Below are positions 1-61,776 of a DNA stretch of 61,776 bases, in pieces. A program made the translations under genes and the position numbers. The notes beneath the pieces are model-generated. The model was not told where the DNA came from, searched no databases, and saw nothing but the letters and a program-made list of their open reading frames with translations. This DNA is from Macrostomum lignano (Eukaryota). The stretch covers positions 1 to 61,776 of the forward strand of contig NIVC01004072.1 in assembly GCA_002269645.1 (NCBI GenBank). The letters run 5' to 3'. Each line of letters starts with the position of its first letter. The first letter of the stretch is position 1.

Positions 1-150
1 GTCTATGATCTGCATTTCCTGTCTATGGACAATTTCCTGTCTATGGTCTGCATTTCCTGTCTATGATCTGCGTTTCCTGTCTATGGGACAGGATTTCGGT
101 CTATGGACTGAATTTCTGTTTCTGGACTGAATTATGGACTGAGCTATCAT
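1..150. repeat. Degenerate short tandem repeat (core ATTTCCTGTCTATG)
   Basis: Variants of ttcctgtctatg(a/g) recur from position 1 to about 150. Confidence 0.7.
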
Positions 151-285
151 AAACTATAACTATTATCTATAGACGCGGAGAGGGATAGATAATTTTGTCT
201 CCCGTCCATAGACTGGCCAGGATGTTTGCCAATTAAAGCATCTATGTAGCAAACTGCTAGATAATAGAGAATGCAGTAAACTTAC

Positions 286-623
286 GAATACTCTAAGAAG
301 TGTTCCTTATACTCGGAGCTCCATTGCAATTCGGATCGGTGCTTTTGAGTATCTCCAAGTACTTAGATCAATCACCGGTTCAACATTGCCAGGCACAAAA
401 TCGTAGCCGAAGAAGTTAAGGCCCAGCAGGATTTTAGCCGAAGCGGGCTAGCCGAATCCGGCACGAGGTTTTCAACGCAGAGCCGCATCCAAGTCACGGA
501 GCGTTGGGCGCCGCTTGTTTAGGCCAGAGTTTTGGGCCGAAATCGTACGTCATCAATGAGAAATAGTCAACCGAGGCGCTCAACGCGTCGAAGTCAGTCT
601 TGGAGAATACAGTGGACGCTTGG
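286..623 (-). CDS. CHID1: Chitinase domain-containing protein 1 (CHID1/SI-CLP), exon downstream of the Polinton insertion
   Basis: Manual minus-strand translation gives VFSKTDFDALSASVDYFSLMTYDF...CVENLVPDSASPLRAKILLGLNFFGYDF...EPVI...YLEIL...QWSSEYKEHFLEY, matching the CHID1 C-terminal half. Acceptor cag at 624-626, donor gtaagt below 286. Several apparent 1-nt deletions are needed to keep the frame. Confidence 0.85.
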
Positions 624-941
624 CTGTAAATGTGTGTGAGGTTGACGTAATTCAATTGAGTTCAATGCTACACGAAAATCGTACACATTAAATTAGGTAA
701 AAGTAAAAATGCAGTACGATTCTTGGAACTCAATGACCGATGAAGCAATGGCTATTAATCTCAAACTAATTTCGGTGTCACCGGGTCGTAAGAGTGATAT
801 TTTTTCTCCGATTAAAACGGTACCTAGGCCAAGAAGCGTCCCAGAGTCACCTTTGCGTCGCCCCAGAGTCGTTGAAGTAACACATGTAAAATAGGAAAGA
901 ACAAAGAAGTGACTCTAAGACGACTCTAAAACGAAGATGTG

Positions 942-1044
942 AGTAGTATACGTTTTTTTGACACAAAGCCGATTTCCTTATGGCGAAATACATAGTAAGT
1001 ACAGGCCCAAAAAAATGGCAGAGTCCGAAATTTCATGTGCACGC
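942..1044 (+). repeat. Left TIR of outer Polinton (~103 bp)
   Basis: Reverse complement of 24032-24134; identical over the first ~84 bp by visual alignment. Confidence 0.95.
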
Positions 1045-1810
1045 AGTCTGAAATTCCATGTGCACGCAGTCTGAAATTCCAAGTGCACGCTAAATATCTT
1101 TTACGCAACGTGATTATTCAGACGAATTGCATATCCACCTGTCCAAAATACAAGTAACCGATTCTAGCAATGGTGACACAAACACACTTCAAAGGATTCC
1201 ATTCAAGACAAATTTACTCCAAAGCTATTCACACATTTCAAGTGTTTTTGAAATATTGAAAACTTGTGAATATTATCACCCTTTTGAAGAAAGATAGTAA
1301 ATGATCTATTCTTGAGTGCCTATAGAATTTTTGCACCAACTTGAGCAGATGGTTTACAGATACTATGTCAACAACTGCGTCAACATGCTTCTTCTTTATA
1401 CTATATATATATACGAACACACTGACACAGAAAATATTAAATAACTTAAACCAAGTTTACATTATACTACTTGTTCAACTATACTTACATCTTAAGTGAA
1501 ATGAAGCGATCACGTCAGCAGGAATTGGCCGAGCGCTATGTTAAACAAGGTAAGATAATCACCTACTCTAGTTCAGTTTTCTTTTTTAGATTGACTGTTC
1601 GCTATAGTTTAGTTTCTAGATTGATTGTTAGTTCGGTTTCTGTTTAGACCGATCCTCTGTTTGTTCAGTCTCTAGATTGATTTTCTGCTAGTTCGGTTTC
1701 TGTTTAGACTAATACTCTGCTAGTTCAGAATTTCTAGATTGATTGTCTGCTAGTTCGGTTTCTGTTTAGACTGATTCTCTGCTAGTTCAGTTTCTATATA
1801 CATTGTATAC

Positions 1811-2362
1811 ATGCACCTATACCAAATTTCCCTCATCTTATCCATTATTATAGCATTCAAGAATGGTTTCTTCACGCGGCCACCTCCAGATCAGTGCAAA
1901 CGCATTTGCCACGACACCACCACATCCAATTCTGCTGCAAGAGCATCATATTCTACATCTCTCGCCAGAGTAACCTCGATTCATGTCGAGAGACAGACAA
2001 CTGAGCTAGATCGCATTTACACAAGAACTGATGTTATTCAGTCAATTAGGCAGCAATCGAACCCACGACCAACTGACCAACTGCAGTATGCACCACCACC
2101 ACCATCACCAACCAGCTACAATGACCCAACAAAGCAAACTTGCAGTAAGCCTACAAGTACCAAACCAACGACAGCAACTGAAACACCATCATCATCAATT
2201 GCTATTTCTACCCAAGTTCAACCGCTGCTAAACTCGCCAATTATTGTACAGAAGGACATCAAGTCTGTAAAAGTCTCTCAAATGAGCACAGGCTTCTACC
2301 AAGTAGAATTAGCAAAGACCTGTAATACAACTCAAGTATTTGAATATTGGGACCTATCTTAA
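1811..2362 (+). CDS. Hypothetical Ser/Thr/Pro-rich protein, possibly the second exon of a gene starting at ATG 1501
   Basis: 183-aa ORF with no recognisable motif. An upstream micro-exon MKRSRQQELAERYVKQ (1501-1549) ends at a gtaaga donor. Confidence 0.3.
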   Translation: MHLYQISLILSIIIAFKNGFFTRPPPDQCKRICHDTTTSNSAARASYSTSLARVTSIHVERQTTELDRIYTRTDVIQSIRQQSNPRPTDQLQYAPPPPSPTSYNDPTKQTCSKPTSTKPTTATETPSSSIAISTQVQPLLNSPIIVQKDIKSVKVSQMSTGFYQVELAKTCNTTQVFEYWDLS

Positions 2363-2619
2363 AAAGACATTTTTTCTAACTCTTCATAAAATTTTGCCAG
2401 CAATGTGTCCAAGTAATTGCTCTTTTAGTATATATCAAACAAGTCTGTAATCAATAATATAATCTCTATAAATTCATTATTCTAAAAAATTCTTTCAATT
2501 TTATTCGCCATTCATTGAAATTATTTAATTCAATATAAAGTCAATATCTTGTACAGTCATCATTAAACAAAAATTATTAATCCATGCAAATAATTTTTTT
2601 TTCATACGTTTCTTTAGCC

Positions 2620-3310
2620 ATGGTCTGGCTTTTGCCTCAACAGTATGATTTAGCTGTGGTCCAGCTTTTGCCTCAACAGTATGATTTAGCTGTGGTCCAG
2701 CTTTTGCCTCAACAGTTTTTAGCCGTGGTCCGGCTTTTTTGCCTCAGCAGTATGATTTAGCTGTGGTCTAGCTTAAAACTGCATCAACAGTGATTTAGCT
2801 ATAGTCCAGGCTTAACTACCTCAACGATGATTTAGCTATAGTCAAGGCTTAACTGTCTCAACAGTAATTTTAGCTGTTGTCCAGACTTAACTGCCTCAAC
2901 AGTGATTTTAGCTGTGGTCCAGGCAACTGTCTCAACAGGGATTTAGCTGTAGTCCGATTAGCTTAACTGTCCAGTTATTTAGCTGTGAGCCAAGCAGCAG
3001 CACCCGTCTCAACAGTGAGAATTAGCTATGGTCAGCTTTACCTCAACTGTGATTTGGCTGCTGTGGTCTAGCATAACTGACTCAACAGTAATTTTAGCTG
3101 TAGTCGTCCAGCTTAACCACCCGTCCAGTTTTATAACCATGGTCCAGCTTAACCACCGTCTCAACGTACAGCGATTTAGTCGTGGTCCAGCTTAACCGTC
3201 TCAACGTACAGTGATTTAGCCATGGGTCTAGTAGCAATTAACCGTATCAATAGTGATTTAGCCGTGGTCCAGCTTAACTGTCTCAACACAGTAATTTAGC
3301 TTAGTCCAAA
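2620..3310. repeat. Degenerate ~35-40-bp tandem array inside the outer Polinton
   Basis: Repeated GATTTAGCTGTGGTCCAGCTTAACTGTCTCAACAGT variants. Confidence 0.85.
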
Positions 3311-4011
3311 CAGCATTTGTGTGTCAACTGCACTGACTGCATGCGGTTATAGCAGCGGCAGTCATTATAGTCCCAACAAGCTGCGCGTCGCAGCATGATA
3401 GTGTAACTCTATATAGCTTCTGCTCAATATAGGACTGCAAAAGCTGAGTTACAACTATACCTTTTTCTGTTTGAAAAGTAACACTCTATATATAGGTTAC
3501 TCAAGCAATCTCTTGTCACCGTGCGAGCTAAAAAATTCCAACATGCAAGCAAAACTTTCAATAAATTAATTTCATAGCACCGCGTGCAGCTTATTTTTAC
3601 TCTAAAATCCAAGATTGCTAATTTTTCAAGTCGCAAAATATTTTAATTACATTCTACTTGAGAACAAAACCAATCTAATGAAGCAGCAACCAGCAGTCTT
3701 CTTATTAAACGCTTGCCATCGTGTTACTCTTGCAAATTTATAACTAGTGTGCCTAAGATTCATTAATTTTATTGTATAAAATATCAACCTACATTTGCGT
3801 AAAATTAGACCTAATCATGCAACCCACCCTAGAAACTTATGCCACCTTTGGCACGCAACAATGTCTTAATCAGCACGCAACAATTAAATTTGTTTACTAG
3901 TTCACAAACAGCATGCAAAGCTTGCTATAAATACAAGACCCGAAATGGTCAATTTTTCATGAGCTCAATCATTACAGCAAAAGAAATACTATATTCAATT
4001 GCTTGTAAGAC

Positions 4012-5210
4012 ATGGCAGCTTGCATCAAGACGGAGTCAATTGTACGCTCCGACTCGAGTCCGATTTTTTACGTTGGAGAGCAGTCTACAACCACGACTGG
4101 TTCGTCCTGCCAGTTTCGATCTATTGCGTGGAAACCATCAATCGAGTGTACAAAATGGTACCCAATTATATTGCAAACCAAGGCTCCAATGGAGCTTTTT
4201 CGTGGAATCGCAGAAAGGCCAGAGCTCGATCATCCGTCTTGCAGACACGACTCTCGCGACGCAGTAAGTGTCCAATTTCATCCAGACAGCTGCGATAAGG
4301 AACTCTTCCACTCTCTCCGGTGAGCACCATATTAAATTTATACAATTAATTTTAGGAAACTATATTCATAATTTATATAATGTTTTGCAGTCAAGTCGAA
4401 AAAGGTCTATCGGTCAAGTTGAACGAGATTCAAGATGCTCGACCCTTGGCACGACTAACAAAACCAGCTCATCAGCATGCTAACGACGTCCTCGAGTTTG
4501 TGCCTCAACAATGGCTGGCTATAAAGCCTGCTTACCCTTGTGCCACAATCAGGATCAGCAACGATCATCCACACGGGAAGGAGGTGTCCATTTCCGATTT
4601 CAAAGGTGTCAGCGGTACCTACCAAATGACAGTGCAAGCAACGAGCTTGTATTGTCCAAAAGGCTGCCTCGTCTGGCGCATTACATTCGCTGTGCGCTCT
4701 CTGACACTCATAGAATCTTCCGACAACATGTTGCAGCGCCTCGACATGTTCAAGGGAGTGCTTGCACACCTACCCGCGACCAAGTCAGCAATTAGAAGCA
4801 GGAGTCCGTCCCCAACATCTACCTGTGAGCAAGAAGAAGCAAATGAACAAAGCCTGCAGAATTCAAGCCAGGTGACACCTGCCAAGTCACCTGCAAAGCG
4901 TCGGTCTACCACCACCGTATCGAAGAAGTCGACTACATCGAATGCAGCGCCAGCCTCTATTGAACCGCCGCCTAAAAAGCAAGTTCGAAAACGCAGCGGT
5001 GCAAAACAGCAAAACAATTCTGCCGAAGCTGGTGCAGATGGCACAGACTGGGTGGAGGCTCCACCAGCAAAGATCTTGGTGAGTACACCTGCCTCTGGAA
5101 CCAGGGTAGCGTCCAAGGAGACAGCATTTTTAAAGCGTGCTGCTGCGGACGCTACTACAGCTAGCGTGTCTTCATCGGACGACTCGTACAGCAGCTCTGA
5201 TGATGAGTAA
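4012..5210 (+). CDS. Two-exon gene (4012-4319, 4391-5210): probable OB-fold ssDNA-binding protein with basic linker and acidic C-terminal tail
   Basis: A phase-2 GT-AG intron (4320-4390) joins ORF 4012 to ORF 4380 in frame. The beta-rich segment YQMTVQATSLY...VWRITFAVRSL and the tail SSSDDSYSSSDDE resemble viral T7 gp2.5-type SSBs. The family assignment is inference. Confidence 0.5.
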
Positions 5211-5420
5211 CAAAATTTTTGACTAATTTTATCCAAGTTTTAACTAACTTATTCCACTATATTTATCAAATTTTTGGCTAGGGAAATATTATTTTTTAGG
5301 GAAAAGCTCAAAACATTTTTTGCTACTCCTTGTACGCTAACCAGGTTTTGTAATTTAATATTAGAATTTACGATAGTATAGTCATGTTTAACTTTTCTTA
5401 TTATTTATTTTCCGTTTTAG

Positions 5421-5978
5421 CGACTTGTCCTATTAATAGTTACTGCGAGTCTGAAGCTGCACCCGTTTGAAAAATTTGATTTAAAGCAGACCAAACAGAA
5501 GCTACAGACCAGAAACCGGTTTTGCAAACTATTCCTAAGCCGACCAACAATGCTAAAGACAATTTATTCAAATGCTAAAATCCAACTTTATCCAGCAGGA
5601 AAACTAACTATATATGGCTGTAAATCAAATTCTCAGATAGTCTCAGTTTTACGATTTATCAACGACACTATTAATTGTGTAGATTTTGATTCAGTAAAAA
5701 TTCAGAGCAGTACCTATGTCGGCTTTATTGGTCATCTTTGGCCAAAATTCGGTTTCTCTAGTCTAAAAAGATATGCAGGCTACTATTCGAATTATCTGGT
5801 TGGATACGATGCAGAAAATTTCCCACAAGCAGTTTCTGTTAGATCAGCATCAAAACCAAGGCTTTTTTGTAACATATTTTTTTCGAAAAAGTTTGTTATT
5901 ATGGGCGTTCAAAACACTCATGAATTGAATAATATTCTTAACCATGTCAAGGATTTTTTAATCTCTGTTAATAACTAA
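5421..5978 (+). CDS. TATA-box binding protein (TBP)-like protein
   Basis: Both TBP repeats are visible: LIVTASL...FDL...IQLYPAGKLTIYGCKS and YDAENFPQ...KPRLFCNIFFSKKFVIMGVQN. The frame stays open back to an acceptor ttttag at 5420, so an upstream exon is likely. Confidence 0.75.
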   Translation, partial: RLVLLIVTASLKLHPFEKFDLKQTKQKLQTRNRFCKLFLSRPTMLKTIYSNAKIQLYPAGKLTIYGCKSNSQIVSVLRFINDTINCVDFDSVKIQSSTYVGFIGHLWPKFGFSSLKRYAGYYSNYLVGYDAENFPQAVSVRSASKPRLFCNIFFSKKFVIMGVQNTHELNNILNHVKDFLISVNN

Positions 5979-6192
5979 ACTTAACAAGTAAACAATTGCT
6001 GTCAAATCGCAGTTGCGATGCATTCTTTTACAAACATTTTGTCTTTTTTTATTTATTTACCAATTGTTTTCTCTAATAGTAAACGTGTCAGCTATACCTA
6101 TAACTAACCAAATCATCATTTTTCTTACAGCCGCAAATGACAAACCGGATCATCTATTAATATTATGCTCGATACGCTCGTTGTCGAGCTAG

Positions 6193-6915
6193 GTGCACAC
6201 AATGCCGCGTGCACAATGCCAAATCTGCAGAAAAAAGTTCAGTAATCAAGCCGAGCTGCATGCTCACTCGCATGGTGCTTGTTTTTCACCGCAACGATTA
6301 CTGACCGGATCGCTGCAAAACCTGATCGAAAACCCACCAGATGGGTGGTCCATCGCTTTGCGCGAGTCAGCTCATCGTGGTCGGGTAAATTTTGTCGAAT
6401 TTACTCCCACTCTTGAACAACAAGGCAACAGCTCTGGCGAGTTACTTCCTGGCGAGTTGATTGCGTCTTTAAGAGAACCAATATTTAAAATATTGGAAAA
6501 AATTGGCTCACCCAGTTTATTAATAAGAGTCTGCTTTCACTTGAAAGTGACACTATTTCGACCGAAAACAGCAGCAGACGACAACGATGGCTCGAGCAGC
6601 GAAGAGATCATTTCGGTCTATTTTAATACCAACATTGCGACAATATCATTTGATGAGACGATTACAAACAGTGACATGCTGTTATCTCCCGAGGCCTACA
6701 ATGACTGGTTCGCACGCGTTATTAATCAGTTGTTAATAAAAATTGACAATTTTCAATCTCGAGGTAGTAATTGGCAATATAGAGCAATCGAGCAGCTAGA
6801 CTTGATGCTCTGCGTTTATCGCAAAAGCCATGCAAGCACACTGTCAACAAATACGTCCCACGGTGGTGTGGGGGCGGGCGGCGGCAGTGGTGGTGGTGGC
6901 GGCGGTGGTGGTGGT

Positions 6916-6947
<32 letters not shown>

Positions 6948-7290
6948 GCGCGGGGAGTCCGGTCCAGTCCGGTCCGGTCCAGTCCGGTCCGGTCTGGTTA
7001 AGCAGCAATCGTTTAAAGTTCCAGTCTCAATCGGTCGCAAAGCTGGAGCAGTACTGCTTCTAAAGCCGCACAGAGCAGTTTAAAGCATCAAGACTATTTA
7101 AGAGTCTTACACAAGCGACAACTTGTGTTTTCGCGCATACAGTCCATTCGTTCTCGAAAACAGAAAGTTTTTTTTGATGCAACAAAGAAAACTTGCACTA
7201 AGCTTCTTCGATACGAAGCGATCCTGGACAAGTTCAATTAATTCGCTACCCTTTGGACACTGGCACTTGGCTAATTAATTAACAATATGC
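6193..7290 (+). pseudogene. C2H2 zinc finger plus probable pPolB N-terminal region (terminal-protein / vOTU-start-like relic), truncated
   Basis: C2H2-like CQICRKKFSNQAELHAHSH. IDNFQSRGSNWQYRAIEQLDL resembles the GSGW motif at the N-terminus of Polinton pPolB. After two in-frame stops (7081, 7099) the same frame reads SDNLCFRAY, a D-x-x-C motif. No exonuclease or polymerase motifs follow. Confidence 0.55.
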
Positions 7291-7570
7291 TCTGATCTCT
7301 TTTGTTGTACAAAGTAATAGCATGCTATAGAAGACTGTAACCCATCATTAATTTTTTCATTGATCATTATTTACAATAAATAAATGATACCGGCATTCGT
7401 TTAAATTATAATTTTAGCACTTTTTTGTGTTTAATTATTTGAAAAAGTATATTTTTTATAGTTAGATTCTCAAGACTAAGCTTGTGTTTGTAGTAGACGT
7501 AAATGTAGTGCTATCGTTCATGTTTCAAGAAAAAAAACTTTTTTTTAAACTTTCAGCTACAAGAATCGAC

Positions 7571-8053
7571 ATGAATCCCGAGCAGCAGCAGCAACAACAA
7601 CTAACTGATCGTAAGCTTTTAGTTGAACGTCTATACGATTCGGCAACGATTCCGACCCGAAAAACTGTCGGGTCGATCGGGTATGATCTTTGCGCTGGCG
7701 TCGATGGTACCATTCCGGCCTACGAGTCCCGGAGTGTGCGAACCGGACTCAAAATTCGCTTACCGCCTGGTACCTATGGCAGGATAGCGGGACGTTCCAG
7801 CATGGCTCTGCACAGCTTATTTGTTGGCGGTGGCGTAATCGACCCCGACTATACTGGTGAAATCTGTATAGTCTTGTTTAATTACAGTCCGGAAGACTTT
7901 GAGTACTATGCCGGGCTCAGTATTGCACAACTGGTTCTGGAGCAGGCCGTGCTTGCTTCAGTCTATGTGACTGAAGCAGACAATTCGATTCGGATGATTG
8001 AGCCGCCGACCAAGCGGCGCGGCTTTGGCGGCTTTGGCAGCACTGGCCAATAA
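7571..8053 (+). CDS. dut: Trimeric dUTPase
   Basis: Motifs GYDL, GRIAGRSS, GGVIDPDYTGEI, IAQLV and RGFGGFGSTG are all present. Likely ATG at 7571 (the ORF track starts at 7484). Confidence 0.95.
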   Translation: MNPEQQQQQQLTDRKLLVERLYDSATIPTRKTVGSIGYDLCAGVDGTIPAYESRSVRTGLKIRLPPGTYGRIAGRSSMALHSLFVGGGVIDPDYTGEICIVLFNYSPEDFEYYAGLSIAQLVLEQAVLASVYVTEADNSIRMIEPPTKRRGFGGFGSTGQ

Positions 8054-8144
8054 GTATAATAATAATAATAAACTGATTTTTTTCTTTGGTGATTGGTGCA
8101 CTATGCGAGAGCTTTGTAAATACTATAAGCAATTTTAAAAATTT

Positions 8145-8588
8145 ATGCCTAAAATATATGTTGTAAAAATGTCTCCAGCGAAAGATCGAGGTTTTAAAAA
8201 GAAAAAGAAGAGCATTCGTAAAAAGAAGAAATCTATTAGAAAGATTAATAAAAAGCAACAAGGTTATGGTGTCGTAAATTGGTTAATTAATCATTTACCA
8301 TTTGAAGCACATTTACCCGGCGGATATCAGTTTTGTGGTCCAGGTACGCAACTGCAAGCTAGGCTAGCAAAAGGACAACGAGGAATTAATCGGCTTGACA
8401 ATTTGTGCATGCTTCACGACGTGGCCTATGATAAAAATTCTGACGTGCAAGAGAGGTTAAAAGCTGATAAGCTATTAGAATCTGGTGCACGAGAGATTGC
8501 CCACGATCCGTCTACTGGTTGGAAAGAAAAACTAGCTGCGAAGTTGGTTACCAAGGTTATGCAAGTTAAGCAACGCTTTGGTGCTTGA
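8145..8588 (+). CDS. Parvovirus VP1-like phospholipase A2-domain protein with basic N-terminus
   Basis: HLPGGYQFCGPGT (Ca-binding loop-like) and LDNLCMLHDVAY (HD catalytic-like). Lys-rich N-terminus. Confidence 0.85.
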   Translation: MPKIYVVKMSPAKDRGFKKKKKSIRKKKKSIRKINKKQQGYGVVNWLINHLPFEAHLPGGYQFCGPGTQLQARLAKGQRGINRLDNLCMLHDVAYDKNSDVQERLKADKLLESGAREIAHDPSTGWKEKLAAKLVTKVMQVKQRFGA

Positions 8589-8590
8589 AA

Positions 8591-9280
8591 ATGCAGCAGC
8601 CATACAATATGCAACTAGCTCACGATTCTACATTTATTATTGCTGGACCTTCAAACTCGGGTAAAACTGAATGGACGTTGCGTTTGTTGACTGAACGAAA
8701 AGAATTATTTGATAAAAAACCGTGCCGTCTTGTTTGGTGCCATGGATCAAGTTTGAAACCAGACGATCAACAACGAATTAGAACATGCTGGCAAAAAAGC
8801 GGTCTTGACCCTATTGTTTTTGTACCCGAATTCACACCACAGATGATTAATCGTTTTTTACCACACGATTTGGTTGTTGTTGACGACTTGCAAAGCGAGA
8901 TTGCTAAGTTGCCAGAATTTACTAGTATGTTTACAAAGCATGCGCATCATATCCCTTTGACTTGTCTGTACCTTTGTCAAGGTCTTTTTAACAAGTCTGA
9001 TCCAGAAGCACGCATGCGAAGTTTATCAGCTAGTTATATTTGTCTAACTCGTAGTGTGCGCGATCGAACCACAGTTGAACATCTCGGTCGACAAATGTAT
9101 CCGCGTAATAGTAGGTTTCTAGTGAATGTGTATGAAGACGCAACAAATAACAAACCTTTTTCATATTTATTCATTGACCTGCGGCAAGTGACACCAGATT
9201 TTTTACGATTGAGAACAGGAATATTTTCTGGTGATGAACAAGTTGTCTATACTCGTGAATGTGATGCAAAGTTTGTGTAA
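8591..9280 (+). CDS. A32-like (FtsK/HerA family) genome-packaging ATPase
   Basis: Walker A GPSNSGKT, Walker B LVVVDD, HH...LCQ sensor region and PFSYLFIDL, all typical of Polinton ATPases. Confidence 0.93.
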   Translation: MQQPYNMQLAHDSTFIIAGPSNSGKTEWTLRLLTERKELFDKKPCRLVWCHGSSLKPDDQQRIRTCWQKSGLDPIVFVPEFTPQMINRFLPHDLVVVDDLQSEIAKLPEFTSMFTKHAHHIPLTCLYLCQGLFNKSDPEARMRSLSASYICLTRSVRDRTTVEHLGRQMYPRNSRFLVNVYEDATNNKPFSYLFIDLRQVTPDFLRLRTGIFSGDEQVVYTRECDAKFV

Positions 9281-9337
9281 TATTATTATAAGCAAATTAT
9301 AAACTGTTGTCAATATTAGTTTGTGTTTTATTTCAAA

Positions 9338-10327
9338 ATGAGTTTTTACGTTTTTTTGCCGTCAAACGATATCAGTTACGAAACCAACTCGCCTAATGAA
9401 TTTCGAGTGCGACTAACTGAACCAATAAATTTATTGAACGGATTCTTCGAGGTTGCACTAGTTGAATTACTGTGCCATGGAGCAATTACGACGCCAAATG
9501 CTCATCGTGAGCGTCGATTTGAAGTTCCATATTTTGCGGACATTGACTCAATAATACGATTAAAGAAAAACTATTGGGGTCGTGTTTGGGCAGAGGCAGA
9601 CTTGGATGCTTACGTTTCCTGGCAACCGTCTGGTACAGATGAAAAATTTGCCTGGCTTTTACGAAATTCAGGCGAAAAAACTATTGGATTAGAACTACCA
9701 GTTACATTTATGGACGCTTTCAAATTTGACTCTTGGAAGAAACTTTCTGGACTTGTCTCGGAAAAATTATCAAAACCTGCCGCTGGTAGTGTACAACCAC
9801 CGGATGGTTCATACTTGGATTTGATAAAAAGTCTCGACAATACTCTAGCGCTAGTACCTGAGAACTATTATGTTTTTTATTGTGTTCTATCGCCTGGTGA
9901 AGCTATACGACTTGTTTCGCATGGAGACTATCTTCGAAAAACGGAAGGAGAAGTGTACATCAAAGTACACCAATATTGGTTGAGAAATCGTGTTTGGCGC
10001 ATTAACAAAACCTACTTGGATGCTGTGCTACCTTCTCCGATGCCTAGTAAAACGGTTTACATGTACTGTTACACAGATATAATCGAGTATCAAGCAGTGG
10101 GAAGTACATCAGTACCGTTGCTTCGAGTTGTGGAACTCCAACAAAAGAAAAACGGAGAACTTATACGCGATAGCAGTGCATTGCAAACACCCTACTACTT
10201 GAAAACAAATCGACAACAAATTCACGAGATTTCGATTCGACTATCGGACCAGCGCGGAAAACCGTTTAATTTTGATCCGGGAGCACACGTTGTTGTCGTA
10301 CTGCATTTTAAACATAGGTCGGACTAA
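9338..10327 (+). CDS. Minor capsid protein (penton, single jelly-roll)
   Basis: N-terminal FYVFLPSN...NEFRVRL...FEVALVEL. C-terminal YCYTDIIE...VPLLRVV...ISIRLSDQRGKPFNF...VVLHFK. Confidence 0.88.
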   Translation: MSFYVFLPSNDISYETNSPNEFRVRLTEPINLLNGFFEVALVELLCHGAITTPNAHRERRFEVPYFADIDSIIRLKKNYWGRVWAEADLDAYVSWQPSGTDEKFAWLLRNSGEKTIGLELPVTFMDAFKFDSWKKLSGLVSEKLSKPAAGSVQPPDGSYLDLIKSLDNTLALVPENYYVFYCVLSPGEAIRLVSHGDYLRKTEGEVYIKVHQYWLRNRVWRINKTYLDAVLPSPMPSKTVYMYCYTDIIEYQAVGSTSVPLLRVVELQQKKNGELIRDSSALQTPYYLKTNRQQIHEISIRLSDQRGKPFNFDPGAHVVVVLHFKHRSD

Positions 10328-10383
10328 TTTATAAGCAAAGATTAATTGTGTAATAGAAAATTTTGTGAATTTGTTTTGTAAGA

Positions 10384-10812
10384 ATGAGCGAACTAACAGA
10401 AAAAGGAAAACAAAATGCTCGCTCATTGTGTCAGTGTGCTTTTTTACTACAAATTGTTTATCGGCTAAAGCATCCAAAGCAGAGAAAAAGTTTTTTACAA
10501 ACACTTTCAGAGTCGGAGATACGATGTCTAGTAGACTTTCTGTTTAATATTATTAGTGGACGTATTAAAATTAGTAACTGTAACAAAAGACGACTTGAGA
10601 AGCATCGCAGATATATACGCCAGCTTTTGGAACAGAAGACTCCAATTACTGCAAAAAGGAAAATACTTGTCCAACACGGAGGATTTTTACCTTTTTTGGC
10701 TCCAATTATTGCCGCTCTACCTGCTATAAGCACTGCGCTTGGGATAACGTCTGGAGTAGTTGGTACCGCCGCGGGAGCAGCGAATTTAATACGATCAATT
10801 CAACGAAAGTAG
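10384..10812 (+). CDS. Small basic Polinton virion protein with QxGG-FL motif and hydrophobic C-terminus
   Basis: KRKILVQHGGFLPFLAPIIAAL motif, as commonly seen in small Polinton/adintovirus virion proteins. Lies within the structural module. Confidence 0.65.
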   Translation: MSELTEKGKQNARSLCQCAFLLQIVYRLKHPKQRKSFLQTLSESEIRCLVDFLFNIISGRIKISNCNKRRLEKHRRYIRQLLEQKTPITAKRKILVQHGGFLPFLAPIIAALPAISTALGITSGVVGTAAGAANLIRSIQRK

Positions 10813-10822
10813 TAGGAATATA

Positions 10823-11512
10823 ATGCGAACTAACGAGAGTAGTAGTTTTCAACGAATGTATCTAGTACCTGAATCTGTGTATCAATCTGCATGTCAAGGT
10901 GCAGAGCAAGGATCGTCACCAACTGCTGAGACACCTCGAAAAACTGAAGTTTTAGACGCACCGCAAGATGCTCTGGCAAAAAATATGGTGGAAATGAGAG
11001 ACCAAATGGATAACTTGGACAAGGAAATGGAAAAGGAGCCAAATTACACAGCTCAATTGAAACGAAGCAGATTGGAAGACAAACTTTTAAAATTGCGCAA
11101 AGTCTATCGCACTGGAGACGAGGACAATCTGTCACTTGTTCGCAAAGGGACTACTGTAAGAAGTTCATATGCCAGCGAATCAAGGGAAATTCCTAAAGTT
11201 TTTTTACCACGTTTCGAAGCTCTCGCTCAAAACCTATTTTCGGACATGGACAAGAATGCAGAACCAATGCTGGCTAATTTGACTGATGCCGAGATACAAG
11301 ATCTCATGGAATATGTTGTTCGAGACAGACCGCTTAAGCGACACGAGACTCAACCGCCTAGTGGACTAAAAACATTTTTAGACTTTCTTCGAAAACGTGG
11401 AATCGCAGCAAACCAAATCGGGCGTCATGTACGAAACGAGCTAATGTCTGCTCCAAAAACTGTTGCAAAGGAGGATCTTAGTCTGTTTGAAAATTATCAA
11501 ACACTGAATTAA
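10823..11512 (+). CDS. Conserved Polinton protein of unknown function
   Basis: 229-aa ORF between the small virion protein and integrase, with RMYLVP at the N-terminus and PSGLKTFLDFL...IG at the C-terminus. Confidence 0.55.
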   Translation: MRTNESSSFQRMYLVPESVYQSACQGAEQGSSPTAETPRKTEVLDAPQDALAKNMVEMRDQMDNLDKEMEKEPNYTAQLKRSRLEDKLLKLRKVYRTGDEDNLSLVRKGTTVRSSYASESREIPKVFLPRFEALAQNLFSDMDKNAEPMLANLTDAEIQDLMEYVVRDRPLKRHETQPPSGLKTFLDFLRKRGIAANQIGRHVRNELMSAPKTVAKEDLSLFENYQTLN

Positions 11513-11793
11513 GTTGTTTTAAAATTACAGATTACGTTTTAACAAAATTGATTCGAGCACTATAAGCTTTTTAAAAAGGTTAATTTTTTGTTTATGAAAA
11601 ATATATAGTTTAATAAGACAAACCATGTCATCTATCTTCCAAAAACTTTTGATTCGTCTCTGTGAGTTTTTTTGCATAAAATCTGAATGTGTGCCGTTTC
11701 TGGGAAAGGAGCACAACGAGGATACTGACGGAGATTCGATCGAGGCTTCGTTCTTTTGTTGCAACTGTCAAACGACTAGCATCAATCTAACTG

Positions 11794-12954
11794 ATGATGA
11801 AGCGAGTGCGTAAGGAAATTGAAGAATTTTTGACGGATGCTTTTTTTAACTTGAACAGGCCTACTTCATTTAGTGGTAACAAGACTATACTTGTTCGTGA
11901 AGTACGTAAAAAGTTTCCACAGATTACGAACAAAGTTGCAAAGCGCGAAGTTGATAATTGGGTGCGATCAACAAATGAGCATCATTTATTTCGAAAAACA
12001 CGACGAAACTTTCCAACTCCAAAAATTAGTGTGCCACCAGTTGCAAAGTTTCAGTTTCAAATCGATTTGGCAGATTTACCTCAATACAAGACGGAAAATC
12101 GAGGTTATCGTTACATACTTGTTCTTATCGACTGTTTTACTAGAGTTGTACGACTAAGACCATTGCGTACAAAGAAGCCTTCAGAAGTTAGTCAAGTATT
12201 ACTAGAGATTTTTCGAAGTGGTTTTAAGCCTGTTTATTTACAAGGTGATGCTGGTATGGAGTTTCTCGGAAGAGCTACACGTCAAATGCTGAAACAGGAA
12301 GGAGTTCGATTTTTTGTTAGCCAAAGCAATTACAAGGCAAGCATGGCTGAACGATTTATCCGCTCGTTAAAGGAACGTCTATTACGATACTTTCGAGCAA
12401 AAAATTTACCTCGATGGTTTGACATTTTACCGCAATTGGAAGATAATTTCAACTCTAGTCCTCATCGATCCTTGAGTGGAGAAACACCAAAACGGGTAGA
12501 GACAGACCCGCATTTACAAGGAATTTTGTGGGACAAAATGTTTGCGAAGTCGTACACTAAAAAGAATGAGAATAAATTTAAAGTTGGTGATTGGGTTAGA
12601 ATTACACGACGTCGAGGAACATTTGAAAAAGGATACACTACGACTTGGAGTAATTCAAAATATCGCATTCATCGTGTACACTTGACAGACCCGCCAATGT
12701 ACGAATTAGTGGACCCTGAAGATGGATTTGAAGTGCTGAAAGGAAGGTTTAACCAAGCGGAACTAATGTTGGTAAACGAGACAGATGAAACACCTAATGA
12801 AATTGAAAAAGTTATTGAAACTGATCGAGCGAAAAATGGAAGTCGTCTGTATCTAGTAAAATGGAAAGGTATGCCAATCTCAAGAAGTCAGTGGTTAAAC
12901 GAAAATGATCTTGACGCAAAGACTGCTAAACTATTTTCTAAAGTGTATAAGTAA
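11794..12954 (+). CDS. Retroviral-like (rve) integrase with C-terminal chromodomain
   Basis: DDE triad in IDLAD / QGDAGMEF / AERFIRSLK. Chromodomain IEKVI...YLVKWKG...QWLNENDL. Confidence 0.95.
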   Translation: MMKRVRKEIEEFLTDAFFNLNRPTSFSGNKTILVREVRKKFPQITNKVAKREVDNWVRSTNEHHLFRKTRRNFPTPKISVPPVAKFQFQIDLADLPQYKTENRGYRYILVLIDCFTRVVRLRPLRTKKPSEVSQVLLEIFRSGFKPVYLQGDAGMEFLGRATRQMLKQEGVRFFVSQSNYKASMAERFIRSLKERLLRYFRAKNLPRWFDILPQLEDNFNSSPHRSLSGETPKRVETDPHLQGILWDKMFAKSYTKKNENKFKVGDWVRITRRRGTFEKGYTTTWSNSKYRIHRVHLTDPPMYELVDPEDGFEVLKGRFNQAELMLVNETDETPNEIEKVIETDRAKNGSRLYLVKWKGMPISRSQWLNENDLDAKTAKLFSKVYK

Positions 12955-12962
12955 CACATGAA

Positions 12963-13454
12963 TTGGGATTGCATGACGAAGAGAAGACTGTTGAAATGGA
13001 TCCTATTTTTGCTTTTTATTCTGGTCCGAATAGATCTGCTGAAGGTGGAGGTGGATATGGCATTCCTGTTTACGAAGGTTACGGTTTTTTGTCAAATTTG
13101 GCGGACAGATTGGTGTATCCTGTACTACGCAACGCAAAGAAAGATTTCTTGGATCGTGGTCTGGAGTATTTGAAAAGTGCGACAGCAAAAATTGGTATGG
13201 GTCGGAAGCGTCACTTGGACACAGAATCGAGCGAAGAGATGTTTAATACAACTGCAGTTTCGAGACCAAAGCGAAGGAAAAGAACCAGTGGAGTGGCTAT
13301 AAGCTTAGGAAAGAAGAAACGGCAAAAGAAACGACGAACAAGACAGTGTGGAAAGGGACGCGTGAACAAAAGAAAACGCAAGAAGACCGGTGGTATAGGA
13401 AAACGTCGAACTGCTACTGCAAGCAAGAAACTTTTTAGTCTGTTTGAAAAGTAG
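12963..13454 (+). CDS. Basic core/DNA-condensing-like protein (pVII-like position upstream of MCP)
   Basis: GGGGYGIPVYEGYG N-terminal motif and a very Arg/Lys-rich C-terminal half. Confidence 0.6.
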   Translation: MGLHDEEKTVEMDPIFAFYSGPNRSAEGGGGYGIPVYEGYGFLSNLADRLVYPVLRNAKKDFLDRGLEYLKSATAKIGMGRKRHLDTESSEEMFNTTAVSRPKRRKRTSGVAISLGKKKRQKKRRTRQCGKGRVNKRKRKKTGGIGKRRTATASKKLFSLFEK

Positions 13455-13455
13455 C

Positions 13456-14539
13456 ATGAACCATTTGCTTGGACCTGATATTGCTGCTCTTAAAAGTGAA
13501 TTGTCGCTATTTGATCAAAGTCCTGTTCAGTTTAGTGTTTTGGATAATCGATATACTAACATTCAACCGCAACATGGTATTACAAAAGGATCACCTATCG
13601 AATTTGAAGTTGTGCCTGCAGGCGATTTGTATTTGGATCTACAAGAAACTGTGCTCACGGTATGCTTCAGCGTTAGTGATAGTGAAGGTGAACCTATAGA
13701 TGCAACGAAAAATTTTGTTTGTTTGAATAATTTGGTTATTGGAACATTGTTTGAGGACGTTCAATTTACTATTGGCGATACTGTAGTTGAAGGTGGTAGT
13801 TTTATGTATCCATACAAGGCTATGCTTCTTACATTACTGGAATATGGACATACAGCTCAGAAGGCTGGTTTACTGCCGTGGGGGTTTTACAAGGATACAG
13901 CTGGTAAAATGAATGCAACAAGTGAAAACGATGGACGAACAAAGAGGCAGGCGCTCATTGCTAACAATAGGCGGTGCACTGTATCGGGGCCGTTATTCTT
14001 GGATTTGTTTCGTCAGCCTCGGTATCTACTATCAAAGACACCACTACGGATCAAGCTCATACCGGCAAAAAGTAAATTTGTCCTGAGCGGGTCAACATTA
14101 GAAGCTGGTGCGGTTTTAAAAGACTATGAGATCAAGTTTTTGCGTGCAGAACTACGATTGCGGTTTGTTCAACCCTCGCCGAGTGTTATCAGTGCACATG
14201 CTCATGGACTTAAAAGTCACAATGCATTATATCCGCACCGAAGTCTAAGCCTTGGTACGTTTACTATACCCCGAGGATCGTCTAGCCATACGCATGAAAA
14301 TTTGTTTCCTAGTGGGGTACCACGGCTTTTATTGATGGCAATCGTAAGCAACAAGGCATTCAATGGAAGCATGGACACAAATCCGTTCAACTTTGAGCAT
14401 GCAAATGTGAGCAGCATTGGTGTGTTTGTGAATGGAGACTCGGTACCATCGCGTCCGCTGCAGACAAACTTTGGAGATGATTGTGTGACAGAGTATAATT
14501 TTTTGCTACAACAGCTTGGAATCTATCTACAGGGACGAG
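13456..14539 (+). CDS. Major capsid protein (double jelly-roll), 5' part, interrupted by the nested element
   Basis: ELSLFDQSPVQ, PIEFEV, LYLDLQET, LFRQPRYLLS, NPFNFEHANV, typical of Polinton MCP. Prematurely stopped by TAA at 14545-14547 inside the insert. Confidence 0.93.
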
Positions 14540-15770
14540 ACTACTAAGGACTGGTAGATCCGCCCTTTTTGGAGGTGGGGTGGGTGTCAACCCTCCTCGC
14601 CTCTCATTGGCTGGCGCGCGCGCCGCAGGCGCGTGGCGCCATCCAGGCGCCAATTAGGCGCCCATGCCGCAGGCGCACCCTCCCGATATGTACCCCGATA
14701 TGTATGCCCTCCCTCCCGATATGTATGCCCACCCTCCCGATATGTACCCCGATATGTATGCCCTCCCTCCCGATATGTATGCCCTCCAGAGCAGCAGGCG
14801 CCCATGCTGCAGGCGCCCATGCCGCAGGCACCCCGAGTGTACACTCTCGCGATATGTACACTCTACCACTCTCCCGATATGTAAGATATCTAGTCAGCGA
14901 TATTAGGCTAGTGAAAACTACTTATAGTAGATGAAATTGCGTATATTTACATAAAAAGTAGATAAAACATATTGGTAGGTGTGAATAATGACGCATAATA
15001 CATATTGGACCATATGAGCAGCAAAAACACACAATGTAGGTGCATGGGCAGAAATAGACAAAGCAGGTACTGTAGGCGCTACATAGGTGGAAATACACAC
15101 AGTATATTGCACACACTCTAGATTCCAATTATGTAGGTGCATACATACACACAATGTAGGTGCAAATTGAGTATAATACAAGAAAATTACATAGCATATA
15201 ATGTAGGCGCATTTTAAACGATACATTTTTGCATAATAACCCGCAGGTACAAATTTCAGTGCATAGGATAAAATACACACACTGGAAGTTAAGTATAATA
15301 CAACATATGTATGCAAAATTAAGCATATAATGTAGGTGCAAAGTAAAATATCCAGCCCAGGATATTCGAGACACGCCCCCAGAGCCAGGGCCGGGGGATC
15401 CCAATGTACAGTGCGGGCGGAGTAACATAGAGAAATTCCTCCCCAGGGCCGGGGGATCCCAAGTACAGTTCAGGCAGAGAGCATTCCAATCCTCCCCAAA
15501 TGGGGGGTTATCAAGGACCCCTCACATTGCACAGGGCGGGCAGAATAACAGACCGCATACAAATAGGGGTTTTAGCGGATCCCAAGTACAGTGCGGTCCC
15601 GGGTGTCAAATGATGCCCCAATGTACAGTGGAGGTAGAGTAACAGACCGCATACAAAGAGAATTCCAGTCAAACTTTACAGCACCTCCCACGGGGCTTTA
15701 GTGGATCCCCAGAGGGTAGCTCTCCAAGTTGAGGGATCCCCCCGTGTGTTGCGAGGCCCAAGTACAATGC
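14540..15770 (+). repeat. Left TIR of nested element (~1.23 kb)
   Basis: Reverse complement of about 21641-22994. The mirrored spurious ORFs 14918-15316(-) and 22190-22552(+) are near identical. Confidence 0.93.
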
Positions 15771-15873
15771 GGGTGTAAAACCATTTTCATCCCCACGAGT
15801 CAAGGGATCCCAAGTGGGCACATAGGGGAATCCCAGGCAGGGAGGCGTAAAAAGACAGATCCTTATCTTTCAC

Positions 15874-18800
15874 TCACTCCCGAAAGCCATACGGGCGGCT
15901 AGCAGCCCCATACACCCTCTTAGTCATTACGCGCTGGAAAGTCTTGTCCATCTCGAGGGTCCGGATTGTACAGCTAGCCTTATCGCGCCTGAACTGGGCC
16001 TGGGGCAGGCGTACAGTCCCGCCGTGACGCAGAATTTCCTGCAGCTCGTCCTCGCGCTCGGAAATCTCGGGGGTGACTCTGATGCCCTTGCACTTGAGCA
16101 CCGAGTACAGCGACCCGTCGGGCTTCTCCACTAAGTACCGGTAGAGCTTGGGGCCTCCCGTGGTGAACTGTACCATGCGGCAGCCAGCAGGTACCTCGTC
16201 AGTCCACTGCCCCAAACTCGAACCGCCCGGAGGCTCGTACTCGCCCGGGGAGCAGCGGTATACAACCCTGGGAGAAGGAGGAGAATAAAGTGTTAAGGGG
16301 AGAAAGAGAGACAGAGACAGTGAAAAAATTACTTACGAATCGGTATCGGCGTAAATGACTCGGGTTCCTAGGCCCTCCAGAGCCTCGTAGAGTCGCAGCC
16401 GGGCGTGGGAGGTGGTGAAAACGCCAATAGGTACATTAGCGTACTTGAACGCCCGCTCGCCAGCACCGCCAAATCGGGGCTTGTACTCGAGCATCATGAA
16501 GCTCTCCCCAATTGGCTCGCACGACTTGACCTTGATCGAGGGTCGGTCAGGCGCTGCAGCCACGCCTCGTAGCTGTCCACAATCTCTGTGGAGGTCAGGT
16601 CGTCGCGCTGGCAGAATTTGCCCCAGAGCCTGCAGGGAAAAATAAATTTTTTTTTGTAAGTAGAAAAACACGGCCCCCACTGCAAGTAGAAAAAACTTAC
16701 GAGTTTAGAAAAATCTTGGCCACAAAGCGCAAGCCAGGATTCTCCTCCACCTTTTCCAGCCGGACGCCTTCGCGCTCGAAAAAGCTGGCCATGTAGGCAG
16801 CCTTGGCGTCCTCAGCCATCCCCGGCGAACCGCTAGACTCGGCTTTGAGCTTCAAAAAAGTGTTTACATAATCTGCAAACAGACCCGTGCGAGTCTCGGT
16901 CCAATAGGCCAGGGCATGAACTGACTGCAGCTTGTAACCCAACTGCAGGGCTTTGTGGAGCTCTGGGGTCGACCACGTGCCGCGGAGCATTCTCTCAGCG
17001 TCAGTGTGTGTACACTCGCTGCTGCACTGGGTCTCCATGCAGACGCGGCAGAGGCCGAAAACCAACTTCTTGTTAATCTTGGCGGGCAGTAGCGGGATGT
17101 GGAGATTGGTTGGCGGCAGAATTGACACCTCGGCGATGCCAAAATACCGGGCCAGCTGCAGCTCATCCAGTAGATGAGGCTCGGGGTGGTGTACCGGGTG
17201 CCCGACCGGGTACTTGTCAAACTTGTTGACAGTCGGGTAGAGCGACACCTAGGGGATAAGGATAAGATAAACTCAAACGCATGTCAACTGTGTGTGTACA
17301 AGTGTACAAACTTACCACATCCCGATAGCGCAGCTCTACAGTCTCGGTGGCCTCGGCGTGCGGGACAAAAGCCTCGGTACGGCCGCCAAACAGGGCTTCC
17401 TCCAGGCGAATAGGCTGCTGGACTGGCGCTCCCTCGTCCTGATAGTCGTGCTCCCACAGAACACGCACATTGTATGCAGTGGAGAGCAGCCGGGTGAAGC
17501 GCTCGGTCTCTTCATAAATTGCCCGCATTGGCTGGTTCTTGAGCGGGTGCAGCACGTCGCCGTTGGGGAAGCACTTGGGACAGCCATGGAAGAAACAGCC
17601 ATGAAACTGCAGCACTGTCCTGGTCTCTGGGTCGAAGCCGTCGACCTTACGGCCCATGGCGAAAGCCTCGCCGCCAGAATCGGCTGTCCTCAACCGGCCG
17701 CCAAACTCGGTTGCATTTAAATGTGCCAGCCAGCACCGCGCCTTGTGCGACTGTACATCCGATCGGCGGGAAATCACCCCAAGAGTGTTGGGCTCCATAA
17801 ACTTGGTGGTGAATACCGACATGGCCAAGCCCGCAATGGTGTTGGATTGGACAAATGCGTCCAGTCCGCAAATGTCCTTAATCAGGCGGGCATATTTCAG
17901 GCAGCCTTCCCGCAAAATTAACGTGTCCTGCAGGCAATAGTCCAGGTACGCCTTATTAAAATTAAACACCTGTCCCTCCTGCTTGGCCAGCCAGTCGGCG
18001 ATGGAGTCATGCTGCTTATTCTTCTTCCCGCCGTACATATCAATTGAGCAGTAGGGACCGACGTACCCCCAATTTTGAGGCTGATTGAACACGTGCGGGA
18101 AATCTCCTTTGGTCAGTTGGGTGCCCAAACCAAGCGCCTTTGGGAATTGCGCCAGACCAATAGGGATGAAATTGAGGCTGTCCTTGAAGGTGATCTTGTC
18201 GCACTTCATGTACATTAGGCGGCTGTTCTGGAAGATCACTTGCGGCTTCTTCTTGGCCAGTCCGTTGAGTAGGGCGCCGAGCAGGAGGAATGCGTCATAC
18301 GCAGAGCCATTGTGCGCAATTGCAATTGCCCCCTGCTTGAACACACTAGTCAGCCAGCAGTAAAAGGCATCGATAGAGTGCGGCCCAACCGAAACAAACT
18401 CTCGCATCCCACAGGCACAGTCATTGTGCGAGACACAGCTCGTAAAATCCAGCGCCAGATTGCGTCCCGCAATGCAATTGGCTGAGCTGTGTAGTCCCCC
18501 GCACGCGCTGCAGCGGGGCCTGGGGAAGAGTTTGGGACACGCCTCGCAGGAGGTGGCAGCCGTAACCAAGTGTACCCGGTGCTGCTTGTCAGAGTCCAAG
18601 TACGTCTCGAAATCATAGTAAACATACGGGGCGCTAGACTCTTTGGCTTTGGGCGGGGTGACAAAGCACTCGTGGGTGGCAGTTTCGTCGTACTGCTTGC
18701 AGACTGGGCACTTGGCATAACCACACTGATGCTCAGGGGGCTGGCCTACTTTTAGTTCTTCTAGATAGCCACACGTGCCGCAAACGTGGACCGAATCACA

Positions 18801-20677
18801 GCGCGATCTGCCCGCCTTATTCTTGCGCTTGTGATTTTCTAGGCACTGAGCATTATAGCAATTTAGCCCGCAATCATGGCATCTTACATATGCGCGGTTT
18901 GCCTTACAGTTGGAGCCCGGAGTCTTGCATGTACTGCAGGCATCAGCGCACTTGTGCTTCTCATAATTGCAGTCGTAGGCCATCTCGCACTTGGGGCAGT
19001 AGTGATCGGAGCCGAAAAACGCAGGCAGCTTGGTGACCACATTAAAGTGCTGCTCGACCAGGTGTAGGTGCAGAATCTCGGTGCCAGGCAGGTTGAAGAT
19101 GCACCTGTTGGCCTCCTCTGCGCGGTACACGCGTACACCAAAATCGCGCCCCGGATGCAGCCGGTTCAGGGCACGGATCGCTTCGGGCAGTGCATCCACG
19201 CCGAAAGGACCAGCCTGCGAGACGGTTTGAAGAGTCTGTGTGGAGGGTAAAATATTTCTTTTAGTGTTCCTTATCGTAAAATTTCTTATCAGAAAATTTT
19301 AGTATTCCATGATACTGTGTAAAAATCTTATCAGAAAATATATCTTTTAGTATTCCATGATACTGTGTAAAAATCTCATCAGAAAATATTAGTATTCCAT
19401 GATACTGCGTAAAAATTCTTATCAGAAAAATACTAGAAACTTACCGTGTAGAGGCCTGCCTCGATTTGTAGCTCAGCCACCAGCTTAGTCTGCGTGGGCG
19501 AATTGGCCTTGATCGTGCGCCACACCTTCTCGGTGATGGACTTGGCCACGAATTGCAGGTAGGCGCAGGCCACGACCAGAGCGCGCAGCAGGCATCTCTT
19601 GTCCGAGTTGGTGATGCGGACATAGTGCTTTGAAAAAGCGTGCCTCTCTTCTAGATGCCTGTTCTCGAGAGCACATCCACCTCGAGGTACCCAGGCTTTT
19701 AGCAGACGGATAGAAAAGTTGCTCGACAGTACGCTTGCGTCTGACTGCACAATCTTGTCAATGTGCTTAAACAACAATTCAGCCGTCATGCGGGCTGCAC
19801 GCACCGGGGGAGTGTGGGCCGCTTTGAGCATGTTGTCGCTCTCGAATTTCGCGGCCATAAAGTCATCACCAGCCAAATCTTGCTTGAAAACTTCGAGCAT
19901 GTCGGCAAACACCTCCCGCAAATCTTCGGTGTTGGTAATACGCACCACATACTCGACACCCTTTGCCCTAAACTTGGGCAGGTCGCGTTGATTATCCAGC
20001 CGGGCCGTAAAACCTGCATGGGGGAATGGGGGAGTGTGAGTCAGCCAGGGTCTGTGTGGGAAATGGGGGGCGGGATAACTCACCCGGTCCGGTAACAGAT
20101 TCCGGCTGTGTTGGCGGGACAAACGCGTCTGAAAAAACACAAGGAGATAAAAAACCAGAAGAATCTGTCATTTTCCTGGCCCCAGCGTGTTTCCCCGCCC
20201 TAGCCCCAGCAATTTCTTAACAGAGTTTACTCTGCTGTCCCCGCAGCAACTCTCTGCAATTTCTTATCTGCACCCCCGCTGCAGCCTGTCGCAGCAGTCT
20301 TTGTTTACTCACCCCTGCAACTCTCTGTCGCAGCAATTTGCACCCCAGCTGCAGCCTGTCTGGACAACACCCCCTAGCAGCAATTTCTTATCAGCACACA
20401 CCCGGCTGTAACTTGTCTAGCCCTCCCCTGCAACTCTCTGTTACAGACCCTGCCGCAGCACCCCACCCTAGCAACTCCAGTCTAGACCCCTGCAGCTGTC
20501 GCAGCAGTCTTTGTTGTTTACTCTGCGGTCCCACAGACCCTGCAGCTGCTGCTGCTGCTCAGCCCCTACCCCCACCCTAGCAACTACAGTCTAGACAGAA
20601 ATTAATTAAAACTTACCATAAAGACGTTGCCTCTTGTCAGCCAGAAAAGCAGTTGCGTTGGCGCTGCGTTTAGCCAT
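15874..20677 (-). CDS. Protein-primed family B DNA polymerase (pPolB), 7 exons, ~1276 aa after one 1-nt correction
   Basis: Exons 20617-20677, 20084-20128, 19445-20013, 17316-19235, 16701-17248, 16337-16629 and 15874-16267, all GT-AG and phase compatible. vOTU-like SDKRCL...EQHF. ExoI YYDFET, ExoII AHNGSAYD, ExoIII YCLQDT. Vsr-like insert KVDGFDP...FHGCFFHGCPKC. Motif A DV|VSLYP, motif B KIFLNS|LWGKF, motif C YADTDS|VVY, then KCKGI. Exon 6 is 293 nt, one short, with a frameshift at GGG 16540-16542. Confidence 0.95.
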
Positions 20678-20751
20678 TTTGCAAACAGAGAGCGTGAGAG
20701 AGCGAGCGGAGAGAGAAGGATTATCTCTCTACCCTGGCTCTGGGGGGTCTG

Positions 20752-20874
20752 TATATATACTAAAAAATCTGCTCAGCTCGCCTGTTATTGGTCAATCGCC
20801 AAAAACCAACCAAAATCATCAAAAATCACCCCCAAAATCACCACCCACCCCACCCTCCATCCGGGGGTATATAA
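20752..20874. promoter_or_regulatory. Putative bidirectional Pol II promoter between pPolB and the PC4-like gene
   Basis: TATATATA at 20752-20759 (~75 bp upstream of the pPolB ATG), TATATAA at 20868-20874 (~50 bp upstream of ATG 20924), and ATTGG between them. Confidence 0.6.
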
Positions 20875-20923
20875 GGCGCTGCACGGCTGTTAGAGAGCTC
20901 TCTGCTGCTGCTGCTGCTAAATC

Positions 20924-21421
20924 ATGTCTTCTATCTCTCTATACGAAAACTTTGTGGCGCGGAAGCCCACATTTGAAACTGAACACAACTTGATTGAAAT
21001 TCGGCGTCTCTACACCAACGAGGCCGGAGTGTGGAAGGACGGCTTCCCTGCAATCTACTTGAGCGAGCCAGAGTGGAAGAAGCTCGAAGCTGCGCGCCCT
21101 GACCTGGAGGCTGCTGCCCGCCTTCACGTGAACAAGCGGGTCCTGTTGGGCAATTTCAAGGCAGTTGAAGCTTCGCGAGGGAGGATCCGTTTGCTGCGCA
21201 ATTGGCTCAATCAGGACCCAAAGTTTAATTGGCGCTACACGATCGAATTCACGCCTGAACTGTGGCGCAGGATGTTTGCCGCCCGTTTGGACAAGCTCTT
21301 CAAGCCGGCACCTGAGGCACCCCCTCCAGCCAAGCGAGTCAAGACAGAGGACAATCTGCAGGACTGCCTTGACAGCATCAAACCCTACCCTTGGGGAAAT
21401 CTGTTTGACGAGGGTTGCTAA
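20924..21421 (+). CDS. Tandem PC4-like ssDNA-binding protein
   Basis: Two PC4-like repeats: IEIRRLY...GVWKDGFPAIYLSEPEWKKL and IRLLRNW...YTIEFTPELWRRM. A possible further GT-AG intron starts at 21463. Confidence 0.65.
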   Translation: MSSISLYENFVARKPTFETEHNLIEIRRLYTNEAGVWKDGFPAIYLSEPEWKKLEAARPDLEAAARLHVNKRVLLGNFKAVEASRGRIRLLRNWLNQDPKFNWRYTIEFTPELWRRMFAARLDKLFKPAPEAPPPAKRVKTEDNLQDCLDSIKPYPWGNLFDEGC

Positions 21422-21640
21422 TTGAGGCGTGCCGCATCCGTACAGCGCGAACCCGATTTTTGGTAAGCTTAATTTCATATAAATCGTATATAAATTACAT
21501 ATAATCTGTCTACATTGAATATTTTTTACTTTGACAGATGTTTCGAGAGCGCTGATGAGGAGGAGACTGCCCTGGCTGAAGATCGCGCTCGAGTTTGACT
21601 GATAAGGGAATTTCTCTTTGTACTCTGTTACTCTCTGCAT

Positions 21641-22994
21641 GCACTGTACTTGGGCCTCGCAACACACTGGGGGGATCCCTCAACTTGGAGAGCTACCCTC
21701 TGGGGATCCACTAAAACCCCGTGGGAGCTGCGGTAAAGTTTGACTGGAATTCTCTTTGTATGCGGTCTGTTACTCTACCTCCACTGTACATTGGGGCGGG
21801 ATCCTTCCTCATTTAACACCCCGGAGCGCACTGTGCATTGGGGGGCGGGATTCCTTCATCATTTGACACCCGGGAGCGCACTGTACTTGGGATCCGCTAA
21901 AACCCCTATTTGTATGCGGTCTGTTATTCTGCCCGCCCTGTGCAATGTGAGGGGTCCTTGATAACCCCCATTTGGGGAGGATTGGAATGCTCTCTGCCTG
22001 AACTGTACTTGGGATCCCCGGCCCTGGGGAGGAATTTCTCTATGTTACTCCGCCCGCACTGTACATTGGGATCCCCCGGCCCTGGCTCTGGGGGCGTGTC
22101 TCGAATATCCTGGGCTGGATATTTTACTTTGCACCTACATTATATGCTTAATTTTACATACATATGTTGTATTATACTTAACTTCCAGTGTGTGTATTTT
22201 ATCCTATGCACTGAAATTTGTACCTGCGGGTTATTATGCAAAAATGTATCGTTTAAAATGCGCCTACATTATATGCTATGTAATTTTCTTGTATTATACT
22301 CAATTTGCACCTACATTGTGTGTATGTATGCACCTACATAATTGGAATCTAGAGTGTGTGCAATATACTGTGTGTATTTCCACCTATGTAGCGCCTACAG
22401 TACCTGCTTTGTCTATTTCTGCCCATGCACCTACATTGTGTGTTTTTGCTGCTCATATGGTCCAATATGTATTATGCGTCATTATTCACACCTACCAATA
22501 TGTTTTATCTACTTTTTATGTAAATATACGCAATTTCATCTACTATAAGTAGTTTTCACTAGCCTAATATCGCTGACTAGATATCTTACATATCGGGAGA
22601 GTGGTAGAGTGTACATATCGCGAGAGTGTACCCTCGGGGTGCCTGCGGCTCGGTAGAGTGTACACTCGGGGTGCCTGCGGCTCGGTAGAGTGTACACTCG
22701 GGGTGCCTGCGGCATGGGCGCCTGCAGCATGGGCGCCTGCTGCTCTGGAGGGCATACATATCGGGAGGGTGGGCATACATATCGGGGTACATATCGGGAG
22801 GGTGGGCATACATATCGGGAGGGAGGGCATACATATCGGGGTACATATCGGGAGGGTGCGCCTGCGGCATGGGCGCCTAATTGGCGCCTGGATAGCGCCA
22901 CGCGCCTGCGGCGCGCGCGCCAGCCAATGAGAGGCGAGGAGGGTTGACACCCACCCCACCTCCAAAAAGGGCGGATCTACCAGTCCATAGTAGT
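21641..22994 (-). repeat. Right TIR of nested element (~1.35 kb)
   Basis: Reverse complement of 14540-15770, with extra internal repeat copies at about 21795-21855 and 22630-22700. Confidence 0.93.
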
Positions 22995-23000
22995 GACGAG

Positions 23001-23239
23001 ATATTGGATTTAATATGCTGGATTACGCCAATGGTTACTCAATTTTTGCATTCAGTCTTGGAAGTGAACCTGGTGTCGGACGGGGAGTGCAACTGTATAA
23101 GGAAGGAAATGTAAAACTAGAGTTACGCTTCAATGCTGCAACTAGTACCGTGTACAACGTCATATTTGGAGGTATATTTGACAAGCAACTGCAACTGACT
23201 GAACTTCGCGACATTGTTCCTGGCACAGTATGGAAGTAA
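23001..23239 (+). CDS. Major capsid protein, 3' part
   Basis: DIGFNMLDYANGYSIFAFSL...GNVKLELRF...IFDKQLQL continues the MCP frame once the insert and one TSD copy are removed. Confidence 0.92.
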
Positions 23240-23793
23240 TTGATTCTATCCTAGATCGTGGTGTAACAGATCGCTTCCTTCGCAATGTTGTATCGAAATT
23301 GTGCGCACATTTTTTAAATGTTGTATTTCTTGGTGTTTTTCCTCAAAACTTTGTTGGTGGACTTAGACGCTTACCTTTAGACGGTAAAGACTATTTTTTT
23401 ATCGTTAATACTGACGTCTCCAACCTGCCCGGAAAACATTGGGTATGCGTTTGGGTTTATGGTCATCGAGCAGGTCGCGGTAGCAAACGACTTGGTGAAT
23501 ATTTTGATTCTCTTGGTCTAGTACCATTGCCAAGAATAGCAAAATGGCTAGGAAAAGAATGTGGAAATTCGAAAAATTGGTGTTATAGTCGCTTTGCTAT
23601 CCAAGACCCACAGAGTGGAAGTTGTGGATTTTGGGTAATTTTTTATATTTTTCATAAGTTGACTACCAGAGGAAACCTAGAGTGTTTTATTCGAAGCGTT
23701 TTAAAACGGAATATAATTCGCACTGGTTCGTTTCGATACTTGTATGCTAAATTACGCAATTTTGTTTTACGAGTGCTGCCTCAATATTTGTAA
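23230..23793 (+). CDS. Adenain-like cysteine (maturation) protease
   Basis: VNTD...GKHWVC (His), EYFDSLG (Asp) and IQDPQSGSCG (Gln/Cys). Confidence 0.92.
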   Translation: MEVIDSILDRGVTDRFLRNVVSKLCAHFLNVVFLGVFPQNFVGGLRRLPLDGKDYFFIVNTDVSNLPGKHWVCVWVYGHRAGRGSKRLGEYFDSLGLVPLPRIAKWLGKECGNSKNWCYSRFAIQDPQSGSCGFWVIFYIFHKLTTRGNLECFIRSVLKRNIIRTGSFRYLYAKLRNFVLRVLPQYL

Positions 23794-24031
23794 ACTCGCT
23801 AATTTGTGCGTCAAATTGTGTTTGTATCTAGTTGAAATATACAATACTGCTTGAAAAGAAGAATTTAAATGCGTTAAGTTATACGCGAAATAAGCTTTGT
23901 GTCAAATTGAATTTTGGTTGGGCTTGTAATTAGCTGCATTCATTGCGGATAGAATTTAGGTGGATAGACAGGTGGTGTTTGCGTAAAAGTGATTCAGCTA
24001 ATTGGTTAATTCATTGCGTAAAAGCTAGTTT

Positions 24032-24134
24032 GCGTGCACGGCAAATTTCAGACTCTGCCATTTTTTTGGGCCTGTACTTACTATGTATTTCGCCATAAGG
24101 AAATCGGCTTTGTGTCAAAAAAACGTATACTACT
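24032..24134 (-). repeat. Right TIR of outer Polinton
   Basis: Reverse complement of 942-1044. Confidence 0.95.
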
Positions 24135-24543
24135 GATGTGTCACGGTACAAGTCGCTAAGAAACTCATCAAATAGACGCCTTAAAAGTCAGTTGGAGGTT
24201 TCTCCAAAGCGGATAGCGAATAGTAGCGGATAAGCGGATAACTATCCAAAGCGGATCTCCACTGTGAAGCCCGGCTGCTCCGCGTCCGACAGCATAAGTG
24301 CCTCCTTTCGCTCCAGTTTAAACTTCGTACCAAGTTTAAACGGTGACCCACCTGTTCAGCTGCCCCGCAAACCCGACACCCACATAACAGCTGTCTGTTA
24401 TGCGAGATTTATGAGCCAAGTCGATCGAGGTGTCCGCTTCTTTGGAATCGGCCGCCCTACCGACAGGCGGAGACCCCGGCCATGTGTTAATACGCACAGT
24501 CGTTTGAGTTGTTACTTGTTTGAATTAGAAATAAATTACTTAC

Positions 24544-26230
24544 TTATGCAGCAAAGGCGGCGGCACAACCAGAATCAGTAGCTGACCATTTTCGTGCATG
24601 TCTTCCGCAAGGTGCCTAACAAAATGCGCCAATTCTTTGTTCCTGTGGCCGCCAAGCATCGACCAGACCTCAAGCACGGCGCCGTCGAAGCTGTACTTCT
24701 TTAGAAAGTTCACAACAGTCTGAGCGCAGCCGTTAGCCACGTATTGATTGGTTAGCAGCCGGTGAAAATCTTGCGAAGTCCACGACTCAAAAATAATGCG
24801 CGGCACAATGGCAACCTTGCGGGCGGACTTGACAGAACGAATCCAGCCTGCGAATTTCAAAGAAGCAGACAAGTAAATGCATGTATATTACATATTGTGA
24901 TAACAACATACATGTAGCAGCAGTCAAAAGCTTGCCTTTAAAGCGCAAATATCTATGGAGTAAAAAGGCGTCGGTTCTAAGATATCCAGGACAGGCGGAG
25001 GACAAAATCGACTAAACATCAGGACAGGACAGATGGTTTACACAGTCCAACAAACATCAGGACAGATAGAAGACACGATTCACTAAACACAGGGCAGGTG
25101 GAGGATACAATCCACTAAACACCGGGCAGGTGGAGGACACAATCCACTAAGCACAGGGCAGGTGGAGGACACAATCCACTAAACACAGGGCAGGTGGAGG
25201 ATACAATGCACTAAACACAGGGCAGGTGGAGGACACAATGCACTAAACACAGGGTAGGTGGAGGACACAATGCACTAAACACAGGGCAGATGGAGGGCAG
25301 AATGCACTAAACACAGGGTAGGTGGAGGACACAATGCACTAAACACAGGGCAGATGGAGGACAGAATGCACTAAACACAGGGCAGGTGGAGGACAGAATG
25401 CACTAAACACAGGGCAGGTGGAGGACAGAATGCACTAAACACAGGGCAGATGGAGGACAGAATGCACTAAACACAGGGCAGATGGAGGACAGAATGCACT
25501 AAACACAGGGCAGATGGAGGACAGAATGCACTAAACACAGGGCAGATGGAGGACAGAATGCACTAAACACAGGGCAGATGGAGGACAGAATGCACTAAAC
25601 ACAGGGCAGGTGGAGGACAGAATGCACTAAACACAGGGCAGATGGAGGACAGAATGCACTAAACACAGGGCAGATGGAGGTCACATCAATGAAATGCAGT
25701 GACTCACCCTGGTCAATGTCGTGGTCGCCAGTGATGACAAAACCTGTTTCAGACTTTCCTGGCCTCAGCTGCAGCCAAACAGGCGATACAAATGAAAACT
25801 TTGGTCCAAACGTTTTTGCATGATCATAGCCTTTTGAGTTCCACTGTGGGTTAATTAGTACCAAAAGTCACAATAAAGTTTACACTTTTAGCAGAATAGA
25901 ATAACCAAATGAGCTCACAGGTGTTACATAAGCCAGAGTAGCCAGTGGGAATAGTTTAGTCTTGGCGTGGGCATGTGAGTAGGACAAGTGATTGTGAAGA
26001 ATGTCCTTGTAGCTTGGATTCTCGGTAACAAGGTTGCGTTGGGTGACCAGTGAATCAGCTGGAGGCACAGTCTGAATCAATAAGATTGAATGATTTTTTG
26101 TTTTAACATTTAAACCATGACCAATGAGTTATTGCAAATTTAAAACCATGCAAATAAAATACTCATACCACATCCACTGTTGACTTCTTTTTCTTCTTGT
26201 CAGTCTTTGACAAAGTTGAGTCAAGTTGGG
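24544..26230 (-). CDS. CHID1: CHID1 upstream exons (approx. 26169-26230, 25919-26071, 25708-25843, 24544-24847)
   Basis: The exons splice at GT-AG sites to give ...TLAYVTP|WNSKGYDHAKTFGPKFSFVSPVWLQL...HDIDQG|WIRSV...IVPRIIFESW...FDGAVLEVW...LILVVPPP, typical of CHID1. The phase-2 donor below 24544 matches the acceptor at 624-626, giving AA|C CAA in frame. Confidence 0.88.
25080..25680. repeat. 32-bp minisatellite in a CHID1 intron
   Basis: Unit ACAGGGCAGATGGAGGACAGAATGCACTAAAC. Confidence 0.92.
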
Positions 26231-27420
26231 GCACTAATGTTAATATTAAAATCAGGCATACTATAGCATTCATCTTTATTTTCATAAAGTTTTTAAGAAA
26301 AAGAAATGCAAATTTGCTTTTAAAAGTCTTAAAAGTGCTATGAATGTTTAAAAAATCTTTATATACTAAGGCTAATACCTTTGTCTAGCTAGAGATTAGC
26401 CAGGTAAATTTGCATTGCATTTCATAGGATTTTTATAGCTGGGATATGAAACCAGCACCAATCAATACAAGTTTTCCTACAAAGCCACTATTTTTAAAAT
26501 AAGCTAAATGGCAAATAGCCATTGAACACATTGTCAAAGTGACCTAATATTTTTTATAAGATTAAGCTTGGTACATTGTGGCCTTTGGTATATGACAACA
26601 AAGTAGCCCTTGGCAAATGGTATTTAGCATGTAGCACTTTCTGATATATATCACACAATAGTATAGAAAATTTCACTTCTGTCAGACACCTTCCTCATCT
26701 ATGAGGGCTGTCTCAAAAGTAGTATTACTTTTCATTATACCTGTTCTGATGATCCAAATCACATCATTATGTACAAATTTATAGTAGCAACTCTCTTCTT
26801 CATAATAACTTTAAACATTTTTAAAAACAGACAAAGGAAACAAAAGTTATGAAAAAATGTAGCAGGAGTTTGACCATAAGGTAAAGGTGTAGGGTAAGTC
26901 AATAAGTTAGCAAAATTTTGAAGTGGAAGTAGACAAAATGTAGTGACTGGCTGCTAACTGGCTATTCAACAGCATTCACTAGCTTTCCTAAGGGCACTGT
27001 GATACGCTGCACAGTGGCTCAGTCCACCTGATTTAGTGAGAGAGTTACCCTGTGCTGGGCCTAAGTGTTTACCGTCCGATGACTCATCGCCTGAGCGGGT
27101 GTGGCAGCCACACTCAATGTCTTCCCCTCCCACGCTGAGGAGCTGTAGCAGGATGACTCATCACCTACGCGGAGTGTAATGGCTGCCTAGAGGGAGTAAA
27201 CATGATGACTCATCTGCCCAAGTTCTATTTTTAGCACAGAAAAGCACATGACTGTGCATGCACACTGTGTGTGGCCACTGACATTGAGTCACGCCACTGC
27301 TGCCTGACAGGCTTGCCTTATTTAGAAGTTAGCCTTGGATCATGCGTTGCTCGCATGATCCTGATGACCAAATAAGGAAGTTTCACGCGCTCACCACATG
27401 AAACTCACGTGACTTTTGGG

Positions 27421-28311
27421 GTAGGGGGTGACCAGGATGGCCAAAGTCGGGCCCAGGTCAGGCCCGGGAATGAGGACTCGGGCCCGGATCGGGCCTTGGG
27501 AATTTGGGACAAGATCTTTAGGACAGCTCAATAATTGGAAAAAAATCATAATAAATCTTAATACTTTTAGCATATGCTGATTACTATTAAATATATAATA
27601 TATATATAATATATATATAATAAATATATGATAAACATTAAATATATTATAATATATAAATATATTAAATATATAATAATATATAAATATATTAAATATA
27701 ATATATATATAATAAATATTATTATTATTTAATACATTAGTTAAGACTTCAGAATAGATTAGAGTTACATTAAAAGACTTAATACTCAAAATATCAATAT
27801 ACTCAATAGTTCAAATTCAATGTCACTATGTGGCATAAGTACTATATGTGTGCCAGTGACAGTGACACTAATAGGCAGTGAGGTAGGCAAGCAGGCACTG
27901 CGGCAGTGCGGCTGGCACTGGTAGTGGCAGTAAGCAAAAAGAAGAAAAGCTGAAACATTAAGTGTAAGGCACTTGGCATTGGAAGCAGTAAGGAAGTAAG
28001 AACCAAATCAATTGATTGATTCTTTTATTTGAATTTTTAGTTCCTTTACATAGCTTCAATATAAAGAGCCATGTACACAGTCAGTATTCAGTAAGACAAC
28101 AAGACAAGACAAGGCTGGAATTAAAGGTAAATTAGTGTGAATGTGTTGAAAAATAATTTTATTCTTATTTGCACGCAGTTAGTGCCTTTAGGGAAAAAAG
28201 ACGTCCCGATTTCCCGACTTTTTTAGGGTTGGGCCTAGGCCTGGGTCAGGCCACGATTTTGGTCGGGATTCCTGACTTTTTGGGCCCGGGCCCGGGACTG
28301 GGTCGCCCCCT
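27421..28311 (+). mobile_element. Non-autonomous TIR element, copy A
   Basis: Begins GTAGGGGGTGACC and ends GGTCGCCCCCTA. Both arms are homologous, in reverse orientation, to 30303-31436. No coding capacity and no clear TSD. Confidence 0.55.
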
Positions 28312-30302
28312 ATTTGGGGGTCTACTTGGCTATAAATATAGAGCATCTGCAAGCCATTTTTCTCCAGATCGTGTCGTCCAGCCTGGGTTCAACTGGAGCT
28401 GCCTCTTTGCCTCCAAGCTCTCCTCTCATTTCAGGTTTTTTAGGTTTTCAGGTTTGAGCAGCATTCCACTAAGACGATCGACTGTCCAGACATTTCCAGA
28501 TTTGCCTTTGCTACGAGCAACTTTGTTATTTTATTTCAGGTGATGGATAGACAACTCTGCGACGCCTCGAGTTTGCACACCAAGGTGGCAGCAACCCTAC
28601 CAAGTAAAGGCTAACGTTTTAGGTTCAATTTCAGGCAAATCGATAGGTAGTACAATGGTACTATCTAGCTACTTCCGGAGCAGCGAGGTCTAACTTAGGA
28701 ACATCTTAAAGAACTTGGGAAGGAGCAACACACAAATGAGTAACTGGCTGCAATAAATGTATGAAATAATTGTGGTAAATGACTGTGCTAGACCAATGAG
28801 CCAATAAAAGTTGCCCATAAATCTTGGCTGCATTGTGCCCTATCCCCCTAAAGGGTATAAATGATACTTCTCTAAGCAACACTTGAATGCACATCCATGA
28901 TTTTTTGTGCAGCAAAGAGGCAACAAAAAGCAATGAAGCTAAAGCCCAGTGCAAAATTCTGCTGCTTCAAAAGTTTTATGATTCTCAAGTTTTTCCATAG
29001 ATATCTCTTTGTCACAGTAGCCTAACAAAGAATTCTGAGTGCACTCAAGCAAAAGTACTTTCACTACTTTCTACTAGCTTGTTGAAAAACTATAAGTCAA
29101 TGGCAAAGTCTGTGCTACATTTCTGTTTATAATTCTTGCATCTATTGTCTGTTTTACAAGATATTAGAATTAATATGAAAAAGAGAGTTGCTATTATAAA
29201 TTTGTAAATTATTTTTTTTCTAAAATATTAATAATCTATGATAATCTTGTATAACTAGTAGCACAACAATTGCCTGTACACAACTGCCTGCACTATAACT
29301 GCCTGCATGACAACTGCCTGCACAACAACTGCCTATGCAACAACTGACTACACAATTCTAAATCAACAGAAACTATTTGTTACTACTACAGTACATTGGT
29401 TTATTTAGTTATTAACTTGAACAAAAGCAATAGGGAACACACACACACACACACACACAAAGTTATTGCCACAGGCATTTGTTGCACAGTTGTCTCAGCA
29501 GTCTATTGTCATTGCAAGCAGTTGTCATTCAAGCAGGTATCATGCAAACAATTGTCATTCAGGCAGGTGTCATGCAGGCAGTTGTCATTCAGGCAGTTAT
29601 TATGCAGGCAATTGTCATGCAGGCACTTGTGTGCAGGCAATTGTTGTGCTACATTTTTAAACATGTTCAATTATATAGGCATACCAATTGATTTCTTTAT
29701 CTATGAGTACATTAGATGATATCCATATAGACTTATTTACTTTATAGAGAAATGAATCAAATAAGCTAGGCCTAATTTAAAGGATTTTTTAGGCTAATTT
29801 AGATATTGGATACAAAACAAGGCATAAATCTATACCTAAAAAATCAAAACTCTGTGTATATCTCTGTCTGTCTTATTAAGTATAAATAAACAAGTAACAA
29901 AATAATTTACATTGTTAAAATCTTTGACATTTATGATTTGCTTTTTTAGTATATATAGCAAATAGATAGGCTTAGCCTAGATAGCCAAGTTTTTTATATT
30001 TATTTATAACCTAAAAAAGCTAAATAAAACAATTGAGCAAGATATTTCTTCTTGATTGATAGCATAAGCCTAATGTCTAAGCAATAGTGTCAATAATGTT
30101 AAAGTTTCAACTTTCAATGTAAAGGAAGCTTTTGATATCAATATGATAATTCAATGTGAGGGAAAAATTGGGGACTCAAGCAACAAAGACAGAAATTTTT
30201 GACACTGAGCCTTATATGCATATTGGGATTGAAATAGGAGGGGGGCTAAAGTTAAGATATATCTTTTTACTTTCAATATAAAAGTAGCTCCTAAGTAAAG
30301 AT

Positions 30303-31436
30303 GACCCAGTCCTGGGCCCAGGCCAAAAAAGTTGGGAATCCCGACCAAAATCGTGGCCCGACCTTAAAAAAGTCAGGAAATCGCGACAACTCTTTTTTCC
30401 CTAAAGCCTAAAGGCACAAACCGCGTGCAAATAAGAAAAAAATTATTTATTAAATTTATTTATATTGATATAGTGCCTAAGAAGTAACAACTATTTTATG
30501 CACGAATACGGTATTTCTTAGAAAGCTTTTATTCAATTTTGCACGAAAAACTAAATATTTTGTTTAAACGTTGTGATCTGCAAAAATAATTTCGGAAATT
30601 ATTATTTTGTTAAAATTTACGCCGAAAAAGTGTATAAATAGGAGCCCAGATTGGGCCAGGAAAAATAAACCGCGAATCGCTTCGCTTAGCTTCAACTCGT
30701 TTCGTGTTCGTTTGCTGCCTCTTGGCTTCAGATAAGCAAACCTAGAAATCGTTACTCGCAGTATTTTAAAGACTTAGTTATTTGCTAAGATTGAAATCCT
30801 CACATTGAGAGTCAGAAATCCGCTAAAAGCGAGAATCGCCTCAGGGTAGGAAAGTGCTATATTCGCCTCAGGGCAGAGGAATCGCTTCAGAGCAGGAATA
30901 AACGCCTCAGGGCAGAGATTTCGCTTTAGAGCTGTGACCCTCTGATCCCGGGAACGCCAGGACTGAGAGAATAATATCTTTAGAGGAATATAGAAATAGA
31001 ATAGACAGTGCTATTAGACCGCTCAGGCCAAAAAGTACAATAGAAGTACATACGCTACCAATAGAAGTACATGCGCTACCAGTAGAAATACAATTAAAAT
31101 TAACAACCAGTAGAATTGTTAAGGAGAAATAGCTTTGTAACAACTTTGGTTACAGCGGTAGGATTTTGTATCGTACGGGAACACCCCTACGACAATATTT
31201 ATATTTATTATATATTTAAAATATATTATATTATTTTTAATATATTAATATATTTATTATGTATTTAATAGTTATCCACACATGCTAAAAGTATTAAGAT
31301 TTATTATGATGATTTTTTCCAATTATTAAGCTGTTCTAAAGATCTTGTCTCGAATTCCCAAGGCCCAACCCAGGCCTAAGTCCTCATTCTCGGGCCCGAC
31401 CCGGGCCCAACTTTGGCCATCCTGGTCGCCCCCTAC
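30303..31436 (-). mobile_element. Non-autonomous TIR element, copy B (inverted relative to A)
   Basis: 30303-30447 mirrors 28151-28304, and about 31195-31436 mirrors 27421-27720. Confidence 0.55.
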
Positions 31437-32568
31437 TTCTAAGTCCCTGATATCAAGGACTCAAACAACATTTTTGAGACCATATGCATGTTGTGGTTAA
31501 GATAGTAAGGGCTTAAGTTAAGATTAATGAAGGCGATGGAAAAGCCACCCACCTAGCATTTGCAACTATCAAAGAAGGCTAGATTGCAAAGGAGGCTTGG
31601 AAACCAACTGACAAGTATACAAGTAGGTCCTCATTTTTACAAGATTTTACATGGTAAGAATTGGAGATTTTGTTTTGAGTAAAGGTCTTACATTTAGGCA
31701 TTCCTTCGGTATACGATCATTGAAATTAGTGACGATCCCCATTGGAGGGATAGGAAGACGACGAAAGTGCTGTTTTTTCATCAAAATGCAAAACAACAGC
31801 TGGCAACAAGCACTCCAATCCTTTTTATTTATCCATCATAACACAGGCCGTAGCTACAGATCATGTTCGAACGAAAAGAGAAGGTAAGGGGCTTTGTGAT
31901 CCACTTTACGAGTCCTGTATATCCTGTATATCCACTTCGGTTTACGATCATTTGAATGGAAGCAGCATATGTAATGATCGTGAACCGAAGCTAGCGTGTG
32001 CAAAGGGTTGATAGTTGAATTTAATTTCCAAAAATGAATCCATGAAGATCGGATCCTATATATATCCGCTTCGGTTTACGATCATTTAAATGGAAGTGAT
32101 ACATGTAAATGATCGTGAACCGAAGCTACTAGCGTGTGTGTAACAGGGTTCATAGTGCGTGAAATCAATTTCCAAATATGAATCCGTGAAGAGGATCCTA
32201 TATATCCACTTCGGTTTACGATCATTTAAATGGGAGTAATACATATGTAAATGATCGTGAACCGAAGCTAGCCATGTATCGAGATAGCTACAAGCTTTAT
32301 CTGAAATCAAGCACTATCTCGATACATGGCTAGCTTCGGTTCACGATCATTTACATATGTATTATACTCCCATTTAAATGATCGTAAACCGAAGCTGAGG
32401 GGGTGGCAGCGTGCAGAGAATAATAAAGCGTCAAGTTACTTGGGAGCGCACGTTGGCTCAAGACATGTCGATCGCCGACAAGTCTAATTCAAACAACCGA
32501 TTGTCAGAAACTACTGCCGGCGCCGTGCACGGATAGACAGCTTTCAGATCGTTCCAGAACTGCTTCAC

Positions 32569-34720
32569 TTAAGCTCGCGTGGCTCGATCTTTGCTATGGT
32601 GGGTTCGGTACATCTGCTCAACGAGATGCGAAGCAAAATGCGCAGCTGAAGTTCCTCGCATTGACTTGAATTTCACTTTGCTGTTACCCCAGAAACCTTC
32701 AATGCGGTTAGTATGCACGTCACGCACCTCAGAATTACGAGTTATTGTCACTTTTGAAGGCCTCCTTGTGTGACACAGTCCAGTGCGTATAGCCCAAGTC
32801 TTCCATTTTCAGGTACGCTGACCACCCGTCACTAAAAATCGCCGTTCCTGGCTGTGCACAAATTTTTGGATGATCGGCAGAAGTGTCTCCGCGGATCTGT
32901 CCAATACAGGCCAAATGATACAACGTCCCTCATCACGGTCGACCCAAGGACTTCTAGACTAACAGGACGTAAAACTCAAAAATCGTGCAATTTTTTGGAG
33001 GCCACGATTTCCTGGAAAAAATACACTGCGAAGATAGGAAAAAATCAGTTTTTCGTCACAAAATCTGTGATTTCATTCGATCTGGGGCAGTGAAGACCAC
33101 CATTCTTTCAATTTAGCATGCACAACATGTTACTCTATTATATTTTCATATAGCTATGTAGTGAAGTTTTAATTTTCATATTGTTTTCACTTTATTTCAT
33201 AAGCCCAAAGTTGCAAATACTCACAAGTGGCATTAGCCAAATATCAAATTCAAGAAAAGAAAAGCTTTTCAAATTTGTAATATAATAATTTTTTTAGCCT
33301 TTAAAATAAAAATTATAAAAATACTAATCAATGTTTTTTCTTAAGTTATAGATGGTTAAACCTAGTAAAAATGGTTAGGGCCTATTTTTGTGATTAAGTC
33401 TATTCTTCTTAAATCTTAGTCTTAAATATAGGTTTGGCTTAAAAACTGATAATACAGCTTTCTCAAGCCTAGGTAAACAACAATATGAAACTATGTATTG
33501 GTAATCTATATATAATAAAAAAATCTTTGTCTAAATTTAATTACTTATTAGGCTAGATAGTGCAGTGATAGGTCTAGTTCTAGTAGGCCTAGGAATTAGT
33601 ATAGTTACTAAACCTACAATAATAGCTTAAGACTAAGAGTACCTACATGCAATGTTTTTATACTTTATTTAAAAAAGAACAATTCACAAAAAGTTTGGCT
33701 AATGCCACTTGTGAGTTTGCAACTTTGGGCATAAGAAATAAAGTGAAAACAATATGAAAATTAAAACTTCACTACATAGCTATATGAAAATATAATAGAG
33801 TAACATGTTGTGCATGCTAAATTAAAAGAATGGTAGTCTTCACTGCCCCAGATCAAATAAAATCACAGATTTTGTGACGAAAAACTGATTTTTTCCTATC
33901 TTCGCAGTGTATTTTTTCCAGGAAATCGTGGCCTCCAAAAAATTGCACGATTTTTGAGTTTTACGTCCTGTGGGTCGACCATGCCGAACACCCATACCTG
34001 GCAGCCTTTTCGGGCTCCTTTATTGTACTTCATTTTTCTTCCGAAAAGGCTTTCGTCAATTTCGACGGTGTGACCAACACCACCAATCATATATGATGCT
34101 GTCACGTTGAGTCTTGAACTGCACTCGCACATTATGTCGCGACAGTATATATATAGTTCGACCACTGTACGGCAGCTTCCGACTCCAGTCCATACATCGC
34201 CTGTAGAGACCTGTGCATGAGGAAAAATGAATAAGCATACATTAATTACTACATGTCTGAGGCACCCCCCCTCAGCTTCGGTTTACGATCATTTAAATGG
34301 GATTACTACATGTAAATGATCGTGAACCAAAGCTAGCCATGTATTGAGATAGCTACAAGCTTTATATGAAATCAATCAGTATCTCGATACATGGCTAGCT
34401 TCGGTTCACGATCATTTACATGTATCGCTTCCATTTAAATGATCGTAAACCGAAGTGGATATGGGGGCTTTACTCACTTCTGTGACACACCAAAGTAGGT
34501 AGTGCGTGATGAGGCCACGACGTCCATCGGGTTTAACTTCGACCCTTCGAAAAAGGAGAATTTTCGGATGGAAACCCGTTTCTCATGGGCACCAAATGGA
34601 GATTTACTGTTGGCTTTACAGCGAAAGACGAAGCCATCCGTAGTATTGCGGGCAGGCTTTATTTTCATTGCAGTCTCGCATGTTGGACACTGCAGTGTCT
34701 TTGCGAGGAGACCTTCGGAT
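32569..34720 (-). pseudogene. Merlin (IS1595/ISXO2-like) DDE transposase, fragmented
   Basis: DGFVFRC...SIRKFSFFEGSKL; VEIDES...WVFGMVD|RDEG...DRSAETLLPII; IFSDGWSAY...THWTVSH; HTNRIEGFW. Broken by frameshifts and a 1-kb insertion. Confidence 0.85.
32945..33972. mobile_element. MITE (~1.03 kb, ~280-bp TIRs) inserted in the Merlin transposase
   Basis: TIRs CAGGACGTAAAACTC...GAGTTTTACGTCCTG. The 8-bp direct repeat GGTCGACC (32937-32944, 33973-33980) splits the MVD|R codons. Confidence 0.8.
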
Positions 34721-37700
34721 TGAAGAATGGTAATCCAATTCTCCTAATATCTATAAATCTAGTGGAGACACTAGATCTTCTATTCCGTTTCTTTCTAGTG
34801 CACCAAAAATGCCTGGTTTTTCAATTTTCAACCAGGCCATTATCGCTGAAATGGAAATTTACATGAAGATCGTGAACAGAAGTGCGAGTGAAAAAAATGA
34901 TAACCAAAGGAATGCCACATTTATATAGTTATAATACGGCTTTTCTTAGAAGTACTTTAACTAGTATCAAAGTCTGTTTTTCTTTCTTGTGAGGTGGGGG
35001 TGGAGAAGAATTTAATAACTTTTGGAAACTCTCGGTTTCAAAATATTTGTTGACACCAGTGAGGTGGGGCGGATTCCTCGTTTGAATTGCCGCCGGCGTT
35101 GTAGAAGCACGAATAAAGCCGGAAAATGCACGAATTGATGCGCTGATTCTTCTCCTTGGTTACTCCGTCTGCCGGGTCCTCAATTCCGGGGGGAGGGTAG
35201 TCGTAATCGCAGTCGAGCGGTCTAGTAGCGGCCCGAGTCGTTCAGAATGCGTTCTCAGACACCGTAAACTCGTAATTCGTCGAGATTGCTAGTTGTGTTA
35301 CTCTCAGTAGTAAAAGTAGCGCTGCCACCACCGTAAATGTCGTTTTACGGAACGTTGAGGGTCTCAGAGCTTTCTTTGAGTTGAGACTGATTGGTTATTT
35401 TACGCCCCGCGGGCAAAGAACTCAATATAAACTAGAGGCTTCGATTAAGACCGACTGGATAAATATTGATATAAAGCTTACTATTATTGCTCGTTATTTA
35501 TTATCGATTAATTTTGCGGTAGTCAGTGATTAAGAAATTGTTATTACTCACGAAGTTAATTGAATAAAAGACAAGCTAATTGACAAATAAATGAAGTTAG
35601 GCGATAGAGTAATTGTTACACACTACAATTAGACGGATGATTACGAGACAGTGCCGTGCAACTATCAGAAAACTAACAAGGCAAAGTTAAGTCACGGCCT
35701 ATAAGATCAAACTAAAACAACCAAGAAGAAAGAAGAAAAGGGGGGAAGGGGTTGACAAACTAAAGCAACGCCAAAGATTAAATACCAAAAGAACGCAAAA
35801 AAAACAATCAGGGGGACACCAGAGGGAACACAGGGGGGAACACCGGTGGGAAAAGTGGACAAACCGGGGTGGAAAACGGCAAAACAAAGCGGGACCAAGG
35901 GAAGGGGCAACCGATGGACCGGAGGTGGGAACAACGGGGGGAAGAAGACAGTTCAACCGGAAGAGCCGAAATGACGTCAAAGAATCGTCCGCCGGGTGGA
36001 GGCGTTCCGCGCGTCGCAAACTGTTGCCGAAGCCCCAGTGGTAGACCGGCCTACCACACTTGAAACCTCATCAATCATTAAGTGATAAGAGCTTCTAAGG
36101 CTTATTATCCTTTGTAAAAATAAAAAAAAACTTTTTCTACTTTTGACTTTCCATAGTAGAACTGTAGAATTTCACTGATTATGTCAATTTTTTTAATTGT
36201 CAAAGTAATTTGCTTTCAATTTTAATGTTATTATTATTTATTTATTCATATTAGGCCTAGGCTTTCATGACTACGAGTATTTCATCACACCACAGTTCTA
36301 TTCTAATAGGGCCTAATATTTAATAATTTTATCATAACTTTAATCAGGTCAACTTTGCCTATCAAATTTTAATTTCTATCTAGCAGTTTAACAATATCTT
36401 TATAGATAGGCCTAACAAATGACAGTGACAATTTTAGTTTTAATTTTCTTAACTTAGGCCTAAGTAGCTAGGTCTATTCTATATGTATTTATAACCTGTC
36501 TTGAATAAGTCTTTACTAAGAATAAAATAAAGATTAGAATTAACAATTTTAAGTTTATTATTTTATTGGCCTAGTCCAATAATAAACAGTTAGGCCTAGG
36601 CCTAGCCTAGGCCAAAGCCAAGGTCTAGCTAATAGCTTATTTTTTAATAAGAAAGATGTTACATTTGTTTTATAGATATAAGGAAATTGGTTAGTTTCAC
36701 TTAAAAAACACTTTTTATATTTAGCTAAGTGCTTAAATAAAAAATTCAAGATATTACCACTTTAATTCTGTATTGACTATCTATAGTCTAGGCATAGCTA
36801 GTTAATTTTTTTTTTCTAATACTAATATAAAAAATTGACAATTTTCTTATTTTATAAATAATTTTTTTCATTAGAAATGAAACAATTGTAAGATAAACTT
36901 CTTAAAACAATAGAAAATATAAAAGTAGGTCTCCAAAACTTTTCCAATCCCTAAAAAATGAGATATTTAAAATTGTATTAAAATGTGACAGAACTAATAT
37001 GAAATTATTATAGAACTGTCTTTGGACTATGGTCAAAACTGTGGGCTTAAAGGCAATTAAAAGTGATAAGAATAAATAGCTTTTATACCTAAAGCAATTT
37101 CTAATCTAAGTCAGTTTAGCTGAGGTTTATAGTTGCTTTTTATTTTGTGTAATTATATTGCAATGTTATTCATTTGCAAAAAATATTTTATATACTAAAT
37201 CCACCTATACTAATTGTCTAAAGTCTGTCTGTGGAATTTCACTCTACAGATTGAATGCCTCAACCATTTTAACCACGTTTTCTGCAAAACATTGCAAATT
37301 GTTGGCCATTGTACCAATAAAATTTCTTTAATTTGCTTCAATGATAAAGGTATTAATAAAATATTCAAAAAATGTGTTTTACCAATGCTTTCAATAGGAG
37401 GCTAGAAAAGGTCAAAATCTCGACTGACTGAATTTCAATTCCAATTGAGATTGCGCCATAGCAATTTCTTTCTCCACTGTGCAAGCTTCAATATTGGCTG
37501 CAGTGTGCAAGGGAGAGAAAAAATGTTCAGTGGCTGCGTGTGTACATTCTGACCCTGGCTGACTGGCGCACTGCATAGACAATTGCTATTTATAGATTTT
37601 ATTCAACTGTGCATTGGCTCTGCCTGTGCACTGAGCAACCTATCACTGCTATGTATTTGACTGCAATGCCAAAGCTTATATTGCTAATGTTCTCGCCTTT

Positions 37701-38399
37701 CCATCAATAGGCAGAGTAGCCACACTATAGTCATTAGGTTTAGGCTAGGCCTAAGGTCCTAGGTTTGAGTCCACCTTGCTGCGAACAAATAATTTTTTTG
37801 TTAATTAATTTTTATTTGTAACTTATGCATCAACCATTTGAAACATCTTTTGATTAATAGCGATTGGAGAATTTTTTATTAAGTAGCAATTAATTATTTT
37901 AATTAATTTTGTAATTTCTGCATTGACCAATTAAAACATCTTTCAATTAGTAGCAATTAGAGCATTTTTATTAAGTAGCAATTAATTATTTTTGCTAATT
38001 GGCACCAGTCACTAAGCAAATTTGATTTGTAAAACTGCTTCAAGTGTTGCTGATCTCATCAATGGCACAGCTAATCCTGAGTTGTGCTAAAGTCTGCCGA
38101 TATATATCAAATACTGATTAGTGAGTCAATTAGCTGAGCAATTTTTCAATTGTTGAAAGGATCATTGCAAGTTCACTGAGGAGACTGAGGAGCCAGCTGA
38201 GAGGAGAACTGCGTGCAGAATGTGTTGTAGAGGCAAAGCCTAAGAGGTTGGAAATTGAAATCTGCCTTGAAGCAGAAATTTATCCCTGTTACTCGCAACA
38301 ATAATGGTGTCTCCTCCAAAGCAGATTGATCCAGATTTTTTTGAAATCTTCTTTTAATGATATTATTCCGGGACTCCATTAATCTTCTAGAGTGAAGGA

Positions 38400-39830
38400 G
38401 CGGTGCTTAATCTGGGGAGTGGTACTAATCTGGGAGAGTGGTGCTAATCTGGGGGAGCGATGCTAATCTGGGGAGTGGTGCTAATCCGGGGGTGGTGCTA
38501 ATCTGAGGAGCGGTGCTAATCTGAGGAGCGGTGCTAATCTGGGGAGCGGTGCTATTCTGGAAGAGTGGTGCTAATTTGGAGCAAAGTGGGGCTAATCTGG
38601 GCTGAGGTAGTGCTAATCTAGGGGAAGGGAGTGGGGCTAATCTGGAGGGAAGTAGTGTTAATCTGGGGAGTAGTGCTAATCTTGGGGTCAATAGTGCTAA
38701 TCTGTGGGGAGTTAGTGCTAATCTGGGCTGAGGTAGTGCTAATCTCGGGGAGGGGAGTGGGGCTAATCTGAGGTGAGGTAGTGCTAATATGGAGCAAATT
38801 GGGCTAATCTGGGGGAGTAGTGTTAATCTGGAGGGGGTGGGGCTAATCTGGGCAGAGTGCTGATTTTGGGGTAAGTGGTGCTAAACTTGGGGGTGAGACT
38901 TGCTAATCTGGGCGGAGTGCTAATCTGGAAAGGAGTTGTGTTAATGTGGGGGATTAGCACTAATCTGGAAGAGTAGAGCTAATCTAGAGCAAAGTGGGGC
39001 TAATCTGGGGTGAGGTAGTACTAATCTGGAGAGCGAAATGGGGCTAATCTGGGGTGAGGTAGTGCTAATCTGAGGGAGCGAAATGGGGCTAATCTGGGCT
39101 GAGTCCTAATCTAGAAGGGAGTTGTGTTATTTCGAGGGAGTAGCGCTAATTTGGGAGAGTAGTGCTAATTCAATAATGCTAATTTGGAGAAGTGGTGCTA
39201 ACCTGGGGGAGGAGAGTCTAATCTGGGGAGTAGTGCTAATCTGGAGGGGAACTTGGGAAAGTAGTGCTAATCTGGAGGGGAACTTGGGAAAGTAGTACTA
39301 ATCTGGTGGAGTAGTGCTAATCTGGAGAGGAGTTGTGTTAATTTGGGGGATTAGCGCTAATCTGGGGGAGTAGAGCTAATCTGGAGCAAAGTGGGGCTAA
39401 TCTGGGGTGAGGTAGTACTAATCTGGGGGAGCGAAATGGGGCTAATCTGGGATGAGGTAGTGCTAATCTGGGGGAGCAAAATGGGGCTAATCTGGGGTGA
39501 GGTAGTACTAATCTGGGGGAGCGAAATGGGGCTAATCTGGGTGAGATAGTGCTAATCTGGGGGAGCGAAATGGGGCTAATCTGGGGGGAGGTAGTGCTAA
39601 TCTGGGGGAGCGAAATGGGGCTAATCTGGGCTGAGTCCTAATCTAGAAGGGAGTTGTGTTATTTTGAGAGAGTAGCTCTAATCTGGGAGAATAGTGCTAA
39701 TTCAATAATGCTAATTTGGAGAAGTGGTGCTAACCTGGGGGGGAGAGTCTAATCTGGGGGAGTAGTGCTAATCTGGAGGGGAACTTGGGGAAGTAGTGCT
39801 AATCTGGCGAAGTAGTGCTAATCTGGGGAG
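38400..39830. repeat. G-rich degenerate satellite (core GCTAATCTGGGG)
   Basis: Dozens of variant units. Confidence 0.9.
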
Positions 39831-40859
39831 AGTAGAGCAATTTTGATGGTAGTCATTGTGTCAGGTTTTTGCACAATTATTGCGAAATTTAATATTGCTA
39901 AAACAAGACTACAAGTGTAACTTATACAATAAAATAACGAATAATGATAAGAGAACTATAAATGAATTGACATTGCAAAGTTACAAACATTGTGAAATGT
40001 AACTTTTTAGAGCTTTTTTTAGTCTCACTAGAATTAATATAAAACTGCTTAGAGATTTTCTACTGCAGAAACTACTTATAGATTAGTTGGTACTTGCTCA
40101 GTGACTATGCAAAACTGCTTATAGACAAGCGCTACTGCTAAGAAGCCACCCGAAGGGGGGCTAAATGGCTAGTTTTTACTAAATTTTTCCTTTTAAATGC
40201 ATATTGGCAAGTCATGGGACCCTCACTAAAGTTCCTAAATAAATTAAAGCCATTTATTATGTTATTACCAGATATTAGTAGAATTTCTAGGTAAATGTTT
40301 AAGATAATAAGTTTATTTATTCAAAAGCTAAGCCTATGATAAGTCTATATACTTTTTTATAAAAAAATTTATAATCATTTATAAAAATTGTTTTAATATA
40401 ACCAGACTTTTCTATATCTATATCTATAGCCATATCTATTTTTCCTATAACCTATCTTATCTATATCTATTTCCATAGATAACTAATTTGTTCTTACTTC
40501 TATAACATTTAATGATGTTAAATCTGATAATAATAGCTATTTATCATTCACTGTAATATAATGATAAAATGTGGCATAATAGCAAAATTTTACCTATGTT
40601 AATTTTTGCTATTAATTGACATTGTTCAATAATGCATATGGATCTATTGCTTAAGTCTTTGATCTTAAGTACTTAAGATCTTAATTTTAGCTCCCTATTA
40701 TCCTTTCTACACAATGTATATATAGAGTTTAAAAAATCTAGATAATCTTGGTATTGTCACTGTCAAGAGCCTCGCCATATATTTTATGGTAGAGAGAAAA
40801 AGTGAAAAATTCTACACAACTATTCCTACATTTTTTGGGAATCAGTGTTGTTAGCCCTC

Positions 40860-41345
40860 AGTTTTGGCGCCTCAGACACCCAATTTAGCGCCTGAGGCAC
40901 TCATTTTGGCACCATAGGCACTCATTTTGGCGCCTCAGACACCCAATTTAGCGCCTGAGGCACTCATTTTGGCACCATAGGCACTCATTTTGACGCCTCA
41001 GACACCCAATTTAGCGCCTGAGGCACTCATTTTGGCACCATAGGCACTCATTTTGGCGCCTCAGACACCCAATTTAGCGCCTGAGGCACTCATTTTGGCA
41101 CCATAGGCACTCATTTTGACGCCTCAGACACCCAATTTAGCGCCTGAGGCACTCATTTTGGCACCATAGGCACTCATTTTGGCGCCTCAGACACCCAATT
41201 TAGCGCCTGAGGCACTCATTTTGGCACCATAGGCACTCATTTTGACGCCTCAGACACCCAATTTAGCGCCTGAGGCACTCATTTTGGCACCATAGGCACT
41301 CATTTTGACGCCTCAGACACCCAATTTAACGCCTGAGGCACTCAT
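40860..41345. repeat. 63-bp tandem repeat
   Basis: TTTTGGCGCCTCAGACACCCAATTTAGCGCCTGAGGCACTCATTTTGGCACCATAGGCACTCA repeated about 7-8 times. Confidence 0.92.
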
Positions 41346-41466
41346 CTTTAACGCCCTGTAGCAAAAGTCCCCCTGGTGATGACGCCCCCTGCTCGCTGTT
41401 TATCTACTTTTGAATTCGGCACTCTCAGACTCGCTTATCTCCTCTGCACTGCAGCCAACTGTCGGC

Positions 41467-44532
<3,066 letters not shown>

Positions 44533-44619
44533 TCGATTCATAAGCAATTTGCTGAGCTCTTGATTGCCAAGTTTTGAGTCCCTAAAGCACAAGAATAGAG
44601 AAATCCGTGACTCCACTAT

Positions 44620-45770
44620 GGAGAAATCCGTGACTCCACTATGGGGAAATCCGTGACTCCACTATGGAGAAATCCGTGACTCCACTATGGGGAAATCCGT
44701 GACTCCACTATGGGGAAATCCGTGACTCCACTATGGGGAAATCCGTGACTCCACTATAGGGAAATCCGTGACTCCACTATGGGGAAATCCGTGACTCTAC
44801 TATGGGGAAATCCGTGACTCCACTATAGGGAAATCCGTGACTCCACTATGGGGAAATCCGTGACTCCACTATGGGGAAATCCGTGACTCTACTATGGGGA
44901 AATCCGCGAGCCGCGACTCCACCATGGGGAAATCCGTGACTCCTCTAGGGTGAAATCCGCGACTCCACAATGGGGAAATCCGTGACTTCATTATGTGGAA
45001 ATCCGTGACTCCACAATGGGGAAAACCGCGACTCCACTATGGGGAAATCCGCGATTTCACTATGGGGAAATCCGTGACTCTACTATAGGGAAATCCGTGA
45101 CTCCACTATAGGGAAATCCGTGACTCCACTATGGGGAAATCCGTGACTCCACTATGGGGAAATCCGTGACTCCACTATGGAGAAATCCGTGACTCCACTA
45201 TGGGGAAATCCGTGACTCCACTATGGGGAAATCCGTGACTCCACTATGGGGAAATCCGTGACTCCACTATAGGGAAATCCGTGACTCCACTATGGGGAAA
45301 TCCGTGACTCTACTATGGGGAAATCCGTGACTCCACTATAGGGAAATCCGTGACTCCACTATGGGGAAATCCGTGACTCCACTATGGGGAAATCCGTGAC
45401 TCTACTATGGGGAAATCCGCGAGCCGCGACTCCACCATGGGGAAATCCGTGACTCCTCTAGGGTGAAATCCGCGACTCCACAATGGGGAAATCCGTGACT
45501 TCATTATGTGGAAATCCGTGACTCCACAATGGGGAAAACCGCGACTCCACTATGGGGAAATCCGCGATTTCACTATGGGGAAATCCGTAACTCCAGTATG
45601 GGGAAATCCGTGACTTCATTATGGGGAAATCCGTGACTCAACAATGGGGAAATCCGCGACTCCACTGTGGGGGAAATCCGCGACTCCACCATGGGGAAAT
45701 CCGTGACTCCACTGTGGGGAAATCCGTGACTCCTCTATGGGGAGATCCGTGACTCCACTATGGGGATATT
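44620..45770. repeat. 23-bp minisatellite
   Basis: Unit GGGGAAATCCGTGACTCCACTAT. Confidence 0.95.
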
Positions 45771-46189
45771 TGTGACTCTTAAGTCCCACCTTTGTCTTTC
45801 CTCTGCCAACCATCCGTTTTTTGTTTAGCTAGGGATCCATCGGGTACGTGTGCTCAGCCTTTTTGCACTGTCTGTTGTGAACTTTTCTAGCCTAGATTTC
45901 GTGCCGTGTTTTAGTTTTATTCCATACTGTCTAAGATCTAGAGTAAATTCGTTTTGATAGAATAATGCTTTCACCATCTTTACTTGTTAATCCTACACCG
46001 ATTTTCTGTGCCTTGTTTTATTGTAATTTGTTTCTGTTCTTGTTCTACTAATGTTTAACTTGTTCCTATATTTCTTCTGTACTTAATGTTAATCATTGCC
46101 TAAAGCTTTTCAATGTAAGGAGATCCAGGTCAAGGACAAGGAGCCGTCTAAAAGATTCCCCTTGTAGATCATATAAATCTCGTCAGATA

Positions 46190-47880
46190 CTACCTGAAGG
46201 TTTGTCAGACACTATTTGAAGGATTGTGAGACACTATCTGAAGGATTGTCAGACAATATCTGAAAGGCTGTCAGACACCATCTGATAGGTTGTCAGACAA
46301 TATCTGGAGGGCTGCCAGACACCGTCTGAAAGGTTGCCAGGCACCATCTGATAGGTTGTCAGACAATATCTGGAAGGCTGCCAGACACCGTCTGAAAGGT
46401 TGCCAGGCACCATCTGATAGGTTGTCAGACAATATCTGGAGGGCTGCCAGACACCGTCTGAAAGGTTGCCAGGCACCGTCTGAATGGTTGTCAGACACCA
46501 TCTGGAAGGTTGTCAGACACCATCTGAAAGGTTGTCAGACACCATCTGAAAGGTTGTCAGACACCATCTGGAAGGTTGTCAGACAATATCTGAAAGGCTG
46601 TCAGACACCATCTGATAGGTTGTCAGACAATATCTGGAGGGCTGCCAGACACCGTCTGAAAGGTTGCCAGGCACCATCTGATAGGTTGTCAGACAATATC
46701 TGGAAGGTTGTCAGACAATATCTGAAAGGCTGTCAGGCACCATCTGATAGGTTGTCAGACAATATCTGGAGGGCTGCCAGACACCGTCTGAAAGGTTGCC
46801 AGGCACCATCTGAAAGGTTGTCAGACACCATCTGGAAGGTTGTCAGACACCATCTGAAAGGTTGTCAGACACCATCTGGAAGGTTGTCAGACACCATCTG
46901 AAAGGTTGCCAGGCACCGTCTGAATGGTTGTCAAACACCATCTGGAAGGTTGTCAGACACCATCTGATAGGTTGTCAGACAATATCTGGAGGGCTGCCAG
47001 ACACCGTCTGAAAGGTTGCCAGGCACCATCTGATAGGTTGTCAGACAATATCTGGAGGGCTGCCAGACACCGTCTGAAAGGTTGCCAGGCACCATCTGAT
47101 AGGTTGTCAGACAATATCTGGAGGGCTGCCAGACACCGTCTGAAAGGTTGCCAGGCACCATCTGATAGGTTGTCAGACAATATCTGGAGGGCTGCCAGAC
47201 ACCGTCTGAAAGGTTGCCAGGCACCATCTGATAGGTTGTCAGACAATATCTGGAGGGCTGTCAGACACCATCTGGAAGGTTGTCAGACACCATCTGAAAG
47301 GTTGTCAGACAATATCTGGAGGGCTGCCAGACACCGTCTGAAAGGTTGCCAGGCACCATCTGATAGGTTGTCAGACACCATCTGGAAGGTTGTCAGACAC
47401 CATCTGAAAGGTTGTCAGACACCATCTGAAAGGTTGTCAGACACCATCTGGAAGGTTGTCAGACAATATCTGAAAGGCTGTCAGACACCATCTGATAGGT
47501 TGTCAGACAATATCTGGAGGGCTGCCAGACACCGTCTGAAAGGTTGTCAGACACCATCTGGAAGGTTGTCAGACAATATCTGAAAGGCTGTCAGACACCA
47601 TCTGATAGGTTGTCAGACAATATCTGGAGGGCTGCCAGACACCGTCTGAAAGGTTGCCAGGCACCGTCTGAATGGTTGTCAGACACCATCTGAAAGGTTG
47701 TCAGACACCATCTGGAAGGTTGTCAGACACCATCTGAAAGGTTGTCAAACACCATCTGAAAGGTTGTCAGACACCATCTGAAAGGTTGTCAGACACCATC
47801 TGGAGGGCTGTCAGACATTATCTGGAGGTCTGTCAGACATTATCTAAAAGTTTGTCAGACACCATCTGATAGATTGTCAG
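46190..47880. repeat. 22-bp minisatellite with a 66-bp higher-order repeat
   Basis: TCTGAAAGGTTGTCAGACACCA variants in a three-unit period. Confidence 0.93.
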
Positions 47881-48799
47881 GTGGTATCTGATGGGTAGTC
47901 AGTGAAGAGTTTTCAGACTGTAATGCCAGCAGCAGCAGCAGCAGCACACAGTGCTAAATTACATCCAGTATAGCCTAGTGCCAAACCTGACTATTATTCC
48001 AATTCTATCTGCTGATTTTCCTATATGAATATATATTTCCTATATGTGTTTCTGTTTGAACCATTTACTGATCTCAGATTTAATTTTCTTTATTGGTTGA
48101 GGCGTTGCCTTGACTCGCTTAAGGCGTTTCTATTTATAATTCAGACAAGGCCGTTTCCAATAAAGAATCGAATTAATAATTTATCTATGGCTATAATTTA
48201 TCAGTCTTGTTTCATAGCTTATGCTAGTCTGTAGAGTTTGCTGTTAATACACTCATAATTAGACAGTATATTTCATTATTTCATTATTATGAGCATACAG
48301 AGAAACTAAGCATCTGAGCTGTACTCAAATAAGTTTGACGTTAAAATACTGTAATTCAATTACTTGGTAAGTCCAATACCGAGAGTTTTTATTACCATTG
48401 TATTGTACCATTCTTTTATTTAACCAATTTTTCTGAGTACAGCATTCATTATGATACTTACTACACTTATTTATAGTGGAAGTAAAATGCGTCTGTGCAT
48501 TTACTTTCGTTGGTTGTATGCGGTGTTTTTATCGAAATAGAACGATAAAGTCTTTTGTACTTTTTTAGCATGACTGCTTGTAATCTACTCGTAGGCCCGA
48601 GTTCTATGCCAAACTATGCTGCTTCTTGGCGTATCGTGGATTTAAATAAAAACTATTTACTGTTTCTGATTTCTGTCTCAGATAGTGCTTTCCGTTTTCT
48701 CTGCTCTCATCTACGGGGTAGCTGTGATCCAGTCAATGTGACCTTCCAGCGACCCCACCCCTACAGCATCTTAATAGATTTTTTATTACACCTGCCCTA

Positions 48800-49050
48800 A
48801 TTGGAAGATTTGCAACCGACAGCTCAGCCGTAGCTAATGCGAAAGCTGCGTACGGCTGTTCAGTCCAAGGACTGGGGGGTCGCCACACACCCTCAGTTAC
48901 CCCAGCTAATGCTGGCACCCATTTTACAGCTGGGTGAACTGAAGCAATGCAGTGTCAAGGCTTTTGCTCAAGGACTAAGTGGGCCGAGAATCGAACCCCC
49001 GACCTTTCAGTCGTGAGTCAAACGCTCTAACCACTAGGCTAAAACTTCCA
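48800..49050 (-). mobile_element. tRNA-derived SINE with CORE-like body
   Basis: On the minus strand: A box TAGCCTAGTGG, B box GGTTCGATTC, then CCTTGAGCAA...CAGTTCACCCAGCTGTAAAATGGG, similar to the CORE domain. Confidence 0.6.
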
Positions 49051-49239
49051 CGGCAAAGTTATAATTAGCATAGAGTTTAGATCAGCAACTTTGCATGGTC
49101 TCAATTACTACTTGCAGTAGTTGAAACAGATATTTCAATAATTGATTACTACCATCCCGCCCCCTCCCAATTGAATTTTCAGCGCGCCAGCTGCACCAGC
49201 TAAGCAAATTTGACTGCCATCTAAACTCTAGCAAGCTAA

Positions 49240-54299
<5,060 letters not shown>

Positions 54300-55219
54300 G
54301 CAGCTTTCGAAATTGCTGGATGCCGAAGGATTTTGTGATTTCGGAAAGTAAAACTGAAACTAAATCGATTAGTTTTCTTAGTGTCTCGTGTGCTCGCTTT
54401 GTTTTTGAGTTATATATAACCTTTAAACTGGCGGCTTTGCTAAATTTAGTTTTCTCTCACTTTGATTTAATCACGGATGCTAGAGTAACTAGATGGGCCA
54501 CTCAACACGTTTGCGTGCAAGCTACTTTCAATTCAGTAGTAAGTTAAACAGAAGCATTTTAATGTATTTTTAAAGCCAAGGCTCAATTATTAGCTCTTAC
54601 AGTAAACCCTCCAACCGCGCCTTTCCACACTACCCCCTCGCCCCGCCCCAATTTTATTGCCTTTCTCGGAATTCCAGCCTAAAGCTGCTATGTACATTTC
54701 ATTGGACTGGCTAATGTACATTACTGCTGAACCAATTAGCAAGCTGTTTACGCCTGCAAGCTAGGGCTTCTAAACTTATCAAAGTTATTTTAGCTGTCTT
54801 TATTTTTATAAAATAGCTTATGTATTCTTTTTTGCTACTGAACTGAAAGTAGAAAGCTGTTTTACCAAGTGTATATGCCTGAGTAGCCCATCTAGTTATT
54901 TTAGAACCTGTGGAATTAACAAAGCGCCATTAACGAACAGCTCTGATTATATCTACTATTTAATGTTAGTTTTTTGTCCCGCAGACTTTTATTATTTGTA
55001 GTGAATATTTGTCTGTATCGAAGTTTTCACCCTTCATGCCCACCTTGTATGTTAGATTTTTTGTCCAGTCGTTTTTCTGTAATATTTATTTTTACTACTG
55101 CTGCGCTTTTAGCAGAGTAGTGTGAAACGCATATTTTTCTACGAGGCGGTTTTTCACCATCAGTAGGCTGGGCGGATTCTGTCACACTATCATAGCCATG
55201 CATGCATTAATATTAGTTA

Positions 55220-55286
<67 letters not shown>

Positions 55287-55287
55287 G
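55220..55287. repeat. (ATT)n microsatellite
   Basis: Uninterrupted ATT run. Confidence 0.95.
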
Positions 55288-55729
55288 TTTCCATCTGCAC
55301 TTTTTGCCGTCACATAAGCCCAGCTTATTTAGTCATCGCAGGCCCAAATTTGATACTATAATAACTACTCAGTAGCCAGATTGATGATAAAATTGTAGAT
55401 ACTCATTTCTCACATTCGTTTTCGTCCTCTTTTGAAATTTGTTTTTCCCCTATAACCCATATTCGTTCTTGCGTCATCCTCCCCGACTACCTGCTCTGGT
55501 GGGAAAATTTTTATTTATGCACAATTAATTAACTTTGATAATCACTGATAATTAGGAGTAGAATAAATAAATAATAGTGCAGTGTGTCTGCACTCTACCC
55601 AGATTTTTTTAGTTCTTAACACCTGCAGCTGCAGATCTATCTACCCTCTTACTATTGCAAATTCTACCTGTGTTGCTCTTGTTTTCTACTTGATTTCATG
55701 TTCTTCACTGTCTATTTACCTACTGCATT

Positions 55730-56170
55730 GAGTGGCAGCCCACTGATACACTGGAGAGAGTGGAGTGGCAGCCCACTGATACACTGGGCAAAGTGGAGTG
55801 GCAGCCCACTGATACACTGGGTAGAGTGGCAGCCCACTGATCGATACAGTGGACAGTGATGGCAGCCACTGATCGATACAGTGGGCAGAGTGGTAGCCCA
55901 CTGATACACTGGGCAGAGTGGAGTGGCAGCCCACTGATACACTGGAGAGAGTGGAGTGGCAGCCCACTGATACACTGGGCAAAGTGGAGTGGCAGCCCAC
56001 TGATACACTGGGTAGAGTGGCAGCCCACTGATCGATACACTGGACAGTGGTGGCAGCCACTGATCGATACAGTGGGCAGATTGGCAGCCCACTGATCGAT
56101 ACACTAGGCAGAGTGCCAGCCCACTGATTCACTGGGCAAAGTGGCAGCCTACTGATACACTGGGCAGAGT
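55730..56170. repeat. Degenerate minisatellite (core GAGTGGCAGCCCACTGATACACTGG)
   Basis: Repeated units, with a ~33-bp period common. Confidence 0.9.
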
Positions 56171-57511
56171 GGCAGCTTCAGGCCAATGCCAGCACCGCCC
56201 TATCCCCAGAGTTGCTGCAGCACTATGCCACAGGCTACAGAGAGCTACATGTGGTACTACAAAAATTCAAGATCGAACACCAAAAACGTGAGAGCTGCGC
56301 AGTATCGCTTGGCCCCATTTTAGGTTATAAATTTAGCACGGCTGAATCTCAGCTGCAATTTGCATAGTCTAAATCGGTGCGGAGGACCGCCTTACTAACA
56401 TTTCTTCTCTACTGGAATCGCTAGTTAGTTTCACGTATTTTTAGCAACCTGCAGCGCCAAGTTTGTGCGGCTGTGCGAATCGATTTCGCCGAAACAGCAG
56501 CATAGTGTCTCGCACCTCTTCAATTCAGGTGTTCCATTATTTAATTAGGTTCCGAAAATCCCCATCTACTGAATTTACCCTGAGGCACAGGAACAGAGCC
56601 TGACGAACAGTTCGTTCTGCTTAAAAAGCATAATTATATTTTAATTTTTAACAAACAAATCATTCGCAGGCGGTGGCTATAATCCTTAACTGGATAAACA
56701 AGAGATAAGCAATATAATGTGTTGCGCCAGGTTCTCATGGGACATTGGGATGACGGAGGAGCAATGTTATTCAATCAGAGCTGCCAGTGCAATGCCATCA
56801 TCTCGTATATCGAGAGAAACTGTTATTATTTGCCTAGCAATATTCATTTTTGTTTTGACAACACCGACGCTTTATAAACCTGTTACTGGGGATCTGCACA
56901 CGCGTGGAATATAATATTATTTAGCAAATAATGAAGCAAACAATGCCGCTTAAGACATGCTTGGGCGTTTACGGCACCCCGAGAATGTAACGCGATTATT
57001 AAAAGTACACAAAGTACGCGCAAACAAAATGATAACAGTGAGGCACGTTCGGACGGGCGGGCGGACGAAAGAAAGCAATCAAAGAGTAAATATAATATAG
57101 AGTTAATTTATCGTTTAGCACTGAGCGAGCGGCGGACAACTAATTATTATAGTAGGGGTAAATACAGCGCTGGGAGCTGTCTGTATGTCTGTCAAAATAG
57201 TGAAAAAATAGCGCTGTCCAAAAACTTCAATTCACTGAAATGTACCGTGCTGGCCTAGACATCAATTAACAATGGATAATAAAAGACAGGTGAGTGCGGT
57301 CACTAAAAAAATAACAAGCCTGACTGACGCAGGTACTCCGGTAGGGGAAGGGGGACTGGGCGGCATCTCAAACAAGAGTGACGAGCTAACCATTTTTTAC
57401 ACAACAGCGAAGGCACGACAAGTCGACAAATTAGTAGACAAGTCGAGATGCCTGCGTTGAACAAGTTTGTCTGCAGAGCGGCAGCAGAGGTAGAGAAGTG
57501 TGCATCAGCGG

Positions 57512-60500
57512 TCACTTGCTGCCGATCTTGCCCAGCTGCTGGCTGTCCGACTCTTCCTGGTCGGAGTCGTCTAGGTCAATCGAACGGGTCGCCGCCGCTG
57601 CTACCACAGCGGCTGGCACCGCGGCGGCGGCGGCGGCTACGCTTGAGACGGCTGGACCAGCTGATGAAGCTACGGAGGCTGCGCCGCCGACGACCTCCCC
57701 GCTATCCTGATCAACAACCTCGCTGAGGTTCAGGCGGCCGGCCTCGATGGCTTGGTAGGTGGCCTCGGCCATCTTGCCGGCCGTCAGCAGGCCCTTGGCG
57801 TGCTGCTTGGACCGGAAGTGCTTTGCCAGGTGGCCCGGCACCCGGAAGTTGCGCGGGCACACCAGGCAGGCGAACGGGCGCGGATTGTCGCTGATGTCGC
57901 CGATGCCGGGCGCGGCCGAGTCGGCGACCGAAGCGGTGGCCACCTCGGCTGCCAGAGCGCCAGTATCGCTGGCGAACTGGTGCGTCTTCAGGTGCAGCGA
58001 CAGCTGGCTGGGCTGGTCGAAGGTGCACTTGCACTCCGGGCACTGCGGCCGGCCGCCCGTGGACGTCACGGCTGTGGCTGCCGCGGTGGCCGCTGCTACT
58101 GCGGCGGCTGCGGCGGTGGCGGCGGCGTCGCCGGCAACGCTGCTGATACCGACGGCGGCCGAGGTGGCGGCCTGGCTGCTGCTGGCGTGCGCGGGCCGGT
58201 CATTCTGCAGGCTGGCCATCGGGTCCGAGGCGGCATCTCCGGCCGCTTCCTCGTTATCGTCCTCGTCGGCGTCTTCGACGGATTGACGCGATGACGAACC
58301 GGCGGTGGCGGATTCGTTGGCGGCGTCAGCAGCCGCGTTGGCACCGTCCCGAGCTGGCGAAGCTCTGCGACCGTCGGGTCCGCCCGCCCCGTTGGCTCCG
58401 TTGGCATCGTCGAAGCGGATCTTCCTCAGCTTGTCCGGGATGGCCGACGCAGTGGAGGCGGCCGCTTTGTCCGCCAGCTGCAGCTGCGTCTTGCCTGCGG
58501 ATGATGGCGAATGCTGGCTAGTGAACTTCTTGGGTGGGATGAATCTACTTTTTACCTAGTTAATTTTCAATGGGAAATCGCAGCAAAAATTGAAACGTGC
58601 TGAGCTATTCTCAGTCCTGCGACATGACCCATGTTGGGGATCCGGGATCAAGGCCCTCGAGGTGTCAAGGGGATCAACTGACCTCCCCCCACAAACGGAC
58701 CCGCCGCTTGCATCTGACTCTCCGCAGCCTGACCTGAGCTGAGGTTGAGCGGCCGATCCTGCACCAGCAGCGACACGTTGACGTTGGGCGGCACCAGGCC
58801 GGAGGAGGTCGCTGAAGATTCGATGGAGGTGGCGGCAGAGGCGGCGGCATCGGTTGTAGCCGAAGACGTGGAGTCCAGCAGCTTCTTGACATCCTGGGAG
58901 GACTTGTTCAAATGCGACAGCAGAGCGGCGGCGTCGCTGCCGGGGTTGCCGGCGGTCGATTTCTCCTCTTGTCGGCGGCGCTCGGCAGCGGTGATCTGGT
59001 TGAGGTTGTGTTGCACCTTGTCCTTCAGCGACTTGTTGTACGTAGACACCATCTGCTTGGCGGACGTCTCCACGCTGTCGTCCACTGCGACTTCGCGGCA
59101 GCTGAGGCCGAGTCATCCTCGTCGCCGGAATCGTCCCCGTCTGGCACGCCCTCGTCATCGTTCAAGTCCTCCTCGTTCAGCTGGCCCTCCTTGATAAGCT
59201 TCTGCTGCGCTTTCAGGGCCGCCTGGTCCACCTGGCTGTTCTCCTCGATCTCGGTGGGCACGGAGTCCTTGCTCATGCCGAGGTTCAGGCAGCGAATCTG
59301 TCGGTGGGTTTTGGGGGTTTTGCCGCTGAAATGAACTCAGGATCTAGTTCTAACACAAGGTTTGTCTGGAAGGGATCTGCATCCCATCCTAACATCTCTG
59401 ATCCCATCCTGATCCGGGATCTGAATCCCATCCTAACATAACATCTCTGATCCCCATCCTGATCCGGGATCTGCATCTCATCCTAACATCTCTGATCCCC
59501 ATCCTGATCCGGGATCTGCATTCTATCCAACATCTCCGATCCCCATCCTGATCTGTGATCCAAAAATACCGGATGTTATTTTTGCGCACAATTAATTCTA
59601 TCACCAAATAAAAGTACTAATCAAAGAACTGCTAAAGGCAGACAGGCAGCAAACAGTGCAATTCTATGCACACAGCGTGGGCGTGACATCAGAATTTCAG
59701 ATCCTTGATTTTAGGCCGGTCGGGCGATAAGCAAGATGGGCAACGTTTGCTAAATTAATTTTTTTATCCTGGTGCAGGTGAGAAAATGTCGATGAGCTTC
59801 ATAACTTCTCTCAACTCAAGCCTGGCCGCATCCGTGATTTACCTCCATCCAGTCTGCTAGTCATCGAATCGAGTTCATGCAGCGCAAACTTTGTATTTTA
59901 GCCAGATTGGAATCGCTGCTCTTTTCGGCACGTCTGCCAGCTTCTTTTATTAATAATTCAGGTAGACAGGCGCACTTTATTTCGAAGGCTGTTGGAGAAA
60001 TCCGTGATATTCACTAATTAAAAGGCATCTCGTGCGGAGACGGACTTAAAGGAAAATAAAGGGCACTGTGATCTTTTTGTGCAACTTGTAACTTCCTATC
60101 ATAAGACCAAAAAGGCGGCAAATTTCTTTGGGATTTCAGCGTTCAATCAAATCGAGCCTCTCTGGGGTACCAAAATCCTATTGACTAATGGGAAACAATA
60201 GGATACAATAAAAAAAGAAGCTTAGCGCGCACCATATGCTGCTTGGACTTCATATGCTTGGTCAGATTCCCTTTGGTTTTAAAGGAGAACTTGCAGTGCC
60301 GGCACAGGAACGGGCGAATCTCGGCGTGCGTCCTGATGTGCTTTCTCAGCATGCTGGGCTTCGTGCAGCGGATGCCGCACATCTCGCACTTGTACTTGCC
60401 CCGGCCGCGGCCTCTCACGTACACCTCGCCTTCGTTCGGCGACAGCAGGCCGCCTTTGAAGATTCGAACCTCGGCGTGCGGCTTCGAGGCTGTGGTTGAA

Positions 60501-61620
60501 GTGGTACTGACAACAGCGCCGGCTGACGCGGAACTGGACGTCGGCAAGGTGGCGATGAGGCTGTGGGCGGCCGACTGCGGCTGCTGCACCTGGCTCGACA
60601 TGTTAACCAGGCCGACAACGCTGAGCCGCCTACTTGGTACAACAGCCGGCGAGGACAGGCTGGCGGTAGTGCAGCAGTAGGTTTCATCGGTGGTGAAGCG
60701 CAACCTGGCTTGCTGCTCCTGCTGCTGCTGCTGCTGCTCGCCAAAGTCTGTACGCTGCTTCTTCACCGTACCGTTGCCGATGCCATTCTCCTCCTCGGCC
60801 TGTTTGTGCCGAGCTGAGCGACCGTTTGAGTATGTGACTCTTGAGAATAGCTTTCACGCCTCCGCTAGGCGGCCTGTCGCAGTCCAGGCTGAGCGCCTGC
60901 CTGAACTGACCGTGCGGCGGCGGTGACTCCAAATCAACTGAGCTGCTCTTGCCCAGCAGTTCCAGCTTTGGCGGCTTCCGCTTCTGCTGGCTGCCGGCAC
61001 CGCCGCCGCCGCCCGATGCACCGCCTAAATCGAGGGACTTGGACAGAAGCAGCGGCTTGCCAACAGTCGACCGCGGCGCTATGAAGGTCGGCTCGCCTGT
61101 TAGAGAGAGAAATCAAGGCGATCTGAAAACTTTCGATTTTAACGTCTTAATCACTAATATTGCTCTTACCAGCGGCGCGGCCGGCTGGCTGGCTATAGTC
61201 TGCACCAGCTGCTGCTGCCCCAACTCGTCGCGGCAGCGTCACAGGCTTTGAATGCGCAAACTCTTCGAGTCTAACGGCACTGACTGCATAGGCAGCTTCT
61301 GCTCAGCTGATTGCTGCATTATTTGAATAGTGCGCTGCTGTTGCTGCTGCTGAGTTTGCTGTTTGCAGCTGTTGTTGCAGTTGCTGCTGCAGCTGCCTCG
61401 CTCAACACCTGCTCTGGTTAGCCTGCACCTGCTCGCTCGCTCGCATCAACAGCTGAAGGCCCGCGCCGCTACCGGTTGAAGCGGCCGCCTGCTGCCGGCT
61501 GGCCATGCTCCAGTATGGTCTGGCGCGCGCCGGCCTGCATCTCCTGGCTGCTGCGCGCGCTGGCCACTGCCGCCGCCACCGCACCGCTGCCGACTTCGGC
61601 CCGGAGAGGTGCCGCCTGAA
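57512..61620 (-). CDS. shn: Schnurri/HIVEP-family zinc-finger transcription factor, 3' exons (gene continues beyond the window)
   Basis: ZAS signature [32 protein letters not shown]...[16 protein letters not shown], followed by an acidic tract and C-terminal C2H2 fingers (CPECKC...HLKTH, CLVC...HFRSKQH). Apparent frameshift near 59090. Internal exon boundaries are only approximate. Confidence 0.88.
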
Positions 61621-61776
61621 TTGAGGAAATTATGGAAAAGCCGAATCATTAATTGAGAACTGATCTCTACTGACCCTTCAGTCAGTCAGTCGGGAACTGA
61701 TCCCTACTGATCCTTCAGTCAGTCAGTGGGAACTGATCCCTACTGATCCTTCAGTCAGTCAGTGGGGCTGATCCCT

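Follow-up and report, generated by a model that had tools for sequence, protein, structure and literature searches.

The question raised by this locus of Macrostomum lignano is whether two mobile elements, one nested within the other, form a two-part viral system or whether one Polinton-like element simply inserted into another. The window analysed here is a stretch of 61,776 nucleotides (GCA_002269645.1 NIVC01004072.1:1-61776). In its initial annotation the outer element was taken to supply the virion and integrase genes and the inner one the polymerase, so that they would complement each other in trans as a co-adapted bipartite polintovirus or as a helper/satellite pair. Our analysis favours, with a probability of about 0.8, an ordinary transposon-in-transposon nest, in which both elements are defective Polinton/Maverick derivatives and belong to different lineages. 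That their gene contents complement each other seems to result from chance decay rather than from a two-part virus.

That there are two separately delimited elements, each with TIRs and a perfect 6-bp TSD (GATGTG for the outer, GACGAG for the inner element), was correctly recognized before. The outer element comprises 14.7 kb (942-24134) and is interrupted by the inner element of 8,455 bp, which is nested at 14540-22994 (Table 1). The chance of each perfect 6-mer is 1/4096, and 6-bp TSDs are typical of Polinton rve integrases; both elements thus show the combination of TIRs and 6-bp TSD known from Polintons. The left TIR of the outer element starts with 5'-AGTAGTATACG, the inner element with 5'-ACTACTAAGG. 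The composite inner TIRs are 98-100% identical (94-100% for the single inverted-repeat blocks) and differ in the copy number of tandem repeats, as TRF revealed 21/33/54-nt and 15-nt repeats in the left arm and additional 32-nt and 50-nt repeat copies in the right one. The GC content is 48-56% in the inner element versus approximately 38-41% across most of the outer one. Moreover, the inner boundaries are fixed independently by homology, via the uninterrupted capsid orthologue P0042.

Table 1 Features of the outer and inner elements, with positions counted from the first nucleotide of the window
Feature	Position	Strand	Basis or description
Outer TSD, left copy	936-941		GATGTG, read directly
Outer left TIR	942-1045		104 nt, 96% complementary to 24031-24134
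Tandem-repeat arrays, non-coding, outer left arm	1605-3300		TRF; 32/62-nt and 36-40/75-nt units
Outer accessory ORF, 276 aa, S/T-rich C-terminus	4380-5210	+	L009 homologue, 32% identity, E=5e-31
Outer TBP-like ORF, 142 aa	5550-5978	+	Pfam TBP E=2.3e-7, above cut-off
Outer pPolB remnant: N-terminal C2H2-type ORF and short C-terminal (thumb-end) fragment	6193-7275	+	Profile and synteny
Outer dUTPase	7484-8053	+	Pfam dUTPase E=1.8e-29
Outer PLA2-like protein, 147 aa	8145-8588	+	Pfam Phospholip_A2_4 E=3.4e-9
Outer packaging-type ATPase, 231 aa	8585-9280	+	L005 ATPase homology E=1.4e-22
Outer 334-aa ORF, putative penton/minor capsid protein	9323-10327	+	Positional and sequence homology
Outer Adeno_PX-like small basic protein	10384-10812	+	Pfam Adeno_PX E=2.3e-6, above cut-off
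Outer 229-aa ORF	10823-11512	+	Conserved in L001
Outer integrase, rve core and C-terminal chromodomain	11794-12954	+	Reading frame intact
Outer 163-aa basic ORF	12963-13454	+	Same position in L001/L002
Outer MCP gene, double jelly-roll (DJR), 442-aa family	13456-23239	+	P0042 alignment; one insertion, the inner element
Inner TSD, left copy	14534-14539		GACGAG
Inner element	14540-22994		TIR pair, TSD and base composition
Inner left TIR	14540-~15770		~1.23 kb; inverted-repeat blocks I1-I6 and I15
Inner pPolB gene	15874-20140	-	>=5 exons, 4 GTAAGT...YAG introns (GT-AG), spliceosomal
Inner 165-aa ORF	20924-21421	+	PC4-like below threshold
Inner right TIR	~21641-22994		~1.35 kb; inverted-repeat search and TRF
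Inner TSD, right copy	22995-23000		GACGAG
Outer adenain-like cysteine protease, 187 aa	23230-23793	+	Pfam Peptidase_C5 weak, E=0.026
Outer right TIR	24031-24134		Inverted-repeat partner of 942-1045
Outer TSD, right copy	24135-24140		GATGTG, matches left hexamer

The repeat arrays in the left arm of the outer element contain neither an ORF of at least 80 aa nor a Pfam domain in any of the six frames, and the 276-aa accessory ORF has no Pfam match. In L009, a paralogous element of M. lignano, the TBP-like ORF has a homologue in the corresponding position with 47% identity, and the PLA2-like protein has one with 56% identity. The ATPase possesses a Walker A (GPSNSGKT) and a Walker B motif (VVVDD) and has no Pfam match above the threshold; its homologue in L005 has a faint match to Adeno_IVa2. 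The 334-aa ORF is homologous to a 342-aa ORF located between integrase and MCP in L005 (E=5.5e-10) as well as to the first ORF of L001, and the L001 orthologue of the Adeno_PX-like protein shows the same Pfam match. A stretch of the 229-aa ORF is 100% identical to P0065, a gene model that lies at a second locus. For the integrase, Pfam reports rve with 33.7 bits (cut-off 32.6) together with Chromo, the catalytic residues could be located (D90, D152, E186), and the protein aligns over its full length to the integrase of L005 (E=5e-43). The protease is homologous to the 168-aa ORF that follows the MCP gene in L005 (E=1.3e-7) and to a 190-aa ORF of L001, and the L036 member of this family reaches the Peptidase_C5 cut-off. 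The view that the virion and integrase genes have retained intact motifs holds for the integrase and for the Walker motifs of the putative packaging ATPase; the protease is a candidate with a weak Pfam match, and the MCP gene is not intact, since it carries the inner element.

The interruption can be described precisely by comparison to P0042, an uninterrupted orthologue of 442 aa with 66% identity. Amino acids 1-364 correspond to 13456-14541 and amino acids 363-442 to 22997-23236; both pieces are collinear with P0042, otherwise open and in frame, and overlap by two codons. An AF2 model of P0042, calculated from a 20-sequence alignment (pLDDT 84), has the MCPs of PBCV-1, Sputnik and mavirus as best Foldseek matches (E~1e-17 to 1e-16, prob 1.0). 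This predicted fold identifies the outer gene as a DJR MCP, although the gene itself is interrupted. By splitting the MCP gene, the insertion destroys the very function that the inner element was supposed to exploit.

One might object that the nest is a chimeric join of repeats generated during assembly, as the genome is repeat-rich and the palindrome of L009 is itself suspect. However, both junctions are base-exact with a 6-bp duplication, and the two MCP halves continue in frame against the uninterrupted orthologue with the two-codon overlap. Furthermore, the gene model A0A1I8GML4 from another assembly joins the host flank to exons of the inner polymerase with 99-100% identity. We therefore regard an assembly artefact as extremely improbable.

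The outer element had been described as lacking pPolB. This is correct insofar as no DNA_pol_B_2 or other replicase domain was found in the six frames of 942-7500, a scan of the ORFs that fill the rest of the outer element gave no polymerase match, and tblastn with the inner polymerase detected nothing in the outer element. Nevertheless, pPolB is absent only beyond N- and C-terminal remnants. The residual gene at 6193-7275 has suffered one large internal deletion (~3 kb in comparison to L009), and what is left contains one frameshift. Both ends of the remnant are matched by PAA86599.1 (P0067), a protein of M. lignano (E=3e-22 and 1e-13); the section of this protein with the DTDS/KxY motifs can be aligned with the C-terminal end of pPolB from L004/L005, which is Pfam-positive (E~1e-10). 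A profile of the C-terminal region of pPolB hits a single spot in the whole outer element, which is exactly this remnant (E=3e-8 and 8.5e-8). In L009, an 852-aa ORF with DNA_pol_B_2 (E=2.5e-19) occupies exactly the slot of the remnant, between the C2H2 ORF, which is 42% identical over 296 aa, and the dUTPase gene. The proposed assignment of the N-terminal C2H2 ORF to the polymerase rests on this synteny and on one NCBI gene model; a comparison of the ORF with the N-termini of other pPolBs gave no sequence similarity.

Since both gene ends remain and L009 has pPolB in the same slot, the outer element is, as judged by its sequence, not polymerase-less by design but has lost pPolB through an internal deletion. 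That this copy might be such a deletion derivative had been named as the finding that would speak against a division of labour, and it is in substance what we observe: remnants flank the deletion and L009 keeps the gene. There is also a second polymerase-less copy, P0065, which shares the junction with the outer element and lies at a different locus. Its three main exon matches are 99-100% identical (a 15-aa repeat stretch 93%), and it continues into an LTR retrotransposon not present in the window.

L009 has the gene order C2H2 ORF, pPolB, dUTPase, PLA2, ATPase and shares the terminal heptamer AGTAGTA with the outer element. It consists of inverted arms of 3-4.5 kb, the junction of which truncates its ATPase gene, and neither integrase, MCP and protease genes nor a TSD were found. 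The palindromic arrangement is suspicious. L009 may have arisen by recombination or through an error of the assembly, and it is of limited value as a model for the origin of the inner element.

Two exon products of the inner pPolB gene match DNA_pol_B_2 (E=4.5e-17 and 4.9e-13), and the polymerase is 97% identical to UniProt A0A1I8J2P7. All motifs expected of a Polinton polymerase are present, namely Exo I-III, A (DxxSLYP), B (KxxxNSxWG), C (YADTDS) and KxY. The reported full pPolB is thus confirmed with regard to its catalytic motifs; however, it is encoded by a multi-exon gene and not by one ORF, and it contains one frameshift as assembled. Sixteen gene models of the family read straight through this position and the frameshift could be an indel error of the assembly. 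In contrast, the assignment of the 165-aa ORF to a PC4-like single-strand binding protein stays below threshold, as Pfam PC4 matches the ORF with only 14.1 bits (E=0.034; cut-off 25). The PDB match 4usg has E=0.35, and with a pLDDT of 37.7 the AF2 model is too poor to be used. The DNA of this ORF is 98-100% conserved beside the polymerase in nine other gene models.

The absence of integrase and capsid genes from the inner element was confirmed. The polymerase gene and the TIRs take up all but 1.5 kb of the element, which leaves no space for integrase, capsid, ATPase or protease genes, and the sole ORF there, the 165-aa ORF, has no rve match. Within the family, rve was found neither among 41 matches with precomputed Pfam assignments nor by a Pfam scan of 10 long models, and virion-gene and integrase queries from L005 matched only the outer genes in the window.

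The inner family is multi-copy, with 37 UniRef90 clusters and at least 47 gene models. From gene models that cover only the polymerase and one neighbouring segment, we infer that other copies may share the whole integrase-less architecture. Four of the models (P0022, P0025, P0026, P0027) share an N-terminal extension of low complexity, which the copy studied here lacks, so members of the family differ beyond the polymerase-adjacent segment. In metagenomic sequences (L036, L037, L039, L054, L033, L034), relatives of the inner polymerase are found next to genes for integrase, ATPase, MCP and protease. Because its polymerase relatives adjoin these genes, the inner element is, on sequence grounds, best described as a reduced derivative of a fuller Polinton lineage. 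The possibility that it derives from an ordinary Polinton with integrase and capsid, named in the initial annotation as a further finding against the division of labour, is thereby borne out at the level of the lineage.

It is conceivable that the inner element integrated as a complete and autonomous element and lost integrase, capsid, ATPase and protease in place. The linkage of these genes to the polymerase in the relatives would agree with this, as would the large internal deletions or arm duplications that occur in this genome, in the outer element and in L009. However, such a loss must have spared both complete 1.2-kb TIRs, which are 98-100% identical, and the perfect TSD, and a search of 20140-21641 revealed no trace of the genes concerned. 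In addition, the segment from the polymerase to the right TIR is 98-100% identical in nine models, which suggests that the short form itself was copied. Loss in place therefore seems unlikely to us, and the inner copy was apparently already without integrase when it integrated. Since it nevertheless has a 6-bp TSD, this implies, as the simplest explanation, an integrase supplied in trans, and the earlier proposal of mobilization in trans by a Polinton integrase is supported to this extent.

Nothing links the inner element to the integrase of the outer one. The outer termini (AGTAGTATACG, AGTAGT...) differ from the inner ones (ACTACTAAGGAC, ACTACT...), and by eye no further similarity between the TIRs was seen. 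The inner termini have the form 5'-AC...GT-3', and typical Polinton termini are reportedly 5'-AG...CT-3'. Since the termini differ, the outer element would be an unlikely integrase donor. No autonomous element ending in ACTACT was seen in M. lignano. Moreover, the polymerase clades of the outer and the inner element have no BLAST similarity to each other.

These observations also bear on the two-part system. The superficially complementary gene contents, the 6-bp TSD of both elements, the second polymerase-less outer copy and the abundance of the inner family could be taken in its favour. However, it is not the case that each element keeps what the other lacks, since the outer MCP gene is split by its supposed partner and the inner pPolB is frameshifted. 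The outer polymerase was lost by a deletion that left flanking remnants, with the gene retained in a paralogue, and a comparison by eye revealed no shared terminal sequences. There is no sign of a matched abundance either, as the MCP search found no M. lignano protein in contrast to the 37 clusters of the inner polymerase, and the spliceosomal introns and the different GC content of the inner element point to a separate history. Exact look-ups of proteins encoded in the window gave no match. Altogether, the split MCP, the outer deletion, the differing termini and the polymerase clades contradict a complementary replicon/virion system at this locus, which we consider very improbable.

According to the preferred reading, a nest of two defective elements, the sequence records how an adintovirus-like Polinton entered a host gene of GH18 type, within an intron, and generated a 6-bp TSD. 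Its cargo comprised the rve-chromo integrase, ATPase, DJR MCP, protease, dUTPase, PLA2-like and Adeno_PX-like proteins. Before or after this integration, one internal deletion removed the exonuclease and the polymerase core of its pPolB and left the two ends. The 8.46-kb inner element, with its long TIRs, intron-containing pPolB and small ORF, then entered the MCP gene with a 6-bp TSD of its own. With both TIRs intact, a perfect TSD and no integrase gene, it was most likely inserted in trans by the rve integrase of an autonomous Polinton of its own lineage. The inner element may represent the type of defective genome made by protein-primed linear replicons, in which a terminal gene block lies in an enlarged inverted repeat and a fragment that regains the origin-bearing terminus at both ends would stay replicable; L009 displays a similar rearrangement in the other, outer lineage. 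The lasting point of interest is the multi-copy inner family together with its integration without an integrase of its own.

Adintovirus-like Polintons/Mavericks of animals carry pPolB, rve integrase, DJR MCP, a single jelly-roll penton protein, an FtsK-type packaging ATPase and an adenain-like protease. The outer element resembles them in its TIRs, 6-bp TSD, rve and chromo integrase, DJR MCP and putative ATPase and protease, and also in the adenovirus-like Adeno_PX protein and the PLA2 domain; PLA2 and Adeno_PX-like proteins are reportedly found in adintoviruses. Its genes are arranged collinearly with those of L001 and, in part, with those of L004-L006. Unlike these Polintons, however, it has a polymerase reduced to two terminal remnants and an interrupted MCP gene. 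PolB-lacking polintons of the adintovirus type, with TIRs, a nested transposable element and more than one copy, have been described in Pieris mannii, where their mobility after the loss of polB is supported by presence/absence polymorphism (Igolkina et al., bioRxiv 10.1101/2025.02.07.637071). The outer element and its second copy P0065 represent the same case, except that a LINE or gypsy element is nested in P. mannii and another Polinton derivative here.

A concerted loss of MCP, protease and ATPase is known within Polinton families and has been placed within a virus-transposon continuum (Krupovic, Bamford & Koonin 2014, PMC4028283). The inner element likewise lacks the whole morphogenetic module and is, with its integrase gone as well, reduced to pPolB and one small ORF. 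Enlarged inverted termini are a feature of defective protein-primed linear replicons, such as defective adenovirus genomes and deletion derivatives of linear plasmids. By analogy, the terminal gene block of these replicons, held in a long inverted repeat, may correspond to the 1.2-kb TIRs of the inner element and to the 3-4.5-kb arms of L009. However, such defective replicons are extrachromosomal, whereas the inner element is integrated in the chromosome with a TSD.

The two nested elements proposed in the initial annotation could be delimited precisely, each by terminal inverted repeats (TIRs) and a 6-bp target-site duplication (TSD). The features of the locus, of the rest of the window and of the paralogous M. 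lignano element L009 are compiled in the table. The inner TIRs are composite (left approximately 1.23 kb, right approximately 1.35 kb) with a blockwise identity of 98-100%, and their internal tandem repeats are unequal in copy number between left and right. The GC content is 48-56% in the inner element, in contrast to approximately 38-41% for most of the outer one. Since exons of a GH18-type host gene are found on both sides, the outer element occupies an intron of this gene in antisense orientation. The M. lignano gene model A0A1I8GML4 (P0079) derives from the very same locus (99-100% identity) and joins host exons beyond the outer element to exons of the inner polymerase, so that the nested arrangement also exists in an independent assembly. 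The fusion of upstream GH18 exons to exons of the inner protein-primed family B polymerase (pPolB) looks like a chimeric annotation, and automatic models fusing host and transposon exons in this way are a concern for the annotation of a model flatworm.

Features of the nested locus, of the remaining window and of the paralogous element L009 (contig NIVC01000272.1)
Sequence	Coordinates	Strand	Feature	Remarks
Window	310-661	-	Host GH18-type (chitinase-domain) exon region	GH18-like motifs recognised by eye
Window	936-941		TSD of outer element	GATGTG
Window	942-24134		Outer element	104-nt TIRs, 96% complementary; GATGTG abuts both ends; 14,732 bp after removal of the inner element and one TSD copy
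Window		+	276-aa ORF	Conserved
Window		+	TBP-like ORF, then C2H2-type ORF	
Window		+	dUTPase; PLA2-like protein	
Window		+	ATPase	Walker A/B
Window		+	334-aa ORF	Putative penton
Window		+	Adeno_PX-like protein; 229-aa ORF	
Window		+	Integrase	rve and chromodomain, D,D,E triad
Window		+	163-aa basic ORF, then ORF running into the inner insertion	
Window	13456-14541	+	Interrupted ORF, first part	Aligns to P0042 aa 1-364
Window	14540-22994		Inner element	GACGAG abuts both ends
Window	19249-19429		48/90-nt tandem repeat array	In first mapped intron of inner pPolB gene
Window	22997-23236	+	Interrupted ORF, second part	Aligns to P0042 aa 363-442
Window		+	Adenain-like protease	Located after the inner element
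Window	24543-26071	-	Host GH18-type (chitinase-domain) exons	Pfam Glyco_hydro_18 at 24543-24872, E = 3.3e-5, below cut-off
Window	27421-31436		Inverted-repeat pairs	124- and 95-nt arms, 3.6-3.8 kb apart; probably other DNA transposons or MITE-like elements
Window	32957-33976		Inverted repeat	261-nt arms, 498 nt apart, 97%; probably as preceding
Window	34265-34466		Inverted repeat	87-nt arms, 28 nt apart; probably as preceding
Window	41410-42207	+	Host gene fragment	RRM-domain exon
Window	~46094-48000		Long satellite array, 22-bp period	At least 74 register-shifted copies of the 300-nt reference; creates spurious ORFs at 46290-47583
Window	49249-53630	+	Host gene fragments	Pyruvate kinase exons (PK barrel and C-terminal domains)
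Window	57512-60766	-	Host gene fragments	C2H2 zinc-finger ORFs
L009	3168-3173		Left flank	GATGTA
L009	3174-19174		Paralogous element	Inverted arms of ~4.5 kb and ~3.1 kb
L009	10627-13182		pPolB ORF	Endonuclease VII (PF02945) match immediately on the N-terminal side of the polymerase domain, E = 1.1e-6, above cut-off

Every recognisable gene of the outer element lies on the same strand, including the ORF that is interrupted by the inner element. This ORF belongs to a family of approximately 440-aa proteins, and its closest relative is an uninterrupted orthologue from a Logan contig (P0042, 66% identity), whose alignment is split exactly around the insertion. The AlphaFold model of P0042 (20-sequence alignment, pLDDT 84) has as its top structural matches capsid proteins with a double jelly-roll, namely those of PBCV-1, Sputnik and mavirus (E ~1e-17 to 1e-16, probability 1.0). 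The inner element therefore lies within the major capsid protein (MCP) gene of the outer one. The nest arose in two steps of integration, both of which duplicated 6 bp of target, and the second of them wrecked the capsid gene of the first element. The Logan contig L001 shares the gene order of the outer element from the 334-aa ORF through the protease. In Lamellibrachia (L003) and Leptopilina (L008), homologues of the MCP lie on fragments or stand as solitary genes, and their surroundings are uninformative on linkage to a polymerase.

The first element also lost its polymerase, and this happened through deletion. At the domain level it is correct that the outer element has no pPolB, but this is not by design, as the ends of the gene persist. 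Six-frame Pfam scans of 942-7500, run with stops marked as X, found no polymerase domain and only a TBP domain and a weak zinc finger. For the remainder of the element the listed ORFs were scanned, again with no polymerase match in Pfam, and tblastn with the inner polymerase as query gave no match in the outer element. A homologue search with the outer C2H2 ORF found nothing at first pass; an exhaustive HMMER search led to the M. lignano protein PAA86599.1 (P0067). The N-terminus of this protein aligns to the C2H2 ORF and its C-terminus, in two frames, to a short stretch just downstream. Its middle part contains DTDS and KxY motifs and matches the C-terminal portion of the pPolBs, themselves Pfam-positive, of two related metagenomic elements, L004 and L005 (E ~1e-10). 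A profile of this C-terminal region has its sole match within the whole outer element in the stretch downstream of the C2H2 ORF.

The locus of P0067 is L009, where the gene order is the same as in the outer element: a homologue of the 276-aa ORF, a TBP-like ORF, a C2H2 ORF (42% identity to its outer counterpart over the whole length), an 852-aa pPolB ORF (DNA_pol_B_2, E = 2.5e-19) with a C-terminal exon, dUTPase, PLA2-like protein and ATPase. The remnants on both sides, taken together with this order, indicate that a single deletion inside the gene, roughly 3 kb long, removed the core of the outer polymerase. What is left of the C-terminal part carries one frameshift. The same polymerase-less junction is found in the M. 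lignano gene model P0065 (99-100% identity in the three main exon matches), which continues into an LTR retrotransposon missing from the window; the deleted form is therefore present at at least two loci or haplotypes. A similarity of the C2H2 ORF to the N-terminal regions of invertebrate pPolBs, including the first exon of the inner one, was unsupported by BLASTP, phmmer and a small profile, so that the C2H2 ORF is linked to the polymerase gene only through synteny and the gene model P0067. The HMMER match of the C2H2 ORF to a 5,994-aa Chlorobium repeat protein (P0066) was a spurious repeat match.

A Polinton split into replicon and virion would be a new genome strategy for this class of viruses and transposons. 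However, the proposal that the two elements form a bipartite polintovirus or a helper/satellite pair, with virion and integrase from the outer and polymerase from the inner element, is unsupported at the present locus in view of the split capsid gene and the loss of the outer polymerase by deletion.

The "full pPolB" ascribed to the inner element does have all catalytic motifs (Exo I-III, motifs A, B and C, and KxY), but it is encoded by a multi-exon gene with one frameshift in this copy. The four polymerase-like ORF pieces are exons, since every junction shows a GTAAGT donor, a pyrimidine-rich tract and a YAG acceptor, and joining the exons as they stand rebuilds the intron-split motifs DxxSLYP and KxxxNSxWG. 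A further upstream exon is joined likewise over a 208-nt intron carrying 48-nt tandem repeats, which gives the gene at least five exons and four introns. The largest exon product is 97% identical to a UniProt protein of Macrostomum lignano. Sixteen models of the family read straight through the position of the frameshift, which might also be an indel error of the assembly. Transcription and splicing are deduced from sequence features and automatic gene models. The polymerase gene and the TIRs leave a mere 1.5 kb of the inner element, which holds a single ORF of 165 aa in the opposite orientation to the polymerase, and neither an integrase nor a capsid gene was found in the inner element, as the initial annotation had stated. 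An rve domain was likewise absent from 41 family matches (precomputed Pfam) and from a Pfam scan of ten long models. The annotation of a PC4-like SSB found no firm support for the 165-aa ORF, as sequence matches were sub-threshold and a single-sequence AF2 model was unusable.

The inner element lacks an integrase of its own, yet its TIRs are complete and nearly identical and its TSD is perfect. An rve integrase provided in trans therefore probably carried out the insertion, which stands as the best inference. A hypothetical autonomous element of its own lineage is the more likely donor, since the outer lineage has other termini (AGTAGTATACG in the outer element, AGTAGTAATAGG in L009) than the inner element (ACTACTAAGG). 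Protein-primed linear replicons yield a terminal gene block between enlarged inverted repeats when a fragment regains a terminus at each of its ends, and the form of the inner element may have come about in this way. L009 might exemplify such a product for the other lineage. With the terminus AGTAGTAATAGG at both ends, it contains pPolB, dUTPase and PLA2 genes, along with an ATPase gene cut short where the arms meet; integrase, MCP and protease are absent, as is a TSD (flanks GATGTA and AAGGGT). Besides a defective replication product, it could represent a recombinant or a palindrome created in assembly, and it therefore serves as an analogy and not as proof. The similarity between the outer and L009 TIRs is confined to the terminal heptamer. 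The left flank of L009 closely resembles the TSD of the outer element; the resemblance could be fortuitous or could reflect which target sites this integrase lineage prefers.

The search with the inner polymerase in M. lignano gave 37 UniRef90 clusters with at least 47 distinct gene models, known from UniRef entries without contigs. Exact-protein look-ups for P0021, the outer integrase and the 165-aa ORF found no further genomic copy. In nine other models, the region of the 165-aa ORF recurs beside the polymerase with a DNA conservation of 98-100%, and therefore this side of the inner architecture is recurrent. Four models (P0022, P0025, P0026 and P0027) share a serine- and alanine-rich N-terminal extension with no counterpart in the present copy: either the family varies beyond the 165-aa ORF region or the models read through TIR repeats.

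Relatives of the inner polymerase at 45 metagenomic loci were scanned with local profiles built from the outer proteins and their relatives, and Pfam agrees with the key gene assignments. The polymerase is accompanied by protease, MCP, penton-like protein, integrase and ATPase at L036, and by protease and MCP at L037 and L039; an ATPase adjoins it at L033 and L034. The highest similarity, 49% identity in the best matching segment, was seen for L054, and there an rve and chromodomain integrase lies beside polymerase fragments. Judged by these gene contents, the inner lineage is not normally polymerase-only, and the inner element is a reduced member of one polymerase clade. BLAST detected no similarity between the inner-type polymerases and those of the outer, L009 and L005 type, so that M. 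lignano hosts two Polinton polymerase clades. In line with this distance, the inner polymerase and the outer remnant both escaped a tblastn search of the window in which the L005 polymerase served as query.

The remaining novelty is the inner family itself. It is possible, with a probability of roughly 0.3, that its members are true polymerase-only Polinton derivatives, which kept an intron-bearing, probably functional pPolB, shed the integrase and all virion genes and multiply in the flatworm genome as semi-autonomous parasites of the integrase, and perhaps the capsids, of full-length Polintons. If so, the family would add to the Polintons a class of satellites reduced to the replicon, unrelated to the outer element that hosts it here. 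In any case the locus illustrates the range of Polinton decay products in one animal genome: a polymerase-deleted copy at at least two loci, L009 with its polymerase kept, integrase and capsid absent and multi-kb inverted arms, and the abundant family that has only the polymerase, with catalytic motifs split by spliceosomal introns.

In the limited literature searched, we found neither a paper on Polintons in Macrostomum nor a description of a multi-copy Polinton derivative keeping only the polymerase. The loss of capsid modules in Polintons is documented (PMC4028283). The outer element is an adintovirus-like Polinton/Maverick that departs from this group in its polymerase, through loss. In Pieris mannii, polB-less polintons with nested TEs occur in several copies (bioRxiv 10.1101/2025.02.07.637071). 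The polymerase-only family bears on how Polinton derivatives without either hallmark enzyme get copied, the same question that has been posed for these butterfly elements (bioRxiv 10.1101/2025.02.07.637071).

Follow-up and report, generated by a model that had tools for sequence, protein, structure and literature searches.

An ACTACT-ended element with a spliced protein-primed polymerase nested in a Polinton of Macrostomum lignano

Polinton ends and related replicons

Polintons (Mavericks) are stated to have terminal inverted repeats (TIRs) of 100–1500 bp and target-site duplications (TSDs) of 5–8 bp. In PMC8097293, their published end motifs are of AG, AGT, and AC types. The AC type is represented there by Mavericks of the swamp eel, Monopterus albus, with 5′-(AC)3A//T(GT)3-3′ ends. 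Perfect 6-bp TSDs are given in 9 of the 14 AC-type rows and all eight genes, integrase included, in 3 of the 14; all 14 are classed as defective. The same source describes a 7.5-kb AC-type M. albus copy without capsid genes, most vertebrate Mavericks as degraded, and intact ones as intronless. Of the 712 ACTACT entries in its table, the 27 listed all stand in the 3′ column, and a 5′ entry may occur among the others.

Polintons with polymerases of the pPolB2 or Alpha PolB group (10.1101/2023.08.22.554363; PMC8502044) have a PF03175-type polymerase, long TIRs, and a 6-bp TSD, and a marine pPolB2 subgroup carries a VSR insertion. To be retained in the 2023 survey (10.1101/2023.08.22.554363), a polymerase had to be linked to an integrase and to give one long match, so an element of the type described below could not appear in it; integrase-anchored surveys miss integrase-less, spliced polymerase elements by design. 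Capsid-less Polintons and the repeat-bracketed replicase modules of polisuviruses, as portrayed in PMC4405056 and 10.64898/2026.10.13.758929, are replication modules with their own repeats, sometimes nested in another element. In the latter source, a transpoviron-like module pairs pPolB with a DDE transposase. Literature listings, which extend to neither subscription journals nor Repbase, contained nothing on ACTACT-starting Polintons or on M. lignano Polintons.

We analyzed a 61,776-nt stretch of M. lignano DNA (contig NIVC01004072.1, positions 1–61,776; the window), in which one element is inserted into another. The inner element resembles the AC-type M. albus Mavericks (PMC8097293) in having pPolB, a 6-bp TSD, and 5′-AC…GT-3′ ends that start with a short repeat. 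However, its repeat is a trinucleotide rather than a dinucleotide, several of the M. albus elements carry integrase and capsid genes, and those elements are classed as defective, whereas the inner family has splice joints and a synonymous bias. It shares the polymerase type, long TIRs, and TSD length of pPolB2/Alpha PolB Polintons but has spliceosomal introns and lacks integrase, capsid, ATPase, and protease genes. With the capsid-less Polintons and the polisuvirus modules it has in common that a replication module carries repeats of its own. Unlike the transpoviron-like module, it has no DDE transposase.

Ends and insertion site of the inner element

The inner element is 8,455 bp long (14540–22994), starting with ACTACT and finishing with AGTAGT. 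Its left terminus at 14540 reads ACTACTAAGG, and its right terminus, read inward from 22994, reads ACTACTATGG. The TIRs, at ∼1.2–1.35 kb, fall within the Polinton range. The left one spans 14540–15770 (plus strand) and begins with ACTACT, and the right one spans 21641–22994 (minus strand), with the AGTAGT end on the plus strand. Positions 1–1231 of one align to 1–1354 of the other; the 12 mismatches and 10 gaps fall for the most part in tandem-repeat tracts (14676–14833 in the left TIR). The flanks are GACGAG on both sides (14534–14539 and 22995–23000). The chance of a 6-bp match at fixed ends, for these flanks or for the GATGTG/GATGTG flanks of the outer element, is 2.9e-4. An unbiased scan of positions 1–25000 for TIRs with TSDs returned exactly two elements, the inner and the outer.

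The insertion interrupts the outer Polinton's major capsid gene. Intact capsid homologues align over residues 1–364 to the left piece (13456–14539, plus strand), a homologue of which, at 66% identity, has a double jelly-roll fold, and over residues 363–442 to the right piece (22995–23239, plus strand), with a two-residue overlap. In all four public runs examined, the contig departs from the window at exactly 22995. In run X4, the contig letters beyond that point match the left flank finishing at 14533, giving an empty site with the target present once. The dominant outer contigs are likewise empty at this site. Thus, the ACTACT…AGTAGT termini of the original prediction are borne out, for the ends of one copy, by the ∼1.2-kb TIRs, the GACGAG flanks, and the empty site. 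The direct repeat can also be read as 7 bp (14534–14540 and 22995–23001), which leaves one base of play in the boundary. The empty site is compatible with both readings, and symmetric ends are obtained only with boundaries at 14540 and 22994.

The outer Polinton (942–24134, plus strand; AGTAGT…ACTACT) has 104-bp TIRs (96%) and TSD GATGTG, and its terminus at 942 reads AGTAGTATAC; run X16 gives a second flank at 24134. The inner ends had been singled out as the reverse complement of these outer ends, but this relation is uninformative: a single base separates AGT from ACT, and the TIRs are unrelated, with 8 of the first 30 bases identical and a longest common match of at most 9 nt. A homology or inversion linking the two pairs of ends was rejected on the same ground. 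A further part of the prediction was that the inner element is a distinct replicon class. Its separate pPolB, own TIRs, 3-nt repeat suited to jumping back, and 6-bp duplication support a distinct replicon. The GT-3′ ends define no new class, because swamp-eel Mavericks, some of which encode an integrase, are already known from the literature to combine AC…GT ends with 6-bp duplications. The ACT terminus is best seen as relating to the AC-type motif in the way that AGT relates to AG, with a trinucleotide in place of a dinucleotide. The (ACT)2 terminus of this one copy fits the Polinton short-repeat pattern yet differs from the published AG, AGT, and AC motifs, beside which ACT would stand as a fourth. 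Such a motif suggests that Polinton ends are constant in starting with A and in having a short repeat, and that their second base is free.

Genes of the inner element and its family

A protein-primed PolB gene (PF03175) occupies 15874–20135 on the minus strand, giving the inner element the polymerase and catalytic motifs characteristic of Polintons/Mavericks. The motifs (Exo I–III, SLYP, KxxxNS, and YADTDS) lie in separate pieces. CLLRA and FHGC in this polymerase are putative OTU-like and VSR-like motifs, assigned without a family match, and the latter presumably parallels the VSR insertion of marine pPolB2. One relative, P0016, is named a VSR protein by its source. Four GT-AG joints, for introns at 16630–16700, 17249–17315, 19236–19444, and 20014–20083 (all minus strand), are present in runs X12 and X16, from two studies, and absent from X4 and X2. 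Given that X12 is labeled “DNA?” and X16 “RNA?”, the spliced-RNA reading of these joints rests on the GT-AG pattern and on their absence from X4 and X2. A probable fifth GT-AG intron (16268–16336, minus strand) is predicted from the letters alone, at the position of a repeat. The polymerase reading frame of this copy is interrupted near 16.5 kb and 20.0 kb.

The second gene (20924–21421, plus strand) encodes a PC4-like single-strand DNA-binding protein (weak profile match, E 0.034; score 0.91, 10 of 10 family hits), and its gene models carry an extra short 3′ exon at 21539–21595. Pfam matches occur in 2 of the 92 inner ORFs of at least 55 aa, both pPolB. Searches by tblastn with four integrase queries and the outer major capsid, ATPase, and protease proteins gave no inner match at E 1, and none of the inner ORFs is transposase-like. 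The element thus encodes neither the rve integrase nor the capsid/ATPase/protease module of Polintons/Mavericks. It is set apart by gene content, not ends: pPolB and a PC4-like protein, without integrase or capsid. The terminal motif and the full gene content are those of one copy. Linear pPolB plasmids are cytoplasmic or organellar and are not known to be integrated with TSDs, whereas the inner element is chromosomal and spliced. The plasmids of fungi and mitochondria (PMC4405056) share with it pPolB and TIRs and the absence of capsid and integrase.

The family is multicopy, with 13 M. lignano pPolB gene models at about 57–98% identity. One of these sits within a host ADAM-protease model and thus marks another inner-family locus. 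No integrase or capsid domain was found in the 12 models scanned, a count that concerns gene models alone and not whole copies. The adjacency of PC4 region and polymerase recurs in P0006. Synonymous changes make up 25 of 30 coding differences (33 of the best 40 of 533 rows, ranked by support), against 23% expected under an expectation that leaves out transition bias. Among the 24 loose-end matches listed, beyond which there are 488 more, none lay at the inner terminus, and they gave no second inner-family insertion with ends.

More distant relatives were sought in contig collections. The 22-nt terminal pattern had no match in metagenome contigs, and a search of viral contigs with a single-exon polymerase query was likewise without a relative. 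An alignment query returned 42 viral loci, in none of which paired terminal repeats flanked the polymerase, and no TIR with TSD surrounded the polymerase in the best 80 of 425 metagenome loci plus L043. One locus, L120, looks like a complete Polinton, and the ends of its contig read AC…GT; it was not counted as AC-ended because contig ends may be clipped. In a FastTree phylogeny (61 rows, 629 columns, with loci lacking one ORF across the region excluded), the window polymerase groups solely with P0008, on a long branch. A well-supported “polymerase only” clade was dropped as a relative, its link to the inner element having support of 0.2; the label is also weakened by PLA2 ORFs near L088, L103, and L113, of which only L103 is in the tree.

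Origin of the inner element and its relation to the outer Polinton

With moderate confidence, we read the inner element as a replication module of Polinton origin that is multicopy, lies between long TIRs, and is integrated by a borrowed Polinton integrase. This preferred reading builds on what was observed directly: the termini and their duplication, the empty site, the genes present, the splice joints, the multiple copies, and the synonymous bias. The module would consist of the spliced pPolB and the PC4-like protein. From Polinton and adenovirus biology, a terminal protein would prime with dAMP on a 3′-TGATGA template and then jump back three bases, making the (ACT)2 repeat the origin. A Polinton-type rve integrase acting in trans would then insert the linear copy with a 6-bp duplication. 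This reading does not require that the inner and outer families depend on each other. Integrase-less polymerase satellites of this kind would offer one way in which Polinton groups could have exchanged polymerases, as they are reported to have done.

Somewhat unlikely, in our judgment, is an ordinary deletion derivative, whereby the genome contains a complete AC-ended Polinton with integrase, capsids, and pPolB, from which the inner element arose by internal deletion and whose integrase moves it. The degraded state of most vertebrate Mavericks and the capsid-less M. albus copy fit such an origin, as do close pPolB relatives that on long contigs often adjoin integrase or capsid genes; the divergent polymerase subfamilies P0008, P0012, and P0013 may have such genes around them. 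However, the two-gene cassette is compact and lies directly between the TIRs, its gene adjacency recurs in P0006, and the synonymous bias is strong. The introns, set against the intronless intact vertebrate Mavericks of PMC8097293, and the 12 scanned gene models without integrase or capsid domain also count against a deletion derivative.

We regard as unlikely a bipartite system in which the inner (polymerase) and outer (integrase and virion genes) families complement each other. The gene gaps are indeed reciprocal. The outer element has the integrase, double jelly-roll capsid, TIRs, 6-bp TSD, and (AGT)2//(ACT)2 ends of a Polinton but, in this copy, no complete pPolB. Its rve integrase with chromodomain (11794–12954) has an open frame and D-D-E contexts. 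PLA2-like and P-loop ATPase-like ORFs (8145–9280; Walker A from sequence, A32 Pfam match absent) and a C5-like protease (23230–23793; weak, E 0.026) are also present, all on the plus strand. An ORF at 6202–7083 (plus strand) resembles the N-terminal part of adintovirus/MELD PolB-type proteins, with the polymerase core absent downstream; a PDB fold search with it gave nothing at E 0.001. A search for longer versions of this ORF retained 1 of 762 candidates; this is a chimeric model that shares the low-complexity tract downstream and lacks a polymerase domain, which is weak evidence. The outer copies look young from a 1.1-kb stretch of a copy in X2 (1 difference, 3 gaps), the two elements are physically nested, and both end types begin with A and a 3-nt repeat, so that the two might be copied by a single polymerase and inserted by a single integrase. 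Against complementation, the inner and outer TIRs are unrelated, the outer polymerase gap is read from the 5–8 kb region of this copy only, and the window was chosen for being nested. With the dominant outer contigs empty at the site and at least one inner copy within a host gene, the nesting may be due to chance. Comparably improbable is a split Polinton of mutually dependent parts in an animal genome: a replication satellite with introns and ACT ends, and an integration/virion module with AGT ends and no polymerase, with one integrase taking GT-3′ and CT-3′ ends and one polymerase both origins.

Very unlikely is a mis-set or copy-specific ACTACT end, either because the duplication is 7 bp and the left end one base shorter or because an unrelated cut-and-paste transposase moved the element: the 7-bp repeat, the 5–8 bp range of Polinton TSDs, and the loose-end matches listed, which lack a second copy's ends, would allow it, but for symmetric ends with perfect (ACT)2 on both sides the duplication has to be read as 6 bp, 6 bp is the length in the outer element and in published Mavericks (PMC8097293), and the inner element has no transposase-like ORF. 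Because one genome offers both natural end types together with an outer integrase that is intact, integrase end specificity becomes directly testable. As a separate observation, the first 161 nt of the inner element fold better than shuffled sequences (z −3.5); this was set aside because it reflects a GC-rich palindromic tract.

Boundaries and target duplication of the inner element

The inner element is a real feature of this contig. It occupies positions 14540-22994, inside the capsid gene of the outer Polinton, and begins at its left end with ACTACTAAGG; reading inward from the right end gives ACTACTATGG. Aligned over 1231 and 1354 nt, its two TIRs differ by 12 mismatches and 10 gaps, and GACGAG flanks it on both sides, a 6-bp match with a chance probability of 2.9e-4. 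The outer element (942-24134; AGTAGT…ACTACT ends, 104-bp TIRs) is flanked by GATGTG, and a scan of positions 1-25000 for TIRs paired with target site duplications (TSDs) returned these two elements as its sole pairs. End sequences, TIR alignment, and scan thus bear out the original prediction of ACTACT…AGTAGT termini at 14540 and 22994.

Positions 15780-24400 were compared with contigs from four of the 24 listed sequencing runs, and in all four a contig departs from the window exactly at 22995. In run X4, the unaligned contig letters past 22995 are left flank sequence, matching to 14533. Because this contig joins the 22995 side to the left flank, the target is duplicated. The flanking GACGAG fits the proposed 6-bp TSD, but the direct repeat can also be read as 7 bp, so the boundary can shift by one base; only the originally predicted coordinates give symmetric ends. 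No other insertion with these ends was found among the 24 loose-end rows listed (488 further rows exist). In both X4 and X2, the outermost 600 bp of the TIR (22404-22979) have a greater summed depth than the interior, and joints within the TIR skip 336-350 nt, hinting at shorter derivatives.

Gene content of the nested elements

The inner element carries a pPolB gene in several exons on the minus strand and a PC4-like ORF on the plus strand. Only two of its 92 ORFs of at least 55 aa had Pfam matches at E 0.001, both pPolB, and searches with queries for integrase, capsid, ATPase, and protease gave no match within it. Four GT-AG joints are present in runs X12 and X16, from two studies, and absent in X4 and X2; we therefore infer spliced RNA, the run types being guesses. 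In the window copy, the polymerase reading frame is broken near 16.5 and near 20.0 kb.

The outer element encodes dUTPase, PLA2-like, ATPase-like, pX, rve+chromo integrase, capsid, and protease ORFs, and no polymerase core was found in its window copy. Intact capsid homologues align to the two flanks of the inner element through residues 1-364 and 363-442, and a homologue with 66% identity has a double jelly-roll fold. The PLA2 and chromodomain-integrase features are shared with elements described in PMC8502044. In a single-sequence model (pLDDT 71), the ORF at 6202 has a predicted fold resembling an adintovirus C2H2 protein (E 1.3e-7) and also matching MELD-virus PolB (E 2.8e-4). This PolB-N-terminal-like ORF (6202-7083) enters a G-rich tract and is not followed by a polymerase core; the tract recurs in a second gene model, P0163. 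A TBP-like ORF lies at 5550-5978 (PF00352, E 2e-7); TBP is likewise present in the capsid-bearing locus L048.

The inner element resembles the replication module of a Polinton, but departs from that group in lacking integrase and virion genes. Polintons without capsid are already described (PMC4405056). Replicase modules bracketed by repeats and nested in related viruses are also reported, their pPolB cases consistently paired with integrases (10.64898/2026.10.13.758929), and a 2023 nematode survey retained only integrase-linked polymerases with matches of at least 650 aa (10.1101/2023.08.22.554363). Other sources gave general background only (PMC10175614, PMC2836005, PMC4046053, PMC3014272, PMC6431247). 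The main interest is a polymerase element without integrase, spliced and apparently selected, inside a Polinton without polymerase.

Copies, selection, and relatives

Among proteins, the best matches are UniRef gene models that bear the label Macrostomum lignano, which makes this flatworm the probable host; 13 are records of the polymerase and five are PC4-like matches. In P0007 the polymerase lies within a host ADAM-protease gene model, which shows a copy at another locus; P0158 covers the window locus and is not independent of it. Contig depth falls from inner element to outer element to host flank; X2 depths, which do not give copy number, are about 106-1123 at the listed inner positions, 159, and 19.9, respectively. 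Forty of 533 differences were listed and 33 used, seven outside the modelled inner genes being left out. Three of the 33 are noncoding, and 25 of the 30 coding differences are synonymous, where an expectation that ignores transition bias is 23%; the inner polymerase element is apparently selected.

The remaining relatives share at most about 40% identity, except one short Logan fragment (60%). The inner polymerase has no well-resolved placement in the tree, and no viral or metagenome locus retrieved here supplied true ends. One such locus, L120 (1-13696), is a complete-looking Polinton with integrase, ATPase, protease, capsid, pPolB, and 502-bp TIRs. The ends of its contig, which may be clipped, read AC…GT. 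L075, L076, L093, L103, L069, and relatives form a well-supported pPolB clade with no integrase or capsid match nearby; RING or PLA2 ORFs adjoin some, and their flanks are rich in repeats.

Terminal motifs and propagation

Three end motifs, linked to jump-back priming, are described for Mavericks: (AGT)2//(ACT)2, (AG)3//(CT)3, and a third, (AC)3A//T(GT)3, from Monopterus albus (PMC8097293). In the accessible part of its supplement, perfect 6-bp TSDs accompany nine of 14 AC-type rows, and all eight genes three. GT-3′ ends with a 6-bp duplication therefore have precedent. Both occur here, but since AC…GT ends are published, the termini alone are less remarkable, and a weaker mark of a distinct class, than was proposed. 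(ACT)2 is the trinucleotide counterpart of the AC-type motif. As a 5′ motif it was not found in the literature searched at the level of listings (the figures and supplements of both preprints, and Repbase, lie outside this level and could hold such ends or similar elements), nor among 27 of the 712 table entries of PMC8097293. The inner termini do read as the reverse complement of the outer ends, but this follows from the one-base difference between ACT and AGT, and the two TIRs are unrelated.

The structure, its target duplication, the gene complement, the joints, the presence of multiple copies, and the synonymous bias are established; we lean slightly toward a reading in which dAMP would prime replication at an (ACT)2 origin, a three-base jump-back would follow, PC4 would serve as a putative single-strand binding helper, and a Polinton rve integrase acting in trans would integrate the product. 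It is unlikely that the element instead arose by deletion from a complete AC-ended parent, and somewhat less likely still that it and the polymerase-less outer family are reciprocal partners. That the ends are mis-set, or that an unrelated transposase moved the element, is very improbable.

Beyond the outer right end, host glycosyl hydrolase 18-like exons adjoin (24543-26071, minus strand), and the chimeric model P0158 fuses these exons to inner-element genes. Further inverted-repeat pairs lie at 27421-31436, 28146-30453, and 32957-33976 (arms 89-97%); the boundaries that were tested show no duplication. Many long minisatellite arrays with 19- to 44-nt units fill 38400-56200, surrounding pyruvate kinase exons (49249, 53163) and an RRM exon (41467).
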